From a virus: DNA of 64,000 nt. A program made the translations under genes and the position numbers. The DNA lies in IMG/VR virus record IMGVR_UViG_3300028800_000062, positions 64,001 through 128,000 of that record. One strand, written 5' to 3'. The notes below the pieces were generated by a model, which saw only the letters and a list, made by a program, of their open reading frames with translations, was not told where the DNA came from and did no database searches. This document shows positions 1 to 64,000 of the stretch, piece after piece. How positions within the stretch are numbered: position 1 is the first letter of the stretch; each line of letters begins with the position of its first letter.

Positions 1-1299
1 ATAGACTCAGCTCTCCAAATCGATAATACTAATCAGTTTGTAGGTGTCAATGTAACTCCCATTTATGCACTGGATGTCCAGCCGCCGCAGCCCTCGAGCA
101 TCACGTACGGCTTTTCAACAACCTGCACCGGATGTGCGACCGGTTACACGCACTTCATTACCGTAGGTAGCAGCACTTACACCCATATACAAGCGGGTGG
201 GGACACTTCGGCGGGAATTGCCGCGGCGCTGTGCGCCTCGATCACGACGGCGCCGGACACGAACGCCACCTGCACGGTCAATAACAACTTTGTGATTCTG
301 ACGGCGGCGAACAATAATCGCACGTATGTGGCGCTGAATGCATCCGACCAGGATGGGGTGGCAAACCTGTTCGAGAACCTAAGTGGCTATTCAACACCGG
401 TTCGTGTTTCCAACCCGGCCCAGAATGCGGCATTGCTACTGGAACAACAGGGATCCACAAACTATCTGATTTCCGCGCAGGCAAACCTGACTAGTCCGGC
501 ACAACTGCAATTGCAAGGTCCATCGAGTTCCGCGTTGCAGACCTTTAACATCCTGGGCAAGAACATTGGGTTCTACAATCAGGATGCCTCTAACGCCTGG
601 TTGTCGGTGATGATCCAGGGTGGTTTGAACCAGGGAACCAACCCGTATTTGACGGTGCAAAGCAAGGCAGGCGCGGTGCAGTTCCAGATTACGTCGACAG
701 GAGCGCTGCTCGCTAACACAAACGTCACCAGCCCCCAGTTCTGTATTCAGTCTAGTTGTATTAGCGCGTGGACCGCCGCGCAGATCACTAATGCCTTGGA
801 TTCTACCCAGACTTATGCTAACCCTGCCTGGTTAACAGGTGTGACCTTCGGCGGCACGGTCCTGGGTTCCACCGGCGGCACGATTTATAACAGCGCCGGC
901 ACGGGGGATTCCTTACTGGTATTGAGAAGCAGTTCCAGTCAGGCCGCGGACGGAAAGGGAATTCTGCAGATCCAGAATAGCGCGGGAAGTAAGATCGCAC
1001 AGATCAATTATGACGGAGGGTACTGGGAAGGTGACGGGACTAATTACAAATTCGCTTTCCAGACTTCTACTCTTGGACTGTCGAGCGATGCGGTATTTGC
1101 ATTCAAGAACGCGAACAATGCCTTTTCCGGAGCCTATGATTTAGGCTTCGTCCGAGGCACCGTAGGTGTGCTCAAGATCACGAACGGATCCAGCGGATAC
1201 GGGGCGGTCGATGCTTCAGGGTATAGTGCCTCTGGAGTGGCCGGAGTAACGTCCACAACCTGCACGCAGTGGACAAACGGTCTGTGCACTCACAATTAA
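1..1299 (+). CDS. Tail fibre/adhesin-like protein, 5' truncated
   Basis: Frame is open from base 1 (IDSALQIDNTNQFVGVNVTP...). G/S/T/N-rich beta-strand composition, fibre-type motifs (VGVNVTPIYALDV, QFCIQSSCISAW), ends CTQWTNGLCTHN. Confidence 0.65.
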   Translation: MDSALQIDNTNQFVGVNVTPIYALDVQPPQPSSITYGFSTTCTGCATGYTHFITVGSSTYTHIQAGGDTSAGIAAALCASITTAPDTNATCTVNNNFVILTAANNNRTYVALNASDQDGVANLFENLSGYSTPVRVSNPAQNAALLLEQQGSTNYLISAQANLTSPAQLQLQGPSSSALQTFNILGKNIGFYNQDASNAWLSVMIQGGLNQGTNPYLTVQSKAGAVQFQITSTGALLANTNVTSPQFCIQSSCISAWTAAQITNALDSTQTYANPAWLTGVTFGGTVLGSTGGTIYNSAGTGDSLLVLRSSSSQAADGKGILQIQNSAGSKIAQINYDGGYWEGDGTNYKFAFQTSTLGLSSDAVFAFKNANNAFSGAYDLGFVRGTVGVLKITNGSSGYGAVDASGYSASGVAGVTSTTCTQWTNGLCTHN

Positions 1300-1312
1300 G
1301 GAGTAGTCTTCA

Positions 1313-2722
1313 ATGAAGAACCTAGCCATACTGACCATGATCTTTGCAGGCGTCGCCTCCGCGCAATCTGCAGGCACCGCCTCCACGCAATGTCCTGCAG
1401 GCTCCAAACTGGTTGAGGTCCTGCGAGGCAGTTGGCAATGTACACCTCAGGCAAGCAGCGGAAAGAGCGCCAGCGCGCTTCCGGCAGCCCTTCCAACTTC
1501 TGTCATATTGGCTTCACGTACCAGCGCCACGGGATATGAACTCGCGGCCTGGGGAGATTCGTTGATTGCGGGCGGAGCTAATCAGACTGGATTGCAAGGA
1601 CCGCTGGCTACGCTACTGGGCCGGCCCGTCTATAACGGAGGCGTAGGGGGACAGACTTGTGCGCAGATCTCAGCCCGTATGCTGGCGGCAACAGACAAGA
1701 AGGGTCGCTTTGTTATTATATGGGCGGGCGTTAATGACTCCGGCAACAATTTCGCCACGGTGCCTGCTTGTATTGCCGGCATGGTTGCTTCCCTGGAGCA
1801 GCCTACCCGGTTCCTGGTAATCTCCCTGCTGCCGAACTCCGCCTGGGTCGGTACTTCCGCATTCACAGCCATGCAGGCCACAAATGCGGCTTTGAAGGCA
1901 GCCTATCCAAACAACTATTACGACGCGCTCGGGTACTTGCTCACGCAAGGCACCGGGACCGGACAGGACCAAATCGATGCGGCGGGTGGAATGACTCCGA
2001 CTTCGCTTCGCGCCGATGCCATCCATCCAACTACCGCGACCAATGTTCTATTGGCAAACCAGGTCGCCGCTTGGATTATAGCGCAGGATACACTGCAACT
2101 AGGCGCCGTACCGGTGTCCTCGATCAGCGACATCTTTGCCTCTCCGCCGGCACTGGGCGGAAATGTTCCACAGTCCGCCACACATACTCGCATGAACGTA
2201 CTCTCAGGTGGAACCTGGGACTACGGCACAGACCCCGCTACCGGCGGTACCGGGACCGGAATCGCGATCGGAACCAACATCGTCCCGGCGTATCACACAC
2301 TCACACTGGCGAGCAATTTGCTGGCTATGGGTGCCGGCGGCTTTACTCCGACAGACCCTATCGATATCCGGTCTTTCGGCGTGATCTCGATCGGTCAATC
2401 GAGCGGGTATGCCAACGTACTCAGCGCAGGACCCGGCAACACCATCCTAAAAGGCGCGGCCATCTACTTACAGGCTCCGGCCGGGACCAATATGCTTGGC
2501 ATCGGAACCGTCCGAGTATGCGTTGGACAGTCCTCGTGCTCAGTATCAGGCACAGGTCAGTTTGCCAACAAGGGAAACACGATTCGCTTTGCTGATGCGG
2601 CGCGCACGCCGGCCAGCAGTTCGGAAGCCTGCAATGCCGGCGAAGCATTCTTCGACGCCACATATTTGTACGTGTGCACGGCTACGAACACGATCAAACG
2701 CCTGACATTGACTGCTTTCTAA
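1313..2722 (+). CDS. SGNH/GDSL esterase-domain tail-associated protein with signal peptide
   Basis: SD AAGGAG; signal MKNLAILTMIFAGVASA|Q; SGNH blocks AWGDSL, GVGG, GVND, DAIHP; C-terminal PASSSEACNAGEAFFDATYLYVCTATNTIKR module common in phage fibres. Confidence 0.8.
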   Translation: MKNLAILTMIFAGVASAQSAGTASTQCPAGSKLVEVLRGSWQCTPQASSGKSASALPAALPTSVILASRTSATGYELAAWGDSLIAGGANQTGLQGPLATLLGRPVYNGGVGGQTCAQISARMLAATDKKGRFVIIWAGVNDSGNNFATVPACIAGMVASLEQPTRFLVISLLPNSAWVGTSAFTAMQATNAALKAAYPNNYYDALGYLLTQGTGTGQDQIDAAGGMTPTSLRADAIHPTTATNVLLANQVAAWIIAQDTLQLGAVPVSSISDIFASPPALGGNVPQSATHTRMNVLSGGTWDYGTDPATGGTGTGIAIGTNIVPAYHTLTLASNLLAMGAGGFTPTDPIDIRSFGVISIGQSSGYANVLSAGPGNTILKGAAIYLQAPAGTNMLGIGTVRVCVGQSSCSVSGTGQFANKGNTIRFADAARTPASSSEACNAGEAFFDATYLYVCTATNTIKRLTLTAF

Positions 2723-2728
2723 AGTGTA

Positions 2729-5700
2729 ATGAATCCTCTATCTCAAGCCTTTCGAGCACTCGGACCGCGGGCAGCGACTGCGGCGGGTGCTCTAGCTGTG
2801 GCAGCTCCCTGGTTCCTCAAGAATGACGACCGGGGCTACCTGCAGACGGCGGCCTTCACCACTCCCCTGATCGCCGCCGGTTTCACGGCTCTTCCCGGGG
2901 CCATGTCCGGTGTCTGGAATATGTCTACAGAGATCGGACAACTCTGGAGCAACCGCGCCTTCCTGGGACAGGATTATCCGCAACTTCTGAAGGGCTATCG
3001 CCGGCAGGGAACTAGTGTGCGGCGGTCCATGCATAAATATGTGCAGGCTCAGGGACAAGACTGGTACGCATCCATCCGACCTACCCAGGAAGACTGGTCC
3101 GGCCAGGCATTCGATCTTCTCGGCAAATACCGCAACCAGGCGAAAGAACTGCGGCAGTCAGTGCACGGCCGCGGCGCCGGCGTCAGCGCGCGGGAGTTTC
3201 GGCCGCAGATCGAGCAGGATCTCAAGCATCGCATTCTATTGTCGCGGACTGTAGAAGAGGCCCGCATGGCGGGACTGACTCCGGAGAAGGCCGCGGAAAG
3301 AAGCCACCTGTTACAACCCAAACTGCGGTCCTGGGACCAGATTGAGCAAGTAGTCAAGGAGCACAGTGGGAACCAGGACTTCCTGCGGACTTTCGCCCGG
3401 CGCGCGCAGCGACTCGACGACTTGAACCTGGGCAAGCGGGTCTCCGGGGCGCAACTGCTAAAAACCAGTACCTACGAACGCCAGAACCTAGGTTTTGCAA
3501 TCATGCAGGCGCGCCAGGCCGAGAACGGCCATTTGCTGAAACGTCTGCAACTGGCGGAAGAAGCCATTCACAACAAGTGGATCCAGAAGGCGGATGTCAT
3601 TTATCAGGGCGAACAAGCGATAGGCCTGGAGCTGTTCAACCACCGGGGAAGATCTTTCAATTTGCCTCTGATTGGGAGTCAGGACAAGGTCGTCTCGATG
3701 GGGCCGGGGTGGAATCACCGAGGAACGTTTGCGCAGCTGTGGGATGAGAAGGGTATCCGTCTACCCGATATATCCGTGCTTGAAAACCTCAGCGATTGGA
3801 AGGACGCCAAACAGGCGGCCGTTTCCAGTTTCCAGTGGGGAGGTATCACCGATCGCACCGATACTGTCGATGCCGCCCTGCACGAGGACTTGAAAGGTAG
3901 CGTATCTCCTAAGTGGGCCCTGGCAGAGCGCAGCCTACGCGCCAATCCGGATCCGTTCGGAACGCACGCCGGTGGCAAGCGCTGGAAAGACCTGACAGAC
4001 GCCGAGAAGCACGCGGCGGAGATGTCCGCCATGGAGAAATACGATCTGACCAAGGTGGGCGGCGAGGGCGGCATCGCTTTCGGCAAGCTTGAGTCCCGCC
4101 TGGCGGAAGGCAATTCCATCGGTTTAGTGCCCTCGCCCACTCATCAGGATCCCGGTTACCGGTCATTCTCCAAGGACTTTTATATCGACCCGGAGAGTAT
4201 CAAAGACCTGGATAAGCCGCACCTCAGCTCGACGTTCTTCAAAGAGCAGCTGGGTGTCGAAGCTGGTGAAATGCCGGAGTTTTCCGCCCGATTCGGCGAG
4301 ATCACGCCGCAGGTCAAGTCCATGTACGGGGACATTCCGGCGGAGGCCGAGCGTGCGGCGCAGGAGGCCGTCAAAGAAGACCGCAGGTTCCTGTTGCAGG
4401 CCAAACGCGCGCATATCGATCACTTGCAAGACCTGGTGGAGAAGGGCAAGGGCGTAATCCGGCATCCCCAGGCGAGCAAAGATGTGATCGGAGATATCCA
4501 GCGGGACATCGAGCATTACAATCATCAGATCCGTTCTCTGAAGTCCAAGAAGTTGTCCCAACTGGAGATGCGCCAGCAGTTCGGAGCCACTCGGGAGTAC
4601 CTGGAGTTCCAGGGTGAACTGCAGAATAAGTTGCGTACAGCATTGGGTCCAGAGTATGAGACTCATCTGACAGGCTCCCTGCTCAAGCACATTCAGCGAG
4701 GAGCGGAAGCCACGGAAGCTGAGCGGGTTCTCGCAGGCCAGGTATCCCAACGCGTCCTGCGTGAATTGGTTGCAGATCCGCTGAATATCATTGCCGCCCG
4801 CGGTTACCAGACGCTAGGTGAAACGATCTTCAATACCGGCGATCGGCTGAGCGGCGTGAAGGGCATGCTAGACCGTAAGTTGAGTCTGTCAGAACTGTGG
4901 CAGGAGAAGGGCGCCGCCTTGCAACAGGGGGATGTCATTGGATTTGATGAGCATGGCAAACCCATCGCGGCGCGTACCGAGAGTGTGGTGCAGGACGTGG
5001 TTGGCAACGATGTTATCCTGCGCGAGCGCTTCGGCATTGCAGGCGCTAAGGGTGAAGGTCCTGGGGCTAAGGGTCTGTTCCACTCCGCCATTTATAACAA
5101 AGAGGACCTGCTCCCCAGACAGGTCCGGTTGAACAACCTGGTAACCGAGTTAACAGGTGTAGGTGGAGTTATTCCGGAACAGGTAGAAGGCCTGGCACTG
5201 GCTGAGTACTCCGCGTTCAAGACCAAGAATCCGATGGCCGATCTGCTCGAAGTCTCCGTGGATATTGCGGAACAACTGGTCAAAGGAAAGCATCTCAAAT
5301 CCGAACAGTTCCTGCAGGATTTGCAGAACAATCACTTCATCTATCGTAACGGCCGGTACGAGGAACAGTTTGCGGACGTATACCAGATGAGCCGGCAGGA
5401 TGCGGCACAGCGTTATTACGACCTGAGCAAGAAGGCGGAACATTATCTTGACGACGTGGGCAATGAGTCCGGTCACTTCGTGCTGGACGCCTTCCAACGC
5501 ACCACGGCTGCACAGCAACGGGCCGGACGCCAGACCGATTCACTTTCTCAATGGGTCTTTAAGAACTACCGGCAAGGCGCGGTTCGACTGTGGGATCACA
5601 CCCGCTTGAACCGCCCGGCACAAACCGGAGTCACCTATGACATGCTCTACGAAATGCAGCGCGCCGGGCATACCGAGGGAATGCGTGACATCTTCGAGAA

Positions 5701-7906
5701 CATCAGGTATCCGCAGGGCGATCCGGCTATGGCGCGCGAAGTCCAGAATTATCTGGCCGCCGGCGACTATGTGAACAAGCCCATAGGCGCAGCCTTGCAG
5801 CTCGATGAGATCGAGAATCTGGACTACCGCCTGTCGACGATAGAATCCCGCATGGGCAAAAGCGTCTTCAACCCGGAGTTTGCGCCCAATAACCTGTCGA
5901 TAGACCTGGGTGGCGTGCTGAAGGAAGTCAAACTGGGCGGCGAATCCGTCAATCTTCGTTACCTGCCGAAACTGGGGATGGACGCCTACAAAGGCGGCGC
6001 CAACGCTTATGGTTCCGGAGAGTGGGCGGCCAGTGAGCTCGAGCACGGTATGCATGACGCTTTGTCGGCTGCCGCCGGCATCGACTGGGCCAATCCGGAA
6101 TCGCATCAGATGAACAACCTGCGCACTAAAGTCTCCGAATACATGGAGAAGCTTTCTACTGAGTTAGGAGGAAAGGACGGTGTGCTGCGCGCGGATATGA
6201 CGCATCGCGCTGGAATCTACGGCGTAGCGGCGGAGCGTTCCAGCAGCGTAGGGGGCACGGCGCCATTCGAGATGAGCATTCCGAAGAGTATGGCCGAGGG
6301 CATCGAAGACCAGGCCCTGCGCACGGACGTTCTGAGCGGTAACGGGTACGCGGCTCTATTCCGCGATCCCAACTCCGCGGCTATGTATATGCGCGTGCGG
6401 GTAGATCCCACGGCCCATCTTGATCCGAACGAGTTCGGCATTCACTCCAGGGTGCGATCCGCCTTCCAGATGGACCATGACAAGGATTGGATGAAAGCAC
6501 TGTTTGTAACCAAGCAGGGCGCCCTTGAAGAAGCCCGGAAGGCAATTACAGATCAAGCCAGTCCTCAGTGGCAGAACCTGTTGGCCGCTGAGATGTTTCA
6601 AGGTACCGAGAATCCGCAGAATATCACCGGCCGGGCCTTTGCCGCCGAGGCGGAAGAGAAGGGTTGGAGCGGAGCCGGCAACTATCTGGACAACCTGCGC
6701 AAGGGATTATCGGATAGTGTGGAGGCCTCCAGGGCCCAGAGTTTCCGGGCGCGCTTATTCCACGGGTACACCGGTCATTTCTCGAACATGACGACCCGGC
6801 TGCAACTGATGTTGGCGAACAGCCCGGACTTGCTACCCGGGGACCGGGATTATTCAGCCTTCTCTTCCCTGTTATTCGATGTCAGGCAAACAGCTATTTC
6901 CGCTGGCAAGGGGAAGATGGGTGTGGGCGCGGAGCCTCTCGCAGTGCTGGCGAATCTGAATAAGTCGATCAATCAGGGCGAGGCAGGGTTGGATCTGTTT
7001 CAGCAGTCCATGAGTATGGTTGCTCGCGGCACGGGATTCACCGGTATCTACGACCAGGCCGCCGCGGATGTTACAGGTGTGGGTCTGGAAGAGGCCCGCA
7101 ACATTCTGGGAAACGAGAGTTTGCAGTTTGGGGATGAGGCCAATAACCTACTGCTATGGACCAAGGGCGGGCACGGCCGGGAAAGCATGCGGAAGCTGCT
7201 GGCGAGTCCCAATAACCTGAAGGCCAAACGCCTGACATCGTACCTGACCAGGGGTGAAATCAGCGTAGATGATGCGCTGGAGATGTCCCAGATACGGGAC
7301 ATGTCCCCGGAGATGATTGGCGGCATTCTGAAACAGCGTTCCTCTTCCGGAGTCCTGCATAGCATGGCGGAATCCGTTGCCGGAGAATCGGGCGGCCGGA
7401 TGTCCGATCGGGTCTCCCGCACGCTGGGCATGCTCAATGAAGGTGCCCGGGAAGGCTGGTCTTCCGCAGGCAAGACTCTGAAGCCGGCGGGCAAAGTGTT
7501 GGCCGCTGGGTTGGGATTAGCGGCGATCGCAGGCGTCATGACCGCGACCGCATCCAGCAACAAATACCGGCCGGAAGAAGAAATAGGAGTGAACGACCAG
7601 ATCCCCGGTGAGCCGGTTGCAGGATCTCGGGCGAGTGTCAATCCGAAACGCACGGAACAACCTGCGCGACCCTCCCCGCGGACCATCGTGGCGGCCAATA
7701 TGCGGCATGCGGTTGACCTTGAGATCCGTGCGAAGACTCCGGACCACGCCTCCTCCGTGGAAATGGCCAAGAATATCCAGCGGTTTACCGATACCGGCGG
7801 CGTTTCGAATGTGACCGTACAGCACTCCGGCGGCTGGCAGAAGAGCGCCAGCAAGTTACGCATGCAGGAACGGATTCGGGAAGAGTTAGATAAGCACCAA
7901 AGTTAG
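2729..7906 (+). CDS. Putative single-chain (beta+beta'-like) two-barrel RNA polymerase, probably virion-packaged
   Basis: Ordered motifs GAKGEGPGAKG (beta GDK..GNKG), GGKDGVLR (beta' KGKQGRFR), SIPKSMA (GLPKKMA), LFRDP (LNRAP), IHSRVRSAFQMDHDKDWM (LHPLVCAAYNADFDGDQM). Lies among structural genes. Confidence 0.72.
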   Translation: MNPLSQAFRALGPRAATAAGALAVAAPWFLKNDDRGYLQTAAFTTPLIAAGFTALPGAMSGVWNMSTEIGQLWSNRAFLGQDYPQLLKGYRRQGTSVRRSMHKYVQAQGQDWYASIRPTQEDWSGQAFDLLGKYRNQAKELRQSVHGRGAGVSAREFRPQIEQDLKHRILLSRTVEEARMAGLTPEKAAERSHLLQPKLRSWDQIEQVVKEHSGNQDFLRTFARRAQRLDDLNLGKRVSGAQLLKTSTYERQNLGFAIMQARQAENGHLLKRLQLAEEAIHNKWIQKADVIYQGEQAIGLELFNHRGRSFNLPLIGSQDKVVSMGPGWNHRGTFAQLWDEKGIRLPDISVLENLSDWKDAKQAAVSSFQWGGITDRTDTVDAALHEDLKGSVSPKWALAERSLRANPDPFGTHAGGKRWKDLTDAEKHAAEMSAMEKYDLTKVGGEGGIAFGKLESRLAEGNSIGLVPSPTHQDPGYRSFSKDFYIDPESIKDLDKPHLSSTFFKEQLGVEAGEMPEFSARFGEITPQVKSMYGDIPAEAERAAQEAVKEDRRFLLQAKRAHIDHLQDLVEKGKGVIRHPQASKDVIGDIQRDIEHYNHQIRSLKSKKLSQLEMRQQFGATREYLEFQGELQNKLRTALGPEYETHLTGSLLKHIQRGAEATEAERVLAGQVSQRVLRELVADPLNIIAARGYQTLGETIFNTGDRLSGVKGMLDRKLSLSELWQEKGAALQQGDVIGFDEHGKPIAARTESVVQDVVGNDVILRERFGIAGAKGEGPGAKGLFHSAIYNKEDLLPRQVRLNNLVTELTGVGGVIPEQVEGLALAEYSAFKTKNPMADLLEVSVDIAEQLVKGKHLKSEQFLQDLQNNHFIYRNGRYEEQFADVYQMSRQDAAQRYYDLSKKAEHYLDDVGNESGHFVLDAFQRTTAAQQRAGRQTDSLSQWVFKNYRQGAVRLWDHTRLNRPAQTGVTYDMLYEMQRAGHTEGMRDIFENIRYPQGDPAMAREVQNYLAAGDYVNKPIGAALQLDEIENLDYRLSTIESRMGKSVFNPEFAPNNLSIDLGGVLKEVKLGGESVNLRYLPKLGMDAYKGGANAYGSGEWAASELEHGMHDALSAAAGIDWANPESHQMNNLRTKVSEYMEKLSTELGGKDGVLRADMTHRAGIYGVAAERSSSVGGTAPFEMSIPKSMAEGIEDQALRTDVLSGNGYAALFRDPNSAAMYMRVRVDPTAHLDPNEFGIHSRVRSAFQMDHDKDWMKALFVTKQGALEEARKAITDQASPQWQNLLAAEMFQGTENPQNITGRAFAAEAEEKGWSGAGNYLDNLRKGLSDSVEASRAQSFRARLFHGYTGHFSNMTTRLQLMLANSPDLLPGDRDYSAFSSLLFDVRQTAISAGKGKMGVGAEPLAVLANLNKSINQGEAGLDLFQQSMSMVARGTGFTGIYDQAAADVTGVGLEEARNILGNESLQFGDEANNLLLWTKGGHGRESMRKLLASPNNLKAKRLTSYLTRGEISVDDALEMSQIRDMSPEMIGGILKQRSSSGVLHSMAESVAGESGGRMSDRVSRTLGMLNEGAREGWSSAGKTLKPAGKVLAAGLGLAAIAGVMTATASSNKYRPEEEIGVNDQIPGEPVAGSRASVNPKRTEQPARPSPRTIVAANMRHAVDLEIRAKTPDHASSVEMAKNIQRFTDTGGVSNVTVQHSGGWQKSASKLRMQERIREELDKHQS

Positions 7907-7919
7907 TGAGTTCACCATT

Positions 7920-10900
7920 ATGAGCCTTTTACTGAGTGACACGCCCGGAGAAAACGACGGCGGCTATTTCCGCATTGGCGATGTGATCTTAAGGATTCCA
8001 CCGGAGTCCATATCCACCAACAAGGTCACGGATAACGAAGAGGTGTCTACCTTACGTGCCAAGTACCCCATGTACGTCAAAGATGGTCATTCGCGCTGGG
8101 ATGTGACTGTGACCTGGAAGGCTTTGGTCACTAACGACGGAGGCACTCCGGATTACACTCAGTGGGTTTCGCTGCAGCGGATTCTGGCCATGTTCAAAGC
8201 CGCACCGTTTGTGCAGGTGGAGAGCGGGCACCTTCGGCAACTGGTGATGGCGGATCCTGAATTAGACCGGGCCGACCGGACTGCCCGCATGGCTTTCGCG
8301 TTGCGCCAGCTTCGAGTGGACACTCTCCCTGATATTCCACAGGGTCTACAGTGCACCCTGACTATGAGCTGGTTCAATTACCTGCCCTATTCGACGGATT
8401 TCGGATATTTAGACCCCAATGGCCAGCCGGAAGACGCCACCCAATACACCCAGTTCACCGACTATATCGATACCTGGTTGAGCGAGAACCTGCAGGGGCC
8501 TCCGGATCCATTTGACGGCCGGCCGGATCTCTCGAAGAAGTTCGGCTATCCGGACCTATCATTGTGGAACCAGCAAACCCCCGGTACAGTAAAGTTGCAT
8601 TGGCGCCAGTATTGTGTGGTTCCTATCGACGACCAGACCGCACCATCAGCTTCAGCTCCAGCGGCGCCTTCTCAGCCAACCGGTATTCCCAGCTCCAAAC
8701 TGTCTTCCGGACCTGCTGATATTCGTGCGAAGATCACCCAGGCGGCACAAGCCCAGGGAGTGGATCCGGCGTTGGCCCTCGCTGTTGCCTACCACGAGAG
8801 CCGCTTCAATCCCACCGCCAAGAATCCGAACAGCAGCGCTTATGGGGTATTTCAAATCATTCCCCGCTGGCATCCGGAGATCAATCAGTATCCCAACAAA
8901 GGCGTGCAGGACGTCGACTCCAACATTCAGGTGGGAGTTGGGTATTTGAAACAGTGCCTCAACCACTACAACGGAAACCAGAAAGAAGCCTTGTGGGCCT
9001 ACAACCAGGGAGAGGGCGCTGTAGATAACTTCCTGCGCGGTAAGACCTCCGCTTTACCCAATGGGACCGTTCAGTATGCGGACGCCGTCCTGCAGATGGC
9101 CTACCAGGGAACTCCCCAAGTAAAGAGCACGCCGGTGGCGGATGCATCGCCGCTGAAGTCTGCGGCACCTGTACAGGCGGCCGCGCCCAGCACGGATACT
9201 TGGCCGGAGCCGGTAGAAACCAAGGTTAACAACCTGATTGCTAAGGGCTGGTGGGCAGATCACAACACGGAGCGGGCCGTATTCCTGTACAAACCGCATC
9301 AGATCGAGTTTCAGGATGAGGAACACGGCGGCGGTCCCAACCTGGATTGCTGTTACCCGGTACAGATATCCGTGGTATTCGTCAACAAGATTGCCGTGCA
9401 GCCGCTGCGCGGTTATCAGTATCCGGTGATGCAACACCTGGGCCCGGCCGGGACTATGATTTCGGTAGGATTTCTCTCCAACGCCCTGCCGGCGGGCGAT
9501 TCCGAACCGGTACACTCCGGGCCGGCTAAGATGGCAGGCATGTGCTCTGCACTCGAAGATCAGTTCCATAGGCTGCAGGGGGAGTGGCGCTCGATTTATG
9601 CTATCCACCGCATGCAGGCTGTGATCGTCGAGAACCAGGTTCTGAACGCGCTGGGTATCTACGGCACCCTGGTCAACAACTTCAATAGTGAGACGCTGCC
9701 AGAGTCGGCTTCCCTGGCGCAGGCGGCCCTGAGCCTGGTGCAGTACGAGAATGTATTCGAGGAGATCGGATCTTATAGGGTCAACGGGCTAACAGGGGCC
9801 AGTGCAGCCGTGTTGAACCAGATCATGACCGACGGCACCTTGGCCACGGCCAGCAAGGGTCCCGGGGGCGATGCTTATAAACCGCTGACGCAGTATCAGT
9901 CCGATAAGCAATCGCAAAATCCCGCGCCGGTGATGCAGATGATGCAGGACAGCCGCTATCAGACACCGGTAGTTCCCATGCCGGTAAAGCTGACTGCCGA
10001 TCAGCAGCAGACGCTGGTTCAGGCCATTGCTTCGAACAAAACTCAGGCGTCCGCGAGCACCGCGGCAGACTCCACCCTGGTTGCCCAGAACATGGCAGGC
10101 GTGCCTACTTTCAACGCTTCAGGCACCAGTCTGACAGGCGGAGGGATTACGCAGGTGGATCCGGAGCTGGCCTCCCGCATTCAGTCCGGGTCTTTCTCAT
10201 ATAACGATTACTTCCAGTTTGTCCATTCGCCGGGGCTCTCCGGCAATGCGTCGATCCAGTCCCTCAATCAGAGCGTCAATCAGGTCATTGCCAACCAGGT
10301 GCCCGCCGACCAGGCGCCCATGACCAAGCTATACCAGTCGGTATTCGACTATCAGAGTAAGTACAACGCTGCCTTTGTGGCGGCCGTAGGTCAGATGCAG
10401 TTCGATCCAACAACTGCCAGTAAATTCACCAACGCGGTAAATCCCAACGGACCCGGAAGTGACGATGCGAATAAGAACCACGGATCCTACCGGGACCTGG
10501 GGCTGAAGACCCTGTCGCTGGGGAACGGACTGGACTTCAATCCAGGATACTATTTCACCAATAACGAGAAGAAGCAACGTCAGGCCTTGCGCGATCAGTT
10601 GACATACGCCGTGTCGGCTTCCAATGCTGCGCTGAGTTATTTCAACAAGGCGACCTCCAATGCCTCCTCGGCGCCGGCTGACAATTCGATACAAAACAGC
10701 GATTCGCAGAATCCCGCCGCGATGAACGTCAATACGGAGATGATTCTGGAGCGCACGGTGACCCCTTTCAAGTCCATGAAGCGGGCCTTTCCGACCTTCA
10801 AGCTGTTTCTGGTGGAAGAAGACAACACCGGACCTTTCTTCATGTTCGACAACTTCTACTGCTACTCCTCAGTGCTGAACATGGAAATCATCCGTTACCA

Positions 10901-13307
10901 GGACAAGCCGGATATGGCCGTGATTCAACTGACCAACCTGGCGAATCTACTATCGCACAAAGTGTTCGATTCGAGTGCGTCCGGCAAGCAGGAATACAAT
11001 TTGTCTAATCTGCAGGATGTACCTGGAAGCAGTGTAGGAGGGCCGGTAACCGGAGGCATGGGCGGCGCGGTGCAGGCGCGTAAGACGCCCGCCGGAGTGG
11101 TGCTTGAACAGGAAAAGATCCTGAATCTGTCCAAAGGCTATAATGCACAGGTGAAGGACGTCCCGCTGCAGTACTACCCCCTGCAGACTGGGGCCAAGAT
11201 CCAGATCCGCATGGGTTACACCAACAACCCGGATTTGCTCTATCCAGTATTCACTGGAAAAGTAACTCAGATCGAAGGCGAAGACATCCTGACCATCACC
11301 GCCCAGAGCTTCATGCTGGAGTTGATGGATAAGGATCACAATGAGCTGCGCAGCGACGGGTACTTTAATCTGAGCACGGTTTCCGAGACCATCCGCAACT
11401 GGGGCGTGCCTACGAAAGGGGCGGCCTACGGGGGTTGGACTTTCCTGCGGGATTCCGGAACTGCAGGGTGTGTCATGTCAGACGTGCTGAAGTGCAGCGG
11501 AGCCCGGCACTTTGGACACTGGCAGGTAAACCCGGTGCAGAAGAATACGCCGTTCATGCGCGGTTTCGGCTGGATTGAGTTGACGGCCGCGGCCGCCGGC
11601 GCCCTGGGCGCTTCCAAGATCCAGTCCGTAACGCAAGCCTTGCAGGACCGGAGAGATGAGAATATCCTCATTAACCAGCTGATCAGTACGGACGGCACCG
11701 TAGCCCAGCAGCGCATCAAGCGCGCCGATCAGTTTGAGAAGCCGGCGGAGATCTTCGCCTCGGTCTATGGGATTCCAGACGATCCTGAGATCACTCCCTG
11801 GACGATCCTGAGAGACATTTCCCGCCGATACCCGGAGTATCGTCTGCTGGAGCGGCCCTACGGGTTCCCCTACGGTTGCGACGGAACCCTGGTCTTTGCG
11901 CATCCGAACGACCTGTATATCACGCGTCCCAAGATGGCCAACAGCGCTGAAGCTACGGCCATGAACATCACCAATAACGGCAAGTTTGAAGATTGGTTCA
12001 CACCCGTGCAGCGCGCCAAGATAGTAGCCCTGCCCGGCATGAGCGACCTGGCCGCCGATGCCGCCCGTTATATTCTGATGAATGTCACCAACCCGTCCGG
12101 CAGTAAAGCCCCGGCCACGTCCAACCGGTATACGTCGGCGGAGCGTCTCGGGGAACAGACTGCCAGTTGGATCGATCAGGGAGGGTTGACCACTTTCAAT
12201 GCTATTTTGAACGGATATGCCGACTATGCCGCACAGAAGACGGCATTGTCTAAAGTGGTCCAGATCTTCGAGTTCGGCCTCGGCGACCTGCAGGGGCATG
12301 CTAATGACCTGCGCATGACGGTGAGAGCCATTCAGAACGACGCGATCAGCCACATCAACCTGCCGGCGGATCGGCAGAACAGCACAGCCTCGGACCCGTC
12401 TTCGCCCGCCTACCTGCAACCTGTGCGCAAATGGCACGTGATCAGCACCGACAATATCATCCACAACGGCATCACCATCAACGAGCAGATCTTCAACGCG
12501 GTGCGCATCAACAAGGACATTATCAAGGCCAATATTAACATTCCGGACTACTACACCCGGGTGCTCGACTGCAATAAGCTGATCATCGAGCCGGACCGTA
12601 ACCTGGGGGTTGCGGGAGGTCCCGGAACGCTCGAACGGGCCTACGCTCAGAGTTTCCTGCGCGAAGAGGTCGGTAAGATGTACCGGGGAGAGCTGGTAAT
12701 CACCGGCGTGCCGGAAATGGATCCGGGCGACGGGATTATGCTGTTGGATTCCACCACAGGTACCGCGGGCCCACTTGAGATCGAAAGCGTGATCCATTCC
12801 TTCGATCAAGAAATGGGGTATATCACGGTGGTCCGGCCGCGGGCCATGGTGGTGACTAATGAAGCCACCACGCTTGGCATTATTGCGGCCTTCAACAATC
12901 TGAACTTGTTTCAAGAGCTGGGCGCATTGGGACGGGACCTCTCTTCAACACCTCAGGCTGCTGCAGCCACTGCGGTAGGCGCCACAGCCGCTGTAACCAC
13001 AGCTGGTCTGGCGGTCTCCACAGCTGTGGCTGCGGGTGTATCGTTGACCGGCGTGGGATTGGCGGTGGTGGTCGGCATGTTGTTGACCTACGTCGTGTTG
13101 GCCGACATGAAGCAGGAATCTCTGCCGCTCATCGTGGCGCCGCTAAACCGTTATGGACGTCCCTGGGTGGGAGGCCTGAATGGATGGGCTCTCACGGATC
13201 TGCACACCTACGTGGAGAAGCGTTTCCAACAGTTCTGGAACTTCGAGATCGCGCCCACTTTGCAGGGATTCAAGAACCTCAAAGGCATCGTCGACAGCTA
13301 CACCTAG
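7920..13307 (+). CDS. Baseplate hub / tail-associated lysin with lytic transglycosylase (SLT) domain
   Basis: SLT motifs AVAYHESRFNP, AYGVFQI, AYNQG; hub-like motifs GAKIQIRMGY..VFTGKVTQIE and GELVITGVPEMDPGD..IESVIHSF; hydrophobic C-terminal stretch. Confidence 0.8.
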   Translation: MSLLLSDTPGENDGGYFRIGDVILRIPPESISTNKVTDNEEVSTLRAKYPMYVKDGHSRWDVTVTWKALVTNDGGTPDYTQWVSLQRILAMFKAAPFVQVESGHLRQLVMADPELDRADRTARMAFALRQLRVDTLPDIPQGLQCTLTMSWFNYLPYSTDFGYLDPNGQPEDATQYTQFTDYIDTWLSENLQGPPDPFDGRPDLSKKFGYPDLSLWNQQTPGTVKLHWRQYCVVPIDDQTAPSASAPAAPSQPTGIPSSKLSSGPADIRAKITQAAQAQGVDPALALAVAYHESRFNPTAKNPNSSAYGVFQIIPRWHPEINQYPNKGVQDVDSNIQVGVGYLKQCLNHYNGNQKEALWAYNQGEGAVDNFLRGKTSALPNGTVQYADAVLQMAYQGTPQVKSTPVADASPLKSAAPVQAAAPSTDTWPEPVETKVNNLIAKGWWADHNTERAVFLYKPHQIEFQDEEHGGGPNLDCCYPVQISVVFVNKIAVQPLRGYQYPVMQHLGPAGTMISVGFLSNALPAGDSEPVHSGPAKMAGMCSALEDQFHRLQGEWRSIYAIHRMQAVIVENQVLNALGIYGTLVNNFNSETLPESASLAQAALSLVQYENVFEEIGSYRVNGLTGASAAVLNQIMTDGTLATASKGPGGDAYKPLTQYQSDKQSQNPAPVMQMMQDSRYQTPVVPMPVKLTADQQQTLVQAIASNKTQASASTAADSTLVAQNMAGVPTFNASGTSLTGGGITQVDPELASRIQSGSFSYNDYFQFVHSPGLSGNASIQSLNQSVNQVIANQVPADQAPMTKLYQSVFDYQSKYNAAFVAAVGQMQFDPTTASKFTNAVNPNGPGSDDANKNHGSYRDLGLKTLSLGNGLDFNPGYYFTNNEKKQRQALRDQLTYAVSASNAALSYFNKATSNASSAPADNSIQNSDSQNPAAMNVNTEMILERTVTPFKSMKRAFPTFKLFLVEEDNTGPFFMFDNFYCYSSVLNMEIIRYQDKPDMAVIQLTNLANLLSHKVFDSSASGKQEYNLSNLQDVPGSSVGGPVTGGMGGAVQARKTPAGVVLEQEKILNLSKGYNAQVKDVPLQYYPLQTGAKIQIRMGYTNNPDLLYPVFTGKVTQIEGEDILTITAQSFMLELMDKDHNELRSDGYFNLSTVSETIRNWGVPTKGAAYGGWTFLRDSGTAGCVMSDVLKCSGARHFGHWQVNPVQKNTPFMRGFGWIELTAAAAGALGASKIQSVTQALQDRRDENILINQLISTDGTVAQQRIKRADQFEKPAEIFASVYGIPDDPEITPWTILRDISRRYPEYRLLERPYGFPYGCDGTLVFAHPNDLYITRPKMANSAEATAMNITNNGKFEDWFTPVQRAKIVALPGMSDLAADAARYILMNVTNPSGSKAPATSNRYTSAERLGEQTASWIDQGGLTTFNAILNGYADYAAQKTALSKVVQIFEFGLGDLQGHANDLRMTVRAIQNDAISHINLPADRQNSTASDPSSPAYLQPVRKWHVISTDNIIHNGITINEQIFNAVRINKDIIKANINIPDYYTRVLDCNKLIIEPDRNLGVAGGPGTLERAYAQSFLREEVGKMYRGELVITGVPEMDPGDGIMLLDSTTGTAGPLEIESVIHSFDQEMGYITVVRPRAMVVTNEATTLGIIAAFNNLNLFQELGALGRDLSSTPQAAAATAVGATAAVTTAGLAVSTAVAAGVSLTGVGLAVVVGMLLTYVVLADMKQESLPLIVAPLNRYGRPWVGGLNGWALTDLHTYVEKRFQQFWNFEIAPTLQGFKNLKGIVDSYT

Positions 13308-13310
13308 TAG

Positions 13311-13329
13311 CTATACTAGCAATGGGTGA
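13311..13329 (+). promoter_or_regulatory. Candidate late-promoter motif CTATACTAnCAAnnGGTGA (copy 1)
   Basis: Intergenic; 16/19 identical to the sense-strand intergenic motif at 29671-29689; contains TATACT. Confidence 0.35.
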
Positions 13330-13920
13330 GTGCCCAAGCCGGAGCTTTCCACATTCAAGGCTGTAATCTCACCCTGTTCGACGTGTACGAACTATAATAC
13401 CGACGCCTCTACGGGTCTGCCGCTGTGTCCTCGGAGATTCTGGCTCGAGCAGAAGAAGGCCGCCGACGCTGGCGGGAACTGCGCGACGCCTCCAGACTAC
13501 CTGCTGGAGTCCGGGACGGAGCAACAGGACCAATATTCCAACCCGGTTTATTCCCAGAACACCAGCAGTGTGATTGTCTGGGTGGCGGCCCTGTTTGAGA
13601 ACTTGCAGACCCTGCAGTCCGATGGCAGCCCTCTGACTGGCAGCATTCTGGATCCCGGGTTCGACACCAAATATATCCGCTGCCGGGACCTTCCGGTGCA
13701 TCCGGACGAGAGCTGGGCAGGCATGATCCACCGCGGGACTTGGAAGGAAATGGACCAGTTGATCGTGCATCCCATGTCTACCGAGAACCAGCAACAGAGC
13801 GGTGTTTTGAACGACAGCCCCTCCGACCTGCAGTTTGGCGGCGTGGCGCGTAAGACGAACTTTGCCTTTAACTTCAATCTGGTGTCGCCCACCAGCGACA
13901 GGATTTGCTCCGGAACCTAA
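13330..13920 (+). CDS. Hypothetical baseplate-region protein
   Basis: 196-aa ORF in operon directly after the hub gene; N-terminal CxxC. Confidence 0.6.
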   Translation: MPKPELSTFKAVISPCSTCTNYNTDASTGLPLCPRRFWLEQKKAADAGGNCATPPDYLLESGTEQQDQYSNPVYSQNTSSVIVWVAALFENLQTLQSDGSPLTGSILDPGFDTKYIRCRDLPVHPDESWAGMIHRGTWKEMDQLIVHPMSTENQQQSGVLNDSPSDLQFGGVARKTNFAFNFNLVSPTSDRICSGT

Positions 13921-13924
13921 AGCC

Positions 13925-14287
13925 ATGCTGGTACCCCGCAATAGTAATGTGGATCTCATTACACCCGCCAACACGCCGCGCCTTTTGCACGCTGGCGAGG
14001 AGTGGTTGGGCTCAGACTACCCGCATGTACTCGTCCAGGACAGTTCGCTGCGGTTGATGGGCAGCCTGACCAAAGGCGTTTCGATAGACCCGGACTTTGG
14101 AGTCACACTACAAGGCCCTGTCAGCATTCCGGAGTCGCCGGATCACATCCAGATCTCGACTTACTGGGCCATGAACCCCATGTTGCTAGCCTCCATCGGA
14201 TCGAGCGCCTGTATGCCCATACCTCCGCTGGTACCCAATACCCCGGCCGTCTTGGACGGCAGCTCGGATATGGGAGGGTTGTTTTGA
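13925..14287 (+). CDS. Hypothetical protein, possible short baseplate spike
   Basis: Start reassigned to ATG 13925 just after the previous stop; beta-strand-like sequence; position between hub and wedge genes. Confidence 0.5.
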   Translation: MLVPRNSNVDLITPANTPRLLHAGEEWLGSDYPHVLVQDSSLRLMGSLTKGVSIDPDFGVTLQGPVSIPESPDHIQISTYWAMNPMLLASIGSSACMPIPPLVPNTPAVLDGSSDMGGLF

Positions 14288-14448
14288 GCACTTGCACCAA
14301 CTCGTGCAAACTGCGTGAAGCCCAGCAACAGAAGGACAGTGCGTGTCCTTGCAGGACCTGCCCTTACTTGTTGGAGATGCTTTCCCGCTTGGATCTATAT
14401 GCGGCCGCGAATGTGGTCCGTGAGGCTGTCAAGCATAGCAACGATTGA
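14284..14448 (+). CDS. Small Cys-rich protein (54 aa, MSTCTNSCK...CPCRTCPY)
   Basis: TTG overlaps the upstream TGA; GGAGGG SD; fills the gap exactly. Confidence 0.5.
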   Translation: MSTCTNSCKLREAQQQKDSACPCRTCPYLLEMLSRLDLYAAANVVREAVKHSND

Positions 14449-14455
14449 GGAGAAG

Positions 14456-14998
14456 ATGATGCGTTTTCTATTAGTTGGAATCGTAGGTCTGCTGTTCGCT
14501 TTTAGCGTAATGGCGGCGCCGGCGCAGCCTCCGGCTGTAGTGGCTGTGTACGGTTATGATGCCAGCAACAATCTGCTCTACATCTGCCAGGCGTCGCAGC
14601 TAGGCACACCTGCGCTCACTTGGGCCATAGGCGGTCAGTTGAGCAGCCTGGCAGTTACTGCCAACGTGGCTACCGCCACTTTCTCTTCGGCGCCCGGCTT
14701 ATACCCTGGAGCTTTGTTGAACGTGGTGGGAGCCGGATCTCTGAACGGCTATTATCCCGTTAGTACCGTCAGTGGAAGCACGGTCACCTTTTCCACTCCA
14801 GCTGTGACATCTGGGACATACTCTTACGCCGGAGTGCAGATTGTCAGTTCCGCACCCCTGCTTACGGCACCCGTCTGGAGTATCCAGAAGTTCACGTGGT
14901 CTGCCACCGGACTACTGCAGACCAGTTATTGGGTGACGCTTCCTTTAAGCGATGGCATTTATGCCACCCAGCCCTGTACCAACGCGCTGTTGTATTGA
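14456..14998 (+). CDS. Exported beta-rich virion-region protein
   Basis: SD GAGGAG; signal MMRFLLVGIVGLLFAFSVMA; central segment resembles the small beta domain of phage tail/stabiliser proteins. Confidence 0.7.
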   Translation: MMRFLLVGIVGLLFAFSVMAAPAQPPAVVAVYGYDASNNLLYICQASQLGTPALTWAIGGQLSSLAVTANVATATFSSAPGLYPGALLNVVGAGSLNGYYPVSTVSGSTVTFSTPAVTSGTYSYAGVQIVSSAPLLTAPVWSIQKFTWSATGLLQTSYWVTLPLSDGIYATQPCTNALLY

Positions 14999-15007
14999 GA
15001 GGTGGCT

Positions 15008-15772
15008 ATGCGAACAGTTCTTATCTTTCTAGCGGTATGTGGTGCAGCATTTGCGCAGTGCGGTCCGAACGGCAAAGCAATCCCTAATCCGTTCGGCTCT
15101 ACGCCGGCTCTCATCTGCACCGGTGTCAGTTCCACCGCGGGGAGCGGCAGTCCATTCGTCATGGGGACGGTCTACTCCGGAGCTGCTACTTTCGGCGCTT
15201 CCATTCCGGACGGTGTTTGTTCCACCACGTCCTATACGGCATCCGGCCTGGTGGCTGGCACGACTTTAGTCGGCAACTGGGCCAATGCGCCCGCGGGAAC
15301 CTTTGGAACGGTGTCCTCATCCACCAACACTGTCAATGTCAACCTGTGCAACTTGTCGGGCGGGAGTCTGACTCCGTCTTTTTCCATGAGCGTGGTGACA
15401 GCATCAAGTGCCAGCGGGGTGGTCACTCCTTCGCCCTATACCTCCGTAACAGACGCTTCTCCGGTGTCCTGGAATCTCGGCAGCGCCATCGTGACCAATG
15501 CATCGATTACCTTGAGTCACACCACCGGCACGCGCGCCCTCAATCTATCGAACGCGGTAGCAGGAGGCCTGTACACTCTGGTGGTTACAGAGGATGCCAC
15601 AGGCGGCGCCGCTTTAACCGGAGGCACCGGTTGCACCTGGGTTATTCAAGGTGGCACCGGGAACCACATCTTTCCCCTCACCACCACAGCGTCCGCCAAG
15701 AACCTGATCACGGTGAACTTCGACGGCACTAGTTGCTGGACAACGGTAAGGGCCGGCTTCACCGGAATGTAA
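15008..15772 (+). CDS. Exported short tail-fibre-like protein
   Basis: SD GAGG; signal MRTVLIFLAVCGAAFA|Q; shares a module with 16233..19370; C-terminus (YTLVVTEDATGG...LITVNFDGT) resembles fibre tip domains. Confidence 0.7.
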   Translation: MRTVLIFLAVCGAAFAQCGPNGKAIPNPFGSTPALICTGVSSTAGSGSPFVMGTVYSGAATFGASIPDGVCSTTSYTASGLVAGTTLVGNWANAPAGTFGTVSSSTNTVNVNLCNLSGGSLTPSFSMSVVTASSASGVVTPSPYTSVTDASPVSWNLGSAIVTNASITLSHTTGTRALNLSNAVAGGLYTLVVTEDATGGAALTGGTGCTWVIQGGTGNHIFPLTTTASAKNLITVNFDGTSCWTTVRAGFTGM

Positions 15773-15783
15773 AGGCTGAGAGA

Positions 15784-16236
15784 ATGCTAGAAGACTTCGG
15801 TTGGACCTCACGCGGCGGTTTGATGCTGGACGGCTCAGGCGATATTGCCATGACCGCGGTTGATGGCGCAGATAGTCTGATTTCCATGGTGCGCACCCGG
15901 GTCAAGGCGGAATTACGCGCCTGGAAGCTGTATACCATCGGAGCCGATCTGCAGAACCGGGTGGGTGATCTGATGGGACCGGAACTGGAGATTGCCATCC
16001 AGCGCCAGGTAACGCGCGCTCTCACCGCGGATAATCTATTGCCTGCCGGCTCATTCCAGGTACAGACCCTACCGGACCTCAACCGGATGTATGTGCTGGT
16101 ATATATCGGACAGACTCTGATTACCAGCGTGACTTTGAGTCAGCCGCAAACGTCCCCATCCACAACTTCCATGGCGGTCAACACGCCGATTCCCGGCAGC
16201 GCTATTCCAGGCGTCGCCATCCCAGGACTCTCATGA
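15784..16236 (+). CDS. Baseplate wedge / sheath-initiator protein (gp25/gp46-like)
   Basis: GGLMLDGSGDIA...RVKAELRAWKLYTIGADL...QVTRAL pattern and ~150-aa size typical of this family. Confidence 0.65.
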   Translation: MLEDFGWTSRGGLMLDGSGDIAMTAVDGADSLISMVRTRVKAELRAWKLYTIGADLQNRVGDLMGPELEIAIQRQVTRALTADNLLPAGSFQVQTLPDLNRMYVLVYIGQTLITSVTLSQPQTSPSTTSMAVNTPIPGSAIPGVAIPGLS

Positions 16237-19200
16237 AACGATTCTTCGGTCTTCTTATCCTGTGTGCCGCCGGACTGCATGGACAGCCTAAATATCCAGC
16301 CGCTGTGGTTTCCGGCGTGGACTTGCCCACTCTCACCAATAATGTGCAGACCTACCTGACGTCCGCGGCGAGTTCGACGGATACCACACTACAGGTGCTG
16401 TCAACCGCTGCGTTTAACCTTCCGGCCGACGGGTCCCTGGTAGTGAACTCGGATAACGAGTTCATTCATGTCTGCAGTAAAACTACGACTACTCTCACAG
16501 TATGCATAGGCGGACGCGGTTATGACAACAGTGCCGCTACCGCGCATGTGGCGTACCGCGTGGTGAAGGAAATCATCGTAGCCCGATCCATCAACCAGCT
16601 GAATTCTGAGGTGACGTCAATCGAGACTGCCCTGGGGCCGAATCTGTCCAATGTCCAGGGGTTATTTCAGACGTGGCTCGCTTTGAATGGTGGAAGTGGT
16701 GGCGGTGCTTTCGTCCAGACCAATTCTGACTGGAACGCATCTACAGGCGTAGCACAGATCCTGAATAAGCCGACCATTCCCTCCAATACCTCGCAGATCA
16801 CCGAGAGCGGCAACCTGTATTTCACCAATGCCCGCGTCCTGGCGGCCATGTCCGGTCTATATCAATCACCGATCAACGGCGCGCCTGGCACCTGGCCCAG
16901 CCTCGCCTCCGTGGCAACATCGGGCAGTTACAATGACCTGGCCAATAAGCCCACGCTGTCCTCGCTCGGGGGTCTCACTAATCCTATGACCACGGCGGGT
17001 GATTTCCTGGTTGGAGGGGCCAGCGGCGCTCCACTTCGAGTAGCAGTTCCCGGTAACGGCACCTGGTGCCCGAACTGGTCTTCTGGGACCGTCACCTGGA
17101 TTACCTGTCCCGGCGCCGGCGGATCCGGAATTACATCCATTTCAATGACGGTTCCTTCCGGGTTCTCCGTAGCCGGCTCACCTCTCACGGCCAACGGCAC
17201 TCTGGCCATTACCTTGGCCAGCCAGACAGCAAAGTACGTACTGATTGCACCGTCCAGCAATGGAGTACCGACCTGGAGAGCGCTCACAGCCGGGGACATT
17301 CCCGCTTTAGCCTATCAGGCAACAATTACAGGAGCACCGGGCACCTGGCCTAGTTTTGCAGCAGTGGCCACGTCAGGAAGCTACACAGACCTGTCGAACA
17401 AGCCGACTATTCCAGCTTCCCAGATCAACTCCGATTGGAATGCCAGTTCCGGCCTGGCCCAGATCCTGAACAAACCAACCATTCCCGCGGCACAGGTCAA
17501 CTCCGACTGGAACGCTGCCTCAGGGCTGGCCCAGATTCTGAATAAGCCGAGCATGTACACGACGATTTATAGCACAGGGTTGTCCATGCCCCAGCGGACG
17601 TCCATCAACCTGATCGCGGGTACTAATATGACGGTGGGCTGTGTGGATAACTCCGGAGCCGCCCGTACGGATTGCACGTTCTCTTCAAGTGGAGGGGGCG
17701 GCACAGGCGGGTCTTCCGGAACCTATACAGGCACTGTCACCTTCGGAACGATTCCGGATGGTGACTGCGCTATCTCTACCTATTCCGCTGGCGGTATGGC
17801 GGCCGGTTCCAGCTTGACTGCGAACTGGGCCAACGCGCCTTCGGGAACGATCGGACAGGCCTGGGGCGATACCAACCTGATCTACGTGGATCTCTGTAAC
17901 TTCTCCGGGGCGGCCATCACTCCGGCATTCTCCCTGACCGCGTCTGTAGGCGGAGGCTCCGGCAGCGGCGCTGGTATGTCATCCCAACTGGGCGACCTGG
18001 CTACCGTCCGTAGTACCGGTTCCGTGTTGACTATAGGCGCCAGCTGCACTTCCAGCGTGCCTTGCAACGTACGCTTCGGAACCACCAGTTATTCGATCAC
18101 CACACAGGCTACGGTCACTTTGGGCGGCAGCACGTTAGGAACAGTCTTCATCTACCTCACCCCTAGTGGAACGCTTACGGCGGGGAGCTCGGGTCCGAGC
18201 CTGACCTGCTCTTCCGGCTGCCTGGTGGCCACTGGGGTTACAGGTTTCCCGACCAGTGCGTTGCCGATTGCCTCCTGGACTACTTCGGCGCCAGGCGTAT
18301 GGGATACGGCCGGCGGCGCAGACTTCCGGGCCTTCCTGAGCGTTGCCCCCAGTCTGGCGAACAACGCTGGTATTACACTCACCGGCAGCAGTTCCGGTTA
18401 CACGATTGGCACCGATAATTCGATCGTTCCTTTCAAGTATTCGGGCATCGCCGCACCTGGAACAGTGACCGGCAACTTATCGGGTGACTTTTATAATGAC
18501 ACGGTCAACCACAACCTGTATGTCTGTAATGCAGCATTCGGCACGTCCGCGCCGGCCTGCACTTCCGTAACAGCCGGACAATGGATGCTGGTCAATGGGT
18601 CAGGCGGTAGCAGCTACACGTTCCGCAACAATCTTGTGAATACCTCGGGCACGGTGGACTTCACGCCGGTGGATGCCAGCGTCATGGATGCCATGGATGA
18701 TTTCCTACCTTCGAAGAACAGTAATGGCGCGATAGGAACTCTGCATTGGGGGGTGTCCACATTAGGTACCTCTTGCGGCAGTAACATGGTGGCCAGCCAG
18801 TCTAATCATCCGGGTATCTTCCAGATCGTGAGCGGCAGCACTCCAGGTGATGGCTGTTCTTTAACCCTGTCGGACAACACCGAAGGTGCTCTTTATCCTT
18901 TCATCAACTTCGGGTCCGCCGCCGGACTGTCCTGGGAAATCCAGGCCATAGTGCAGACTGACGTCAGTGGAGTAGGGAACGCGAAGTACTTGGTGGGTTT
19001 CAGTGATAGCCAATCAACCTACCACCCGGCCAGCGGTAATGACATTGCAATTCGGTATGACCATTCCGGCGGAGGGTGCGTTTCGAATGAAAGCACCACC
19101 ACTTGGGTTTACGAAGTTAGTGTTGGCGGAACTAAGACGTGCGTGAATAGCGGTGTTGCGATTGCTTCGAACACCTGGTATCACCTGCGCATATACTCCA

Positions 19201-19370
19201 CCGCGCCAGGCACTATTCAGTTTCAGATCAACGGAGCGAACGCTGGCAGCATTGCAACGGCTCCCACGGCTAACATGGCGCCCCAGTTCCTCACCACGAG
19301 TACAGGCGGCTCTCAGGAGTCATTGTTTGTGGACTGGTGGGCCATGAAGATTCAAGGGTTGACTCGATGA
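16233..19370 (+). CDS. Long tail-fibre-like protein with signal peptide
   Basis: Signal MKRFFGLLILCAAGLHG|Q; fibre repeats VATSGSYxDLxNKP and DWNAxxGxAQILNKP; lectin-like C-terminus (NTWYHLRI..IQFQING). Confidence 0.75.
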   Translation: MKRFFGLLILCAAGLHGQPKYPAAVVSGVDLPTLTNNVQTYLTSAASSTDTTLQVLSTAAFNLPADGSLVVNSDNEFIHVCSKTTTTLTVCIGGRGYDNSAATAHVAYRVVKEIIVARSINQLNSEVTSIETALGPNLSNVQGLFQTWLALNGGSGGGAFVQTNSDWNASTGVAQILNKPTIPSNTSQITESGNLYFTNARVLAAMSGLYQSPINGAPGTWPSLASVATSGSYNDLANKPTLSSLGGLTNPMTTAGDFLVGGASGAPLRVAVPGNGTWCPNWSSGTVTWITCPGAGGSGITSISMTVPSGFSVAGSPLTANGTLAITLASQTAKYVLIAPSSNGVPTWRALTAGDIPALAYQATITGAPGTWPSFAAVATSGSYTDLSNKPTIPASQINSDWNASSGLAQILNKPTIPAAQVNSDWNAASGLAQILNKPSMYTTIYSTGLSMPQRTSINLIAGTNMTVGCVDNSGAARTDCTFSSSGGGGTGGSSGTYTGTVTFGTIPDGDCAISTYSAGGMAAGSSLTANWANAPSGTIGQAWGDTNLIYVDLCNFSGAAITPAFSLTASVGGGSGSGAGMSSQLGDLATVRSTGSVLTIGASCTSSVPCNVRFGTTSYSITTQATVTLGGSTLGTVFIYLTPSGTLTAGSSGPSLTCSSGCLVATGVTGFPTSALPIASWTTSAPGVWDTAGGADFRAFLSVAPSLANNAGITLTGSSSGYTIGTDNSIVPFKYSGIAAPGTVTGNLSGDFYNDTVNHNLYVCNAAFGTSAPACTSVTAGQWMLVNGSGGSSYTFRNNLVNTSGTVDFTPVDASVMDAMDDFLPSKNSNGAIGTLHWGVSTLGTSCGSNMVASQSNHPGIFQIVSGSTPGDGCSLTLSDNTEGALYPFINFGSAAGLSWEIQAIVQTDVSGVGNAKYLVGFSDSQSTYHPASGNDIAIRYDHSGGGCVSNESTTTWVYEVSVGGTKTCVNSGVAIASNTWYHLRIYSTAPGTIQFQINGANAGSIATAPTANMAPQFLTTSTGGSQESLFVDWWAMKIQGLTR
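16717..17550 (+). repeat. Intragenic fibre-shaft repeats (3x DWNAxxGxAQILNKP, 2x GAPGTWPSxAxVATSGSYxDLxNKP)
   Basis: Visible in the translation; the same units recur at ~23703-23997 in the 567-aa protein. Confidence 0.85.
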
Positions 19371-22300
19371 AGATTCTCGTCCTACTCACGATTTGTGCTT
19401 GTTCCGGGTGGGCTGCCATCACCGGTTTTCAGGTGCAGGGTACCACGTCCACCCAGGTTCTGGTCTCTTATAAAGCGCCGGATGCCAATGCGTGCACGAT
19501 TCAAGTTAGTCAGAGCGCGAGTCTGACGCCGCTGGCACTCGATGTGGACCCTGCCACGTTTGCGAATTCCAATCTCGATCTGAGCCGGCCTAGCACCGTG
19601 ACTAGTGGAATGTCCAGAACGTTGCTGATCGGCCAACGCACGGTGCAATATGCGACCGCTGGGACATACTCAGGTGTCCGGCACTTTTCCCGCGCACTCC
19701 AGGCTTATACGCCTTACTTCGGAATGATTACCTGTCCCTCCACCGGGGATACGTACAACTTCACGTTTTCCACCGGCAACATTCCGCTGGGCATGTCCTA
19801 CGGGGATCCGTTACCGGCCGATCCCGCCGATCCGGGAAATCAACCCTGGCCGGAGGCGGTGGGAGGCTTGTCCCCGGAATCCTTCATCGACCCTTTTACC
19901 GGAACCTATCTCACGCGCCTGGGCCTGCGTTCGAATAACTTCGGGTATTGGGGCAGCTTTCCATTCGGATCAGCCTTTAATCAGGGTCAGTTTCCATGCG
20001 ACAGCGCGGGGCCGTGGACCAACCCCTGCGGCACGATCGTGACCGGAGGCGCCGGCAGCGTGACCGTACTCAATAGCCAGGCGCCCCTCATCATCCGGCC
20101 GCCGCTCGCCGGAGGCAATGCCTTCAATGGAGGGTATGGGTCCAACAATTACGGCAGCATGTGGACACTCGATCAGTTTGCGGTTTCTCTGACCGGGCTG
20201 GGCAGCTCGACCACTTCCGCATTCCGTGTCCTGGATGTCTGTCTGTCACTTAACGGCGGCGCTTCCTGCGCCAACTCCGCACAGCAGATCACCATGGGCC
20301 AGACCAGCAGCGTGCAGAAGGCCGGCCAGTACAACACCACGCAGTATGGAGTCATTCCCTGGTTGCTTGATACCAAGCCCAGACTGAACGTACAGGAGGC
20401 CTCGCCACACTCAGGAGCGGCTACCGTGAGCGGGAATACCGTCACCTGGGTTTCCGGCAACCTGTTCAGTCTTTATTGGGTGACGGGCGGTAATGGCACG
20501 GTCCGGCTATCGACTGTCTCAAGCAGCGACGCCTGCGCCACACCTCCCAATACCACCAGTTCGACGGAATACACCATCCTGGGTATGCCCGATGGAAATC
20601 ACCTGACGGTGTCCGGAACTCCTCCCGCGGGCAGTGTGTACTGGTGTGCTGACAATTTCGCTGTCATGGTGTGGCGCGATCAGGCGCCCTCCGACGGAAG
20701 CAGTATCACGCTCACGGCCGCTTCCATGGCCGCCATCGAGAGCACTTCTCCCACTTATCCGGATAACGGCGCGGACCACGCCTGCTTCAACAAGCTGGTG
20801 CAGGGTGGATACTTCTGCCTCTATGGCGGCCTTTACTGGATCAATCCTCAGACAGGTGCCTCTGCCTACTACGGTTACATGACGGCCCCGTCCAACAACC
20901 AGAGCGGGCAGGCGATCACTAATCCGTGGCATACCATAGGCATCATCCCAGCCAGTGAGTCAGCCAACATCGATCAATCGCAGAATGTCCTGACGTTTTA
21001 CACTACCGCGATCGATCCGACGAGTGCCACCGCACTGGTGATTCAAGGGGTATTCAATCCCACGACGATCGCAACTCCGGCGGCGCCTTACGTCAACGGG
21101 AGTCAGATTGGCAGCGCCAATGTGATCGGAAGCACGGCCTATTCCGTCACCTACAACAACGGTCTGACCTTTTCCAATCTCACGCCGCAGGTCAGTTTGA
21201 ATCAAGGAATTGTGGCTCAGATGGCCACACTCGACCCGACCTTCAAGGTCTCCCAGATAGGGTCGCCGTGGAATTGTCAAGCCTACGGGTTCTCAGGATC
21301 CCTCTTCTATTTAGGATGCTACACGAGTTATGAAGATGGTCCTGGTTGGATTCTGGCCTTCTCTCCAGGGGACGGCAATCCAGCGCATGCCGGCCAAGCC
21401 GGAGGGCCTCAGATTGTAGGGGCGATCAGCACTTTCAACACGCCCAGCAATGCGCCGGTTACCCCCGGGTATGTGGGGATGTACGGCCATGGCCTGCACG
21501 CTGTGGTGGAAGCCGACAGTGGCTGGGTGCAGGTCAACACGCACTTCCTGCAGCCGATCAACACCAGCAACAACACGTTGCCGGCAACCGGGGTGGATTG
21601 CTCTACCTACGGCCTGGCCAGCGGAAAGCAATGCACACTGCTGAACATCAACAGTTATACGCATGCTTCGGTGACCAGCTATGAGCCTTATTATGCATCG
21701 CCTTCCACTCCATTCACCGGAGCTCCCGGGGAAACCCGCACAGCACAGATCGGGGATACTGCCTGCGTGGCAGTCAGTACGTCGGGGAGCTGCAGCTATA
21801 CCAGCTCTCAGGAATTGCTGACGCTGGTAGCGAAGAACTATCAGGGAGTGCAGGGCGCCTGGGTCTTTCAGCGCAACGGCTACGGTGTAGAGAAGGCGAT
21901 CGCTACTGGGCCTATCACCCTCTGGTGGGCCGCGATCGCTGCGAACATGCCTCCCGGCAGCGCTGCGGCAGGATCTTTCAGTGTCTACTGGAACCCGGTG
22001 ACGGGTTGCGCCGGCTCGCCCGATCCGCACGGCAATTGTATGACGACCGATACCAATGAGACGGCCGGACACGGAGAATGGCGCAATGGCGGTGAAGCGG
22101 TGACTACCAACGTGCCGGACTGGTCGGTACCCATTATGGGTTGGGGCAGTGTATATCAAACCACTCTGGGAAATGTGCCCGGCATCCTCAGCTTGAACCC
22201 GACCAACGTGACACCTGATGTGACTCCCGGCATAAACTACGTGAACGACGAGCCTCCCTTTGCTGGAGTGTATGGTCATCCTTTCGGCTTCGACGCCGGC

Positions 22301-23329
22301 AGTCACCCGAATGCGCCGGGAAACCTGGCTCCAGCCAACGAGCAGATCCGCGCATTCGACAACGTCCCTCTACAGGGCGGCCAGAATGAACCGACCTGGG
22401 TGAGTATTTCCGGGCAACTCTATACCGCGGCGCCGGCATCCAATCTGGACGCTGACGATCCTTTTGGTTACGGATCCATTATAGCCATGAACCGTAAATT
22501 GTATGCCCAGGGAGCCAGCTGTGGACCCCATCCGCTGACGGATATAAGCGGACCGGCATCGAGTATTTCGACCTCTACTGCCAGCTCCTACACTTATTGC
22601 TTCGCGCGCACCGCGGGCGAATGTTATTCCGGTAGTTCGGTGGGTCAAGTCTATGTGAACTGCCCGGGAGTGACAGCAGTTACCTGTCAAGGTTCTGGGA
22701 TTCACGGCGGGGCGCCCTTCGGGGCCGGTGCGGATATTTGCCTGGGCAATATCAACAATACGGCCAATGCGGTCCGTCAGTTCACATTGGACCGGACGGA
22801 CATGGCCGGATTGCGCAGCCGCACCGTGGTTGCCGCCACGGCGCGCACCCGCATGGTGTACGGGTTCGAGAACAATGAGTTAGTGCCGGACAACTCCTGG
22901 CTGTTGTACCGCTCGGATTGGCTGGACTTTCAGCGCGCGGAGATGTGGGCGGCTAAGCTGCCGCCGTATCCGCCTGTCGATTCGGTGACGCGCAATACCT
23001 TCGTGCCTGTGACGGTCAGCCTGAGACCGGCTGCCGGCCTGCAGGTCAACAACGCCATCGTCGAGTTTGGGTATCAGGAATATGGGAATACGCTGCTCAA
23101 CTGTACTACGCGTAACGATATCTGCGTGTCCGCATCGAACGTCAGGATTTCCGGTACGCAACCGTTTTCCTTCATCTCTGAAAACCCGGCCGGGTTGGCC
23201 TGCGCCACCGGCTGCACTCTCGTGATTCCGGCCCTTTCGCAGAGAGTCCTGTATTACCGGGTCGTGTATCGTAGTCTAACTAACAGTGTGTTGTACACGG
23301 GTCCACTGACGTCAGTGGTGGTTCCGTAA
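19367..23329 (+). CDS. Large exported Cys-rich beta protein (putative adhesin/receptor-binding appendage)
   Basis: ATGA coupling to upstream gene; signal MKILVLLTICACSGWA; ~1320 aa, G/S/T/N/P-rich with many Cys. Confidence 0.7.
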   Translation: MKILVLLTICACSGWAAITGFQVQGTTSTQVLVSYKAPDANACTIQVSQSASLTPLALDVDPATFANSNLDLSRPSTVTSGMSRTLLIGQRTVQYATAGTYSGVRHFSRALQAYTPYFGMITCPSTGDTYNFTFSTGNIPLGMSYGDPLPADPADPGNQPWPEAVGGLSPESFIDPFTGTYLTRLGLRSNNFGYWGSFPFGSAFNQGQFPCDSAGPWTNPCGTIVTGGAGSVTVLNSQAPLIIRPPLAGGNAFNGGYGSNNYGSMWTLDQFAVSLTGLGSSTTSAFRVLDVCLSLNGGASCANSAQQITMGQTSSVQKAGQYNTTQYGVIPWLLDTKPRLNVQEASPHSGAATVSGNTVTWVSGNLFSLYWVTGGNGTVRLSTVSSSDACATPPNTTSSTEYTILGMPDGNHLTVSGTPPAGSVYWCADNFAVMVWRDQAPSDGSSITLTAASMAAIESTSPTYPDNGADHACFNKLVQGGYFCLYGGLYWINPQTGASAYYGYMTAPSNNQSGQAITNPWHTIGIIPASESANIDQSQNVLTFYTTAIDPTSATALVIQGVFNPTTIATPAAPYVNGSQIGSANVIGSTAYSVTYNNGLTFSNLTPQVSLNQGIVAQMATLDPTFKVSQIGSPWNCQAYGFSGSLFYLGCYTSYEDGPGWILAFSPGDGNPAHAGQAGGPQIVGAISTFNTPSNAPVTPGYVGMYGHGLHAVVEADSGWVQVNTHFLQPINTSNNTLPATGVDCSTYGLASGKQCTLLNINSYTHASVTSYEPYYASPSTPFTGAPGETRTAQIGDTACVAVSTSGSCSYTSSQELLTLVAKNYQGVQGAWVFQRNGYGVEKAIATGPITLWWAAIAANMPPGSAAAGSFSVYWNPVTGCAGSPDPHGNCMTTDTNETAGHGEWRNGGEAVTTNVPDWSVPIMGWGSVYQTTLGNVPGILSLNPTNVTPDVTPGINYVNDEPPFAGVYGHPFGFDAGSHPNAPGNLAPANEQIRAFDNVPLQGGQNEPTWVSISGQLYTAAPASNLDADDPFGYGSIIAMNRKLYAQGASCGPHPLTDISGPASSISTSTASSYTYCFARTAGECYSGSSVGQVYVNCPGVTAVTCQGSGIHGGAPFGAGADICLGNINNTANAVRQFTLDRTDMAGLRSRTVVAATARTRMVYGFENNELVPDNSWLLYRSDWLDFQRAEMWAAKLPPYPPVDSVTRNTFVPVTVSLRPAAGLQVNNAIVEFGYQEYGNTLLNCTTRNDICVSASNVRISGTQPFSFISENPAGLACATGCTLVIPALSQRVLYYRVVYRSLTNSVLYTGPLTSVVVP

Positions 23330-23345
23330 TAGGACTGAGATCTCT

Positions 23346-25049
23346 ATGATTACCAAAAGGTTGATTGCTTTCGTGCTGCTGGCTGGCGGGTTGTTCGGCC
23401 AACAGCCGATCAAGAGAAACATGATCTGCGTGGCGGCCAGCGGGTCGGGCACTGCTTATGCCTGTAACATCGCATCGGCTCCTTCTGCGTATACCCTGAG
23501 TGAACGTTATCTGTTCAAAGCGGATGTGGCCAACACCGGCGCTGCGACTATTTCCTTCAACGGTATTGGCGCAGTACCGATCGTGAAGCTGGTGGGTGGG
23601 GTCGCCACCAATCTGGCCGCCGGGGATATCCAACTCGGCGAATGGGTTAGTGTGATCTATGACAACACCGGCAGTCCGGTAATGCAGAAGCAGTCCATTC
23701 CGCAGGTTGTCGCGGACTGGAATGCCGCTTCCGGGCTGGCGCAAATCCTCAACAAGCCTACTATCCCAACCGGCGCTCCCAGCACCTGGCCCAGCTTCGC
23801 TGGTGTGGCAACATCCGGTAGCTACTCCGACTTGTCGAACAAGCCGACTGTGCCTGCAGCAGCGAGCACCACACCTGTAATGAATGGAACCGCAGCGATT
23901 GGATCCGCGGCAACCTACGCGAAAGCCGATCACGTTCACCCTACTGATACTTCCAGGCAGGCCACCATCACCGGAGCTCCCGGGACCTGGCCTAGTGCCT
24001 TTGCACCGGTTGCTCCCACGGTATCGACGCTGGGCGGAATCAACGCAAAGGATTGTTCCGTAGGTGGCCAGGTCATGCAGAAAGTCAACACGGATGGCAG
24101 TGTGACCTGTGTCAACCAAACTGGCGGAGGAATGGCCGACCCTGGTTCAAACGGCCTGTTGAAGCGCACGGGCATCAACACTACAGCAGTCGCTATAGAC
24201 GGACTGGGTGGCGATTACGTGTCGGCCGCCTCGGTCAATAACGGCACTTTGCCCATGAGCATTCTGAGCCTGCTGGTGGCCAATGGCATCACTGCCACCG
24301 GTAACATTTACGCCAACAGCACCAGTCTCGTAGCAGGTTGTGTGGTGCTCTCCGATTCCAACGCGGTGCACGATATGGGACTGTGCGCCCCGAGTTCCGG
24401 ATATTCAGGTTTCCTGAATCTTCCCACCGCCGCCGGCACTCTCAATCAGTTTCTGCTCAGTGACGGGAACGGGGGGCTCGTGTTCTCAGGCACGGCTCCG
24501 GCGGGAGCTGTAGTAGGTACCACGGACGCCCAGAACCTGAGCAATAAGGTCATCGATGGAGTGTCTGCGACCACGATGGCGTTCATGGATGCGACGTCTT
24601 CCATCCAGACCCAGTTGAATACCAAGTTCGCTACGGCGAATGCCGCCGCGGCTGCCACTCTAGGAGTTCCGATACCGCTAGGCTGTTCGGGATCGTCCAC
24701 CGCTAATACAACCGGGGGTGTCACTTACCTCTGGCCCTCCGGAGGTACTTATAGCTGTGCTAGCGGCACAGCGCCTGTAGGCATCATGGGTATCCCGATG
24801 CCCTACAACTGCACAGTCAAGTCGATGTATGTCAAAGTCAGCGCAGCCCCTGCCACAGGCAGCGATGCGGTAACGTTGTACCACAACGGCACAGCGAGCG
24901 CAGTGACTTGTTCTATAGGCCCGGGTCTCTCTTGTAATGACACGGCGCACAGCAGCGTGTTTTCCGCAGGTGACACTCTGGCGGTCGGTGTGGCTGTGCA
25001 GGCGTCGGATGCCATTGCAAATATCCGAGTTGGGGTTTCCTGCCAATGA
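23346..25049 (+). CDS. Tail-fibre-like protein with signal peptide
   Basis: Signal MITKRLIAFVLLAGGLFG|QQ; ANTGAATISFNGIGAVPIVK and YAKADHVHP motifs typical of phage fibres; shaft repeats shared with 16233..19370. Confidence 0.75.
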   Translation: MITKRLIAFVLLAGGLFGQQPIKRNMICVAASGSGTAYACNIASAPSAYTLSERYLFKADVANTGAATISFNGIGAVPIVKLVGGVATNLAAGDIQLGEWVSVIYDNTGSPVMQKQSIPQVVADWNAASGLAQILNKPTIPTGAPSTWPSFAGVATSGSYSDLSNKPTVPAAASTTPVMNGTAAIGSAATYAKADHVHPTDTSRQATITGAPGTWPSAFAPVAPTVSTLGGINAKDCSVGGQVMQKVNTDGSVTCVNQTGGGMADPGSNGLLKRTGINTTAVAIDGLGGDYVSAASVNNGTLPMSILSLLVANGITATGNIYANSTSLVAGCVVLSDSNAVHDMGLCAPSSGYSGFLNLPTAAGTLNQFLLSDGNGGLVFSGTAPAGAVVGTTDAQNLSNKVIDGVSATTMAFMDATSSIQTQLNTKFATANAAAAATLGVPIPLGCSGSSTANTTGGVTYLWPSGGTYSCASGTAPVGIMGIPMPYNCTVKSMYVKVSAAPATGSDAVTLYHNGTASAVTCSIGPGLSCNDTAHSSVFSAGDTLAVGVAVQASDAIANIRVGVSCQ

Positions 25050-26677
25050 GACGTCTCCTGTGGTTAGTCTTGCTGGTCGCGCCAGTCTTCGCGCAGACTT
25101 GCAATATTCTGACACCGAGCAACTGTAAGGACACTGGTTCGCCGGTTGGTTTTACCGGCAACCAGGCCTGCTCGGCGACGGACTTACTGCCTGGCGGAGC
25201 TTGCCAGAACGGCCTGTATGCCCAGTCTCCCACACTGAAGTCCTTCGTGACCGGTTTGTCTACTTCTTTGCCGGCATTGACGAGTTGGGCCGCGGCACAG
25301 CCGGCCAAGCCGCCAATCTATTTCTCAGGCGAACTGGTGCCGCTGTCCATGAATTACGTCAACCTGGATTCGCACTCCTGCGGAGGTTCCGGGGTGACCA
25401 AGTCCCTCAGTCCCTGCCCCTGGAACAATTACCTGAATGCCAACGCCTGGACGGATAAGCTGGTCAACGCACCACCATCCGGTGTGGGCTTGAACTCGCT
25501 GGATATCAATATCTGGACCAGCCCTCTGTTTACCTCGTCAACCTACGCGGCCGCCTGCACGAGTTATATCGCTGCAGGTGGCGGCAACATCTGTTCTTCG
25601 ATCGTGGCCAGCGTGACGGCCAACAGTCCGCAGGGTGCCTGTACGCAATGCACCGCCTCCAATATCGCCTGGTGGGCGCGCGGACTGACCACCTACCAGA
25701 ATGCGATCGCGCATATCAAGGCTAAGGCAGGTGTGCGGCTCCGGCTGGCACCAATGATCAATGGCGATACGCTGCTGGCCTGCAACATGAATCAGGGAGT
25801 TGGCAACTGGACCGCTCAACAGTTGCAGGATTGTATGATTCCCGCCGAAATCGCCATGGCAGCCTTGTGGAGTGTGGATGATCTTTCCATCTGGCACGAA
25901 CCTTGTGGCGTGGCCAAGCTGGTAATGAACGGCGGGACAGGTGGTTGTGTGCCGGCTGTTAGCGACCTGCACGCTATGATCACGATGGCTATCCCGCTAC
26001 TGAATGCCGCTTCCATCAACCCCAATATTCAGTTGGGTGCAGGTGTGACCGCGGGTGATATCGGAGGCATTCCGTATAATGCCAGCAATTCCGGCAACTA
26101 CTGGTCGGACTGGTTCACGATCCCTGGATTGAACTTCCAAGGTATCGACGCTTATCCTATTTCTAGTCAGCCGAGCAGCAACTACTTCACTTATACGATC
26201 AACGTCTTCACCATGATGACCCAGGACGCAATCGCGCATGGCAAGAAAGTATGGGACAGCGAGTCGGCGCCGCCGAGATGGGAAACCACAAATGCGTCGA
26301 TCGGTGCCGGTGAAAGCTCCGCTTACCTGGGGTGCGGCGATCAGGAGTGGTATAACGACGGAACCGGGCCGGCCTGGCTGCTCGCCTATACGTCTTATGG
26401 GCGGGCCGTAGGGCTAACCGGCTTCAGTCTGTTCGGTACGGAGATGTGGCTCGTCCAATCGACGGATCCAAACAATAACCACTGCAGTTCGAGCGGGGAT
26501 GGAACTCCGGGGCAATTCGACCAGTGGGCTCTCAATGCAGCGATCACCAATGCTCCGCTCTCCCCTTTGGGAACAGTGATGGGTCAAATCACATCGGATA
26601 ATTCCACGGATACGGTGCCGGGAGTCTCTTTGACAGGTAGGGCACGGCTGACCGGCCGCGCGAGATTAGGACGGTAA
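25046..26677 (+). CDS. Exported putative glycoside hydrolase (clan GH-A-like TIM barrel)
   Basis: Signal MRRLLWLVLLVAPVFA|Q; IWHEP (acid/base-like), GIDAYP and KKVWDSES (nucleophile-like) in the expected order. Confidence 0.5.
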   Translation: MRRLLWLVLLVAPVFAQTCNILTPSNCKDTGSPVGFTGNQACSATDLLPGGACQNGLYAQSPTLKSFVTGLSTSLPALTSWAAAQPAKPPIYFSGELVPLSMNYVNLDSHSCGGSGVTKSLSPCPWNNYLNANAWTDKLVNAPPSGVGLNSLDINIWTSPLFTSSTYAAACTSYIAAGGGNICSSIVASVTANSPQGACTQCTASNIAWWARGLTTYQNAIAHIKAKAGVRLRLAPMINGDTLLACNMNQGVGNWTAQQLQDCMIPAEIAMAALWSVDDLSIWHEPCGVAKLVMNGGTGGCVPAVSDLHAMITMAIPLLNAASINPNIQLGAGVTAGDIGGIPYNASNSGNYWSDWFTIPGLNFQGIDAYPISSQPSSNYFTYTINVFTMMTQDAIAHGKKVWDSESAPPRWETTNASIGAGESSAYLGCGDQEWYNDGTGPAWLLAYTSYGRAVGLTGFSLFGTEMWLVQSTDPNNNHCSSSGDGTPGQFDQWALNAAITNAPLSPLGTVMGQITSDNSTDTVPGVSLTGRARLTGRARLGR

Positions 26678-26689
26678 GCGAGGATCCCT

Positions 26690-26935
26690 ATGTTTCAGTC
26701 TTTTAGCGATGTACAAACGGCTGTGGATGCACTGACTGCGCGGGTCAATGCTCTCGATGGGCAGAATCTCCCGAATCCGTCCACAGCCGCCATCAATGTG
26801 TTGCAGGCTAATGTTGCCGGCGCTCAGGAGACCATCAATCAGCTGGTGCTCACCCTGGATTCCCAATTACAGGACCTGCAGACCACAGTCAATAACCTGC
26901 AACTGGCGGTGAACCGGCTCAACGGCATATCATGA
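26690..26935 (+). CDS. Small coiled-coil protein
   Basis: SD GAGGA; clear heptad pattern. Confidence 0.7.
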   Translation: MFQSFSDVQTAVDALTARVNALDGQNLPNPSTAAINVLQANVAGAQETINQLVLTLDSQLQDLQTTVNNLQLAVNRLNGIS

Positions 26936-27111
26936 TTCTGAATCTGACTGAATCGGAGATCGAGGTGTTGTGGTGGGCGGTTGGAAACAGCCGCCGCGTC
27001 CTGCATCCGGATCCGGCCACTAATGTGACCTGTCAATGTTCTTGTTGTACGGCTTTTCGCAGAGTGGATGAGCGCTTCCGGGACGTGGTCGCCAACCGGC
27101 ACCGCGTCTAA
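26932..27111 (+). CDS. Small protein with CxCxCC motif (59 aa, MILNLTESEIEVLWW...)
   Basis: ATGA overlap with upstream stop; its stop overlaps the convergent gene's stop; absent from the ORF track. Confidence 0.55.
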   Translation: MILNLTESEIEVLWWAVGNSRRVLHPDPATNVTCQCSCCTAFRRVDERFRDVVANRHRV

Positions 27112-27827
27112 CGGAAGGCTCCCGCGGCGGCGGCGCCGGTGAGCATGCCGGCCGCGGTCGGGGCAATGGCGCCGGTGATGGATAACGGGATCCGAAGCCA
27201 GTTGGGAAGAGGCTTGGTAGCGATCGCCAGGTTCGTCATCATGTGTTCCGTAGCCTGGCTGGCCTTGGCGCTGGCATCCGTGGTAATGGCCACGTTGTGA
27301 CCGATGTCCTTCCAGGTGACTAGCATACTTGGCAGTGCGCGCTGAAAGTCCCGGCTGGATTCGGCCAGCTCGCCGGCGGTGACTTTTGAGGCCGCCACCA
27401 GTCCCAGCAGCTGCGGATGCAGATCCTTGATGGTCTTATCCGTATCAAGCACCGTCTGATCCAGGTGCGCGGTGATCGCTCCGGCGTTCTGGAGTACCGG
27501 CTGCAGATCGGTGCGCAGCCCATGCACTTCGCCTACCGCAGTATCCACACGTTCGAGACCTTCCTGAATACTGACATGCGCGGTATCCACACCGTGGCGG
27601 ATCTCAGTCTGGGACGCGAAACGCAGATCCGTGAGCTGCCCGTGCACTTCCTTCAGTAATTCTCCGCGTGTACGATCGAGCTGTGCATTGATCAAGGACC
27701 GGGTCTTGTCCGATTCCCTCTGGGCCACGCCGAACTGAGCTTTGACCAGCGCGCGGGCGTCCAGGAGCAGCAGGCACAGACAGATGGTAACGGCGACAGC
27801 GCAGCCGGCGTAGATGTATTTACCCAT
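27108..27827 (-). CDS. Membrane-anchored coiled-coil protein (spanin-like or MCE-like stalk)
   Basis: N-terminal TM segment, long helical region, hydrophobic C-terminus. Confidence 0.6.
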   Translation of the reverse strand: MGKYIYAGCAVAVTICLCLLLLDARALVKAQFGVAQRESDKTRSLINAQLDRTRGELLKEVHGQLTDLRFASQTEIRHGVDTAHVSIQEGLERVDTAVGEVHGLRTDLQPVLQNAGAITAHLDQTVLDTDKTIKDLHPQLLGLVAASKVTAGELAESSRDFQRALPSMLVTWKDIGHNVAITTDASAKASQATEHMMTNLAIATKPLPNWLRIPLSITGAIAPTAAGMLTGAAAAGAFR

Positions 27828-28410
27828 GGAGAAAAGCTCCTTCTTTGCCTAGATATTGGCGAGCGTTCAGCAGGCTGCGCGACATTTCCTGCGCGGCGGC
27901 CTGGCGCATCGTCCAGGCGGGCTCGCTATCCACGTAATCGCCTCCGGTCTGCAGCCTGGTCATGTTCCGGCCGGCGTCGGCGGCATACTGCATCGCTTTG
28001 CCAACAGAGGCCTGCAACATCGGATCGAGAACAAAGCCTCCCACCAGGCCTCCCAGGCCGCCTCCTAAAGCCGTGCCGATGGCCATACCGAGGAAGGGCG
28101 TGGCGCCGGCAGCAAATGCGGACAGTTTGTGGCGATGGGGTGCTTGTGCCGCGCTGAATAGCGCGATCGGTAAACCGAAAGTGAGATAACCGCCCAGCAG
28201 GGAACCGCCCGCTAATTTGCCAGCGTCGTTCAGGTGCGGTCCAGCTTCCTTGATACCTGCCCAAGCCGTGGCTCCGCGCTTTCCCCGCTCGGCAAACATG
28301 GCGGGGATGATTCCCTGCCGGGAAACCAGGTTTCCCCAGTTGCCGGGCCACAGCATCCGGGCCATGTCATCGACTTGCCCGCCTACTATCGGAACTCCGA
28401 ATATGTTCAT
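27820..28410 (-). CDS. Gly/Ala-rich hydrophobic protein (possible ejected/internal virion protein)
   Basis: Glycine-zipper stretch GMAIGTALGGGLGGLVGG; coupled to neighbours. Confidence 0.6.
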   Translation of the reverse strand: MNIFGVPIVGGQVDDMARMLWPGNWGNLVSRQGIIPAMFAERGKRGATAWAGIKEAGPHLNDAGKLAGGSLLGGYLTFGLPIALFSAAQAPHRHKLSAFAAGATPFLGMAIGTALGGGLGGLVGGFVLDPMLQASVGKAMQYAADAGRNMTRLQTGGDYVDSEPAWTMRQAAAQEMSRSLLNARQYLGKEGAFLHG

Positions 28411-28868
28411 CAGGCAGCCTTGGCGTATCCCATCAGGCGGTCTTTGGCGCCCTTCGGGTCTTTAACGATCTGGTGTTCCCAGAGAAGCATCAGGTGGTAA
28501 CCGGCGTTGGTCAGGAAAGTAAACCGTCGCGCATCCCGCCGGCGCCAGCGCAATTGTTGCTTGGTCAGACTCGAAGTTGGGTTACATACCGGGCAGCTGT
28601 GCCAATAACAGCCCTGGACTTCCAGTACGGTTTGTGGCGGCAGGAAGAAGTCCACGTGCGTCCTGGAGATGGCATGCTCCGACTTATAGGGGATGCCCAG
28701 TTCCAGCAGCCAGCCTTCGACGATCGCCTCGATTCCGGATTGCTTGTGTACCTTGCGCTGAATTGTGTGCCAGGAGTGTCCCCGGCGGGCTTTGGCCTTA
28801 GCCGAGACCACCAGGCGCAGCTTGCGTTTGCGCGCGGGAGGTTTAGTCCCTTTGCACTTCCGGGCCAT
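28410..28868 (-). CDS. Vsr/DUF559-like endonuclease
   Basis: SGIE..VDFFL..VLEVQGCYWHSCP..D..L...GYHLMLLWEHQI matches the Vsr-like pattern; basic N-terminus. Confidence 0.8.
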   Translation of the reverse strand: MARKCKGTKPPARKRKLRLVVSAKAKARRGHSWHTIQRKVHKQSGIEAIVEGWLLELGIPYKSEHAISRTHVDFFLPPQTVLEVQGCYWHSCPVCNPTSSLTKQQLRWRRRDARRFTFLTNAGYHLMLLWEHQIVKDPKGAKDRLMGYAKAA

Positions 28869-29653
28869 TAGAGCGCCCGAGCAAGTACGTGTAGGATCCC
28901 CGTCGGCGCGGTTGTGTCTGTGATCAGGTTTACGGTCAATCCTGAACCGTTCGCCAGTTTGACGAAGTCGCCGACCACGACGGCATCGAAAGTAGCTGGA
29001 GTGCCGTGACCTGTGGGCGTATCCGCGTCCACCGGGATCTCGATGCTGAACGTGGGGGTGTAATTATTGTCAGCAAAAGGCGGTGAGAACAGCACGGTGA
29101 CCGGATTGATGCCGGCCGGTAGGGCGGTGAACGGGAGAGACAGGCCACGGAAGTTACTGGCCGCCAGGGTAGCGCTCGAAACGCTGGCCGCCATGCTGTT
29201 CAACGTGGTCTGAATACTCAGTACGGAGTTCTGCAGCGCCTGCACGGAGTTCTGCAGGTTGTTCTGGTTGGTGGTGGCCAGGCGGGTCTGCAGGGCCAGA
29301 ATCTGGGCATTGACGCTGTCCATGGAGGCACTGAGGGATTGCTGCGCGTTGGAGAGCGAGGACAGTACATCCGACACCAGGTAGAAGTTGCCGTTCTGGT
29401 CGTGAAACAACGGACTGTCGATACTGCGGCTGGCGTAGGCGGTGGACCCGTCGAGTCCGGAAGCCGCGGCAGTCGGCAGGGCATTAATCACCGGCAGGAT
29501 CTGTTCATTAACCAGGTTGCAGATCTCCGCCAGGTCGTTCAGGACTTCTTCCTGGAAGGCGTTGAAATCGGAACTGGAGGGGGATCCGTTCAGCGGAACT
29601 TTGGCCACCACGGTGGTCAGCTCTACGGTGGGCAGATCAAGGTTCGTATTCAT
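28868..29653 (-). CDS. Structural protein, coiled-coil with small C-terminal beta domain
   Basis: N-terminal GSPSSSDFNAFQEEVLNDL; heptads; start ATG 29653 (alternative GTG 29674). Confidence 0.6.
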   Translation of the reverse strand: MNTNLDLPTVELTTVVAKVPLNGSPSSSDFNAFQEEVLNDLAEICNLVNEQILPVINALPTAAASGLDGSTAYASRSIDSPLFHDQNGNFYLVSDVLSSLSNAQQSLSASMDSVNAQILALQTRLATTNQNNLQNSVQALQNSVLSIQTTLNSMAASVSSATLAASNFRGLSLPFTALPAGINPVTVLFSPPFADNNYTPTFSIEIPVDADTPTGHGTPATFDAVVVGDFVKLANGSGLTVNLITDTTAPTGILHVLARAL

Positions 29654-29670
29654 TGGTAAAAGGTACCCTT

Positions 29671-29689
29671 TCACCAGTTGTTAGTATAG
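29671..29689 (-). promoter_or_regulatory. Candidate late-promoter motif (copy 2)
   Basis: Minus strand CTATACTAACAACTGGTGA, upstream of the 29653 start. Confidence 0.35.
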
Positions 29690-29696
29690 GTGCGGA

Positions 29697-30962
29697 TCAA
29701 TAAACGTTCTCGAGATAAGCACCCGTAAAGATGGGGGTTAATGCCCGGTTGGCACTGGACAACTGCACTCGCAGAGTGGCTGGAACCTGCGCCGGACCTT
29801 GGACGTAGATTACCTGGAACGTGCGGCCGCTTTCGTTCGAGAAGTCCCCGTTGATGATGGGCACGCGGAGCAGCTGCCATTGCAGGTTGACTTCCTGTAC
29901 ACCGACGTACTCGTGCGTCAGTCCCGGCTGCAGCTGTGTAGGATCCAGCCCGTAAGCCACGTTCATGTATTCGTTGGCTGCTACATCCAACACATCGAGA
30001 GAGCTCGGGTATATTGAGGCAGGCAGCATGTAGGGATTCTGGCTGCCAGTGGGGCATAGAACCCAGCTGGTGTTGATCTGAGTGTTCTGTGCCACATCCG
30101 TAACTCCCGGCAAAGACAGGATGTCGTCGGGATTGACCTTTTGTGGCAATTGGTCGCCCAGGGTCAGATAGTAGTTTAGGCCGGCGGGCGCCCGGAAGCG
30201 CACCTGGCTGGTAACCGGCGCGATCATCACCGGCTTGCTCACGAATTCCGAATACAGCTGGTAATCGACGATGTACACGTTCAGGTTCGACAAGCCGAAA
30301 GTGAAAGCGGTTCCGCTCAGAGTATCCGGATGCGTTGGCGTGATCTCCACCCGAAGATACTGAAAAGATTGGTTATTGAACCAGGCATTGACCCTGGATC
30401 CATTCTGCGAAACGCCGGCCGCCGCTTCCCAGGTGACTCCGGTCTGGCTGCCGTAGACCTGGATGACAGGGGTTCCAGGAGGCATGGTGGCGTCAAATAC
30501 CAGCAGCGTAAGGGCCTGCGCATTATAAAGCTGGAGTTCGAAGATGCCGGTGGGCATGGAGTCGTCGGTCAGGCTGACCTGGTACATGTCGCCGAACTGG
30601 TTCACCGTGCCGGTAGCCGAGGAAAAGACCGTCGACTTGATATTAGCCTCCACCAGGGTCGTCGATTCACGCAGAGTGACCGCCTGGCTGTCCGCCCGCA
30701 CCGCGGCGCTGGTCAGGGTCTGGTCAATATCCAGAAAGTCGCTGGTGATGAACCGGCAGGCGATATCCGGCGAGAGCAGTCGCACGGCCCGTTGCCGGCG
30801 GGAGGTCAGCGCATTGAAATCCTGCTCGAAGCGAAACAGGGTGTCCTGCTGAACCTGCGCCATGGCCGCCAGCACTTGGCTGCCGGTGTTCTGCAGTGCA
30901 GACAGCAGCCCCATCAGCTGGCTGGCGGATGACGCCGTGTTATCGCTCAAGTTGGTAGACAT
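29697..30962 (-). CDS. Putative baseplate/tail structural protein
   Basis: Acidic, helical N-terminus plus beta domains; layout parallels the two upstream genes. Confidence 0.55.
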   Translation of the reverse strand: MSTNLSDNTASSASQLMGLLSALQNTGSQVLAAMAQVQQDTLFRFEQDFNALTSRRQRAVRLLSPDIACRFITSDFLDIDQTLTSAAVRADSQAVTLRESTTLVEANIKSTVFSSATGTVNQFGDMYQVSLTDDSMPTGIFELQLYNAQALTLLVFDATMPPGTPVIQVYGSQTGVTWEAAAGVSQNGSRVNAWFNNQSFQYLRVEITPTHPDTLSGTAFTFGLSNLNVYIVDYQLYSEFVSKPVMIAPVTSQVRFRAPAGLNYYLTLGDQLPQKVNPDDILSLPGVTDVAQNTQINTSWVLCPTGSQNPYMLPASIYPSSLDVLDVAANEYMNVAYGLDPTQLQPGLTHEYVGVQEVNLQWQLLRVPIINGDFSNESGRTFQVIYVQGPAQVPATLRVQLSSANRALTPIFTGAYLENVY

Positions 30963-32497
30963 TAGAATGTTCTCCTGAAACTGACTTGGTACAGCCGGGG
31001 CGTGTAATATCCTTTGCGAGCCACCAGGCCGGCATTGGCTAAAGCGGAGGTCTGGTAGCAGATCAGCACGTTGGGCATGCCTTCCGAGCTGGAGAAGGTC
31101 AGCGTATTGCCGTTGAACTGATAGACATCCGGACCCAGCAGAGCGTTGCTCTGGTAAACGGTCAGGGTATTGGGAAGCGGCGTCTCCTGCAATACCAAAG
31201 ACCGGGTGTCGTTGCTGGGCGGGTTCTGCGGCTGGATGTTGATCTTGATGCTGCGCTGCAGGATGTTATTGCCCATATCTAGCGTGGCGATGTTGTTGAT
31301 CTGGAACCAGCCGGTGGTCGCCGGATCCGCGCCTGGGTCATTGATGGGCGAGGCGGCTTGCGCAAAGTTGGCGTCCAGCCTCTGCAGCATAGCGCGGTAC
31401 CAGCAGGTGGTTGCACCAAGATCGATCTCTTGGCCCGGCACAAGCCCCTGGAAGCTGAGCCCGTCATAACTGATTTGATGGGTAATCGAAGTCAACTGGT
31501 CGGCCTGGTGTGAAACGGCATCGAAGTTGACCATTCCCAAGCTGTCAAAGGTGATCGGATCGGTTTGTACTGAAGCTGTGGTGTCGTAGGTGCGTGCGGA
31601 GAAATAGATGTTGCGCAGGGAGATCTGATTGGCGCCGGTTTGGTCCTCGAGCACCAGGCGTAATTGCGAGACATGCCGCGGATCGAAGTCCAGTGTGACA
31701 TCTCCGGAAAACTTGTTGGAGCTGCCATCGAGAGACAAGTCTTCCGCCTGCAGTTCGGCGCGCAGGTCTTCGATGAGCACTCCGTCCGGCGACGAGACCA
31801 ACTTGTTCAGATAAATTCCCTGATAGCTGTTGAGTTCAATGGTGATCCGGTTCAGGATCGTCGGCGTGGCAAAGGTGAAGAACAGTTCCAGCAGGGATCC
31901 ATTCCAGGTCACGTAGGTGGTCAGATCTCCATCCAGCAGGTCGCTAAGGTTGCCGGTCAGTGTCCCCGTATCGCAGTTCACACCCAGGACCACCGTGGAG
32001 GGAACCGCCGGCTGATCCGTGAGCAGTGGCAGGAATGCCGCGCCCACGCCGAAGTCGATCGAGGCAGAGGTGTGTGCCGCGTCGAGCACCTCGTTATCGA
32101 TGAAGTTCTCCTGATACTTCTGGCGGGTGGAGGTATAGACCTGTTTTCGCACCTGCTGGCGCAGTGAGTTCTGGGTAGTGGCTGCCAGATTGAATAACTG
32201 GGCCGCGTCTTGTTCGAGGGCCAGCAGCTGCTGACTGATGCCGAGGGCATCTTGGCTGAGTAGGCTCAGGTTCTGGTATATATCATCCGCCACCGCCGGG
32301 GTCTCACCATGCAAGGGGACCAGCCGGGAGACCTGGTTGCCCTGGGCTATGATGGCATTCAACAGGCTGTAGATCTGGGATTGCAACTCGACTTGCGTGG
32401 GCATGGAGAGACTTCGTGCAGTCTGCAGCAGATTGTTGAGCCTGGACTGCAGAAGTTGGTCTCCACTCGATAAGTTGAGATTGTTGAGAGTAGACAT
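30962..32497 (-). CDS. Putative baseplate/tail structural protein with discoidin-like domain
   Basis: NLSDLLDGDLTTY..FTFATPTILNRITI is discoidin/F5-8C-like; operon context. Confidence 0.55.
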   Translation of the reverse strand: MSTLNNLNLSSGDQLLQSRLNNLLQTARSLSMPTQVELQSQIYSLLNAIIAQGNQVSRLVPLHGETPAVADDIYQNLSLLSQDALGISQQLLALEQDAAQLFNLAATTQNSLRQQVRKQVYTSTRQKYQENFIDNEVLDAAHTSASIDFGVGAAFLPLLTDQPAVPSTVVLGVNCDTGTLTGNLSDLLDGDLTTYVTWNGSLLELFFTFATPTILNRITIELNSYQGIYLNKLVSSPDGVLIEDLRAELQAEDLSLDGSSNKFSGDVTLDFDPRHVSQLRLVLEDQTGANQISLRNIYFSARTYDTTASVQTDPITFDSLGMVNFDAVSHQADQLTSITHQISYDGLSFQGLVPGQEIDLGATTCWYRAMLQRLDANFAQAASPINDPGADPATTGWFQINNIATLDMGNNILQRSIKINIQPQNPPSNDTRSLVLQETPLPNTLTVYQSNALLGPDVYQFNGNTLTFSSSEGMPNVLICYQTSALANAGLVARKGYYTPRLYQVSFRRTF

Positions 32498-32498
32498 G

Positions 32499-34493
32499 TT
32501 AGACCGTGGTTACCTGCAGGAGAAACCGCTCCATTACCGCGTACGGATCCCGCAACACAACTTTGAGATAGAACTGGACCTTGGAGGTGGTTGGAATGGT
32601 GGAAGGTGGAATATAGGAGAAGACCGCTCCAGGCGATATCGGGTAGCCGTTGGGATTCGAAGTCAGCATGGAAGAGGTGACCTGAATCTGGCCGGCGTTG
32701 AAGGGCACGTCGAGCAGATAGAACTGAGCCGTGCCGCAATACTGCGCATCCATCCGGAGAAGTTCTGGAGTGCCTTCCACTTCAAACGGACCGGAGACAA
32801 TTACCCCATAGTCCTGCGGCATGGTGACCTGGTTGTCTTCGCCGCGGATGTCGGTAATCCCCAGATCGTATTGCACTCCGTTGATCTGTGCCGGCTGCGA
32901 GATGTTGATGCGCCGGAAGGAGAATGGCAACACGGCTTGAATACTGACCAGGGCGTCGCGGCGCAACTTATCAGTGGGATCGACGGTGTAACTTTGGTAA
33001 GAGTAATTCTCCTGATATAGCGTCAGTGTGAGACAGGATACCAGCTGCCGGTCAAAGCGAATGGACATCGCCCGATCAAGCAAAACATCTCCGCTCCAGA
33101 TGGTGGATGCCGTATCCGTAGTAAGGCCGGTGGCCTCAAGCGACAGGATGTGCGCCGGAAAAGTACTGAAGGGAGCCAGGTGCAGACCGTCCATGTAGGT
33201 CGGCTTATCCAACTGCACTGTGAGCGTGGCGGTGACCCCGTAGGTAGCTGCCACAGGTGTGTCAATACGCAGCAGATATTCGTCGAGGATCGTCTGCAAC
33301 GGCTCGAGAAATACACCCAGCGGATTGTTCTGATCGTCCAAAATAGGGAATTGGTTATCCTGGATCTGCAGCGGACCGTTGCTGTTCCAGTAGGGATTCG
33401 AGGCGTCGAATACCAGGATGGAACTCCAGTCCTGCTGGTTGAGCGAGCTCTGGTAACCGGGCAGCAAGGCAGTGAACAGAATCGTCAGGGATTTATTGGC
33501 AGTGGAACTCTTTGCCACGAAGCGGCCTAGGGAGTCCACGGTATAATCGATACCCACGTCGTAGCTTTGAGCGTTATCGAGCACCGTGAATTGATCTCCG
33601 GTGACCGGGTAATTGCTGAAGGCGATCGGCACCCCGGCGTCCAGGGTATTGATGGAGGCTTGTATCAGCTGTTCCACCTTGAGGATGCGAACGTAAATCG
33701 GGACATTGCCTGCTGCATTCTGGCCGGAAACCGTCATCACTTCGTTGAAGGATGCGTTCGCCGGAGCCTGCAGCAATGTGACCACCGGAGACTCATAAGT
33801 GAGCAAAGGGCTGCCGTACAGCATGCTCAGCTGGGCGTAATCCGTCCCGGTCTCGTTGTCCAATTCCTGAGCTCCATCCGGAAACTGCCAGGTTAAAGTG
33901 ACGGGAGGATATTGGACCTGTTGAGATGGCACCCCCAGGCCGAACCGCAGGGGTTCACTCTCAAATCCGTCTACCGGATTGAGCATGACGCCAACATCCT
34001 GTACCTGCGCGGTGTAAAGCACTCCGTTGCTCGGATCGGTGAGCGGGATCGTGGAGTCCGTGGGCCCGTGGGTGGCGGCGAAGTCCTGGTAGAACTGGGT
34101 GGCGCCGGATAGTGGACCCTGCCGGGCTACCCATAGCTCGAGATTGCCTTCCGCGAGCAACTGGTCGATCAGCCCGGATTCACTTTCAAGCAGGGTGAGT
34201 AGTCTGCCTATCTTGGTATTGAAGTCCTGTCGTTCCTGGTCGAGCGCGTTGTACCGGGCACTGAGCAGACTCAACATGTAGGTGATCTGATCCGCGGTGG
34301 CGCGATCGCCGGCGGCCAGCATGGGCAATGAAGAGAAATCCTGAGCAGCCTGCTGGAGTTGCGCAATGACGGTCGCGTTCACAAGCGCGCCGCCGCCGTA
34401 GTCTCCAGTAGCCAGGGACTGATTGAGCAGGTCCAATAACTGGTCGTAGTGTTTCGCAACCAGGCCGGACGGATAAGACCCTAGAAGATTCAT
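32499..34493 (-). CDS. Putative baseplate/tail structural protein
   Basis: Start reassigned to MNLLGSYP (ATG 34493, SD AAGGAGG); acidic, beta-rich. Confidence 0.55.
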   Translation of the reverse strand: MNLLGSYPSGLVAKHYDQLLDLLNQSLATGDYGGGALVNATVIAQLQQAAQDFSSLPMLAAGDRATADQITYMLSLLSARYNALDQERQDFNTKIGRLLTLLESESGLIDQLLAEGNLELWVARQGPLSGATQFYQDFAATHGPTDSTIPLTDPSNGVLYTAQVQDVGVMLNPVDGFESEPLRFGLGVPSQQVQYPPVTLTWQFPDGAQELDNETGTDYAQLSMLYGSPLLTYESPVVTLLQAPANASFNEVMTVSGQNAAGNVPIYVRILKVEQLIQASINTLDAGVPIAFSNYPVTGDQFTVLDNAQSYDVGIDYTVDSLGRFVAKSSTANKSLTILFTALLPGYQSSLNQQDWSSILVFDASNPYWNSNGPLQIQDNQFPILDDQNNPLGVFLEPLQTILDEYLLRIDTPVAATYGVTATLTVQLDKPTYMDGLHLAPFSTFPAHILSLEATGLTTDTASTIWSGDVLLDRAMSIRFDRQLVSCLTLTLYQENYSYQSYTVDPTDKLRRDALVSIQAVLPFSFRRINISQPAQINGVQYDLGITDIRGEDNQVTMPQDYGVIVSGPFEVEGTPELLRMDAQYCGTAQFYLLDVPFNAGQIQVTSSMLTSNPNGYPISPGAVFSYIPPSTIPTTSKVQFYLKVVLRDPYAVMERFLLQVTTV

Positions 34494-34651
34494 TGCCGCG
34501 CCGCCTCCTTTACGGCATCGGAAACCGCTTTCCAGCTTTTCTTGATCCGGGGCGGCAGGGCCATCCATTCAGGCAGGATCTTGCCAGTCATGGGACAACG
34601 TCCCTGATTCTCCGTACGGTAGGTTTCGTATGCGATGCCAGCGAGTGTCAT
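34490..34651 (-). CDS. Small phage protein (53 aa, MTLAGIAYETY...LPEWMALPPRIKKSWKAV)
   Basis: ATGA-coupled at both ends; AYExY..LPxWxxLP..W pattern seen in small phage proteins; absent from the ORF track. Confidence 0.6.
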   Translation of the reverse strand: MTLAGIAYETYRTENQGRCPMTGKILPEWMALPPRIKKSWKAVSDAVKEAARQ

Positions 34652-35196
34652 AACACGTCCAAATCAATTCCAAGAGAGAGTCGATATTGCCCAAACTGAG
34701 CCACACCAAACGGTACCCGCAACCGCAGTTGCAGCACCGCCTGGTTGGTGGGAGGGAAAGGCCCCAGCTGTCCGTCCGGCGCGCCCAGGGCTACAGCGCT
34801 CCCCTTCAGCGCCACCCAGGTCGACGGGTCCGACTCAAGGCCATGGTCGGAATCGAACAGAGTCCAGGTGATTCCCTGGTCAAAGCTGATCTCATATCCT
34901 CCTCCCAGTGCCGGCCACACCTGCTGTACCTGCGCCGCGGAATCCCCGGTTAGGTACAACCTGATATTGCTGTAGGTCTGTACATTACCGGTCACCGACT
35001 GACCTTCGAGCTGTGCCTCCAGCCGGTAGTCGCAAGCCGGGTTGCGCAGCACCACGGACTGAATGGTGCTATATTGCGCCGGGAATAGCACACCCTCGAG
35101 CAGTGCCTGGTATTGCCAGGTCTCCTCGGCGAAATCTCCGCCGCGATAAACGATGCTTCCGGTCGGATCGGTCCACTGAACGTGTAGAGGTAGCAT
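34648..35196 (-). CDS. Hypothetical structural protein
   Basis: 182-aa ORF in a tightly packed operon. Confidence 0.55.
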   Translation of the reverse strand: MLPLHVQWTDPTGSIVYRGGDFAEETWQYQALLEGVLFPAQYSTIQSVVLRNPACDYRLEAQLEGQSVTGNVQTYSNIRLYLTGDSAAQVQQVWPALGGGYEISFDQGITWTLFDSDHGLESDPSTWVALKGSAVALGAPDGQLGPFPPTNQAVLQLRLRVPFGVAQFGQYRLSLGIDLDVL

Positions 35197-35201
35197 GATT
35201 C

Positions 35202-36758
35202 CTAAACTCCGTAACCTGCCAGCGCCCCGTCGGCAGGGTAATCGTCTCCGGTCGATGGATCGTAATACCGGACCAGTGCCATGGTTCCCATGGGGATCAC
35301 TGCGTTGATTTTGGCCTGGATCTGAGCAGCGGTGAACTGGTTGAGTATGGAAAGCGGCAGCTCGACTACCAGGGCGCCGCCGGCAGGATAGGGCTTACCG
35401 TCGAGAAAGCCGAGATCCCAGAAGTTGGCAGCTTGCGGGATTGACTGATATGCGGGCGCCAGGCCGCCGCCGCGCTGTCGGACATCGGTCACGGTGATCT
35501 GGTTCAATCCAACTGAAAAACCCACCACCAGGCTGCCGAAGTAGGTCTTGACTCCTGTCGAAGGGCTGGGGTCATTCGTCGAGATCACGTTATTGTTGAT
35601 GTCCCGGACCTCGTGATAAACCACGTGTTTGGGATCTACGGTGGGCTGCGGCTTATAGTAAAAGAACAGAACCATCTCTTTGACCGCCGGGTTAGAGTAA
35701 GGGTTCACGTCCAGTCCACGGTAAATGAAATCCATTTCACTGTAGGAATAGAAACCGAATACCTGGTCGGTAGGGTCCAAATCCACCTGCGTTTGCACTC
35801 GACCGTTCTTGGAATCGATGTCCACCATCTGGGAAAGGCGCCAGGGAAACAGATAGCCTTTATCGGCCGGCTGCTGCAGGTTGGGAGGCAGGCCTTCCAA
35901 AGCGTACTTCAACTGGTAATTGGAGTCGTAGACCAGAATATCCGGATATTGCCGCTGCACCGGATCGAACCAGATGCCGGGCCGCTCGAACTCGATGAGG
36001 TTATTAGCCAGCACCTTGCCGGGTACCCAGCTGGCCAGCTGAAAAGGTAGCACAGGCTGAAAGGGCTGCTGGCCCCATTCCGGCGCCACCGGTCGCAGAT
36101 TGAAGCGGATGCGCGGATACCAGGGATCGTTCGGATGCGTGTTATAGGGGGGCAGCACGGTGTAACCGTTGACCGCCGTAAAACGCAACCGGAAAGTGGT
36201 GTTGCCATCCACCACGGTGATCAATCCAAGGGAATTGAAGATGTAACTGCTGGGGCCGACGGAGTCACTCTGCGACATCACCGGCTGATATTGCAGCAGC
36301 TTGGTGCAATACACCTGGTTGTAGTAATAGTTGATCCAATAAGGACTGCCGTCGAAGGAGTGATAGACGGTCGCCCCGTCGATCAGGTAATTCTCTGTGC
36401 TGACGTTGCCCGCGAGGTCCGTGATCGTAATATTGGTTACCTGATCGCTCGGCAGGGCGTGCTGATAGTAGAGAGGGTTTCCCGAGTTGTCGATCTGATT
36501 GGTGATCTCGAAGAACTGGTTCTGCACCATGTACTGAGATGCCCCGCTGAAGACCACAGTGTTGTTGACTACTTTGGCATCCACCGGGGTTCCGGAAGGA
36601 ACCGGCGTTACGGTAAAGGCGCCGGACAGAAAAGGCGTGCTGTTGACCGTTGTCAGGTCGCTGGCAAGGTAAGGTTTGGCGCTGATGCTGGCAATAGCCA
36701 CAGCACCATCCGGTAAGGCACGCCCGTAATAAAGTTGTGCGACTCCAAGGCTGTCCAT
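35202..36758 (-). CDS. Putative baseplate-region structural protein of large phages
   Basis: C-terminal DVRQRGGGL..FWDLG..DGKPYP..LVVELP block; operon context. Confidence 0.55.
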   Translation of the reverse strand: MDSLGVAQLYYGRALPDGAVAIASISAKPYLASDLTTVNSTPFLSGAFTVTPVPSGTPVDAKVVNNTVVFSGASQYMVQNQFFEITNQIDNSGNPLYYQHALPSDQVTNITITDLAGNVSTENYLIDGATVYHSFDGSPYWINYYYNQVYCTKLLQYQPVMSQSDSVGPSSYIFNSLGLITVVDGNTTFRLRFTAVNGYTVLPPYNTHPNDPWYPRIRFNLRPVAPEWGQQPFQPVLPFQLASWVPGKVLANNLIEFERPGIWFDPVQRQYPDILVYDSNYQLKYALEGLPPNLQQPADKGYLFPWRLSQMVDIDSKNGRVQTQVDLDPTDQVFGFYSYSEMDFIYRGLDVNPYSNPAVKEMVLFFYYKPQPTVDPKHVVYHEVRDINNNVISTNDPSPSTGVKTYFGSLVVGFSVGLNQITVTDVRQRGGGLAPAYQSIPQAANFWDLGFLDGKPYPAGGALVVELPLSILNQFTAAQIQAKINAVIPMGTMALVRYYDPSTGDDYPADGALAGYGV

Positions 36759-36765
36759 ATAGGTT

Positions 36766-38751
36766 TTAGGAAGAAGGAGAAATACTGATGACTGTGATAT
36801 AGACCCACCAGTTCGTCGGATCTGAGGGGGCTGTGCCGTTGATTTGGATCTGCGCTTGCCAGTTATTGGCGGCGTTCGGCGGAATGAGCTGTAGCGCGGT
36901 GAAGTTCATCCGCGGGATGACGGAAAGAGAAGGAATGGCTACGGTGAATCCGCGGTTCCAGTTCTGTGTCGGAAACGGCATGATGTCCCCGTGGCGCAGG
37001 GCTCCATACCCGAAGGCCACTTTGTAGTTGCCCAGCTGCAGGATGTTCCAGTTGAAGGGCTGCGGGTTGGTCTGCGTGGCCGGAGAACTGGAATTGGTTA
37101 ATGTAGGAGTGCCGGAGGCCGCTACGCCGGTAATGTGGGTACCGTCAAATCCCAATACCTGGCCGCTGGTTAGCGCGGCGAGATTGAGGGGCTTCCCTTG
37201 TAGGGCGGATACAGCCGTGGCTGTGGGTGCACCGGTGACATCTCCCTGCAGGTTGGGAATGGATCCACCTCCGGACACCGGCGGCGCCGGCCGCAGAGTG
37301 CCGTTTGAATACGTGAGCACGTCGCCGTTGGCGATCGCCGAATTGTCGCTGCGGGTCTTGGCCACAGGCATACCCTCAAGGGCCACCACAGTTGTACTGC
37401 CCGGGGTACCGTTGACGTCACCTGAAAGCGTGGTGATCGGGGTTCCGCCTCCGCCGCCGCTGCTGCCACCACTTGAGCCGGCTGATAATCCTTTGAGCGC
37501 CATGCCCACCCAGATCATGAAGCCAGTCAGGGTGCTGATTCCAGTCAACCCGGCATCTGCTAAGGCCGGCAGGATCTGTGGATTGGCGATCAGAAGATCG
37601 CCGCCCAGGGTCAAACCTCCCATGGGATTCCCCTGCGAGTCCTTCACCGCGAAAGCGTAGTGACCGGTGGCGGCTCCGGATCCGCCCGGCGTGGCGGCAT
37701 AGGCTTCGAAGTTCTGCGTGTCGCTGACACTGACCGGAGGGTGGGTCAACCCGCTGCGGTCGAGCGGTTTGCCGATGTGATAGCTGAGATCGAGCGGCTG
37801 AGCGGTCTTGTTCTCAAGAGCGGTGAGCCGGTTGCCGTAGCCTGTGAGCACTCCCAGGATGGCCAGGATGTTTGAGTAGGTCCAATCCAGGAAGTCCGTC
37901 AGCTTCGCGCGAAGCGTATCGTAGAAACTCACGTTCGTCGAGACGCCGGGCGGCGTGTTCTGGTATAGCTGGCTATTGATGGGCGTCTGTTGGCCGGCGA
38001 CCGGAACCAGGACACTGACCTTGGTTGTGTCGACAGAGTTGGGGAGAGGCACACGTTGATCGGAAAGCCTGGGATCGTTCGTGGCCGCCGCCACACCTCC
38101 GCTGGTCGAGGTGGAAAGCTGCACGAAACCAGCCTGCTGTGTATTTGCCAGGGCTGCCGTATTGGCATTCAGCAGAATGGACGCAGTCTGTACATTGCCT
38201 GACTTATTGAGCTGCACGACCTGCAGAGCCGTGGTGCTTTTCGAGAGCATCCGGATGGGATCCAGAGGTTCCTGGCTATAGGATTGATCGGTGCTCAAAA
38301 TCAACTGGAGCTGTCCGCGGTTAGCGGTGGCTTCCCCGGTGACGGCATCTGTCAGACTGACGTCCACCAGGCATCCGGACTGTCCGTTATAAGTGCCGTC
38401 GGAAGTGACTCTCCAAAGCACCCAATGCAGGTAGATGTAACCGATACCGCCCACCGGCAGGTTGAGGGTGGTATCCGGCAAGGGCTCCCAAGCCCCATTG
38501 CAGTACACCTTCATGCCCGCTGAGGAGGCCCGGCCGAGAGTTGCCAGGTTACCGTTGATCGAGATGGTTCCATTCGAGATGGCCCCTTCCCGGAACAGGG
38601 TATCGCCAGCATTCAAGTCCTTGGCGACCTGCATGTTCTGCAAGGCTAGGACCTCGGATTGTTCCAGGATGCGGGCGCCCTCGAATTCGACATATCGGTA
38701 TCCTGCGCCATTCTGTGTGGAGCGAACGTCTAACCATGCCATATTGTTCAA
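36766..38751 (-). CDS. Baseplate-anchored tail fibre (DUF4815-like N-terminus), no signal peptide
   Basis: YRYVEFEGARILEQSEVLALQ..GDTLFREG attachment motif; GFVQLS..NDPRLSDQR; two LxGDVxGxP..T.V.AL.G.P repeats. Confidence 0.65.
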   Translation of the reverse strand: MNNMAWLDVRSTQNGAGYRYVEFEGARILEQSEVLALQNMQVAKDLNAGDTLFREGAISNGTISINGNLATLGRASSAGMKVYCNGAWEPLPDTTLNLPVGGIGYIYLHWVLWRVTSDGTYNGQSGCLVDVSLTDAVTGEATANRGQLQLILSTDQSYSQEPLDPIRMLSKSTTALQVVQLNKSGNVQTASILLNANTAALANTQQAGFVQLSTSTSGGVAAATNDPRLSDQRVPLPNSVDTTKVSVLVPVAGQQTPINSQLYQNTPPGVSTNVSFYDTLRAKLTDFLDWTYSNILAILGVLTGYGNRLTALENKTAQPLDLSYHIGKPLDRSGLTHPPVSVSDTQNFEAYAATPGGSGAATGHYAFAVKDSQGNPMGGLTLGGDLLIANPQILPALADAGLTGISTLTGFMIWVGMALKGLSAGSSGGSSGGGGGTPITTLSGDVNGTPGSTTVVALEGMPVAKTRSDNSAIANGDVLTYSNGTLRPAPPVSGGGSIPNLQGDVTGAPTATAVSALQGKPLNLAALTSGQVLGFDGTHITGVAASGTPTLTNSSSPATQTNPQPFNWNILQLGNYKVAFGYGALRHGDIMPFPTQNWNRGFTVAIPSLSVIPRMNFTALQLIPPNAANNWQAQIQINGTAPSDPTNWWVYITVISISPSS

Positions 38752-41195
38752 TACCTCGGTACGTTGACCAGGGAAGGCAGAATGAGCGCGCCTCCCAGTC
38801 GATTGATGTTGAGCCGGCCCATATTCGGGCGCAGATAGTCCGATACTCCGGAGTTGTCATTGATTGTTGGCGGAGGAGCCAGGCTGAGGAGAATCTGGTT
38901 GCTGATGACACCCGTATCGGGGGCCATCACACTCAGCGTGACGTGACCGACAAAAGCCAGGAAGAAGCTGCCTATGGTGCTTGATTGCGGCAACGCCGTG
39001 GGAAATACCAGGCTGGATACAAATCCGCTGAATGCCGGATCGGTGGAAGCGTGGCCCTGGGCATCCAGCGCTTGCAGGGGAAGGACCGGCTGGTTGCCGG
39101 CCATCCATAAGGCCCGCGCTCCGTTGGTGGTGTAACCTGCAGTACCCGGCGTCCCACTGACAGACCACGCGATCTCGCCTAGATTGGGATCTGCGCCTAC
39201 CATGCCGAAGAACGGATTATTGTTGGCCACCTGATACAGGCGCACCAGCCATCCATCGTCGACGTTCCACAGTTGCTGCAGGGCGATCTGCGTCGGCAGA
39301 TGCACCGTGGCGCCGGATACGGAGCTGAGCGCCAGATACTGCCCGTACACCTGCGGAGGCAGATACAGGAAAGTGGCTGTTCCATCACCGCCGGTTACCA
39401 GGGACACGGCCTGAGACACGGGATTCTGATAATTGATGCTGCCTTGGAAGTCCGAAGTGACCAACAGCTCGAGTTCCGCGTTAGGCACTTCTTCATCAGT
39501 TGAGTATCCGTATGCCGCGGCGAGCAGCATGGCATAATCGTTCTCGTAGTAGACCGGCCCGAAGGACACCAGGTCCACCATCAACGCGTAGGACTGGGGT
39601 GTTATGATCCTGGGCTTGTCCGCGAACAATTGGATGGACTGCACTCTCCGGCGGCGGTGGTCGAGGAACAGGTAGCCTCCTGCAATTCCCGCAAAGGCAG
39701 GGTTCAGGTCCACGGCTGTTAACAGTGCGTCGGTGCTGGGGTTCCCGGCCGCCTCGTAAATGACGGCAACGGCCGGCGTGGCGTCCACATAGATGTCCCG
39801 GCCGGGAGCATCCAGGGGAAAGTTAATGGTAAGTTTCCCGGAAGTCGGATCATAACTCCAGGTAGAAACCGTTTCTTCCAGATATTGTCCGAAGGCACCC
39901 AGAAACACACGCAGGATCTGACCTACCGGAAATATGGGGATGTTATAGATTCCGCTGGGACCTTCCGGGGCTGTACCTACAAAGAGCGTGGGCAAAGTGA
40001 AGGCCTGGTTGAGAGTCACCGTACCCTGTGTGCGGTTGATGAGATACTGATAAGCTGGACCGTCTGGATCGAAGCTTCCTACCTGATACTGGTATTCTGT
40101 GCTGGCGCGGTATTCCTGCCGGTAGTCGATGCCGTAAGTGCCAACAAATACAGGCAGTTGCGGCTTGACGCCCTGACTCAGGGTCAGTACCTGTCCGTTG
40201 TCGGTGACCGGGAAGATCTCGAGCTGGCCGGCGTCCGAAGGCAGGTAATAGCGGTCGGGGCCTATGAAATATGTCCCTGGATTGATCCGTGGGCGAATAG
40301 CGTGAGGAGTGTCCGCGTCGAGCGACTTCTCAATGTCAATCACCGCTAGGTCATTGCCATCGCCGATGCCTGAGATGAACTTCTCCAATCCGATCGCTGT
40401 GACATCCAGGTCCCAGGTCGTCGGCATAACCGTCTGGGCGTTGGCAGAACTCTGGTCACGCCAGCGGTAGGATCCCCAGTTAAAACCTGGCAGCTGCTCC
40501 GGGATCTGCCTGCTGGCCGGAAACACCCGGAAGATCTGGTCTAAGGTTTCATCGCCGCGATACACGTGGCCGGGAGCGCTGGCACTGATTCCAGTGAACC
40601 CTAATTCGGGGATGGAGAACTGACTGGTGGATAATCCCCAGTCGGTCAATTCTCCAGCATCGCCGGCGGGCACAGTGATCTGGACATCGACCTGGGCCAG
40701 CACAGACGGGTTGGCCCCATCCATGGAAGACCCGGACTGGAAACTGAACAAGGCAGGCGTCCCGGGGATGCCAAACCGGGTACTTCCACCGGGCCGCAAA
40801 GCCAGGCTGACGCTCCCTGAAGAGGACATTACCAACAAGCCGGTGGCGCCGGTATACGTCAGGATTGGATACACCGAGGAGCCAGCCGGCAGGATCATCG
40901 GAATGGATCCCGATCCCGTGGCCGGAATTCCGGACAGCACCGATCCTGTTTTACCGGTGTAGCTGATGACGGCACCCAGGATCGAGAGATGGCCGGCCAC
41001 GGGAAGTGCGCCGGTATCCGATACGTACAAGGTAGTGTCCCCGGGATTGGCCGTTGCCATCAGGAGAACCGAGTAGGTGTCCGCCAGCCATAACGAGAAC
41101 GTCTTGGTGATCCCTTTGGTGGGAGCCAGTACCCAGAGCGGATTGCTGCCGGTTACCGGTATGGTCAGGGCTGCATCTTTGAAGAAAGTAAGCAT
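38748..41195 (-). CDS. Putative baseplate/tail structural protein
   Basis: 815 aa, beta-rich with Ig-like segments; coupled to neighbours. Confidence 0.55.
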   Translation of the reverse strand: MLTFFKDAALTIPVTGSNPLWVLAPTKGITKTFSLWLADTYSVLLMATANPGDTTLYVSDTGALPVAGHLSILGAVISYTGKTGSVLSGIPATGSGSIPMILPAGSSVYPILTYTGATGLLVMSSSGSVSLALRPGGSTRFGIPGTPALFSFQSGSSMDGANPSVLAQVDVQITVPAGDAGELTDWGLSTSQFSIPELGFTGISASAPGHVYRGDETLDQIFRVFPASRQIPEQLPGFNWGSYRWRDQSSANAQTVMPTTWDLDVTAIGLEKFISGIGDGNDLAVIDIEKSLDADTPHAIRPRINPGTYFIGPDRYYLPSDAGQLEIFPVTDNGQVLTLSQGVKPQLPVFVGTYGIDYRQEYRASTEYQYQVGSFDPDGPAYQYLINRTQGTVTLNQAFTLPTLFVGTAPEGPSGIYNIPIFPVGQILRVFLGAFGQYLEETVSTWSYDPTSGKLTINFPLDAPGRDIYVDATPAVAVIYEAAGNPSTDALLTAVDLNPAFAGIAGGYLFLDHRRRRVQSIQLFADKPRIITPQSYALMVDLVSFGPVYYENDYAMLLAAAYGYSTDEEVPNAELELLVTSDFQGSINYQNPVSQAVSLVTGGDGTATFLYLPPQVYGQYLALSSVSGATVHLPTQIALQQLWNVDDGWLVRLYQVANNNPFFGMVGADPNLGEIAWSVSGTPGTAGYTTNGARALWMAGNQPVLPLQALDAQGHASTDPAFSGFVSSLVFPTALPQSSTIGSFFLAFVGHVTLSVMAPDTGVISNQILLSLAPPPTINDNSGVSDYLRPNMGRLNINRLGGALILPSLVNVPRY

Positions 41196-41198
41196 GAC

Positions 41199-41993
41199 TT
41201 AGTCGCCCCAGTAGCTTTGGTCTAGGCCCATAACGTTCCACAGATATTCCTGTAACTGATACACAATCTGGCCGTTGCTGCCGGTTGCGATCCGGGCCAT
41301 TCCTGGATCCGTGAGTGAGATCAAACCGACAGGCGCCGCGATCAAACTGTAGGGCAACAGCCTGTATTGATAGGTGATCTGACAGTCGTCCGGCACCGGA
41401 CTGGCGAACCGCAGGGTTTGTCCGTCGGCACTGTAAGCGTATGCAGGTACTGTGACGCTAAAGCTCTCCGACCCCTGAACCAGTGCGCCATACTGCAGAT
41501 GCACGGTCTGGCCTGAGATGTTCTCCGCCAGGATCTGGTTGGTGTTGGACTGTCGCACCAGTTGCAGCGTCAGCCCATCCTCGCCGAGCAGTGTCGCAGA
41601 AAAGCCGGCCACCAGGTTGATGGCGTCTGTAAGTCCGGAGAATGTCTGCCATTGCCAGAAATTGTCCACCGTGAGCGTCACCAGCGGAAGGGTGACGGGG
41701 ACGCCTGCAGTTGTGAGGACCAAACCAGCCAGGGAACTGGTGATCGTCGAGTCGGCGGGACCGTTGATCTGAATGGCCTGGGACATGGATAGCCCTAGAG
41801 CCAGGCAGATCTGATTCATCAAACCTATGTAGCTGGCGTCCCGCCGGGAAATCACCGCCAGTGCCAGCCGGTCGAGGTAATCCGCCGCCGGCTCGCCGGG
41901 TAGACGATCGATGCCCACCAGCACACCCAGGGAGTCCGCGTAGGTGGAGCTGTTGATCTGTTGGATGTTTGGGCCTGTAACTTCGACGATCAC
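41199..41993 (-). CDS. Putative baseplate wedge protein
   Basis: DSLGVLVGIDRLPGEPAADYLDRL matches the wedge LDxxGxxxGxxR..E...YRxR motif; GTG start overlaps the upstream stop. Confidence 0.6.
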   Translation of the reverse strand: MIVEVTGPNIQQINSSTYADSLGVLVGIDRLPGEPAADYLDRLALAVISRRDASYIGLMNQICLALGLSMSQAIQINGPADSTITSSLAGLVLTTAGVPVTLPLVTLTVDNFWQWQTFSGLTDAINLVAGFSATLLGEDGLTLQLVRQSNTNQILAENISGQTVHLQYGALVQGSESFSVTVPAYAYSADGQTLRFASPVPDDCQITYQYRLLPYSLIAAPVGLISLTDPGMARIATGSNGQIVYQLQEYLWNVMGLDQSYWGD

Positions 41994-42118
41994 TTGGATC
42001 CTTTCTTCTTGGGAAGCGGCGGAGGCCAGTGTTCCGGCCGGCCAGGCTTCCACAGATCGTTGGGGCGTTGTGGTGCAATGATGCCGTATTTCCGTGGTCT
42101 TGCTGTAGCGCTTTTCAT
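41990..42118 (-). CDS. Small basic Pro-rich peptide (42 aa, MKSATARPRKYG...PPPLPKKKGSK)
   Basis: ATGA overlap upstream and GTGA overlap downstream; absent from the ORF track. Confidence 0.5.
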   Translation of the reverse strand: MKSATARPRKYGIIAPQRPNDLWKPGRPEHWPPPLPKKKGSK

Positions 42119-43611
42119 GCGGTCAACCTGATGGAATCGTATTGATCCGTGGTGTACACGGACCGTGAACCTGGATCGAAGATGTATGCGTCGTACTGGA
42201 AACGCACCGGCACCAGATAACTGCCGGTCCAGATCCAGGGGCGCTGCCGGGCATCAAAACCCAGACCGGCGATATCAGAAACTACTTCGCTTAGATCCAG
42301 CTGCACGGCCGAAAAGGCGAAGTTGCCGTAAACCTGCACGTCCTGAGTGATGAGGTTATTCAGATCGGAGCACTCCAGGGTGAACACGTAGGTTCCCGTC
42401 CACGGCAGTTGCAGGCTCATGTTGGGCAGTGGCCCTCCGATCCATCCGGAAGCACCATCCAAACTGGCCAGAGTACCGGAAGACGTCACTACGTAGCTCA
42501 TTCCATTCGGAGCATCTACCCGCAACCGGCACTGCCTCAGGTTGCCTGAGGTCTCGTGTGGAATGGCATGGATAGCCACCGCGGCAATCTGCCCCACATG
42601 GGTTTGATCGTAAGACAAGCTCAAACTGTACAGGGGCTCGGTGGTGATGACTGCCCGGCTCAACATGTCCGGCATCGGTTCCCGCCGGTCGGCGTAATAC
42701 AGGTTGGTGCCCGCGTAGAGGAACAAACCGTATGTGTTCGGTTCGACCGTCAGGCCAAGCATGTTGGATGGCAGCAGGCAGCTGTGCACAACCTCAAATC
42801 CGGACCAGCGGTTGATGGCGTAGACTTCCTGCAGGTGCAGGGAATCCAAAGTCCAATAACGCCGGAAGGTTACGTCCCGGTAGGCGGCCAGCGAGACCGG
42901 CCGCATATCGTCGGGCTGGTAGGGGCAACCAAATGGAAACAGCAGCACCTGAAGGGTGGCGCCGGACGGTAATCCGAAGACCTGAATATCATCGACGGAC
43001 TGCCAGGTCCCGCGCGTGCTGAACAATCCATTGTCATTGATCGAAACCGTTTCCGATTGCGATAGTAGGTCGGCCGCCCAGTAGTCACAAGGATAAGTCC
43101 GGCCTTTAAGGATTACCGTGATATTACTGCTGAAGTTTCCCAGGTCGGTGACCCAGAAATAGAGCTGATTGGGCAGAGGGAGGTCCAGAGATCCGCCATC
43201 CTGAGGATCGTCCGTGCCGCTGAAAGTAATCAGCACAGGGTCGCCGCAGGCTACCGTAGAGCGATCCGGGTCGGGCACTATGGCCGTGGGGACCGGAATC
43301 GTATCGTCGTAGGGTTGTAGGCTGACGTAAGTGCCGTTGCGGAGGCCTTCGACTTTAGTGGGCCCGGTTGCAGGCAGGCTCATAGGCACCGGAACCCTGT
43401 AGTAGATTCCGCGGCCGTCCAGATTGGCCGGGCAGGTGTCGAAGGACTGCGCGTCGATCTCCCGCTGCATGCGAGTTTCGCCTTCCTCGAGTGATATGGC
43501 CGCGGCATTGAGCAGTTGCCCGTCCAACGTGAACGGTAATTCTCTGCTGCGTGGGTCCAGGTGGTCGAAGTAATTGCGCAGTGCCTGCGTGCGGTGAGAA
43601 TGATGAATCAT
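42115..43611 (-). CDS. Putative baseplate structural protein
   Basis: 498-aa ORF downstream of baseplate J. Confidence 0.5.
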   Translation of the reverse strand: MIHHSHRTQALRNYFDHLDPRSRELPFTLDGQLLNAAAISLEEGETRMQREIDAQSFDTCPANLDGRGIYYRVPVPMSLPATGPTKVEGLRNGTYVSLQPYDDTIPVPTAIVPDPDRSTVACGDPVLITFSGTDDPQDGGSLDLPLPNQLYFWVTDLGNFSSNITVILKGRTYPCDYWAADLLSQSETVSINDNGLFSTRGTWQSVDDIQVFGLPSGATLQVLLFPFGCPYQPDDMRPVSLAAYRDVTFRRYWTLDSLHLQEVYAINRWSGFEVVHSCLLPSNMLGLTVEPNTYGLFLYAGTNLYYADRREPMPDMLSRAVITTEPLYSLSLSYDQTHVGQIAAVAIHAIPHETSGNLRQCRLRVDAPNGMSYVVTSSGTLASLDGASGWIGGPLPNMSLQLPWTGTYVFTLECSDLNNLITQDVQVYGNFAFSAVQLDLSEVVSDIAGLGFDARQRPWIWTGSYLVPVRFQYDAYIFDPGSRSVYTTDQYDSIRLTA

Positions 43612-44102
43612 CAGAATGTGCGCCCGATACCGAGTTCAAACTTGGAAGTCATGGAAGATCCACTCGAAACAGCCTTCACGCCGACTGTAAACATGGTCTG
43701 CTTCCGAGAATAGGCCAGCATGCCTCCGCCGGAGAATGTTCCTACCATGGACGGGCTGGTGGAACTGCCTCCATCGGCCAGGGCAATGAGTGAAAAGGGA
43801 CCGGATACAGCTACTACCATCGCTACGCCGGTGCGGACCTGGGATTGCTGTCCGGTCATTTCGATCGTGGTCATGGAGTAAAGTCCCCCCACACAGCCAT
43901 AGACCGGGTTTTCTGACGCAGTGCAGACCTGCACACCAAGCTTGATGCCGAAGGTAACCCATCCTACCGCCACCGGGGATCCGTAGGGAGTCACCCCGGC
44001 GCCCGCGAAGGCAAAGTAACTGGTCTGGGAAACCGGTGGAGTTACAGGAGTTTGCGCGAAGATCGGAAGCACGAACAGAAGAACGGCAAGTAGGCGTCTC
44101 AT
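43611..44102 (-). CDS. Putative small outer-membrane beta-barrel protein
   Basis: Signal MRRLLAVLLFVLPIFA|Q; amphipathic strands; C-terminal FELGIGRTF resembles a BAM beta-signal. Confidence 0.6.
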   Translation of the reverse strand: MRRLLAVLLFVLPIFAQTPVTPPVSQTSYFAFAGAGVTPYGSPVAVGWVTFGIKLGVQVCTASENPVYGCVGGLYSMTTIEMTGQQSQVRTGVAMVVAVSGPFSLIALADGGSSTSPSMVGTFSGGGMLAYSRKQTMFTVGVKAVSSGSSMTSKFELGIGRTF

Positions 44103-44114
44103 TAGAACCTTTCC

Positions 44115-45314
44115 TTAATTAGTGATGGCTAGGGAAATTGCAGTGGGAATCTCTTCCGTGATTACTCGTTCTCCCAGAGCTGGAGTGTAGTTCGCAATCA
44201 GGAAGCGGCTATAGCGGGTGCCGTCTGTACGGCTGCGCCAGATGAGTACATTGCCCAACGGACGGTTCGGGTCTCCCACATCTAGGATCCTCGAGTCTGA
44301 GTTCAGGATCTGGTCGGCGATATCGTTCAGCACCAAGGTGTCACCGATAGCCAGATTGTTGATGTAGTTCTCGACAGCGGAAACCGCGGCCGCTACGATG
44401 GAGGTCTGGTCACTCTGACTGGCAGATGCCGTCAGGGTCAGGGTGGTCGCCAGGCTGATCCCCACCAGATCCGGCGCCACGGCAATACCCGTGAGCGGAA
44501 AGGCGACCGTGTTGTTGATTGCCTGCTGTACACTCTGTAACAGCGCCGCCGAACCATCCGAAGCAATGCCGTAGACATAACAGGTGAACGTGCCCGCGGC
44601 CGGCGCAAACACTACGTCCTGAATCCCAGGAATCTGCAGGATCTGAAAGCGCAGCGCCGCCTCATTGGCTCCATTCTGCGCCTGCAGCTTTAATCTGATC
44701 CGATACCGGTAATCATCATCGAGCTCGGCATCGCGCCCGCCCACAATTCCATAATTGTTGGTCACCAACAGCGACCCATACCGGCTCTCGGTATAGTTGG
44801 TGAAATTCGACTGCGAGAAGATCCCGGAGGCCGCGTTGCCCGCCGCGCCCGAATACAGAGCCGTGGCACTAAAGGACATCGAGCTGGCCGCCGCCGGCAG
44901 CGTCATAGGGTCCGCGATATACACCGGCCCGTTCACCCCCGCCGCCGTATAAATGCGCACCCCCGAAGGAATCACAATGTCCTGGCCACTGTTGATTGAA
45001 CCAAAAGTCCCATTGCGGACAAACCACTCAAAGTTCTGATCGCCAATATCCACGCTGGCAGTCTGCTGCGCCAGGCGCGGCACACCGAAGATCTCCCCGA
45101 TCAAATCCAGGCTGGTATCGGTGGCAAAAGGCAGAAGCGACTGGGCAATATTCAGGAACTGGCGGTTCTCCAGCTCGGCCAGCTCGTTGGCCACGATGTC
45201 GCCGAACGCCCGCGCCTTGCCTCCCGGCGCCAGCTGCCGGATGCCGGTGGCGGAGAGGGCAGCCAGGATGTCGGATTGGTAACCGGAATAGTTCTTCGGA
45301 GACTGAATAGCCAT
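44115..45314 (-). CDS. Baseplate J-like protein
   Basis: ATDTSLDLIGEIFGVPR, GAAGN, GGRDAELDDDYRYRI, IPGIQDV are hallmark baseplate J motifs; start reassigned to MAIQSPK. Confidence 0.9.
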   Translation of the reverse strand: MAIQSPKNYSGYQSDILAALSATGIRQLAPGGKARAFGDIVANELAELENRQFLNIAQSLLPFATDTSLDLIGEIFGVPRLAQQTASVDIGDQNFEWFVRNGTFGSINSGQDIVIPSGVRIYTAAGVNGPVYIADPMTLPAAASSMSFSATALYSGAAGNAASGIFSQSNFTNYTESRYGSLLVTNNYGIVGGRDAELDDDYRYRIRLKLQAQNGANEAALRFQILQIPGIQDVVFAPAAGTFTCYVYGIASDGSAALLQSVQQAINNTVAFPLTGIAVAPDLVGISLATTLTLTASASQSDQTSIVAAAVSAVENYINNLAIGDTLVLNDIADQILNSDSRILDVGDPNRPLGNVLIWRSRTDGTRYSRFLIANYTPALGERVITEEIPTAISLAITN

Positions 45315-45322
45315 AAGAGCGC

Positions 45323-45811
45323 CTATTGCCCCATGATGGGAATGATCTGCACGGAGGATCCGAGATCGGTGAATACCTGGGTTGAAATGATGCTGGCCCC
45401 GTTCAGCGTGTTCCAGGTGGGTGGCAACTGTGGGCAGCTGTTGGTCTGGCAATAGGTCTGTAGGGCAGGTACTCCAATCAATCGAATGGAAGCTTGCATC
45501 AGCAGATCCTGTATCGAGGAGAATTTGGCTTTAACCACGAAGGAGCCATCAGCTTGTTGTATCTTCCAAGTTTGCCCGGTAACGAATGACTGCAGGGCAC
45601 TAACTTGATAGTTTGGCAACGGCTGAATCACCACAATTGGAACCGGCGCCGGGGTTGGGGTGCGCATATCGAGTGTGATCATGGTGACGGTGCCTGGTTG
45701 AAATGTCTGGCAGGTCTGCGCCCCGGTGCCTAAAGACCAGCATACGTTCACTGGTTGTTGAGCCAGCATCGTGATTGCACCGGCCAAAAGTAAGAGAATG
45801 ACTTTCTTCAT
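45323..45811 (-). CDS. Exported protein downstream of tail fibre
   Basis: Start reassigned to MKKVILLLLAGAITMLA|QQ (SD GAGG); two Cys pairs. Confidence 0.65.
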   Translation of the reverse strand: MKKVILLLLAGAITMLAQQPVNVCWSLGTGAQTCQTFQPGTVTMITLDMRTPTPAPVPIVVIQPLPNYQVSALQSFVTGQTWKIQQADGSFVVKAKFSSIQDLLMQASIRLIGVPALQTYCQTNSCPQLPPTWNTLNGASIISTQVFTDLGSSVQIIPIMGQ

Positions 45812-45818
45812 CGTTGCC

Positions 45819-48104
45819 TCAGAACTGAGTAAGAGTGTGGAAACTATACACGCCGCTGGCGGACTTGCCGCAAACCTGCTCGTTATCGCCCAGCAGGTCG
45901 TCCTCGACGAAGAAATGCTGACCACGAGTGGTCTGGTTACACATTAGGGGCTGGGACACATCCACCGGCTGTACTGTTTGCACCGCTAGATTCTTTACAG
46001 CATTAACCAACACGTAAGTCAGCGCACCTGGGTTGAGATCGTAGAGCTGCGTAGGCTCCGCGTCGGTGGGATTCAACTTCGCCGAAAAGGTCCCAACGCT
46101 GTACGGGATTACGTTCATAGCATCCTGAGCCAGCAATCCGATGCCGGTCATGCCGGCGGTCAAACCAGCCAGGCCGTTGTATTCAAACGCCACCGGATTC
46201 AAAGCATTGATAGTACTGAGGCCGTCAAGAAAAGGTCGGATATTGGTCTTCAGCCGGGCATCTGAATATACGGTCCAGGTAGCGGTAGCGGCTTTGGATG
46301 CTGAGTCGGTAGATAGTTCCAACTGATGGGTGGGGTTGGTGACACCGATTCCGATGTTGCCACTTGAATTGATAAAGAGGCGCGTACCGCCGGCGGTGGC
46401 CAGGGCGATTGAAGCGTTTGCATCGCCATTATTGATAGTAAAATCCCCGGTTGCGTGCTTTAGAATGTCCACGATGGCGATGCCGGTCCCTGCCGAGTTT
46501 TCCGTAATCATACGCAGATCGAAGCCACTCGCGGCAGGTGCGGTATTGGAATTGTATAAGTCTAGGTAACCTAAGGAAGCGTTGGAGCTGAGGAACCTTC
46601 CTACGCTGGAATTGGAACCTTCCGCTTGAAAGATGTAAGTAGGATTTGTGACCCCGATGCCTAGACTTCCACCGGCTGTCCATCGACCGTACTCCGTGAA
46701 CGTTTGCGTAGAACCGTTAAATTTGCCGAATGCAATGTTCCCACCAGCAGCCCCGGCGTAGATTTGCAGCGTACTCGCCGCGATTCCCAGTCCGTATGAA
46801 TCGACTCCGCCTGAATCGTAGACGTACAACTTATTCGATGCAACGGATGACCCGAGAGACAACAGTGCACTTGGAGCAGTTGTTCCGACGCCTACATTCC
46901 CTCCGGTATAATCCGCGGTCGATCCATTCAGAGTCCACAGTCCCACATTGTTCGGGATGCCGCTCAGACGCGCCCAAGGTACTGTACCTGAAGACAGCGT
47001 GCCAACAGCTGTAATGAAACTACTCCCGGCCCAGGTAGAGAGCGCTGTGTTCTGCACGTTGCCAAGGCCCACTTTGTTGGCGCTGATGTTTAGCCAGGGG
47101 GGATCGCTGTAGGAACCGTTGGTGTAAACCCCATTGGTCACCGTACTCGCGTTCGTAGCCGTGGTGGCGTTGCCTGAGATGTTGATGGAATAGGTCCCGC
47201 TGGTGATCTTCGTCGCATAGTTCCCGGCGGCCAGAGCTGCGATCGGAATGCTCGCCGCGGTCAGGCCCGCTCCGGACCCGTTGAATTGACCGGTGATCGT
47301 TGCGTTACCCGCCACCTGTAAGGTATCGATCCCATTATCGGTGGCAGTTCCAGCCAACACCCGACCGGTATAAGACAGAGCCCCGCTCAGGACGGTCCAG
47401 GGGTTGGCCGCGTTGGTCACGGTGGATATAGAAGTCACGCGGCCAGCAGCATCGATGGTAAGGACTGGGATGGCAGAGGTACTGCCGTAGGTACCTACCG
47501 CGGCGCCGGAGGCCGGCAGCTGCGACACGCTGATGGAAGGGGAGCACCAGAATGGAGGACCGGCTACTGAACCATTTCCCTGAGAACACAACGTATGGAT
47601 CGTGGTTGAATTCAGACCGTGCAGGATCGAAAGAGCATTATCACCCGATCCGTAGATCAGATCGCCGACGGCGTAGTGGGAATTGCCTATATCCATGAAT
47701 GCGGTGGGGTCGTTGGCCAGCGGAATCGCGGTAGAGAGGTTCCAGGTAGGACCTGCGATCATATAATTCTGCGTATAGACCAGCTGGCTACCCGCGTAAA
47801 TATTCACCTGATAGTAGGTCTGTCCAAGTACGGTGCCGCAGGAGATGATGTCGTTGCCCACCAGGGTTCCGCGCAGGATGCCGGCCGGGTTGGGGACCAT
47901 GGTCGCCGTAGCCGGCACGATGATGGAGGAGCCTATAACCAGGGGGATATTGCCGCCGCAGTTCTCCAGGGTGAATTGCACGGTGCGATTGGAGCTCATC
48001 GGCTGCCCGGTGAGATTCACGATGTTGCCGCTGATCACCGTGGCCGGAAGGGAACGAAGCAGGAGCAATAGGCCGGCGGCCAAACGTAAATAACGCAAGG
48101 TCAA
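45819..48104 (-). CDS. Tail fibre with C-terminal intramolecular chaperone (peptidase S74) and N-terminal signal peptide
   Basis: GNVGVGTTAP/GNIGIGVTNP repeats; YSDARLKTNI..LNPVAFEY..GLLAQD S74 motif; N-terminus MTLRYLRLAAGLLLLLRSLPA. Confidence 0.85.
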   Translation of the reverse strand: MTLRYLRLAAGLLLLLRSLPATVISGNIVNLTGQPMSSNRTVQFTLENCGGNIPLVIGSSIIVPATATMVPNPAGILRGTLVGNDIISCGTVLGQTYYQVNIYAGSQLVYTQNYMIAGPTWNLSTAIPLANDPTAFMDIGNSHYAVGDLIYGSGDNALSILHGLNSTTIHTLCSQGNGSVAGPPFWCSPSISVSQLPASGAAVGTYGSTSAIPVLTIDAAGRVTSISTVTNAANPWTVLSGALSYTGRVLAGTATDNGIDTLQVAGNATITGQFNGSGAGLTAASIPIAALAAGNYATKITSGTYSINISGNATTATNASTVTNGVYTNGSYSDPPWLNISANKVGLGNVQNTALSTWAGSSFITAVGTLSSGTVPWARLSGIPNNVGLWTLNGSTADYTGGNVGVGTTAPSALLSLGSSVASNKLYVYDSGGVDSYGLGIAASTLQIYAGAAGGNIAFGKFNGSTQTFTEYGRWTAGGSLGIGVTNPTYIFQAEGSNSSVGRFLSSNASLGYLDLYNSNTAPAASGFDLRMITENSAGTGIAIVDILKHATGDFTINNGDANASIALATAGGTRLFINSSGNIGIGVTNPTHQLELSTDSASKAATATWTVYSDARLKTNIRPFLDGLSTINALNPVAFEYNGLAGLTAGMTGIGLLAQDAMNVIPYSVGTFSAKLNPTDAEPTQLYDLNPGALTYVLVNAVKNLAVQTVQPVDVSQPLMCNQTTRGQHFFVEDDLLGDNEQVCGKSASGVYSFHTLTQF

Positions 48105-48538
48105 ACTCCTTTTACGTGCATGAGACTCTGAACGAGACGCACTACGTAGTAGCCAAATGAGGCGACCCCCATAATGCAGCTGAGGATGAGTCCCACGGCC
48201 ATGTAGCCTCCGCGGGCGAGCGTCAGGACTTTGTCCTTCTGCTTTTCACCCTTTTCCAGGTCGTCAATCCGCGAGCCGCTCTGTTCCAGTCTTTCTTTCA
48301 CCAGCGCGACTTCTCGCTCTTGGAGCGCATTCTGTACCGCCTGTGCGATGTTGATCTTTTCGTGTTCGGCGATCTTGCCGTTCAACCGCGCCAAGTGATC
48401 TATGGTTTGGCTCCCGATGGCCTTTAGGCTGGAAACATCCGTTGCCATCCCGTTCAACCGGGTGTCTACCCCGGCAAACCGGTCATTCATTTCGTGGCGC
48501 AGCTCTTTCAGCTCAGCAAAGATCCGATCCTCTGTCAT
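48101..48538 (-). CDS. Holin-like / hemolysin-XhlA-like membrane protein
   Basis: SD GGGAGG; coiled coil with HLARLNGKI; single C-terminal TM; adjacent to endolysin. Confidence 0.55.
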   Translation of the reverse strand: MTEDRIFAELKELRHEMNDRFAGVDTRLNGMATDVSSLKAIGSQTIDHLARLNGKIAEHEKINIAQAVQNALQEREVALVKERLEQSGSRIDDLEKGEKQKDKVLTLARGGYMAVGLILSCIMGVASFGYYVVRLVQSLMHVKGV

Positions 48539-48647
48539 GTGGCGGCCTCCCTATACAACGCCACACAGGAGGGTACCAGGGTAAAACAAAAGGAAAAACA
48601 AGAGAGGAATGGAGGAACCGGTCCATGGTGGGTGTTTAAGTCCGAGC

Positions 48648-49346
48648 CTAAGACGGCTTCTCGTCCTTTGCTAGTATAGCGGCGGGCTCTATCAGGAGCT
48701 GGCGGTAGGGAAAATAATCGATGTTGGGCAAGCCGTTTGTGGTGAGCGACATAACGGCATTGAAGTTCTCCGTGAAGCGGTTGGCGTGCGCGCCAGTGCC
48801 GCGGGGATACTGGCGCAGACGCCAACGATTCCCGGGAAGGGCCTCCTGGTACAAGCCTCCGGCGTTGTAAGCACAGGCGGCATAAACCGGGTCAAACCCG
48901 GTAATAGGTTTTAATTGCAATAGATAGGAGGCACAAGCCTCCAGGGAATTGGTGGGATTGATCAGCCAGGCGCGGTCGATCTTCGGGTTGTGCATGACGG
49001 AACGCGCGGTGCTGATCAGGAGCTGGCAAAAGCCGGCGCTGATCCGGCTGGGAGTCTCCTCATCGGAAATATAGCCCGGCTCTTCGCGAATGGAGGTTTC
49101 CGGATGAATAGGGGCGCCCTCGGTCAACGCGCAGGCCGCCAACAGTTCGAATGGAACGCGCTTGTCATTGGAGACTTTCCCAAACAAGGGAGCATAGAGA
49201 TCCGTGTAATGCTTGGCGCGCTGTTGCACGGCGGCGCCGGGCAGTACCAAACCCAAACCTTCAATCTCTAACCCCTGCATTCCCACTCTCCAGCGCACAC
49301 CGCCGGGAAACTTCGCATGGAATTCATTCAAGTTGACGTCAGGCAT
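48648..49346 (-). CDS. Endolysin, lytic transglycosylase (SLT) family
   Basis: ACALTEG (catalytic E), SAGFCQLL, AYNAG motifs. Confidence 0.8.
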   Translation of the reverse strand: MPDVNLNEFHAKFPGGVRWRVGMQGLEIEGLGLVLPGAAVQQRAKHYTDLYAPLFGKVSNDKRVPFELLAACALTEGAPIHPETSIREEPGYISDEETPSRISAGFCQLLISTARSVMHNPKIDRAWLINPTNSLEACASYLLQLKPITGFDPVYAACAYNAGGLYQEALPGNRWRLRQYPRGTGAHANRFTENFNAVMSLTTNGLPNIDYFPYRQLLIEPAAILAKDEKPS

Positions 49347-50442
49347 GTTCACACTCCACTACGGCTTGCTGCAACAAGCGCAAGATCTTGCTGTAAGACG
49401 ATCGGACGGTTTGTACTGGAATCAGCAGGGCATCCGCCACCTTTTCCCAAGTGAACTCCCGGACGAACACCAGATAAAGCAGATACCGGTCAATTTGAGA
49501 TAAGTCCCGAAACAGAGGGTCTTCCGTGTGCTTGACCCAGTCCAGATTGATCTCGCCTAGGTCCAACGGATGCAGATGGTTAATTACATTCACTGCCCAC
49601 CATTTCCCAGAGCGTTCCACAAACGCACCAGTGGAATTAAGAACAGCGCCGTCATCCCGGCCATCTGATTTCTCGCGGCCGAAGTCGAGGGAATAGATTC
49701 CTTCCTTGGTTTCGATCTCCGATCGGCCATGTTCGATGTACTGCTGGAGATAATACCGGAACCACGTCTGTAGGTAATATGTAAATCCGATGGGTCCGGC
49801 ATGCAGGTACTTGGCTGGGGGCGGCCAGGCAGCAGCCTTCCGCCGATATCGGCGCGGGCAGCCGACTTCCGGTGCCGGCTCCAGAAACCCATGGCGGCAG
49901 AGGATGCGCACAAAGCGAGTCCCGTCAAAGTCCAGGTGCTGGTTGAGTTCATCAATAGAAAAGTCATCTCCACAGGGTTTCTTCTTCTTCAGAATGGCCA
50001 CCACTTCCGCCACCTTGTCGGAATAGAGTGGATCGTACTTCTTGGCGGCCTTGAGCAGTTGTTCCATCAATACGTCGTAGATCTCATCCGATCCGAACCC
50101 TTTGAAAACCAGATGGAATGTGCGACATACCTGTAAGGTAGTAGCCTTGCTCATCTTCGTACCCTTGGGCACGAAATACTGGATGAACTGCTTGGTGTCA
50201 GCGTTAACCACCTTGGACATCCCGTCGAAACTGACGGGCATATGACCGCGGCAGATCATCAACAGGTACTTCATCAGATACCCGTGGAAAGCCTGGACTA
50301 TCTCGAGAAACTTGGCCCGTTTCTCTGCACCTTCTTCGAGCAGCGCATACTCGCTGCCCAGCCGGTTGGTCTCATCCAACGATAAGACCTTGCTTTCCCA
50401 GCCGGACGCATAATGGGACGCCGGCAATAAGACGGACTTCAT
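49339..50442 (-). CDS. Sigma-70-like phage transcription factor
   Basis: Region-2-like DEIYDVLMEQLLKAAKKYDP...GFTYYLQTWFRYYL and region-4 HTH LSQIDRYLLYL..FTWEKVADALLIPVQTVRS. Confidence 0.7.
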   Translation of the reverse strand: MKSVLLPASHYASGWESKVLSLDETNRLGSEYALLEEGAEKRAKFLEIVQAFHGYLMKYLLMICRGHMPVSFDGMSKVVNADTKQFIQYFVPKGTKMSKATTLQVCRTFHLVFKGFGSDEIYDVLMEQLLKAAKKYDPLYSDKVAEVVAILKKKKPCGDDFSIDELNQHLDFDGTRFVRILCRHGFLEPAPEVGCPRRYRRKAAAWPPPAKYLHAGPIGFTYYLQTWFRYYLQQYIEHGRSEIETKEGIYSLDFGREKSDGRDDGAVLNSTGAFVERSGKWWAVNVINHLHPLDLGEINLDWVKHTEDPLFRDLSQIDRYLLYLVFVREFTWEKVADALLIPVQTVRSSYSKILRLLQQAVVECEHA

Positions 50443-50494
50443 ATCGGACCCCTTCTCTCCAGGAGGAGGGTTGTACGGCTGTCTATGCAGCCTG

Positions 50495-51154
50495 TTAAAT
50501 GAAACTATCTAGCGAGTTGGTATCTTCGCTCTCTGCTGTCTTCAGGATCTCGTCCAGCCGATTGAGATCCTGGGTACTGCTGGTCTTGATCTTCTTGGGG
50601 CGAGGGGTGACCACTTTAGCCGGCAGAAGGCCCAGGCATTTGCGCCGGGTGTACTCACCGATCAAACAGGCCTCCGCACGGCCGTCATGCTTCACCAGAG
50701 TCAGGTAAGACACGGCGCCCTTGATGATTTGCTGGGCTTTCAGAATGGAGTCGGCTTTATCGCTCCCCGAGAGTCCGAATACCTTCTTCCAGACCTGCGG
50801 AGTAATATAGTCCAGGGTCAAGCCTAGGGCACCGATAATGCCCTCCCAGGTCCCTACGCCACGGCCCATCGAGAACATGCTGGTGACACCCTGTTCCGGC
50901 CGCGCTGAAACCTGTTCGAGCCCAATCATCTGTACATTTCCCTGGTCCTGCGCCAAACGCAACAGCTGGACCATAGACCCGACCATATAGTGCTTCTTGT
51001 GCATGGCGCCGCCGCTCTTGCTCTTCTTGCCCTTCTGAACCACACTGATCACCGGGGTATCGGAAACCGATACCAGCGTTCCGGACGCATCCAGCACAGC
51101 TAGCGCGCCGCTCAGCCCGGGATCAATGCCAATGTAAAAGTCGTTGTTCATCAT
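50495..51154 (-). CDS. RuvC-like Holliday junction resolvase (phage type)
   Basis: IGIDPGLSGA, LEQV, SMFSMG, PQVWKK, HDGRAEA motifs. Confidence 0.85.
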   Translation of the reverse strand: MMNNDFYIGIDPGLSGALAVLDASGTLVSVSDTPVISVVQKGKKSKSGGAMHKKHYMVGSMVQLLRLAQDQGNVQMIGLEQVSARPEQGVTSMFSMGRGVGTWEGIIGALGLTLDYITPQVWKKVFGLSGSDKADSILKAQQIIKGAVSYLTLVKHDGRAEACLIGEYTRRKCLGLLPAKVVTPRPKKIKTSSTQDLNRLDEILKTAESEDTNSLDSFI

Positions 51155-51169
51155 CGCCTGCCTGTTTAG

Positions 51170-51198
51170 AATATAACATACTGTTAGTTAGACCACAA
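51170..51198 (-). promoter_or_regulatory. Putative sigma70 promoter for the resolvase-sigma-lysin genes
   Basis: Minus strand TTGTGG-17-TATATT with extended -10 TG. Confidence 0.45.
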
Positions 51199-51242
51199 GG
51201 GAAAAAGAGTAGGGAAATGTCTGAAATAGGGGAAAAAAGGCC

Positions 51243-51271
51243 TTGACAGCCGGCAGCAGAAGATTTAGAAT
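51243..51271 (+). promoter_or_regulatory. Near-consensus sigma70 promoter with no downstream plus-strand CDS
   Basis: TTGACA-17-TAGAAT. Confidence 0.7.
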
Positions 51272-51277
51272 CGAACC

Positions 51278-51368
51278 AGGTCCGGACCTTCCTCGAGAAG
51301 GCACAAGCTGGATTTAGAACTTCTAAACTCGGGGGCCGGCGGCTCGTACAGAGTCTCCGGCTCTTCCC
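51278..51368 (+). ncRNA. Candidate ~90-nt structured small RNA
   Basis: Follows a strong promoter; stems CCTTC/GAAGG, TTTAGAA/TTCTAAA and a long GC-rich terminal hairpin. Confidence 0.5.
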
Positions 51369-51371
51369 GTA

Positions 51372-51740
51372 TCAGTAACCGCGACGGACAATCTCTTCCG
51401 CCTCTTCCATGGAAATCGTCTTCTTGTCTACGGCGCCATTGAACCGCCGCAGATCCTGGCCCCCTTCTGGAAAACGAATCAGGTAGAGATCCCCATGGAC
51501 ATCCTCCACTACCATCGTTATACGGTTGGGGGACACACCCCAGCGCTCGCAGATATGGACCGCCAGGCTATCCACGCTGGCCAAGGCTCCCAAGCCGACA
51601 TCCCAGTCGGTATCTGTGATCCAAGCCGTGGTCCAGAATGAACCGATAAACAATCGAACGCGCGCCTTTGAAGGCCGGTCGTTCTGCGTCATATAGACCA
51701 AAGGACGGTCCATATTCGGCTTGGGTAATGCAACAGTCAA
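51372..51740 (-). CDS. Hypothetical protein
   Basis: SD AGGAGG before TTG; 122 aa. Confidence 0.6.
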   Translation of the reverse strand: MTVALPKPNMDRPLVYMTQNDRPSKARVRLFIGSFWTTAWITDTDWDVGLGALASVDSLAVHICERWGVSPNRITMVVEDVHGDLYLIRFPEGGQDLRRFNGAVDKKTISMEEAEEIVRRGY

Positions 51741-51743
51741 ACT

Positions 51744-52136
51744 TTAACCTCCTGCTTGCGATTCCAGGCGTACGGGCCGGTAGCCCTTGGCGGTCTTCGA
51801 CAACCGTCCCTTCTTCGTCAGCTCATAGATAGCGGAATAGATCCGGCTCGATTTGGTATCTGCATTCAGGTATTGTGCGTCTCGCAGCAATTGAATAATT
51901 GCACCCGTAGGTAACGCACGGCGCGATGTTTTCAGGACTTCATAAACCGCGTCGGTAGTGGGTAAGCCATGCAATGCAACCTGGTCTAAATGCTCTCCCA
52001 AACGAGGTGTGGGCTCCGATGCAGCTTTGGCCGGCTTATGATTGAGTACGGAACTCAAGGTGTCCCGTGCGGATTCCAAATTGTGTAGTTCCTGCCGGCG
52101 TTGTTCAATGAGTGTGTCCAGTTCAGACAAATCCAT
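51744..52136 (-). CDS. Coiled-coil + winged-HTH DNA-binding protein
   Basis: DAVYEVLKTSRRALPTGAIIQLL..IYSAIYELTKKGRLSKTAKGY wHTH pattern. Confidence 0.65.
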   Translation of the reverse strand: MDLSELDTLIEQRRQELHNLESARDTLSSVLNHKPAKAASEPTPRLGEHLDQVALHGLPTTDAVYEVLKTSRRALPTGAIIQLLRDAQYLNADTKSSRIYSAIYELTKKGRLSKTAKGYRPVRLESQAGG

Positions 52137-52140
52137 GTGG

Positions 52141-52599
52141 CTACCTCGGTAAAAAGATGCGGATGTCTACATCCGTCAGACTGCCTAATTCTTTGTCGAG
52201 AATAGAACGAACTTCGGCAAATTGCAAGCCTCCCAGGCCACAACCGAGAGCCGGCACGGCAATCGAAGCGATCCCGATCGACCGTATCGCGCGACGGATT
52301 TCCGCAATTCCCTGCCCCACCCATTCGATCCGCGAAGGCTGCTTCCAGTGGTCCTTGGTGGCCACATTGAACACCCATTCGGGAAAGACTCCGTCCGGAT
52401 TGACCTTGACTGGCTGTAGGTTGCCTGGTTGCAGCTGCCCCTGCGCGCAGAAGCGTTTGTACTCCGCAAACATGCGCGGCCAGTGCATGCGAAACTGCAA
52501 CGCCAGGCCGGCGCCCATCACACCTTGTGTGTTGACGGCATTGACCAGCGCCTGGCAGCCGCTGGTGAGTATATTACCAGATGTCAAATAACTCAGCAT
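52141..52599 (-). CDS. Macro domain protein (Poa1p/DarG-like ADP-ribose hydrolase)
   Basis: LVNAVNTQGVMGAGLALQF, NVATKDHW, SIAVPALGCGLGGL. Confidence 0.9.
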   Translation of the reverse strand: MLSYLTSGNILTSGCQALVNAVNTQGVMGAGLALQFRMHWPRMFAEYKRFCAQGQLQPGNLQPVKVNPDGVFPEWVFNVATKDHWKQPSRIEWVGQGIAEIRRAIRSIGIASIAVPALGCGLGGLQFAEVRSILDKELGSLTDVDIRIFLPR

Positions 52600-52609
52600 G
52601 TTTCCTCCT

Positions 52610-52846
52610 TTACCATTTCGATAGCAGAGTCAACCGCTCATAACTGTCCCGGCGGTCGCGTTGCTGGGATGTGGCCACGCCGGCATTGCAATCGACTTCG
52701 CAGGCATTGTAGTCATCCCATTCCGCAGCATTCAGCATGGACTTCAATTTGTCGCGAAACTCAGTGTGCCGGATCCACGACCGCGCGCCCTGCACCAAAG
52801 GAGAACCGGATTGGGGCAGAGGGTTTGATTTGTCGTTTGTATTCAT
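52610..52846 (-). CDS. Hypothetical protein
   Basis: ATGA-coupled to the initiator gene; SD AAAGGA. Confidence 0.5.
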   Translation of the reverse strand: MNTNDKSNPLPQSGSPLVQGARSWIRHTEFRDKLKSMLNAAEWDDYNACEVDCNAGVATSQQRDRRDSYERLTLLSKW

Positions 52847-53724
52847 GGAAATCCTTTCATTTTGCGTTGTTTCATCATAGCCTCAACAATCGGCCGTAAT
52901 CCAGGGGCGCCGACGCGTTCGCATTCACAGAGACCGCAGACCGTTTCTCCGGAAGGCAACTGCTTCCAGGACCGGGTCTGACATCTGGGACAAAACGCGA
53001 CGCTTGCGTCGCTGCTTACGGTTCTTAAAGGTTTAAGACTGTATGTCCTGCTGGCAGGACTACCTAGTCTCGCTGGCAGGACTTCTTGTGGAAAAGAAGT
53101 CTCGCTGGCAGGACTACTAGTCTCGCCCGCAGGACTACTTTGGGGAAATTCCAAAGAAGTCCCGGCAGCAGGACTACTTTCCAAGGAAGTCGTGTCAGGC
53201 TCCGATACGGAAGTGACTGAGGATGCAGTGCTTGCGTGAAAAGAAGTCTCGCTGGCAGGACTTCTTCGCACCGTTTGTGGATCGCCGGACCGGCGGCCCA
53301 TCAGAATTACCGGATCGCCACTGTACAGCACATCCAGATTCACGCAGTATTCATGCACGGCGCCCTTGTGGTAACCATCCTTGCGAATCAATCCGCAAGC
53401 CAGAATGGGAGCCAGGTGGACATGCACATTCGAGCGGGTCACGCCCATCCCTGCCCGGCCGGCAATGCCGTTGGCAAACTGGTCGACCGAGATAGGATCC
53501 GTTGATTTGCCGAAACCGAGAGTCTGGCGCAGGATAAACTCCACCGCGCGGTACTCCGGAGGCTTCAGTACACCAGCCCAGTGATCCTGCAGCGCGAGCA
53601 TGGCTTTGGCAAACTTCACCAGGTGCGCCTGGTCCCGCAATCTCTGGAGTTCGTCCCAAGGGAATACAGAAGTACTTGACTTCCCTTCCGCAGGCTGTGC
53701 TACACTTCTGCTGATACGGTTCAT
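52843..53724 (-). CDS. Replication initiator, lambda O-like N-terminal HTH, C-terminal Zn ribbon
   Basis: EYRAVEFILRQTLGFGKSTDPISVDQF matches the phage O N-domain; internal iterons; CPRC..CGLC. Confidence 0.75.
   Translation of the reverse strand: MNRISRSVAQPAEGKSSTSVFPWDELQRLRDQAHLVKFAKAMLALQDHWAGVLKPPEYRAVEFILRQTLGFGKSTDPISVDQFANGIAGRAGMGVTRSNVHVHLAPILACGLIRKDGYHKGAVHEYCVNLDVLYSGDPVILMGRRSGDPQTVRRSPASETSFHASTASSVTSVSEPDTTSLESSPAAGTSLEFPQSSPAGETSSPASETSFPQEVLPARLGSPASRTYSLKPLRTVSSDASVAFCPRCQTRSWKQLPSGETVCGLCECERVGAPGLRPIVEAMMKQRKMKGFP
53044..53262. repeat. Six 18-bp iterons (AGTCTCGCTGGCAGGACT), putative replication origin
   Basis: Copies start at 53044, 53066, 53098, 53119, 53158, 53245; three are exact; palindromic ends AGTC/GACT. 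Confidence 0.85.
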
Positions 53725-53790
53725 AGGCCGTTCACTACTCGTCGGAATTTAGAATCCTAAAGAGGTCCTGCTCGCTACAGGGCCTCTTTG
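53713..53790 (+). ncRNA. Candidate countertranscript antisense to the rep leader
   Basis: Upstream TTGACT (53676) and extended -10 TGcTACACT (53698-53706); ends in hairpin AAAGAGGTCCTG..CAGGGCCTCTTT. Confidence 0.5.
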
Positions 53791-53801
53791 CATTTCCGAT
53801 T

Positions 53802-53830
53802 ACGATATCAGTAAACTCCTACCATAACAA
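53802..53830 (-). promoter_or_regulatory. Putative rep promoter
   Basis: Minus strand TTGTTA-17-TATCGT with extended -10 TG. Confidence 0.5.
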
Positions 53831-53847
53831 GAGCGTGGCGCATTTTG

Positions 53848-54030
53848 GATGCAGTTCGTCAGCTTGCAACCTTGTCAGCTTGGCATGCAGGCAGGCAGGC
53901 ATTTGCACATGCAGCCAGCCATGCAGCTTGGCATGCAAGTGTTCATGCAGTCATACATGCAGCCAGTCATGCAGATGCACATACAGCCACCAAACTGTCT
54001 GACCAGTTGACAAGCCACGCAGCTGCCTGT
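53848..54030. repeat. Centromere-like array upstream of parA (CATGCA-core repeats, ~12-bp period)
   Basis: CATGCAG/CATGCAA recurs at regular spacing (catgcagccagc catgcagcttgg catgcaagtgtt catgcagtcata catgcagccagt catgcagatgca). Confidence 0.75.
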
Positions 54031-54035
54031 ATAGT
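54007..54035 (+). promoter_or_regulatory. parA promoter
   Basis: TTGACA-17-TATAGT, 8 nt before ATG 54044. Confidence 0.75.
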
Positions 54036-54043
54036 TGGCAAAC

Positions 54044-54763
54044 ATGTCAACAGTCATTGCAGTTGCCAACCAGAAAGGCGGTTGCGGCAAGACCACGGTC
54101 ACCCTGAATCTGGCCGCCGGCCTGGCCGAGGCAGGGAAGCAAGTCCTTGTAATTGATGCAGATCCGCAGGGAACCGCACAATACTGGCGGAGCCTGCGGC
54201 AGGACAACAACCCACCCTTCCAACTCATCACGCTGGCCTCGGCCGTCATCCATGAGGAGATCCGGGGACTCCTCGAGCACTCCGAGTACGATATCTTCCT
54301 GATCGACTGTCCGCCCGGCGGCAACCTGAAAGGGCAGGGAACTGCCCAGATCACCCGCGCCGCGCTCCTGGTGGCGAACATGGTCATCATCCCGGTGGTG
54401 CCGAGCGGCCCCGATTACTGGGCAGCGCAGGATATGCTCCTGCTTATTGAAAGCGCCCAGCTCATCAATCCGCAGTTGATCCCCATGGTGCTGATCAACC
54501 GCAAGAATCCCACCACCCGGACGGGCAGGGAAGCCCGCGTGGCGGCCGAACATTTCCACCTCTCCGTCTTCGAGACCGAAATCATCCAGCGTACGGCCAT
54601 TATCGACAGCATGCTGGACGGCCGGACCGTGCTCGAATATCACCGCGGCAATCAATCGATCGCCGAGTTTCAACTCTTAACCAAGGAGGTCCTGGACATC
54701 AATGAGCGAACCCAAACCAAGTCTGTTGAACAGCATGCGACGTCCACCGTCATCGGAGGTTGA
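54044..54763 (+). CDS. parA: ParA family partition ATPase (short type Ib / ParF-like)
   Basis: Deviant Walker A KGGCGKTT, IDADPQG, IDCPP; no N-terminal HTH. Confidence 0.93.
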   Translation: MSTVIAVANQKGGCGKTTVTLNLAAGLAEAGKQVLVIDADPQGTAQYWRSLRQDNNPPFQLITLASAVIHEEIRGLLEHSEYDIFLIDCPPGGNLKGQGTAQITRAALLVANMVIIPVVPSGPDYWAAQDMLLLIESAQLINPQLIPMVLINRKNPTTRTGREARVAAEHFHLSVFETEIIQRTAIIDSMLDGRTVLEYHRGNQSIAEFQLLTKEVLDINERTQTKSVEQHATSTVIGG

Positions 54764-55016
54764 ACGCGCCTTTGTGGAGGGCGGGGAAGTCCAACCCAAA
54801 CCGATCCGGAGTCCCATCGAGAACCTGGATATCGCCAGGCTGCAGCGCCCGAAACGGGTTCTGCGGGTGCATGCAACCTTCAATCTTCCCGATCGGATCC
54901 AGACCCGGTTGAAGAAGATCTCAAACCGGACCGATATCGACATGGTCGACATCGTGGCCGCCGCGCTCGACAAATACCTGGATACGCTGGCCGCGCACTT
55001 CAATATAGAGGACTGA
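54702..55016 (+). CDS. Centromere-binding ribbon-helix-helix protein (ParG-like)
   Basis: SD AAGGAGG; flexible N-terminus plus HATFNLPDRIQTRLKKIS..MVDIVAAALDKYL RHH; overlaps parA. Confidence 0.75.
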   Translation: MSEPKPSLLNSMRRPPSSEVERAFVEGGEVQPKPIRSPIENLDIARLQRPKRVLRVHATFNLPDRIQTRLKKISNRTDIDMVDIVAAALDKYLDTLAAHFNIED

Positions 55017-55057
55017 ATTTGTAAACCTTAGGTAGGCAAATCCGGGGAAAGTTAAAC

Positions 55058-55112
55058 CACAGCCAAGCTGCATATGCAGCTGCATGATAGGCTGCACGTG
55101 CAACTGCATGTG
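55058..55112. repeat. Second centromere-like TGCA array downstream of the par genes
   Basis: gctgcatatgcagctgcatgataggctgcacgtgcaactgcatgtg; same core as the upstream array. Confidence 0.65.
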
Positions 55113-55544
55113 TAATCGTAGGCAACGGTGTTTCGCCGCTGATCCTGGAAACAGCCGGAAGTGGCAGCGCTTCGACAATCGTCGGCAACCAATCAACTGA
55201 TTCTACTGCACTTGGATAGCGCATGGTAGATGCCGGAGAACGGCAGCGATTATGCGCACCTGCGCAATACGGCCTCCCAATGCACGATAAGGGTACATAT
55301 CGTGCATTCGCTCCAAATGGGGGTATTATCGCTAGCTCAAACTCGATCGCATCCAAGCAGACCCCTATTTGCGGCATCCTTATCACCTGATATCTTCAAG
55401 AAGAACTCGCCAATAGACGACCTATTCAAGGCGCGAAGCGAGTTTGCACTTGAGAATCGGAGGAATACCCTTATGATGCACGACCCTATCATCATCATCA
55501 TTGATGGGCTGTTGAAGTGGATAGCATTCCTGCTGGCGACCCAC

Positions 55545-55575
55545 TGCACTGCGCCTTTCTTTCTCCTACACTGAA
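55545..55575 (+). repeat. 31-bp direct repeat copy 1 (decayed copy of HNH promoter)
   Basis: 30/31 identical to 56219-56249. Confidence 0.85.
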
Positions 55576-55715
55576 ACACGCCAACTGGCGCCGCTCCTGG
55601 AATGTGCTATCTTCAAGGGAACCCGCCGAAAGACGTCCTTCGAGGCGCAGGGCGAGTTGCAGTATAATGAAGGAAGGCCTGCAGGCCAGTCGAAACCGAC
55701 CTGCAGGATCGAAGA

Positions 55716-55811
55716 CTACTTGGAACGGCGTTTGATCCGTTTTACACGGATCTTGACCGTGATCGCCACTGTAATGACGATCGTAGCGGTGATACCGAGG
55801 ATAGACATCAT
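55716..55811 (-). CDS. Candidate type I toxin-like peptide (31 aa, MMSILGITATIVITVAITVKIRVKRIKRRSK)
   Basis: SD GGAGAGGAGG 9 nt upstream; hydrophobic core plus basic tail; hairpin after stop; convergent TATAAT at 55663. Confidence 0.5.
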   Translation of the reverse strand: MMSILGITATIVITVAITVKIRVKRIKRRSK

Positions 55812-55918
55812 CCCTGGCCACCTCCTCTCCGTCCACACAGCCGGGCCTGGTTTACAGGACCAGACCCGGTCCGTTCTGGACGCCGAAACGTCCCGGTAGC
55901 CGTGCAACGGAAACCCGA

Positions 55919-56107
55919 TCATACCACCAGAAGGTCAGGCGACCTTACACTCGGTTCACCAGCAGGATGACCCACACTCCCATCGACAAGAGCGTAAGGG
56001 CCAGGAAGAACATGGCAATCGCACGAATGGACTTCAGCGATTGATCGATAGAGACCAGACGGTCCTGGACTATGACTATCGGAAGATGTTTGATTGATCC
56101 CATCCAT
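55919..56107 (-). CDS. Small hypothetical protein (62 aa)
   Basis: SD AAGGAG before ATG 56107; no recognisable motif. Confidence 0.35.
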   Translation of the reverse strand: MDGINQTSSDSHSPGPSGLYRSIAEVHSCDCHVLPGPYALVDGSVGHPAGEPSVRSPDLLVV

Positions 56108-56217
56108 AGGATTCTCCTTTATTTCGCTGGCAATTCCAGATTGTGCTATATCACCAGGTGAACTCAGCTTTGCCAATGCCACCCGTCTATGTTCATTTCC
56201 TGCCCTCGTGAATGTCA

Positions 56218-56246
56218 TTGCACTTCGCCTTTCTTTCTCCTACACT
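56218..56246 (+). promoter_or_regulatory. Promoter of leaderless HNH gene (repeat copy 2)
   Basis: TTGCAC-17-TACACT, 6 nt before ATG 56253. Confidence 0.6.
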
Positions 56247-56252
56247 GAATCC

Positions 56253-56591
56253 ATGCCCATACGGGCTGAATACCGACATTACTACAACTCCGGCTGGCGC
56301 CGCTTCCGCCTGGAACGCCTGGCAGCCGCTGGCTACCGCTGCGCGCACTGCTATCGCTGGAATTCCCGGCTGAACCTGGCGCATCTGACCCATGATCCCA
56401 CCAGCCGCGCGGCGCTGGCAGTGCTGTGCCCCAGCTGCCACGCCAAGAACGATACGGCCCAGCGCCTGGCGATGACCCGGCGGACCTGGGCGGAGCGCCG
56501 TGGTCAACTATGGCTGAGCGAGGAGCTGCGCTGGGCGCCCTATCCAGCCTGGACTTGGCCGGGCGGCTTGCAGCAGTTAGTATTGTTCTGA
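56253..56591 (+). CDS. HNH-like Zn-binding endonuclease
   Basis: MPIR..Y..W..AGYRCAHC..LNLAHLTHDP..LCPSCHAKND pattern; start reassigned. Confidence 0.75.
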   Translation: MPIRAEYRHYYNSGWRRFRLERLAAAGYRCAHCYRWNSRLNLAHLTHDPTSRAALAVLCPSCHAKNDTAQRLAMTRRTWAERRGQLWLSEELRWAPYPAWTWPGGLQQLVLF

Positions 56592-56637
56592 TATCACAAG
56601 ATTCCCAAAACCGGTGCCAGCGGGTTACAATGGGAAC

Positions 56638-56766
56638 TGGAGCCAGCACCCGTCGCAAGCCGGGCGCTGGATTGGATCACTCGATTTAGTCAGCTATTCA
56701 AGGTGGTTCTATATAGACCACCTCCCTTAAGCGCCCGGCGTTCCCGCGTCGGGCGCTTGGCGTTTA
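56638..56766 (+). ncRNA. Candidate ~130-nt multi-hairpin small RNA
   Basis: TTCCCA-18-TACAAT upstream; stems CCAGCACCCG/CGGGCGCTGG, AGGTGGT/ACCACCT, AAGCGCCCGGCG/CGTCGGGCGCTT. Confidence 0.4.
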
Positions 56767-56852
56767 TGTGCGGTAAGCTGGCATATCGCGTGGGAATCCA
56801 CGTCTGCGTAGGAATTGTAATTAAACAACAGGAAATTCGTATGAAAACCGGC

Positions 56853-56881
56853 TTGACTTACTACGTAGTTACCAGTACGAT
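56853..56881 (+). promoter_or_regulatory. Promoter of leaderless gene 56888
   Basis: TTGACT-17-TACGAT, 6 nt before ATG. Confidence 0.65.
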
Positions 56882-56887
56882 TACTAC

Positions 56888-57121
56888 ATGAAAGGTGGCT
56901 TCATCGCAATTCACTTAGAATCATGCCGACAACTCCGCAGTCAAATGGATGCGTTACTCGGTCTGGACCGAGACCACCAAAGCTCTGTCTCGCAACGAAT
57001 TCCAGCCGAAATGATCAACATATCCCGAGACCTCAACCGGTATATGGAATGGGTTGCCATGAACAAGGAATACCTGGAAGCCTTGAATAGCTCCAAAGAA
57101 TTCCTTGCCGCTGCCAATTGA
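56888..57121 (+). CDS. Small hypothetical protein (leaderless)
   Basis: Has its own promoter and a downstream hairpin. Confidence 0.55.
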   Translation: MKGGFIAIHLESCRQLRSQMDALLGLDRDHQSSVSQRIPAEMINISRDLNRYMEWVAMNKEYLEALNSSKEFLAAAN

Positions 57122-57148
57122 AACGTCCGTAGACTGACCATTTAAGAC

Positions 57149-57182
57149 GGGGTATTCCCCAAGATGAACAGGGGAATACTCC
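57149..57182. terminator. Hairpin between convergent genes (probable bidirectional terminator)
   Basis: GGGGTATTCCCC-loop-GGGGAATACTCC. Confidence 0.6.
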
Positions 57183-57185
57183 AAT

Positions 57186-57401
57186 TTATTCCTCAGTAAT
57201 ATGAATGGGGCTACGGCTGGTCAAGTGGAACACTGAAGAAAGTGGACCGACCTCCAACCGGATCCAAACATGCTTCTCGGTCATCCGCTCGATATGGGCG
57301 CTGGTATCGTTGTGGGCCAATACTATATCCTCTGGAGCGTCTTCCGGATCCCGGCGGATCCGCAACTTCCCCGAATCCGTAAGTCTCTTCTTCGACATCA
57401 C
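57186..57401 (-). CDS. Small phage protein
   Basis: Coupled to upstream gene; DIV..AHIERM...WI pattern. Confidence 0.6.
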   Translation of the reverse strand: MMSKKRLTDSGKLRIRRDPEDAPEDIVLAHNDTSAHIERMTEKHVWIRLEVGPLSSVFHLTSRSPIHITEE

Positions 57402-57787
57402 AGGGCCTCCACGACTTCCTGCGCCTGAATGATGGCCAAACGTTTGTTCGTCTCGGCAAGTTGGGCGATCTCAGGGATCATGGGATCCAACTGGGCGGCG
57501 ATTTCCTCGAGCTTACGGGCATTCTTCCGCTTCAGAGGCAGTAACATGCCCTTGAGCCCGGAATGTTCGCCGCCGATCGAGATGACCCGGGTCTTGTAGG
57601 TCCGGCCCTCATAGGAGCCTTCCTCAATCGTGGTAGGTGTGAGGTAAATGTAGATACCCCGCCGACTTACACCGCCTGTGAGGAAATTGCTCCCGCCGAC
57701 TTCGTAACCCACTTTGACCTGCAGGCTGAAACCTATTTCTGCAGTATCGTACTCGTAATCTTCGTTATTCAATGTAAGGTTCGTCAT
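57398..57787 (-). CDS. Hypothetical phage protein
   Basis: SD AAGGAG; YEVGGSNF.TG...RGIY motif. Confidence 0.65.
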   Translation of the reverse strand: MTNLTLNNEDYEYDTAEIGFSLQVKVGYEVGGSNFLTGGVSRRGIYIYLTPTTIEEGSYEGRTYKTRVISIGGEHSGLKGMLLPLKRKNARKLEEIAAQLDPMIPEIAQLAETNKRLAIIQAQEVVEAL

Positions 57788-57879
57788 GACCTACTCCTTG
57801 CTCCAACACCTCTCCGGCGGAATCAGTAGTTGTCTCCTCCGTAACCGCCGTCGAAGACACCATCCAGTATTCTCCCCAC

Positions 57880-58023
57880 TTACAGTTCGTCGAATTCGAT
57901 CTTCCAGTCCTCGGCTTCCGTCAGGAGCCGCTCCAGGAACTGCTGGTATTCAACGCCGCGCAAACCTTCGGATGCTTCGGACACGGTGTCGCGCACCATT
58001 TGTACTCGATCTTCTATGGACAT
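57880..58023 (-). CDS. Small acidic protein (47 aa, MSIEDRVQMVRDTV...)
   Basis: SD AAGGAG; absent from the ORF track; overlaps the tail of the upstream ORF. Confidence 0.5.
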   Translation of the reverse strand: MSIEDRVQMVRDTVSEASEGLRGVEYQQFLERLLTEAEDWKIEFDEL

Positions 58024-58444
58024 GCTTTCTCCTTGCGCCTAATGACAACATGTGACGGAGCACCCGATCCGGGTAGTCCAACTCGGAGTTGTACACGTGC
58101 AGTTTGCTACGCAGGGTCTTACCGCGATAACGGAATCCACTGCTTAAGTTGTAAGCCACCAATTCGGCGGCCTCCGGAACCGATCCAAAACGCGCCTGGC
58201 CGGAGTCCCATCCAAACCAGTTGTTCCGGGAACGCACGTGCTTGCCGCCGCTGGTTTCGACGATCGTCAAAGCCGGTAACAGCCGCCAGTCTAACCGGTA
58301 ACGGTCAGCAATACGGATGAACGGGACGACGTAGGCCTGCACCGGCCGCCCTTCCAAAGCACGCTCCAGCTGGTCAATTCTCCAGTCCCTGGCCGCGAAG
58401 GCGCAGGTACAGAGCATGCCAATGTAAAGTAGCCTGTGCATCAC
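57950..58444 (-). CDS. Exported lysozyme-like (glucosaminidase-type) protein
   Basis: Signal HRLLYIGMLCTCAFA; ADRYRLDWRLLPALTIVETSGGK..NNWFGW..YN. Confidence 0.65.
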   Translation of the reverse strand: MMHRLLYIGMLCTCAFAARDWRIDQLERALEGRPVQAYVVPFIRIADRYRLDWRLLPALTIVETSGGKHVRSRNNWFGWDSGQARFGSVPEAAELVAYNLSSGFRYRGKTLRSKLHVYNSELDYPDRVLRHMLSLGARRKHVHRRSSTNGARHRVRSIRRFARR

Positions 58445-58600
58445 GGTATTAGTCCTCCATCGTCTTCCCAGCGTCCCAACTCGCCGCGGCCGGCTGGGTC
58501 ATAGTAGGGACACCGGGAGGGCAAACGGCACACATTGCAGTCGCGCGCCCCGCATCCGGAAATCCGGGCGAAGCGCATACAGCAACCAGTGAGAAGAATA

Positions 58601-59017
58601 TTAAACGGCAGGCGGCACCTTGGGAAAGCATGGAGCTGCCGGCCCAAACAACTTGTGAAAGAGCTCGCAGCAGACGTAAGCCGTCAGGTTGTGCCGGGCA
58701 TACAGCCAGGCCGGAAACCCCTCCGGCAAAACCGCAGGCAAAGGCTCATCCTGCGGGATCTCTTCGCCCACTTTATGCGTCGCCGGCCGGCCGCAGTGCG
58801 CACAAGCCTCCCCGGTACAGGAAGCACTGACGAAATGCGAAACCGGCTGCGCCTCTTCTGGCTTATCCAGCAGGCACCGGCAATACTGCTTCAGTACCTT
58901 GGCATGGCATTCCATGGAACATACCCGGGAATGGCTCAGGCTTTCCACAATGCCGCCGAAGTTCGTAGGGTATGGCAACCCACATCCGTTGCAGTAGAGG
59001 GTCTGCTTAGAGAACAT
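58601..59017 (-). CDS. Cys-rich Zn-finger protein
   Basis: CNGC, CSMEC, CAHC, CCELF. Confidence 0.6.
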   Translation of the reverse strand: MFSKQTLYCNGCGLPYPTNFGGIVESLSHSRVCSMECHAKVLKQYCRCLLDKPEEAQPVSHFVSASCTGEACAHCGRPATHKVGEEIPQDEPLPAVLPEGFPAWLYARHNLTAYVCCELFHKLFGPAAPCFPKVPPAV

Positions 59018-59357
59018 CCGGATCCTTCTGTTTCAGCTCCGGCGTAAACTTAGTCCAGCCACCGTTAGGAAGAGGCTTGCCTTTCTCCCGGCGCTTGGGA
59101 AACAGGGTGCCACCTTCCAGTGCCTGGCCGTACTCAAACCGTGCCCGACAGTCGTTGCAGACCATCTCGAAGTAGTCATACTTCCCGGACTTGCGATGCT
59201 GAAAGCGGATGCGAGTTGAGGTGCACGCCCCACAGGCGCACTCTGCCTCGAAGACCTCCTGCAGCTTGGCGATCTCTTTGAAGACGCCCTTCTGGCCGTC
59301 GGCCTCCACTTCAAAAGTGATGCGGCCGTCGCCGGTTCTATAATGGACTTTCATCAT
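59007..59357 (-). CDS. Zn-ribbon phage protein
   Basis: CGAC..YFEMVCNDCRARFEYGQ..LFPKR. Confidence 0.7.
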   Translation of the reverse strand: MMKVHYRTGDGRITFEVEADGQKGVFKEIAKLQEVFEAECACGACTSTRIRFQHRKSGKYDYFEMVCNDCRARFEYGQALEGGTLFPKRREKGKPLPNGGWTKFTPELKQKDPDVL

Positions 59358-59551
59358 TCTCCGTTCGGCGGATCCAATTCGTCCGCCCGCTTCCGCAATA
59401 AGGCCGCGGCTTCCTTACGCTCATCCAAAGTTAGAGTTCGGTCATTGAAGCCGGCCTCGCGCCGCATCGATTCAGGCCAGATCGCAACATCCACATTGAC
59501 TCCGTGAAACTGGCGATCAAGCCAACCCTTCCGCAGTAACGCAGCGCTCAT
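59354..59551 (-). CDS. Small hypothetical protein
   Basis: ATGA-coupled at both ends (start reassigned to MSAALL). Confidence 0.55.
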   Translation of the reverse strand: MSAALLRKGWLDRQFHGVNVDVAIWPESMRREAGFNDRTLTLDERKEAAALLRKRADELDPPNGE

Positions 59552-59796
59552 TGCAACCTTACCTTCGGCCGGCCGGGATAAGTCTGCCCGATCCACTCAT
59601 CGGCGAGACCTACCGCGGAAGACTCCGTCTCCGCCAGGCCCATCTTGCCGTCGAGCGTCCGGCCGCATTTGACAATGTGCCAGCGCCAGTTCCCGTCGAT
59701 CGTCTGGGTTATCTTGTATTGCACCGGAGCGTCGCCCAGAACATCCACATCCCAGGACCAGGGTTGTATCTGGCTGGCATCTACGTAAGAACGCAT
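59548..59796 (-). CDS. Small hypothetical protein
   Basis: SD AGGAG; operon packing. Confidence 0.6.
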   Translation of the reverse strand: MRSYVDASQIQPWSWDVDVLGDAPVQYKITQTIDGNWRWHIVKCGRTLDGKMGLAETESSAVGLADEWIGQTYPGRPKVRLQ

Positions 59797-59799
59797 GAA

Positions 59800-60186
59800 T
59801 TACTCCTGACTATTAGGAATGTCCTCGCGAGGATTGGAAACACGAATCGCCGCCGCCAGGGCCTTGATCTTCTGTGCGGCTGAAAGATGCAAGAGCACCT
59901 TCCGCCAACGGTTCAGGAAGCTGATCTCGTAATCGTTTGCCGTAGCCGCCTCGGTATACCACTTCCAACAGCAGACGCTGTATTGGAGCCATTGACCCTC
60001 TGTAAGCCGCTCTTCCACAGCGTACAGACGATCAAATGTTAGTCGCACAGGATCCCACTCCCTGCTGCGGCCCGCTATAGCCGCGAGCTCCCACCAACCC
60101 AAAGGAGATTGTTGCGTGCAGCACCACGTTGGCAACGCGGGCCGCGGTTCCATAAAGCCGCAGATAATGCTTTCATCGCTGATCAT
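59800..60186 (-). CDS. Hypothetical phage protein
   Basis: Start reassigned to MISDESI (ATGA overlap). Confidence 0.55.
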   Translation of the reverse strand: MISDESIICGFMEPRPALPTWCCTQQSPLGWWELAAIAGRSREWDPVRLTFDRLYAVEERLTEGQWLQYSVCCWKWYTEAATANDYEISFLNRWRKVLLHLSAAQKIKALAAAIRVSNPREDIPNSQE

Positions 60187-60611
60187 TCCCAAATCCCCTT
60201 GCCGCCCTGGCGCGCCGCATCGATCTGTTGCTCCAGCTGGGCTTTGCCATCTCGCGCCTCCGCCAGTGCTTTGAGGATCTCTTCCGGATCCTGTTGGAAA
60301 GTAGCGATAGGCACCATCCGGAGACCTCCCACCGCCGGCTTGCACTGGCCGAACTTCGACCAGATCTGTTGCATATCCGCGGTGACTTCCCATTTCGGCC
60401 GGACCAAACTCAGGATCCGCACCATGTGTTCAAACTCCTTGGCATGAAAAGGAATCTGTACCAGACGCATGGTAGGGATGTTGACGATGACGCCGCCTTT
60501 ATCCAAAAAGGGGCGGGTGGCGTACACTTCGCCGCGCGGCCAAGCCGCCACCCACGCCTGCACCGTACGGAACAGGCGATCGCAAATGCCTGGAAACCAG
60601 ATAGGACTCAT
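60183..60611 (-). CDS. Hypothetical protein
   Basis: ATGA-coupled at both ends. Confidence 0.6.
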   Translation of the reverse strand: MSPIWFPGICDRLFRTVQAWVAAWPRGEVYATRPFLDKGGVIVNIPTMRLVQIPFHAKEFEHMVRILSLVRPKWEVTADMQQIWSKFGQCKPAVGGLRMVPIATFQQDPEEILKALAEARDGKAQLEQQIDAARQGGKGIWE

Positions 60612-61117
60612 GCCGCCCGATACATCTCCGGATCAAGGATCTTCTGGTTCATGAGATAGAACACCAGACTTTCATGGATGCCTTCATCCTCGACCGGCGC
60701 CAGCCACTCGAAGAACCAGGTCTGGCCGCTCACACCATGAGACTTAGCCAGCGTCTTTGGATTTGCCGTCACCTGGTAAATGTGGATCCGCAGCTCCGTC
60801 TGCTTCACCTGCTCATTGAAGATCCAGGCAGGATACCGCTCCGGGTTCTGCTGGCGGCCCATCAGGGCGTCCATGGTCTCCCGGAAGGCCACAAAGATCT
60901 TGCCACTCGGTTTATGGCGCACGCTGGCCAGGTGCTCGTAGAACGTGAGCACATCGCTATCCTTGGGATGGTCGATATGCAGCCGCGGGTCGGGCTCCTT
61001 GCGCTGCGCCGAACCCCCAGGCAGGGGGTATACACTGGCATCCAGGACCTCGAGCTGAGCCATGAACTCCAGGTTGACCGGACGCACCGGCAGGTATAGC
61101 TTTTTGTCTTCCGGCAT
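60608..61117 (-). CDS. Hypothetical protein
   Basis: TAATG coupling; 169 aa. Confidence 0.6.
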   Translation of the reverse strand: MPEDKKLYLPVRPVNLEFMAQLEVLDASVYPLPGGSAQRKEPDPRLHIDHPKDSDVLTFYEHLASVRHKPSGKIFVAFRETMDALMGRQQNPERYPAWIFNEQVKQTELRIHIYQVTANPKTLAKSHGVSGQTWFFEWLAPVEDEGIHESLVFYLMNQKILDPEMYRAA

Positions 61118-61656
61118 TAGCGCCCCTTCTTGGCTTCCGGACGGGTTTGCAGGTCTTCGACCATCACGCGAACTTCTTCTCCGCGTTGGGCCAAGCCGTC
61201 GACCACTTCCTGCAGGCTGGTTACCTGCGCCATCAAATCCTTCTTCAACTCGACAAATTGCTCGAGCAAAGAAGCAGTGGACGGGTCTTTATCCTCCGCC
61301 TCCGCCGCTTTCGGCTCCGGCTCCAGGGACTTCTCATAAGCAGCCACTGCATCCAGTGCCGTACGCAAGCTGGCCAGATCCTGGCTGGCCGCGCGGCCGC
61401 CGCGAGAACCGCCGATGTTCGGCGCAATCACATGTCCGCAAGGACACATGCGTACCGTGTGATAGGTTTCCGTCAGATACTGAATGTCACCGCCCGGCAT
61501 CGCCGAGTAGGAGTTGGCCTGGTACTGCCGCAGATTGATCTCGTATAACCAATCCGACCCGCACCGCGGACACGGCAAAGGCCGCAAGGCCTGCTGCTGC
61601 AACCGCTGAAACCCGCTCGGTTGATCATTCGAATACGGATTTGTTGTTGGCGTCAT
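61117..61656 (-). CDS. Zn-ribbon + coiled-coil protein
   Basis: CPRCGS..CPCG; C-terminal heptads; SD GAGG. Confidence 0.65.
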   Translation of the reverse strand: MTPTTNPYSNDQPSGFQRLQQQALRPLPCPRCGSDWLYEINLRQYQANSYSAMPGGDIQYLTETYHTVRMCPCGHVIAPNIGGSRGGRAASQDLASLRTALDAVAAYEKSLEPEPKAAEAEDKDPSTASLLEQFVELKKDLMAQVTSLQEVVDGLAQRGEEVRVMVEDLQTRPEAKKGR

Positions 61657-61798
61657 CGATTACCTCTTTCTTCTTCTTGCAATAAATACAGCGGTCATCT
61701 AAAAACAAGTGCTTACAGGTAGAAAGCACCCGGTTGTCTTGATCCACGCGAAACCGGGACCGTCCGGTTGCAGGATCCACTATCTCCATGTCGTCCAT
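61625..61798 (-). CDS. Small Zn-finger protein (57 aa, MDDMEIVDP...CKH...CIYC)
   Basis: SD AGGGAG; overlaps both neighbours. Confidence 0.5.
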   Translation of the reverse strand: MDDMEIVDPATGRSRFRVDQDNRVLSTCKHLFLDDRCIYCKKKKEVIDDANNKSVFE

Positions 61799-62447
61799 CG
61801 CCAGCTCCCTTGATACAAACCTTGGCCTGACAGGTGTCACAGTAGCTGCTGGGCACCGGGTAAGCTTCCTGATCCCGGTCCTGATGCACATAGGCATGCA
61901 CCGCCGACTCCAGATACCGCACCATGCGTTCTTTCATCAACTGGCGGGTATAAGATCCGGTGGCCAGAGAATAATGAATCACATCCACCCGCGGATAAGC
62001 CTGCTCGAAGCGGCGGAAATGCATCCAGCGAGCCACAGTCATGACATCCGGATAAGGATAGGCCAGGCCCTCGTGCAAGCGCAGGATCAGAGGCTTCTTG
62101 CCGGAAAGCAATACCGCATACCGGCCCGTGACTTCTACCTGTCCAAAACTCAACAGATAGTCCGTAGCAGGCTGAAATACACCGTGCAAGTCCAATAGAT
62201 CCCGCAACTTACGACAAATACCCGGAAGGGCTAACAGCACCTTCCGGGACTTGGTGGGCATGCAGAATTCAAAGCGCTCGCGCAGCTGTGCAAGCGACGG
62301 CCGGCGCCCATGAAACTCCTCGAGCAACAACCACTTCAGGGTTTCCATTCCGGCTTTCATATCGTCTGCATAAATACTCTCCTGCAGGCGCAAAGGGCAG
62401 CGGGTGTACTCCAGCAGATGACTTTCCGGAATGGTTACGCCCTTCAC
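61713..62447 (-). CDS. Degenerate PD-(D/E)XK (RecB/Cas4-like) family protein
   Basis: N-terminal SHLLEYTRCP and C-terminal P..YCDTC....C cluster frame; catalytic D-ExK not evident. Confidence 0.45.
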   Translation of the reverse strand: MKGVTIPESHLLEYTRCPLRLQESIYADDMKAGMETLKWLLLEEFHGRRPSLAQLRERFEFCMPTKSRKVLLALPGICRKLRDLLDLHGVFQPATDYLLSFGQVEVTGRYAVLLSGKKPLILRLHEGLAYPYPDVMTVARWMHFRRFEQAYPRVDVIHYSLATGSYTRQLMKERMVRYLESAVHAYVHQDRDQEAYPVPSSYCDTCQAKVCIKGAGDGRHGDSGSCNRTVPVSRGSRQPGAFYL

Positions 62448-62812
62448 TTCTTCGCCGGATCGGCAGCCGGCGCAGCAGGCTTCCGGACCAGGGTCCAGGT
62501 ATTCGAGTCGAGATCGTAGTCTTCCGACTGTACCTTGGCCCGCAGATAAATCTGCTGCACCAGAGCGTTGACCTGACCGTTGGCCTGTTCCACTTGCGCC
62601 TTATTGCGTTCCGCGCGCAAAGAAAGGTTATCGGACTCCAGGTTCAGCTCGCGTAATGTACGCAGAATATCTTTCACCTGGTTGACTAGCTCCGGCGCGA
62701 TGGCAATCCGCTCAGCGGCAACTGCCTTGGAGGCTGCCGGCGGCGCCGGGGTCTTGGGGGCCTCGGCTGCCATGACAGGCAAACAGGCCAAAACGAACAA
62801 CATGAAATATTG
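62444..62812 (-). CDS. Exported coiled-coil protein
   Basis: Signal ..YFMLFVLACLPVMA; heptad core; exact start uncertain (62821 or 62812). Confidence 0.55.
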   Translation of the reverse strand, partial: QYFMLFVLACLPVMAAEAPKTPAPPAASKAVAAERIAIAPELVNQVKDILRTLRELNLESDNLSLRAERNKAQVEQANGQVNALVQQIYLRAKVQSEDYDLDSNTWTLVRKPAAPAADPAKK

Positions 62813-62841
62813 CTTCAACATCAGTTATATTGCTCCTTGTC

Positions 62842-64000
62842 TCACTTCCATTGATCAGCGCCGCGCGTCGTCGTCTGTTCGGCTTGATGCAACTGCTCCG
62901 TCTTGGACGACTGGCAGGCGGACACCAACTTGACCATTGGTGCGGCTTTCCGGACCGATACTTTCCGGGGCTCAACCAGCACGGCTTTAACCTGGGCGGG
63001 TTGCTCACGAATCAACAGCATCCGCTTTCCCGCCTCGAGGATCTGTTGCGCAGCATCCCCTTCCAATTGGCGGGCCTGCTGCAGTACCGATTCCCAGAGA
63101 AACTCCGGCGGAATGGTAGTAGCCTCCGACAACTGGCACAGCATGTCATATCGCAGCAGGGGATCCGGCTGCAGCATGATCTTGCGCACATAGGCCGCCG
63201 CCACCGACACCCGGTCGGTAGAAAGAGTGGCCTGCACGGCATTCCAGTAAAAGTAGCTGCGCCGCGGCAACTCCCGGAAGGACTTCAGGCCATGCCGACG
63301 GATATACACATCCGGATCGACCTTCTCCCCGTCCAGCGACGGCAAGTCGATTAATTCAGCCCGCACATCCGGCCGGCTGGCCAGCTGTTGGTCGAAGAAC
63401 TCAGCGAACTTCTGCTTGCCGCCCTCGCCTCCGCGATCGGAGTCGAAACAGCAGATAAAGTGGCGAACCCCGTTATCCAAGGACAACTGCAGATGTTCCT
63501 CGTTGAAGCGCGCGTTGCAAACCGCCACGCTGTTCAACAGTCCGAAGTTATGTGCCGTGACACAATCGGCGTTTCCCTCAAACACATAAATCGAGGAGTT
63601 GCCTTTCGCCAGGTGAAACCCGAACAGCACCTTGCGCTTGGCGAAAGAAGTGTTCACATACTTCGGAGCGTGCTGAAACGACTTGGTTTTGTATTCCGGC
63701 GAGTTCTTATCCAGGCCCTCCAGCTCAGCTTCTTCCTTCTCGAACAACAAGTTACGGCCAGCAAAAGCGATGGGACGGCCTACCGGGTCTTTGATCGTGT
63801 AGATCAGGCTCTGTTCACGGAAGATCCGACTGTCACAAAGCCCAATTTCCTTCAGGAACTTCTCCGAGAACCCTGCCTTATTCATTTCCTCCAGGTACTC
63901 GAAGAAACCGCTCACTCCGCCGATTCCAAAACTGCGCACAATCGGAGCCGACCAGCCGTAGTCGGTCAACTTCGACCGCACCATGTCGGACTGCTTCATG
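62842..64000 (-). CDS. dnaG: DnaG-type DNA primase, 5' part outside window
   Basis: IAFAGR, PKYVNT, LFGF, TOPRIM VFEGNAD..CFDSDRGG, DPD. Confidence 0.9.
   Translation of the reverse strand, partial: MKQSDMVRSKLTDYGWSAPIVRSFGIGGVSGFFEYLEEMNKAGFSEKFLKEIGLCDSRIFREQSLIYTIKDPVGRPIAFAGRNLLFEKEEAELEGLDKNSPEYKTKSFQHAPKYVNTSFAKRKVLFGFHLAKGNSSIYVFEGNADCVTAHNFGLLNSVAVCNARFNEEHLQLSLDNGVRHFICCFDSDRGGEGGKQKFAEFFDQQLASRPDVRAELIDLPSLDGEKVDPDVYIRRHGLKSFRELPRRSYFYWNAVQATLSTDRVSVAAAYVRKIMLQPDPLLRYDMLCQLSEATTIPPEFLWESVLQQARQLEGDAAQQILEAGKRMLLIREQPAQVKAVLVEPRKVSVRKAAPMVKLVSACQSSKTEQLHQAEQTTTRGADQWK

Follow-up and report, generated by a model that had tools for sequence, protein, structure and literature searches.

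Predicted Sec-exported proteins encoded among the late structural genes of an acidobacterial soil phage include some with relatives in cellular polysaccharide loci

A soil phage with a contractile tail, belonging to a conserved lineage whose host group is the Bryobacterales (Acidobacteriota), encodes 14 proteins with Sec-type signal peptides that account for ~18% of the coding capacity of its 146.7-kb record. The central pair, SP1045 and SP1320, has its closest relatives in host polysaccharide loci, and we regard it as the likeliest reading, held with about even confidence, that the proteins are host-derived, Sec-exported envelope- or EPS-processing factors made late in infection. The initial annotation of the 64,000-nucleotide stretch analysed here (the window) listed ten ORFs whose products start with a basic n-region and a hydrophobic core ahead of an AxA/xxG-like cleavage site. 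Direct reading bears this out for all ten and enlarges the set, four further signal-bearing proteins (1182, 664, 184 and 981 amino acids) being encoded upstream. The description of the set as tail-fibre or appendage proteins throughout does not hold, as the set is mixed: it comprises an SGNH esterase, a pectate-lyase-like beta-helix relative, what may be a TIM-barrel glycosidase, a 163-aa protein resembling an OMP, a 1320-aa protein with beta-propeller and CBM-like features, several proteins with fibre repeats and a single S74 fibre. The GC content of the genes (0.56–0.59) is that of the remaining genome.

By direct reading and a simple heuristic, all 14 proteins show the features expected of Sec/signal peptidase I substrates, namely an n-region with positive charge, 8–16 uncharged hydrophobic residues as the core, and small residues at both −3 and −1. 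On the plus strand the leaders are MKNLAILTMIFAGVASA (ORF starting at 1313), MMRFLLVGIVGLLFAFSVMA (14456), MRTVLIFLAVCGAAFA (15008), MKRFFGLLILCAAGLHG (16233), MKILVLLTICACSGWA (19367), MITKRLIAFVLLAGGLFG (23346) and MRRLLWLVLLVAPVFA (25046), with Ala after the cleavage site in ORFs 14456 and 19367 and Gln in the other five. On the minus strand, MRRLLAVLLFVLPIFA (44102) and MKKVILLLLAGAITMLA (45811) are each followed by Gln, whilst the leader of SP761 (48104), which ends in RYLRLAAGLLLLLRSLPA and is followed by Thr, is the weakest of the signals. Gln occupies position +1 after Ala or Gly in 11 of the 14 signals, the same habit as is found in the host. When applied to internal-Met pseudo-N-termini as a control, the heuristic flagged 0.1–0.6%; among proteins of at least 450 amino acids it flagged 9 of 32 here versus 0 of 60 in two complete relatives (G002 and G003), and SP-like proteins make up 19% of residues here versus 0.9% and 2.1%, respectively, in those genomes.

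The possibility that true starts lie downstream of the hydrophobic segments was raised by the initial annotation itself. Twelve of the 14 leaders are preceded by a start with a Shine–Dalgarno (SD)-like motif 3–11 nt upstream (SP1182 and SP543 lack one), and SP184 is the only protein with a downstream SD-bearing alternative past the hydrophobic core. For SP761, the TTG at 48098, with AAGGAG 7 nt upstream, is a more probable start than 48104. Among near-full-length SP1320 homologues, whose modal Cys count is 28, the leader varies whilst the mature N-terminus AIGNFRVLGTTATQ is conserved in at least 81 of 99, and orthologues of SP163, SP761 and SP1045 likewise keep the leader as a property and not as a sequence. 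The number of cysteines is even in 12 of the 14 mature proteins (binomial p ~0.006), mostly in close pairs, and is zero in core virion proteins (those of 1725, 1653 and 815 amino acids, the MCP and the portal). Because the signals are host-style, the cysteines paired and even in number, the leaders variable ahead of conserved mature N-termini and the SD-bearing starts placed ahead of the leaders, the prediction that all 14 are exported as substrates of host Sec and signal peptidase I is well supported. As the initial annotation stated, core genes have no such N-termini; this applies to the SLT giant, Baseplate_J, the 498-, 284- and 815-aa proteins and the DUF4815-like 661-aa protein.

The proposed translational coupling to, and interleaving with, baseplate genes is also evident. 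Four-nucleotide ATGA overlaps occur at 16233/16236, 19367/19370, 25046/25049 and 48101/48104, and the remaining gaps are 5–16 nt. A candidate late promoter motif, TATACTAGCAA (TATACTARCAA), is present in nine copies in the genome, every one in the coding direction. The copy at 13312..13322 (+) heads an operon that runs from 13330 through the gene starting there, SP180, SP254, a 124-aa-like baseplate gene, SP1045, SP1320, SP567 and SP543 to an 81-aa gene, and that at 48668..48678 (−) heads one comprising a 145-aa gene, SP761, SP162, Baseplate_J, SP163, the 498-aa gene and onwards. The baseplate gene in the first of these (15784..16236, +) has no signal, is homologous to the 124-aa gene preceding Baseplate_J in relatives (46–50% identity to relatives G2 and G3) and overlaps the SP1045 start with its stop (ATGA). 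Applying the moron test, we found no promoter or terminator belonging to the signal-bearing genes themselves, which sit inside operons headed by the shared motif.

This phage and its two complete relatives, G002 (214 kb) and G003 (205 kb, with terminal repeats), are colinear across the core genes of head, tail and baseplate. Both relatives retain all core genes, and neither has a homologue of any of the 14. The presence of signal-bearing genes thus varies between otherwise colinear relatives; in another relative, L005, SP proteins likewise lie within the baseplate module. The 14 proteins therefore appear, from gene content, to be lineage-specific additions outside the conserved virion. Fibre-like candidates that are free of signals are retained here, namely an 881-aa protein with tail-fibre PHROG matches and conserved distal baseplate proteins, and the fibre repeats of the signal-bearing set also occur in signal-less fibres of isolated phages.

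SP1045 (16233..19370, +; 18 Cys in the mature protein) is a four-part mosaic of signal, conserved N-domain (residues 1–141), phage-type fibre repeats (~160–540) and a C-terminal domain common to cellular SP846/849 proteins. A conserved N-domain of ~120 amino acids after the signal is shared with SP207 of L005 and SP634 of L066, and 28 of the 150 best relatives of the SP1045 repeat (~19%) have signals. Its partner SP1320 (19367..23329, +; 28 Cys when mature) consists of a signal and a Cys-rich, all-beta multidomain body, a family with no Pfam domain. The SP1320 model (pLDDT 83) is similar to a propeller of the oligogalacturonate-lyase type carrying a CBM-like domain, the structural matches being middling (beta-propeller, Z 9.5; CBM-like sandwich, Z 8–9.4; Fn3, Z 7.8).

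The closest relatives of the pair, 55–65% identical, are encoded by cellular Bryobacteraceae, in polysaccharide loci that also specify Wzy, Wzx and glycosyltransferases. P0316 (55%) is flanked by Wzy_C and UDP-glucose dehydrogenase in a cluster that includes Wzx, glycosyltransferases and heparinase II/III; P0322 (56%) neighbours Wzy_C, FkbH and Asn synthase; and P0274 (65%) adjoins Wzx and GT4 behind an 849-aa Pect-lyase_RHGA_epim protein (31.3 bits, cut-off 27) that is homologous to SP981. The SP1320 family and its upstream partner lie inside Wzx/Wzy-type clusters in L069, L067/L068, L090 and L083, and at four other chromosomal sites of the family BLAST detected no polysaccharide-cluster neighbours. 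In all, 44 of 151 Bryobacteraceae genomes have the SP1320 family, several on Mb-sized contigs, and none of the 151 has the phage MCP (capsid) gene. In the tree, phage copies nest at two separate places within cellular diversity. The coupled cassette is also present in L066, a phage of unrelated backbone whose portal and MCP are its own, and in other IMG/VR contigs. SP1045 and SP1320 form a mobile two-gene cassette, and at least this core of the set was probably acquired from, or is shared with, host cell-envelope polysaccharide loci. Occurrence in such loci and in an unrelated backbone suggests an autonomous exported function rather than docking on this baseplate.

The other members are diverse. 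The C-terminal 432 amino acids of SP981 are encoded at 1..1299 (+), the gene starting outside the window at genome position 62354; its signal, MYKTFLLMIFTTISVFA, is followed after cleavage by QCPAG, it has 18 Cys, and residues 76–479 are 37–47% identical to cellular SP846, which carries a pectate-lyase-like beta-helix. SP469 (1313..2722, +; 8 Cys) has AAGGAG 9 nt upstream of its start and an SGNH/GDSL esterase domain (Pfam Lipase_GDSL_2, 39.5 bits against a cut-off of 32.9), across which PHROG tail-fibre families also match. SP543 (25046..26677, +; 16 Cys) has no Pfam match and no homologues by word search; structural comparison (ESM Atlas features score 0.90, structure TM 0.57/0.73) provides a lead, and only a lead, that it may be a clan GH-A TIM-barrel glycosidase. 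SP180 (14456..14998, +; 2 Cys) has a beta-rich 160-aa body with a weak match to a PHROG ‘virion structural protein’ family (E 0.008), and SP254 (15008..15772, +; 6 Cys when mature) has a Ser/Thr/Gly-rich body and a 68-aa module in common with SP1045.

As originally noted, several members have fibre repeats, with 81-aa units that are 66–73% identical between SP1182 and SP1045. SP567 (23346..25049, +; 12 Cys) shares repeats with both but has no PHROG match of its own. PHROG tail-fibre families match SP1182, SP1045 and SP761, in addition to SP469, and no such match was obtained for SP1320, SP543, SP664, SP981, SP254, SP163, SP162 or SP184. SP761 (45819..48098, −) begins with a short signal and an N-domain, continues as a fibre body and ends in a Peptidase_S74 chaperone (PF13884, 42.7 bits against a cut-off of 22); it is the only one of the 14 to score above the Pfam cut-off for that domain. 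SP162 (45323..45811, −), directly upstream of Baseplate_J, has four Cys in two pairs after its signal. Between Baseplate_J and the 498-aa baseplate gene lies SP163 (43611..44102, −), which has no Pfam match and a beta-rich body ending in GIGRTF that is modelled, poorly (pLDDT 47), as long beta hairpins; it has a signal-bearing orthologue in L003 (57% identity) and two chromosomal homologues.

The derivation of the central pair from host polysaccharide clusters makes work at the envelope more likely than a role as exported fibres fitted to the virus. We infer that the signal-bearing genes would be transcribed together with the late structural operons, and that their products would pass through host Sec and signal peptidase I, fold oxidatively outside the cytoplasm and build up late in infection in the periplasm or at the cell surface. 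At the envelope they may bind, de-esterify or cut host EPS, capsule or O-antigen-type polysaccharide, which could release progeny from the matrix, prevent re-adsorption to the dying cell and its debris, and block superinfection. The SGNH esterase, the beta-helix relative, the GH-A-like lead and the propeller-like model of SP1320 all support this. Against it, SP1182, SP1045, SP567 and SP761 have the architecture of receptor-binding fibres, the genes lie within baseplate operons, to which they are translationally coupled, and are not independent morons, and access to surface EPS before lysis would require periplasmic proteins to cross the outer membrane. In addition, the SP1320 family alone is common in hosts (SP981, SP761, SP543, SP469 and SP163 are each found in 1–2 of the 151 genomes), the structural matches of SP1320 are middling and the SP543 glycosidase assignment is a lead.

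A clearly less probable alternative is surface display, in which the exported fibre-like proteins, along with the OMP-like SP163, would coat the envelope of a carrier cell that is lysogenic or slowly infected, in the manner of MAT fibres or lysogenic conversion, and alter adhesion, aggregation or phage susceptibility without degrading polysaccharide. SP761 and SP1045 have the same layout as MAT fibres, a fraction of SP1045-repeat relatives bear signals (see above), and SP163 resembles a small OMP positioned as lambda Lom is; furthermore, ParA is encoded in the record, and its close relatives either have been classed as proviruses or are found within large MAG contigs. Placement in late structural operons behind the shared motif argues the other way, however, as do the enzyme-like members, which fit display less well, and the failure to find an outer-membrane anchor or secretion partner.

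The initial annotation had offered action at the carrier-cell surface as its second reading, and this lies closer to the evidence for envelope processing; its first, a split assembly pathway, we think unlikely. Here, some or all of the fibre-like SP proteins would be virion receptor-binding appendages that, once exported, acquire disulfides and trimerise in the periplasm, docking only at lysis onto particles built in the cytoplasm. It would account for the fibre-like architecture with its S74 chaperone, the tight coupling within late operons and the baseplate-module location in L005, and fibres in acid soil would gain stability from disulfides. SP761 also has the conserved N-domain (65% identical in the nearest relative, L003) and variable C-terminus typical of virion fibres, a pattern repeated in an ERZ1426815 contig, and this too counts against the envelope reading. 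However, the conserved virion of the complete relatives needs none of the 14, the signal-less fibre-like candidates remain available, several members are enzymes or OMP-like, and attachment after lysis would compete with dilution. The SP1045/SP1320 cassette, N-termini included, travels as a unit across unrelated phage backbones and the polysaccharide loci of cells, and so cannot depend on a lineage-specific docking site. Nor could an adaptor domain of any known type for docking on the baseplate be recognised. More doubtful again is the specific proposal that SP761, SP1045, SP1182 and SP567 are real host-range determinants, folded in the periplasm and joined to particles only at lysis with the enzyme members as partners; if true, virions would be assembled by a two-compartment route, so far undescribed among tailed phages. 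Finally, that the hydrophobic N-termini are annotation artefacts, uncleaved membrane tethers or assembly tags is highly improbable: the SP761 leader is short and followed by Arg and the SP1182 and SP543 starts lack an SD, but false-positive rates are low, relatives are clean, the leaders follow SD starts and ATGA coupling, the property is conserved over ~100 homologues and recurs on cellular ones, and Cys pairing goes with it.

Several known systems share features with this set. PslG, AlgL, AlgG, AlgX/AlgJ and BcsZ are signal-bearing proteins of glycosidase, lyase, beta-helix or SGNH fold encoded in polysaccharide clusters of the Wzx/Wzy or synthase-dependent type; SP1320, SP1045 and SP981 have cellular relatives in such clusters too, but these belong by sequence to none of those families. 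Lambda Lom and Bor, T5 Llp and the O-antigen-converting prophage genes specify signal-bearing phage envelope proteins, variably present and often in or near the tail-fibre region, and classical morons carry a promoter and terminator of their own, with expression in the lysogenic state. SP163 appears Lom-like in position and modelled build, and variable presence among relatives is moron-like; unlike classical morons, the genes overlap and couple with late baseplate genes. The S74 chaperone and tail-fibre matches of SP761 recall virion fibres and tailspikes such as K1F endosialidase and T5 pb1, which end in the same chaperone, but to our knowledge known virion fibres have no signal peptide. Signal absence on phage DGR target proteins has been used as an argument for phage origin (PMC6199706).

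The initial statement that no system of this kind has been described was too strong. [quoted passage not shown] 2023, PMC10367356). Both cases involve phage-encoded signals that copy the host +1 Gln habit, but here there are 14 proteins of up to 1320 amino acids, within the late structural operons of an Acidobacteriota phage, and fibre-like or CAZyme-like proteins, paired cysteines and host polysaccharide loci are not discussed in that study. The mosaic adhesive trimer (MAT) fibres of Bdellovibrio bacteriovorus are cellular, Sec-exported homologues of phage tail fibres, with a signal, a conserved beta-rich N-domain of ~130 amino acids, a fibre and, in 13 of 21, an S74 chaperone (Caulton et al. 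2024, PMC10769870). The same arrangement is seen in SP761 and SP1045, the comparison being one of architecture only (PDB sequence searches with both gave no matches), whereas MATs are chromosomal predator adhesins and not phage genes. Lastly, a survey of soil viral and prophage CAZymes found SignalP signals on 5% of prophage CAZymes, left out tail-fibre- and baseplate-associated genes by design and treated the enzymes as metabolic helpers (PMC13507307). The candidate enzymes described here would likewise be phage-borne, glycan-active and from soil but, unlike those, form one predicted exported set together with fibre-like proteins.

The initial annotation had credited ten ORFs between window positions 1313 and 48104 with signal-like starts, and each of the ten opens with a short basic n-region that leads into an uncharged hydrophobic core and then small residues at -3/-1. 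A rule-based scan of the whole record identified four further large signal-bearing proteins upstream (1182, 664, 184 and 981 aa), giving a set of 14, each designated SP with its length in residues, that sums to 8475 residues; a few small membrane-type proteins were also flagged. The scan is a simple heuristic rather than a trained predictor, and in control runs it flagged 0.1–0.6% of internal-Met pseudo-N-termini. Among proteins of at least 450 aa, it flagged nine of 32 in the record versus none of 60 in two complete relatives. SD-like motifs lie 3–11 nt ahead of the start in 12 of the 14 genes, and four of the starts overlap the preceding stop as ATGA. The SP761 start is probably two codons later than called, at the TTG at 48098, with the leader still downstream of it. 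From inspection of starts and SD motifs we rejected the possibility that the true starts lie beyond the hydrophobic cores, SP184 alone having an SD-preceded start past its core. Reading of the sequences likewise led us to reject Tat signals (despite leaders that open MRR or MKR, the n-regions lack sufficient length and the S/T-R-R-x-F-L-K motif is absent), lipoprotein signals (there is no consistent lipobox, and a Cys close to the site of SP1320 cleavage is not found throughout the family) and PEP-CTERM or T9SS sorting tags (none at the C-termini of the set). Neither a phage-encoded signal peptidase (PF10502) nor DsbA (PF01323) was found in the 68%-complete record.

The 146,742-bp sequence, a single IMG/VR virus record whose completeness was estimated by CheckV, is that of a contractile-tail phage, and the window covers its bases 64001–128000. 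The structural genes include those for sheath, tube, capsid and portal upstream, an SLT-bearing giant of 1795 aa (7920–13307), Baseplate_J (44115–45317, minus strand) and a 661-aa DUF4815-like protein. Baseplate_J has hundreds of metagenomic relatives at 52–89% identity, although an IMG/VR scan with this protein alone gave no matches and a 32-sequence alignment was needed as query. Relatives in GTDB genomes come almost exclusively from MAGs of Bryobacteraceae, Bryobacterales, Solibacteraceae and Terriglobia, and because they are so confined we assign the host to the Acidobacteriota, most likely to the order Bryobacterales. No close relative was found among isolated phages. A ParA/CbiA-type ATPase is encoded at 54035–54763 (plus strand), and in the close relative L003 it lies next to a RepO-like gene. 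Some relatives are classed as proviruses by IMG/VR; persistence as a prophage, integrated or plasmid-like, is possible. A 239-aa protein (27108–27827, minus strand) with a single N-terminal transmembrane helix, adjoining conserved 196-aa and 152-aa genes, has no family match and is possibly an i-spanin-like lysis protein.

Predicted cleavage would expose Gln, following A or G, in 11 of the 14 proteins. In 400 kb of a Bryobacteraceae chromosome (L096–L115), Gln stands at the heuristic site in nine of 39 signal-like N-termini and about seven more have AQ slightly downstream, against a background of 3.9% Gln in the sampled ORF products of that chromosome. Since the +1 Gln habit is common to both, the phage leaders mimic host style, and on these sequences there looks to be a Q-rule-like habit in Acidobacteriota; the Q-rule has been described as Bacteroidetes-specific (PMC5837995, PMC10653852). 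Twelve of the 14 mature proteins also have an even number of Cys residues (p about 0.006), and the Cys are mostly paired at a spacing of 10–25 residues, the pattern that oxidative folding in an extracytoplasmic compartment would predict. The conserved virion proteins contain almost no Cys, with none in an 815-aa protein, the capsid or the portal. Among the clade-conserved giants (window 2729–13307 and genome 57375–62336, in whole-record coordinates), the 1653- and 1725-aa proteins have none and the 1795-aa SLT-bearing protein has 11. Taken together, export and oxidative folding of the set are very probable.

The description of these proteins as a whole set of tail-fibre or appendage proteins does not hold. 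Fibre modules are common to SP1182, SP1045, SP567, SP254 and SP761, the last with a Peptidase_S74 chaperone at its C-terminus, but the set also includes an SGNH/GDSL esterase scoring over the Pfam cut-off (SP469), a homologue of a cellular protein bearing a pectate-lyase-like beta-helix (SP981) and others. In the ESM Atlas, SP543 has a likeness to TIM-barrel glycosidases of clan GH-A; word-based search found no homologues, and because none of its three weak relatives in host genomes carries a Pfam domain, the glycosidase call remains only a lead. SP163 is beta-rich and ends in GIGRTF, as in outer-membrane barrels, its single-sequence model being too poor (pLDDT 47) for fold search. The SP1320 model is all-beta and confident (pLDDT 83, pTM 0.81). 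Its best structural match (VIA) is an oligogalacturonate-lyase-type propeller (Z 9.5, 323 residues aligned, rmsd 3.5), followed by carbohydrate-binding-module sandwiches (Z 8–9.4) and Fn3 (Z 7.8), middling values that indicate fold and not function. Foldseek with this model gave low-TM multidomain matches only, the ESM Atlas held no usable match for SP1320, and PDB sequence searches with SP1320, SP567, SP543, SP1045 and SP761 gave none. The record also retains a signal-less fibre-like protein of 881 aa.

Two complete relatives, fetched whole (G002, 214 kb; G003, 205 kb with terminal repeats), are colinear with the record through the head, sheath, tube, three giants, Baseplate_J and, after it, the distal baseplate genes. 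Neither has a homologue of any of the 14 proteins, and their SP-like share of residues is 0.9% and 2.1%, respectively, all in small proteins. Conservation of the signals, which the initial annotation had proposed to survey, is seen in the nearest relatives: L003 (Baseplate_J 89% identical) retains leaders on its orthologues of SP761 and SP163. L005 (59%) has five other SP proteins within its baseplate module, one with the SP1045 N-domain, and a 204-kb contig (77%) has a matching layout of 124-aa gene, SP868, 1406-aa gene and 81-aa gene. In most other relatives, the 10 kb on either side of Baseplate_J contains no SP gene. As these and the complete relatives lack them, the SP genes are additions in one sub-lineage, outside the conserved particle.

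Several features of gene order can be set beside this. The block from Baseplate_J to the 196- and 239-aa genes (window 27108–45317) is inverted relative to G002 and G003, while the 124-aa-like gene (15784–16236) and the 81-aa gene (26690–26935) keep their orientation; SP gene clusters occupy both junctions. A Vsr/DUF559-like endonuclease (phrog_13076; 28410–28868, minus strand) lies past the distal baseplate genes, where the tail/baseplate block ends, and is conserved in the same place in both complete relatives. In G003, three small signal- or TM-like genes (56222–57834; L056–L057) lie between two conserved head-proximal genes, a slot filled in the studied phage by SP1182 and SP664; the position looks like a hot spot for cargo aimed at the envelope.

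The central result concerns SP1045 and SP1320, which form a translationally coupled cassette found in three settings: the phage lineage, an unrelated phage and cellular Bryobacteraceae loci. The unrelated phage contig (L066) has its own portal and capsid and no further gene detectably in common with the studied phage, yet its cassette conserves both leaders and the N-domain, with SP1320 47% identical over its full length. Of the cellular homologues, P0316 (55%) is flanked by a Wzy_C protein and a UDP-glucose dehydrogenase in a cluster with Wzx, several glycosyltransferases, heparinase II/III, a sulfotransferase and an epimerase. P0274, at 65% one of the nearest relatives known, is encoded behind an 849-aa pectate-lyase-like protein, with Wzx and GT4 nearby. 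P0322 (56%) comes after two SP proteins with homology to SP1045, SP981 and SP1182 and adjoins Wzy_C, FkbH and Asn synthase.

Near-full-length members of the SP1320 family number about 100 and differ very little in length; in at least 81 of 99, a variable hydrophobic leader precedes a conserved mature start (AIGNFRVLGTTATQ), and the modal Cys count is 28. Of 151 sampled Bryobacteraceae genomes, 44 encode the family, several of them on Mb-sized contigs (the tally includes unpublished genomes G089 and G114, used in no other result), and the capsid protein of the studied phage occurs in none of the 151; the other SP proteins are scarcer, in one or two of 151 each. Cellular loci (L067, L069, L072, L073, L081–L085 and L090) encode signal-bearing proteins of about 1280–1400 aa with about 28–33 Cys. 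No Pfam domain was found in the cellular members; a signal-bearing pectate-lyase-like protein is often encoded upstream, and polysaccharide loci are frequent. In a midpoint-rooted FastTree of 48 members, with genomic context known for some tips only, the deep branches are chromosomal and phage copies fall at two separate points among cellular ones, the lineage of the studied phage (support 91) and L066 with the L067 copy (support 99). Other IMG/VR contigs also carry the family along with SP partners. The cellular members define a large, uncharacterised and Cys-rich family of about 1330 aa, apparently exported, within the polysaccharide loci of Bryobacteraceae.

A candidate late promoter without a -35 element, TATACTARCAA, occurs in nine copies, every one in the coding direction: window 13312, 29688 (minus) and 48678 (minus), and genome 17291, 21827, 22923, 30434, 48661 and 61563. 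Six lie 14–140 nt 5' of the next called start, the rest inside or far ahead of called ORFs. Those at 13312 (plus) and 48678 (minus) head the two operons that hold most SP genes together with baseplate genes, which probably places SP expression late, alongside that of the tail, and sets the genes apart from classical morons.

Three features point towards proteins that act on envelope polysaccharide autonomously and outside the cytoplasm: the set is mixed and rich in enzymes, it is absent from the conserved virion, and a whole cassette has been exchanged both with host polysaccharide loci and with an unrelated phage. The proteins would form a secreted, host-derived tool-kit aimed at the cell's polysaccharide coat and expressed alongside the tail genes. 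Plausible benefits are that progeny are freed from EPS, that they are spared re-adsorption or that other phages are kept out; as a package, we give this proposal an even chance. MAT-like display at the cell surface, akin to the decoration that the initial annotation had offered as an alternative, would also employ exported fibre modules but is unlikely. Split assembly, in which exported fibres are later fitted to particles, is most plausible for SP761, with its S74 domain, conserved N-domain and variable C-terminus, but given the set's absence from the conserved virion we consider it distinctly improbable.

If the autonomous role is correct, nearly a fifth of a soil phage's coding capacity is a host-derived secreted polysaccharide tool-kit, joining tailspike depolymerases, prophage surface conversion and the 'auxiliary' CAZyme genes of soil viruses, usually handled separately, and fibre-like annotation in uncultured phages may mask exported non-virion proteins. 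Acidobacteriota EPS is a major soil carbon pool, and such masking would bear on how its turnover during infection is understood, on host-range prediction and on viral CAZyme counts. An assembly route in which exported fibres are fitted to particles afterwards would alter the textbook view of how tailed phages are built.

Parallels exist for parts of this arrangement. Bdellovibrio has exported cellular tail-fibre homologues with S74 domains (PMC10769870), and Porphyromonas phages have been reported to encode proteins with host-type signals, interpreted as surface modifiers (PMC10367356). About 5% of prophage CAZymes bear signals (PMC13507307). For the target proteins of phage DGRs the absence of a signal has been used as support for phage origin (PMC6199706). 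What is new here is the direct link to host polysaccharide loci, together with the contrast to complete, signal-free relatives.

Follow-up and report, generated by a model that had tools for sequence, protein, structure and literature searches.

A candidate single-chain two-barrel RNA polymerase in the tail module of a phage related to 0305phi8-36 and ME3

The tail-gene block of the virus record IMGVR_UViG_3300028800_000062 (IMG/VR) contains a large gene whose product raises two questions: is it an RNA polymerase (RNAP), and does it enter the host together with the phage DNA? To our knowledge, injected two-barrel RNAPs have been demonstrated in few phage groups, namely the multisubunit enzymes of the phiKZ/AR9 type, gp66 of the crAss-like phages and gp96 of P23-45. 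A comparative survey (PMC7824862) listed the lineage related to 0305phi8-36 and ME3 as having none of these enzymes, with the exception of a single YonO-like gene. The source of the gene is a roughly 200-kb contractile-tailed phage, whose tail module is related to those of Bacillus phage 0305phi8-36 and Acinetobacter phage ME3; its genome record comprises 146.7 kb and is 68% complete. The window, a stretch of 64,000 nucleotides (positions 64,001 to 128,000 of the record), carries the gene at 2729..7906 on the + strand, as do all features described below. The open reading frame runs uninterrupted from ATG to stop and its product, P0001, has 1725 amino acids.

Conservation of the polymerase-like motifs

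The initial annotation had read a series of polymerase-like motifs in P0001, and the translation contains all of them, in the order and at the residue numbers claimed: RGYQTLGETIF (starting at residue 691), QQGDVIG (732), GAKGEGPGAKG (772-782), GGKDGVLR (1147), EMSIPKSMA (1181), LFRDP (1210, with R1212), DHDKD (1249-1253), TGHFSN (1348) and QTAISAGK (1387). By itself the DxDxD string is not beyond chance, since it occurs six times in the open reading frames of at least 300 amino acids of the 146.7-kb record; its conservation in the P0001 family is.

An exhaustive HMMER search delineated this family as about 60 metagenomic clusters (defined at 50% identity, with members known from metagenomes only) of proteins of 1500-1800 amino acids, at 25-36% identity. 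The longest relative has 1809 amino acids and no longer fused forms occur among the 60, while a single-protein search for related loci returned one IMG/VR locus, 71% identical. Conservation was counted in a MAFFT alignment of 42 full-length homologues (25-36% identity), in which the motifs held, as the initial annotation had expected of a genuine polymerase; EMSIPKSMA is the sole weakly conserved one (P1179/F1180 at 81-83%). Eleven residues are invariant in 42/42 sequences (G697, G738, G1148, R1154, R1212, P1214, D1249, D1251, D1253, Q1387 and K1394). K774, K781, K1149, G1349 and N1353 reach 98% (K774, K781 and K1149, like I1390, are each found in 41 of the 42), and E698 reaches 95%. The lysine pair follows the family consensus G-[AST]-K-x-D-x-x-G-[VI]-K-G, and the catalytic loop follows A-D-x-D-[K/G]-D.

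Such (near) invariance of the catalytic-site residues at 25-36% overall identity marks an active site that has been maintained. It bears directly on the idea that P0001 has a structural role in the tail, or one like that of a tape measure, and has kept the polymerase fold but lost catalysis. The gene does occupy the slot of 0305phi8-36 gp146, annotated as “hypothetical tape measure protein,” the termini are conserved above the core, and the loop sequence DHDKD is non-canonical. However, the fourth loop position (residue 1252) alternates freely, with K in 17 and G in 10 of the 42 homologues, whereas the three aspartates never change, and together with the conserved site this makes a loss of catalysis highly unlikely.

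The best conserved parts of the protein lie at its ends. Mean identity is highest in aa 1586-1609 (45%), followed by aa 1-60 (42%) and aa 1610-1725 (38%), and it is 21-30% in the core, below that of aa 1-60. The N-terminal region (aa 1-299; 2729..3625) has no Pfam match; its first 60 residues are hydrophobic and carry the signature RGYxxTAxxTTP in the family consensus. A conserved transmembrane-like helix at aa 1586-1609 (7484..7555) corresponds to a hydropathy peak in 8/8 family members checked. It is followed by a conserved C-terminal domain (aa 1610-1725; 7556..7903), which reads RPEE..D..PGEP..GS...LRMRE..RE in the family alignment and for which profile searches matched only members of its own family. 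“Tape measure protein” appeared as a language-model neighbour of the C-terminus, with a score of 0.80 that is at noise level (neighbours at most 0.83).

Predicted fold and comparison with known polymerases

By annotation P0001 would pass as hypothetical, as had been anticipated, with no Pfam, PHROG or PDB-sequence matches. Pfam and PHROGs gave zero matches for the whole protein and for fragments, and in hmmscan at E<=10 neither the whole protein nor core fragments matched RNA_pol_Rpb1_2 or RNA_pol_Rpb2_6, with nothing reaching the Pfam gathering threshold. Searches of PDB sequences with phmmer and with profile hmmsearch gave sub-threshold matches only, and in 50,697 phage genomes neither the full-length protein nor its catalytic core had a meaningful tblastn match. 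No profile link to an RNAP reached significance (E 0.026 and 0.13 in hhalign, 0.5 in hmmsearch). Against residues 1-1200 of P23-45 gp96, the family profile aligned only over RxP...DxDxD (hhalign probability 1.9%, E 0.026). In the top-scoring profile alignments DHDKD was placed, in all cases non-significantly, on DFDGD of gp96, on NADFDGD of Escherichia coli beta' and on the catalytic loop region of archaeal Rpo1N. Between the A2 family alignment and E. coli beta, hhalign found nothing meaningful to align. Because these profile links are non-significant, the RNAP assignment rests on predicted structure and motif conservation.

Two AlphaFold2 models of overlapping fragments (pLDDT about 90, pTM 0.85-0.86; folding alignments of 47-53 rows) show about 1180 of the 1725 residues as a globular polymerase core. 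The model of aa 300-1010 matches exclusively beta/Rpb2-class subunits, and each half of the protein, taken separately, has DNA-dependent RNAP beta or beta' as its best match over 300-400 residues, including lobe-like and clamp-like parts. These class assignments were returned by two aligners, one of them exhaustive. Alignments with single-chain RNAPs begin at barrel B (model residue 54-57), and structure alignments extend to the C-terminal part of Rpb1. It is extremely improbable that P0001 is no polymerase at all, with wrong models and coincidental motifs. No significant sequence match ties it to any RNAP family and the folding alignments are shallow, but two independent models retrieve the correct, distinct subunit classes and the invariant residues coincide exactly with the expected structural elements. 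The structure prediction and comparison proposed at the outset hence favour a two-barrel RNAP, a fold that is well supported by the models.

The beta-like half (aa 300-1010; 3626..5758) is predicted to comprise a lobe-like N-terminal part, long helices, barrel B and a beta C-terminal part. Barrel B, a beta-type double-psi barrel (~aa 695-790; 4811..5098), is strand-rich in both models and includes G697-E698, G738 and the lysine pair. As expected of the superfamily, it would supply two basic residues, the candidate NTP-binding lysines K774 and K781 of GAKGEGPGAKG (aa 772-782; 5042..5074). About 370 amino acids, an apparent clamp-sized connector, separate it from the second barrel. Within the beta'-like half (aa 1010-1480; 5759..7168), GKxGxLR (G1148-K1149...R1154; 6170..6190) precedes this barrel and, from its position, is a proposed counterpart of the beta' KxGRFR element. 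Barrel A, of the beta' type (aa 1159-1284; 6203..6580), contains R1212-x-P1214 and is predicted to carry the second superfamily feature, a metal-binding DxDxD loop, for which DHDKD is the candidate (aa 1249-1253; 6473..6487). A predicted 33-residue helix at aa 1331-1363 (6719..6817; H692-724 of model 1), which includes TGHFSN and the conserved residues R1342, G1349, S1352, N1353 and T1356, is a candidate bridge helix because of its position after barrel A and the alignments reaching the C-terminal part of Rpb1. RQxPISAxK (R1386-Q1387...I1390...K1394; 6884..6910) is a conserved candidate for the first trigger-loop helix. Residue conservation and predicted fold together support the reading of P0001 as a fused beta/beta' two-barrel RNAP with which the analysis began.

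The P0001 family is new by sequence, and the kind of enzyme is already known from P23-45 gp96 and crAss gp66. The former, also present in P74-26, G20c and TSP4, is a virion protein that joins a two-barrel RNAP to the tail tape measure (Chaban et al., 2024, PMC10770324; PDB 8H2M/8H2N). It has 5002 amino acids, a metallopeptidase and a long tape-measure body, and belongs to a long non-contractile tail. P0001, by contrast, has 1725 amino acids, comes from a contractile-tailed phage and bears its polymerase mid-chain. Pfam and PHROGs detect in it no peptidase or tape-measure family, and it has one C-terminal membrane-like helix; with a predicted core that is globular over most of its length, P0001 does not match the long, mostly helical and extended form of a tape measure. 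Furthermore, gp96 is clamp-less and flat, whereas P0001, with its long segment between the barrels, aligns with beta' clamp-region residues and is structurally nearer to beta/beta' and QDE-1 than to gp96. The crAss-like phi14:2 gp66 (PDB 6VR4; bioRxiv 10.1101/2020.03.07.982082) shares the concept of a large two-barrel RNAP with a DxDxD loop (DFDID) that cannot be annotated by sequence, and is packaged and ejected, but it belongs to a podovirus-like phage and to another protein family. 6VR4 is not among the matches listed for the models, a listing that does not exclude similarity.

Multisubunit RNAPs, including the split non-virion enzymes of the jumbo phages phiKZ (7OGP) and AR9 (7S00), consist of 2-5 subunits, whereas P0001 is one polypeptide encoded in a tail operon, has no detectable Pfam RNAP domain and no evident alpha, omega or sigma partners, and possesses a compact barrel B with no obvious flap insert. 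To the single-chain RNAPs of the QDE-1/plant RDR/YonO type (7Y7P, 7W84) no sequence relation was found, and compared with the QDE-1 and RDR structures P0001 has extra beta-like N-terminal lobes and virion-type terminal modules. The YonO-like ABS83659.1 of 0305phi8-36 (Iyer et al.) was not located in the stretches of that genome examined. A two-barrel enzyme of different activity, such as RNA-templated or primer-dependent RNA synthesis (QDE-1/RDR) or DNA synthesis (archaeal PolD), is quite unlikely: each half matches beta or beta' of DNA-dependent RNAPs best, no PolD chain is among the matches listed, and QDE-1 too has DNA-dependent activity (PMC9508822). With a cellular-type beta plus beta' architecture in one chain, at a divergence past profile detection, P0001 would be informative on the evolution of the two-barrel superfamily.

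Tail-gene context and proposed delivery with the DNA

P0001 is co-oriented and tightly packed with tail genes. The sheath gene lies at genome positions 49367-51268 and is followed by tube paralogues. Immediately upstream of P0001, a tail-fibre-like protein of 469 amino acids with a GDSL esterase domain (1313..2722; Pfam Lipase_GDSL_2 1.1e-9, phrog_11419 tail fibre 5e-25) ends with a stop codon 6 nt before the P0001 start. Directly downstream lies P0002 (7920..13307), a baseplate hub/lysin giant of 1795 amino acids with an SLT transglycosylase domain (aa 272-373; Pfam SLT 8.9e-23, phrog_20474/342); its C-terminal part includes a hydrophobic segment, and its homologues include ME3_37 (“baseplate hub”) and 0305phi8-36 gp147. 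P0001 sits between this giant and a homologue of gp145, which mass spectrometry identified as a virion protein of 0305phi8-36, and the order gp145 homologue–P0001–hub recurs in three relatives with both neighbours visible, besides the window. A tape measure gene would be expected in this place, downstream of the sheath, tube and chaperone genes and ahead of the hub.

The corresponding slot is held in 0305phi8-36 by gp146, a virion protein by mass spectrometry, and in ME3 (vB_AbaM_ME3), between ME3_35, the gp145 homologue, and the hub/lysin giant, by gp36 (ME3_36, 1603 amino acids, “hypothetical protein”). P0001 has no BLAST- or HMM-level similarity to either protein, hhalign of the A1 family alignment against ME3_36 was non-significant, and the family profile had no match in the MaMV-DC and ME3 genomes. 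The top-ranking structural neighbours of P0001 in BFVD include a ME3 protein, and ME3_36 contains DHDQD (residue 1217) as well as a K-x6-K pair (632/639). Neither ME3_36 nor gp146 is described as a polymerase in its record. Because 0305phi8-36 gp146 (like gp145) has no DxDxD, occupying the slot does not alone imply a polymerase. ME3 is a cultured phage and offers, with gp36, an experimental route.

From sequence conservation, predicted fold and synteny we infer catalysis, packaging, injection and timing as follows. P0001 is likely a catalytically competent single-chain two-barrel RNAP that is borne by the tail or particle, delivered with the DNA, and transcribes the first phage genes independently of the host RNAP. 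Packaging in the virion and injection are probable from context, i.e., the position in the tail operon and the flanking homologues of virion proteins. In the polymerase core (~aa 300-1480), barrel B would supply K774 and K781 and barrel A the Mg-binding triad D1249/D1251/D1253, followed by the bridge-helix-like helix and a trigger-loop-like segment. At its two ends, the hydrophobic N-terminal stretch and the C-terminal membrane helix and domain would most likely place the enzyme in the tail or particle and let it leave via the envelope. Once delivered with the DNA, the enzyme could transcribe the first phage genes without host RNA polymerase. It is not obvious that a folded protein of 190 kDa, with a connector apparently as large as a clamp, could pass a tail tube, and P0001 may be informative on how a contractile tail carries and releases a large enzyme. 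If this reading holds, the family would extend the injected-RNAP strategy to contractile-tailed relatives of 0305phi8-36 and ME3 with genomes of roughly 200 kb, and “hypothetical” giants of tail modules could conceal core information-processing enzymes.

A more elaborate and rather doubtful proposal is that the tape-measure slot itself is held by a working RNAP, which is seated in the tail via its conserved termini. When the tail contracts, it would be the first to leave, become anchored in the inner membrane and transcribe the genome during entry. With the flanking ejected giants as partners (the nuclease-bearing gp145 homologue and the lysin/hub), it would form a three-protein “ejectosome.” Such an assembly would be new for myoviruses and would represent a second, independent invention of a P23-45-like tail-borne polymerase.

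Alternatively, P0001 could be an active but unpackaged RNAP, made late with the tail genes or by read-through and acting in the infected cell, for instance on late genes. In the 146.7 kb, searches turned up neither a second polymerase nor any RNAP or sigma region 2 that Pfam can detect, and one enzyme might serve all stages. These searches of the 68%-complete record used the family HMM (filters off), PF00623, PF00940 and PF04542, as well as a scan for DxDxD; PF00623, silent here, was found in 14/14 control genomes, and PF00940 in none. Because the record is incomplete and PF00940 is silent in the controls, the missing second polymerase is uninformative. Moreover, an enzyme that appears only once the tail operon is expressed cannot start infection, the best conserved parts of P0001 would have no role in a soluble polymerase, and its fixed place between two virion giants is repeated in three relatives. 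An unpackaged enzyme is consequently unlikely, and delivery with the particle is preferred.

A search for a promoter motif specific to the polymerase found none. No exact 10-mer occurs in at least 4 intergenic regions, 12-mers with up to 2 mismatches reach at most 7/59 regions against a GC-rich background, and sites of the sigma-70-like and terminator-like kinds show no enrichment relative to shuffled sequence. The sequencing runs listed as containing the sequence include no RNA datasets. With no habitat claim made, small shares of the sequence (0.05-0.17 of words) are present in six rhizosphere metagenome runs.

Predicted fold and active site

The gene at window 2729-7906 (+) is an intact ORF of 1725 aa (P0001), located on a linear IMG/VR virus record of 146,742 bp with a CheckV completeness estimate of 68%; the window covers positions 64001-128000 of that record. 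The initial annotation read its product as a two-barrel RNA polymerase (RNAP) that would normally be called hypothetical, and P0001 is indeed without match in Pfam, PHROGs and PDB sequences. A tblastn search of 50,697 phage records also returns no match, and no description of the family was found in the literature searched. The motifs quoted in that annotation are all present in P0001, each at the residue assigned to it. The DxDxD string by itself is weak evidence, because six occur in ORFs of at least 300 aa across the record. By sequence comparison, the links of the family to known RNAPs lie at the detection limit and none is significant: hhalign of the family profile with gp96, the virion RNAP of Thermus phage P23-45 (E 0.026, probability 1.9%; FRDP aligned to FRNP and DHDKD to DFDGD), hhalign with E. 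coli β' (E 0.13; catalytic loop aligned to NADFDGD) and hmmsearch against PDB (E 0.5; archaeal Rpo1N residues 452-480) agree only on choosing the catalytic loop. P0001 belongs by sequence neither to the Pfam β and β' families nor to the gp96 family.

Two template-free AlphaFold2 runs, fed with alignments of the P0001 family, support the two-barrel reading. The model of aa 640-1480 (pLDDT 89.8, pTM 0.86) has 411 Foldseek matches in PDB at E≤1e-3, and the best 50 of these are all largest subunits (bacterial β', Rpb1 and AR9 nvRNAP). For the model of aa 300-1010 (pLDDT 90.6, pTM 0.85) the best 50 Foldseek matches are without exception second-largest subunits, with vaccinia Rpo132, E. coli β, A135 and plastid β among them. 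As modeled, the N-terminal half is closest to cellular-type β and the C-terminal half to cellular-type β'. In the ESM Atlas all nearest clusters have RNAP Pfam families, and two of these clusters combine Rpb2_6 and Rpb1_2 on a single chain (viral, 692 aa; Chloroflexota, 1006 aa).

K774 and K781 are located on consecutive strands of predicted barrel B, R1212-x-P1214 at the end of a strand in predicted barrel A, and the Asp triad in the loop preceding the next strand. TGHFSN lies within a predicted 33-residue helix (aa 1331-1363), a candidate bridge helix, and RQxPISAxK at the end of the next predicted helix, a candidate trigger-loop helix. In its predicted structure and its motifs, P0001 shows the features that define the two-barrel RNAP superfamily, and it very probably has this fold with a maintained active site. 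Although both halves come closest to cellular-type subunits, barrel B appears insert-free, a trait that PMC7824862 describes for the YonO/RdRP group. P0001 and gp96 differ in size, in the order of domains and in the type of tail, and also by the long connector that joins the barrels of P0001, which suggests a clamp. The kind of system is already known, and P0001 represents a new sequence family, a new architecture and a new host-phage type.

The P0001 family and its conserved residues

A word-indexed search finds one relative, P0003 (70% identity, on a 204-kb contig), and an exhaustive phmmer search of 1.84 billion cluster representatives, queried with aa 600-1500, finds 60 proteins, mostly of 1500-1800 aa and 25-36% identity (21 with E<1e-30). 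The longest of these has 1809 aa, and therefore longer fused forms are not visible in the family. Another member, P0039, has 543 aa although its contig is long (158 kb), and covers just the C-terminal third, from the post-catalytic region through the membrane helix to the C-terminal domain; its gene may be split or frameshifted, or the gene call may be an artefact.

Across 42 full-length members aligned with MAFFT, G697, G738, G1148, R1154, R1212, P1214, D1249, D1251, D1253, Q1387 and K1394 are invariant, and 98% of the sequences retain each of K774, K781, K1149, G1349 and N1353. Among the annotated motifs, EMSIPKSMA is the sole poorly conserved one. The family is marked by the signatures G-[AST]-K-x-D-x-x-G-[VI]-K-G, G-K-x-G-x-L-R, R-[HQ]-P-[VI]-S, A-D-x-D-[K/G]-D, R...I-G-x-[YF]-S-N-x-L-T and R-Q-x-P-I-S-A-x-K. 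Within DHDKD, Lys swaps with Gly (17 vs. 10 sequences), so that DHDKD is a normal variant and not degenerate. With a mean identity of 21-30%, the polymerase core is less conserved than residues 1-60 (42%), the C-terminal domain (38%) and the membrane-like helix that spans aa 1586-1609 (45%). The C-terminal module is present on P0001-family proteins only, and the terminal modules may anchor the polymerase in the particle or in the tail and work at the membrane.

Tail-gene context and counterparts in cultured phages

The record represents a contractile-tailed phage with recognizable portal-like, major capsid, tail sheath (genome 49367-51268), tube paralogue, baseplate J and tail fiber genes. P0001 is encoded on the same strand as the tail genes, with gaps of 6 and 13 nt to its neighbors, in neither of which a terminator-like site is listed. 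Upstream is a tail-fiber protein with a GDSL esterase, and downstream the hub/lysin giant P0002 (window 7920-13307; 1795 aa), whose SLT transglycosylase domain spans aa 272-373. The middle of P0002 is a long Ser/Ala/Gln-rich low-complexity stretch, and its C-terminal segment (aa 1681-1732) is strongly hydrophobic, a membrane-type end element as in P0001. Just upstream of the window lies giant-1 (L005:2375-7336, genome 57375-62336; 1653 aa), which has a single hydrophobic helix (aa 356-377) and no match in Pfam or PHROGs. Its N-terminal start, FFDVETGG, resembles in sequence the ExoI motif of DEDD 3'-5' exonucleases, and its positional counterpart in L012, the locus of a relative, has a Pfam SNase domain; giant-1 may be an ejected nuclease accompanying the polymerase. 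The order giant (~1630-1740 aa), RNAP-like protein, lysin/hub giant (~1770-1860 aa) is also found in L011, L012 and L023, the last with baseplate J four genes downstream; in L009 the giant is present upstream and the downstream gene is cut.

The two tube-paralogue genes (L004:12117-13001 and L004:13008-14297, genome 52117-54297) follow the sheath and tube genes in the same order as gp140/gp141 of Bacillus phage 0305phi8-36. The PHROG name of both is "major head protein," which RefSeq 0305phi8-36 uses for tube proteins gp140/gp141. By tblastn, giant-1 matches 0305phi8-36 gp145 (E 2.5e-30), whose annotation as a virion protein comes from mass spectrometry, as well as ME3_35 of Acinetobacter phage vB_AbaM_ME3 (E 1.7e-23). 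P0002 matches the "baseplate hub" ME3_37 and also gp147 of 0305phi8-36. The sheath has a match in ME3, and the tube paralogues have matches in both phages. The matches of giant-1 and P0002 place P0001 in the slot of 0305phi8-36 gp146 and ME3_36. The former, which has been detected in virions and is annotated as a "hypothetical tape measure protein," contains no DxDxD. ME3_36 (L016:33172-37983; 1603 aa, "hypothetical protein"), whose gene in this cultured jumbo phage is flanked by those of the gp145 homologue and the baseplate hub, carries DHDQD (residue 1217) together with a K-x6-K pair (632/639), and is likely an unannotated tail-module RNAP.

The best BFVD structural neighbors include an ME3 protein, a protein of Microcystis phage MaMV-DC and, from an uncultured siphovirus, a "minor tail protein." The MaMV-DC neighbor, A0A075BUT7, is probably one of two unannotated proteins with RNAP-like loops: ORF65L (L022:1225-6258; 1677 aa), with GDADGD at residue 1352 and G-K...K-G at 938, or ORF82L (L022:18653-29335; 3560 aa), with GDFDGD at residue 2537. 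BFVD also gives a further ME3 protein (798 aa) as RNAP-like.

Proposed role in infection

The early-transcription role proposed for P0001 is modeled on P23-45 gp96, which was shown to transcribe the first genes from incoming DNA without the host RNA polymerase (PMC10770324). P0001 would be produced late, along with the tail proteins, and incorporated in the particle by its termini, probably in the tail lumen or hub region. Contraction would free it together with the flanking giants, and it would then transcribe the earliest genes of the entering DNA without host polymerase. That P0001 is packaged and injected is somewhat favored, and the combined statement of an active-type two-barrel RNAP fold with packaging and injection, as framed, is rated fairly probable.

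The host polymerase may serve later stages. The sole hint of this is a 367-aa protein (window 49339-50442, (-)) with a sub-threshold match to Sigma70 region 4 at aa 312-358 (E 2e-4; 21.3 bits vs. a cut-off of 24.1), which may be a phage sigma-like factor for that polymerase. Sigma region 2, a second phage polymerase and a promoter motif were not found in the 146,742-bp record, estimated as 68% complete. The contig end (L007:7847-10705, genome 143847-146705, (-)) encodes an SNF2-type helicase of 952 aa; a comparative survey (PMC7824862) notes that helicases of this type occur alongside phage multisubunit RNAPs in phiKZ-like phages. A 645-aa RecA homologue (L006:4607-6544, genome 130607-132544, (-)) combines a RecA match at aa 432-641 with a LAGLIDADG_3 domain at aa 302-351, meaning that recA is probably intein-interrupted.
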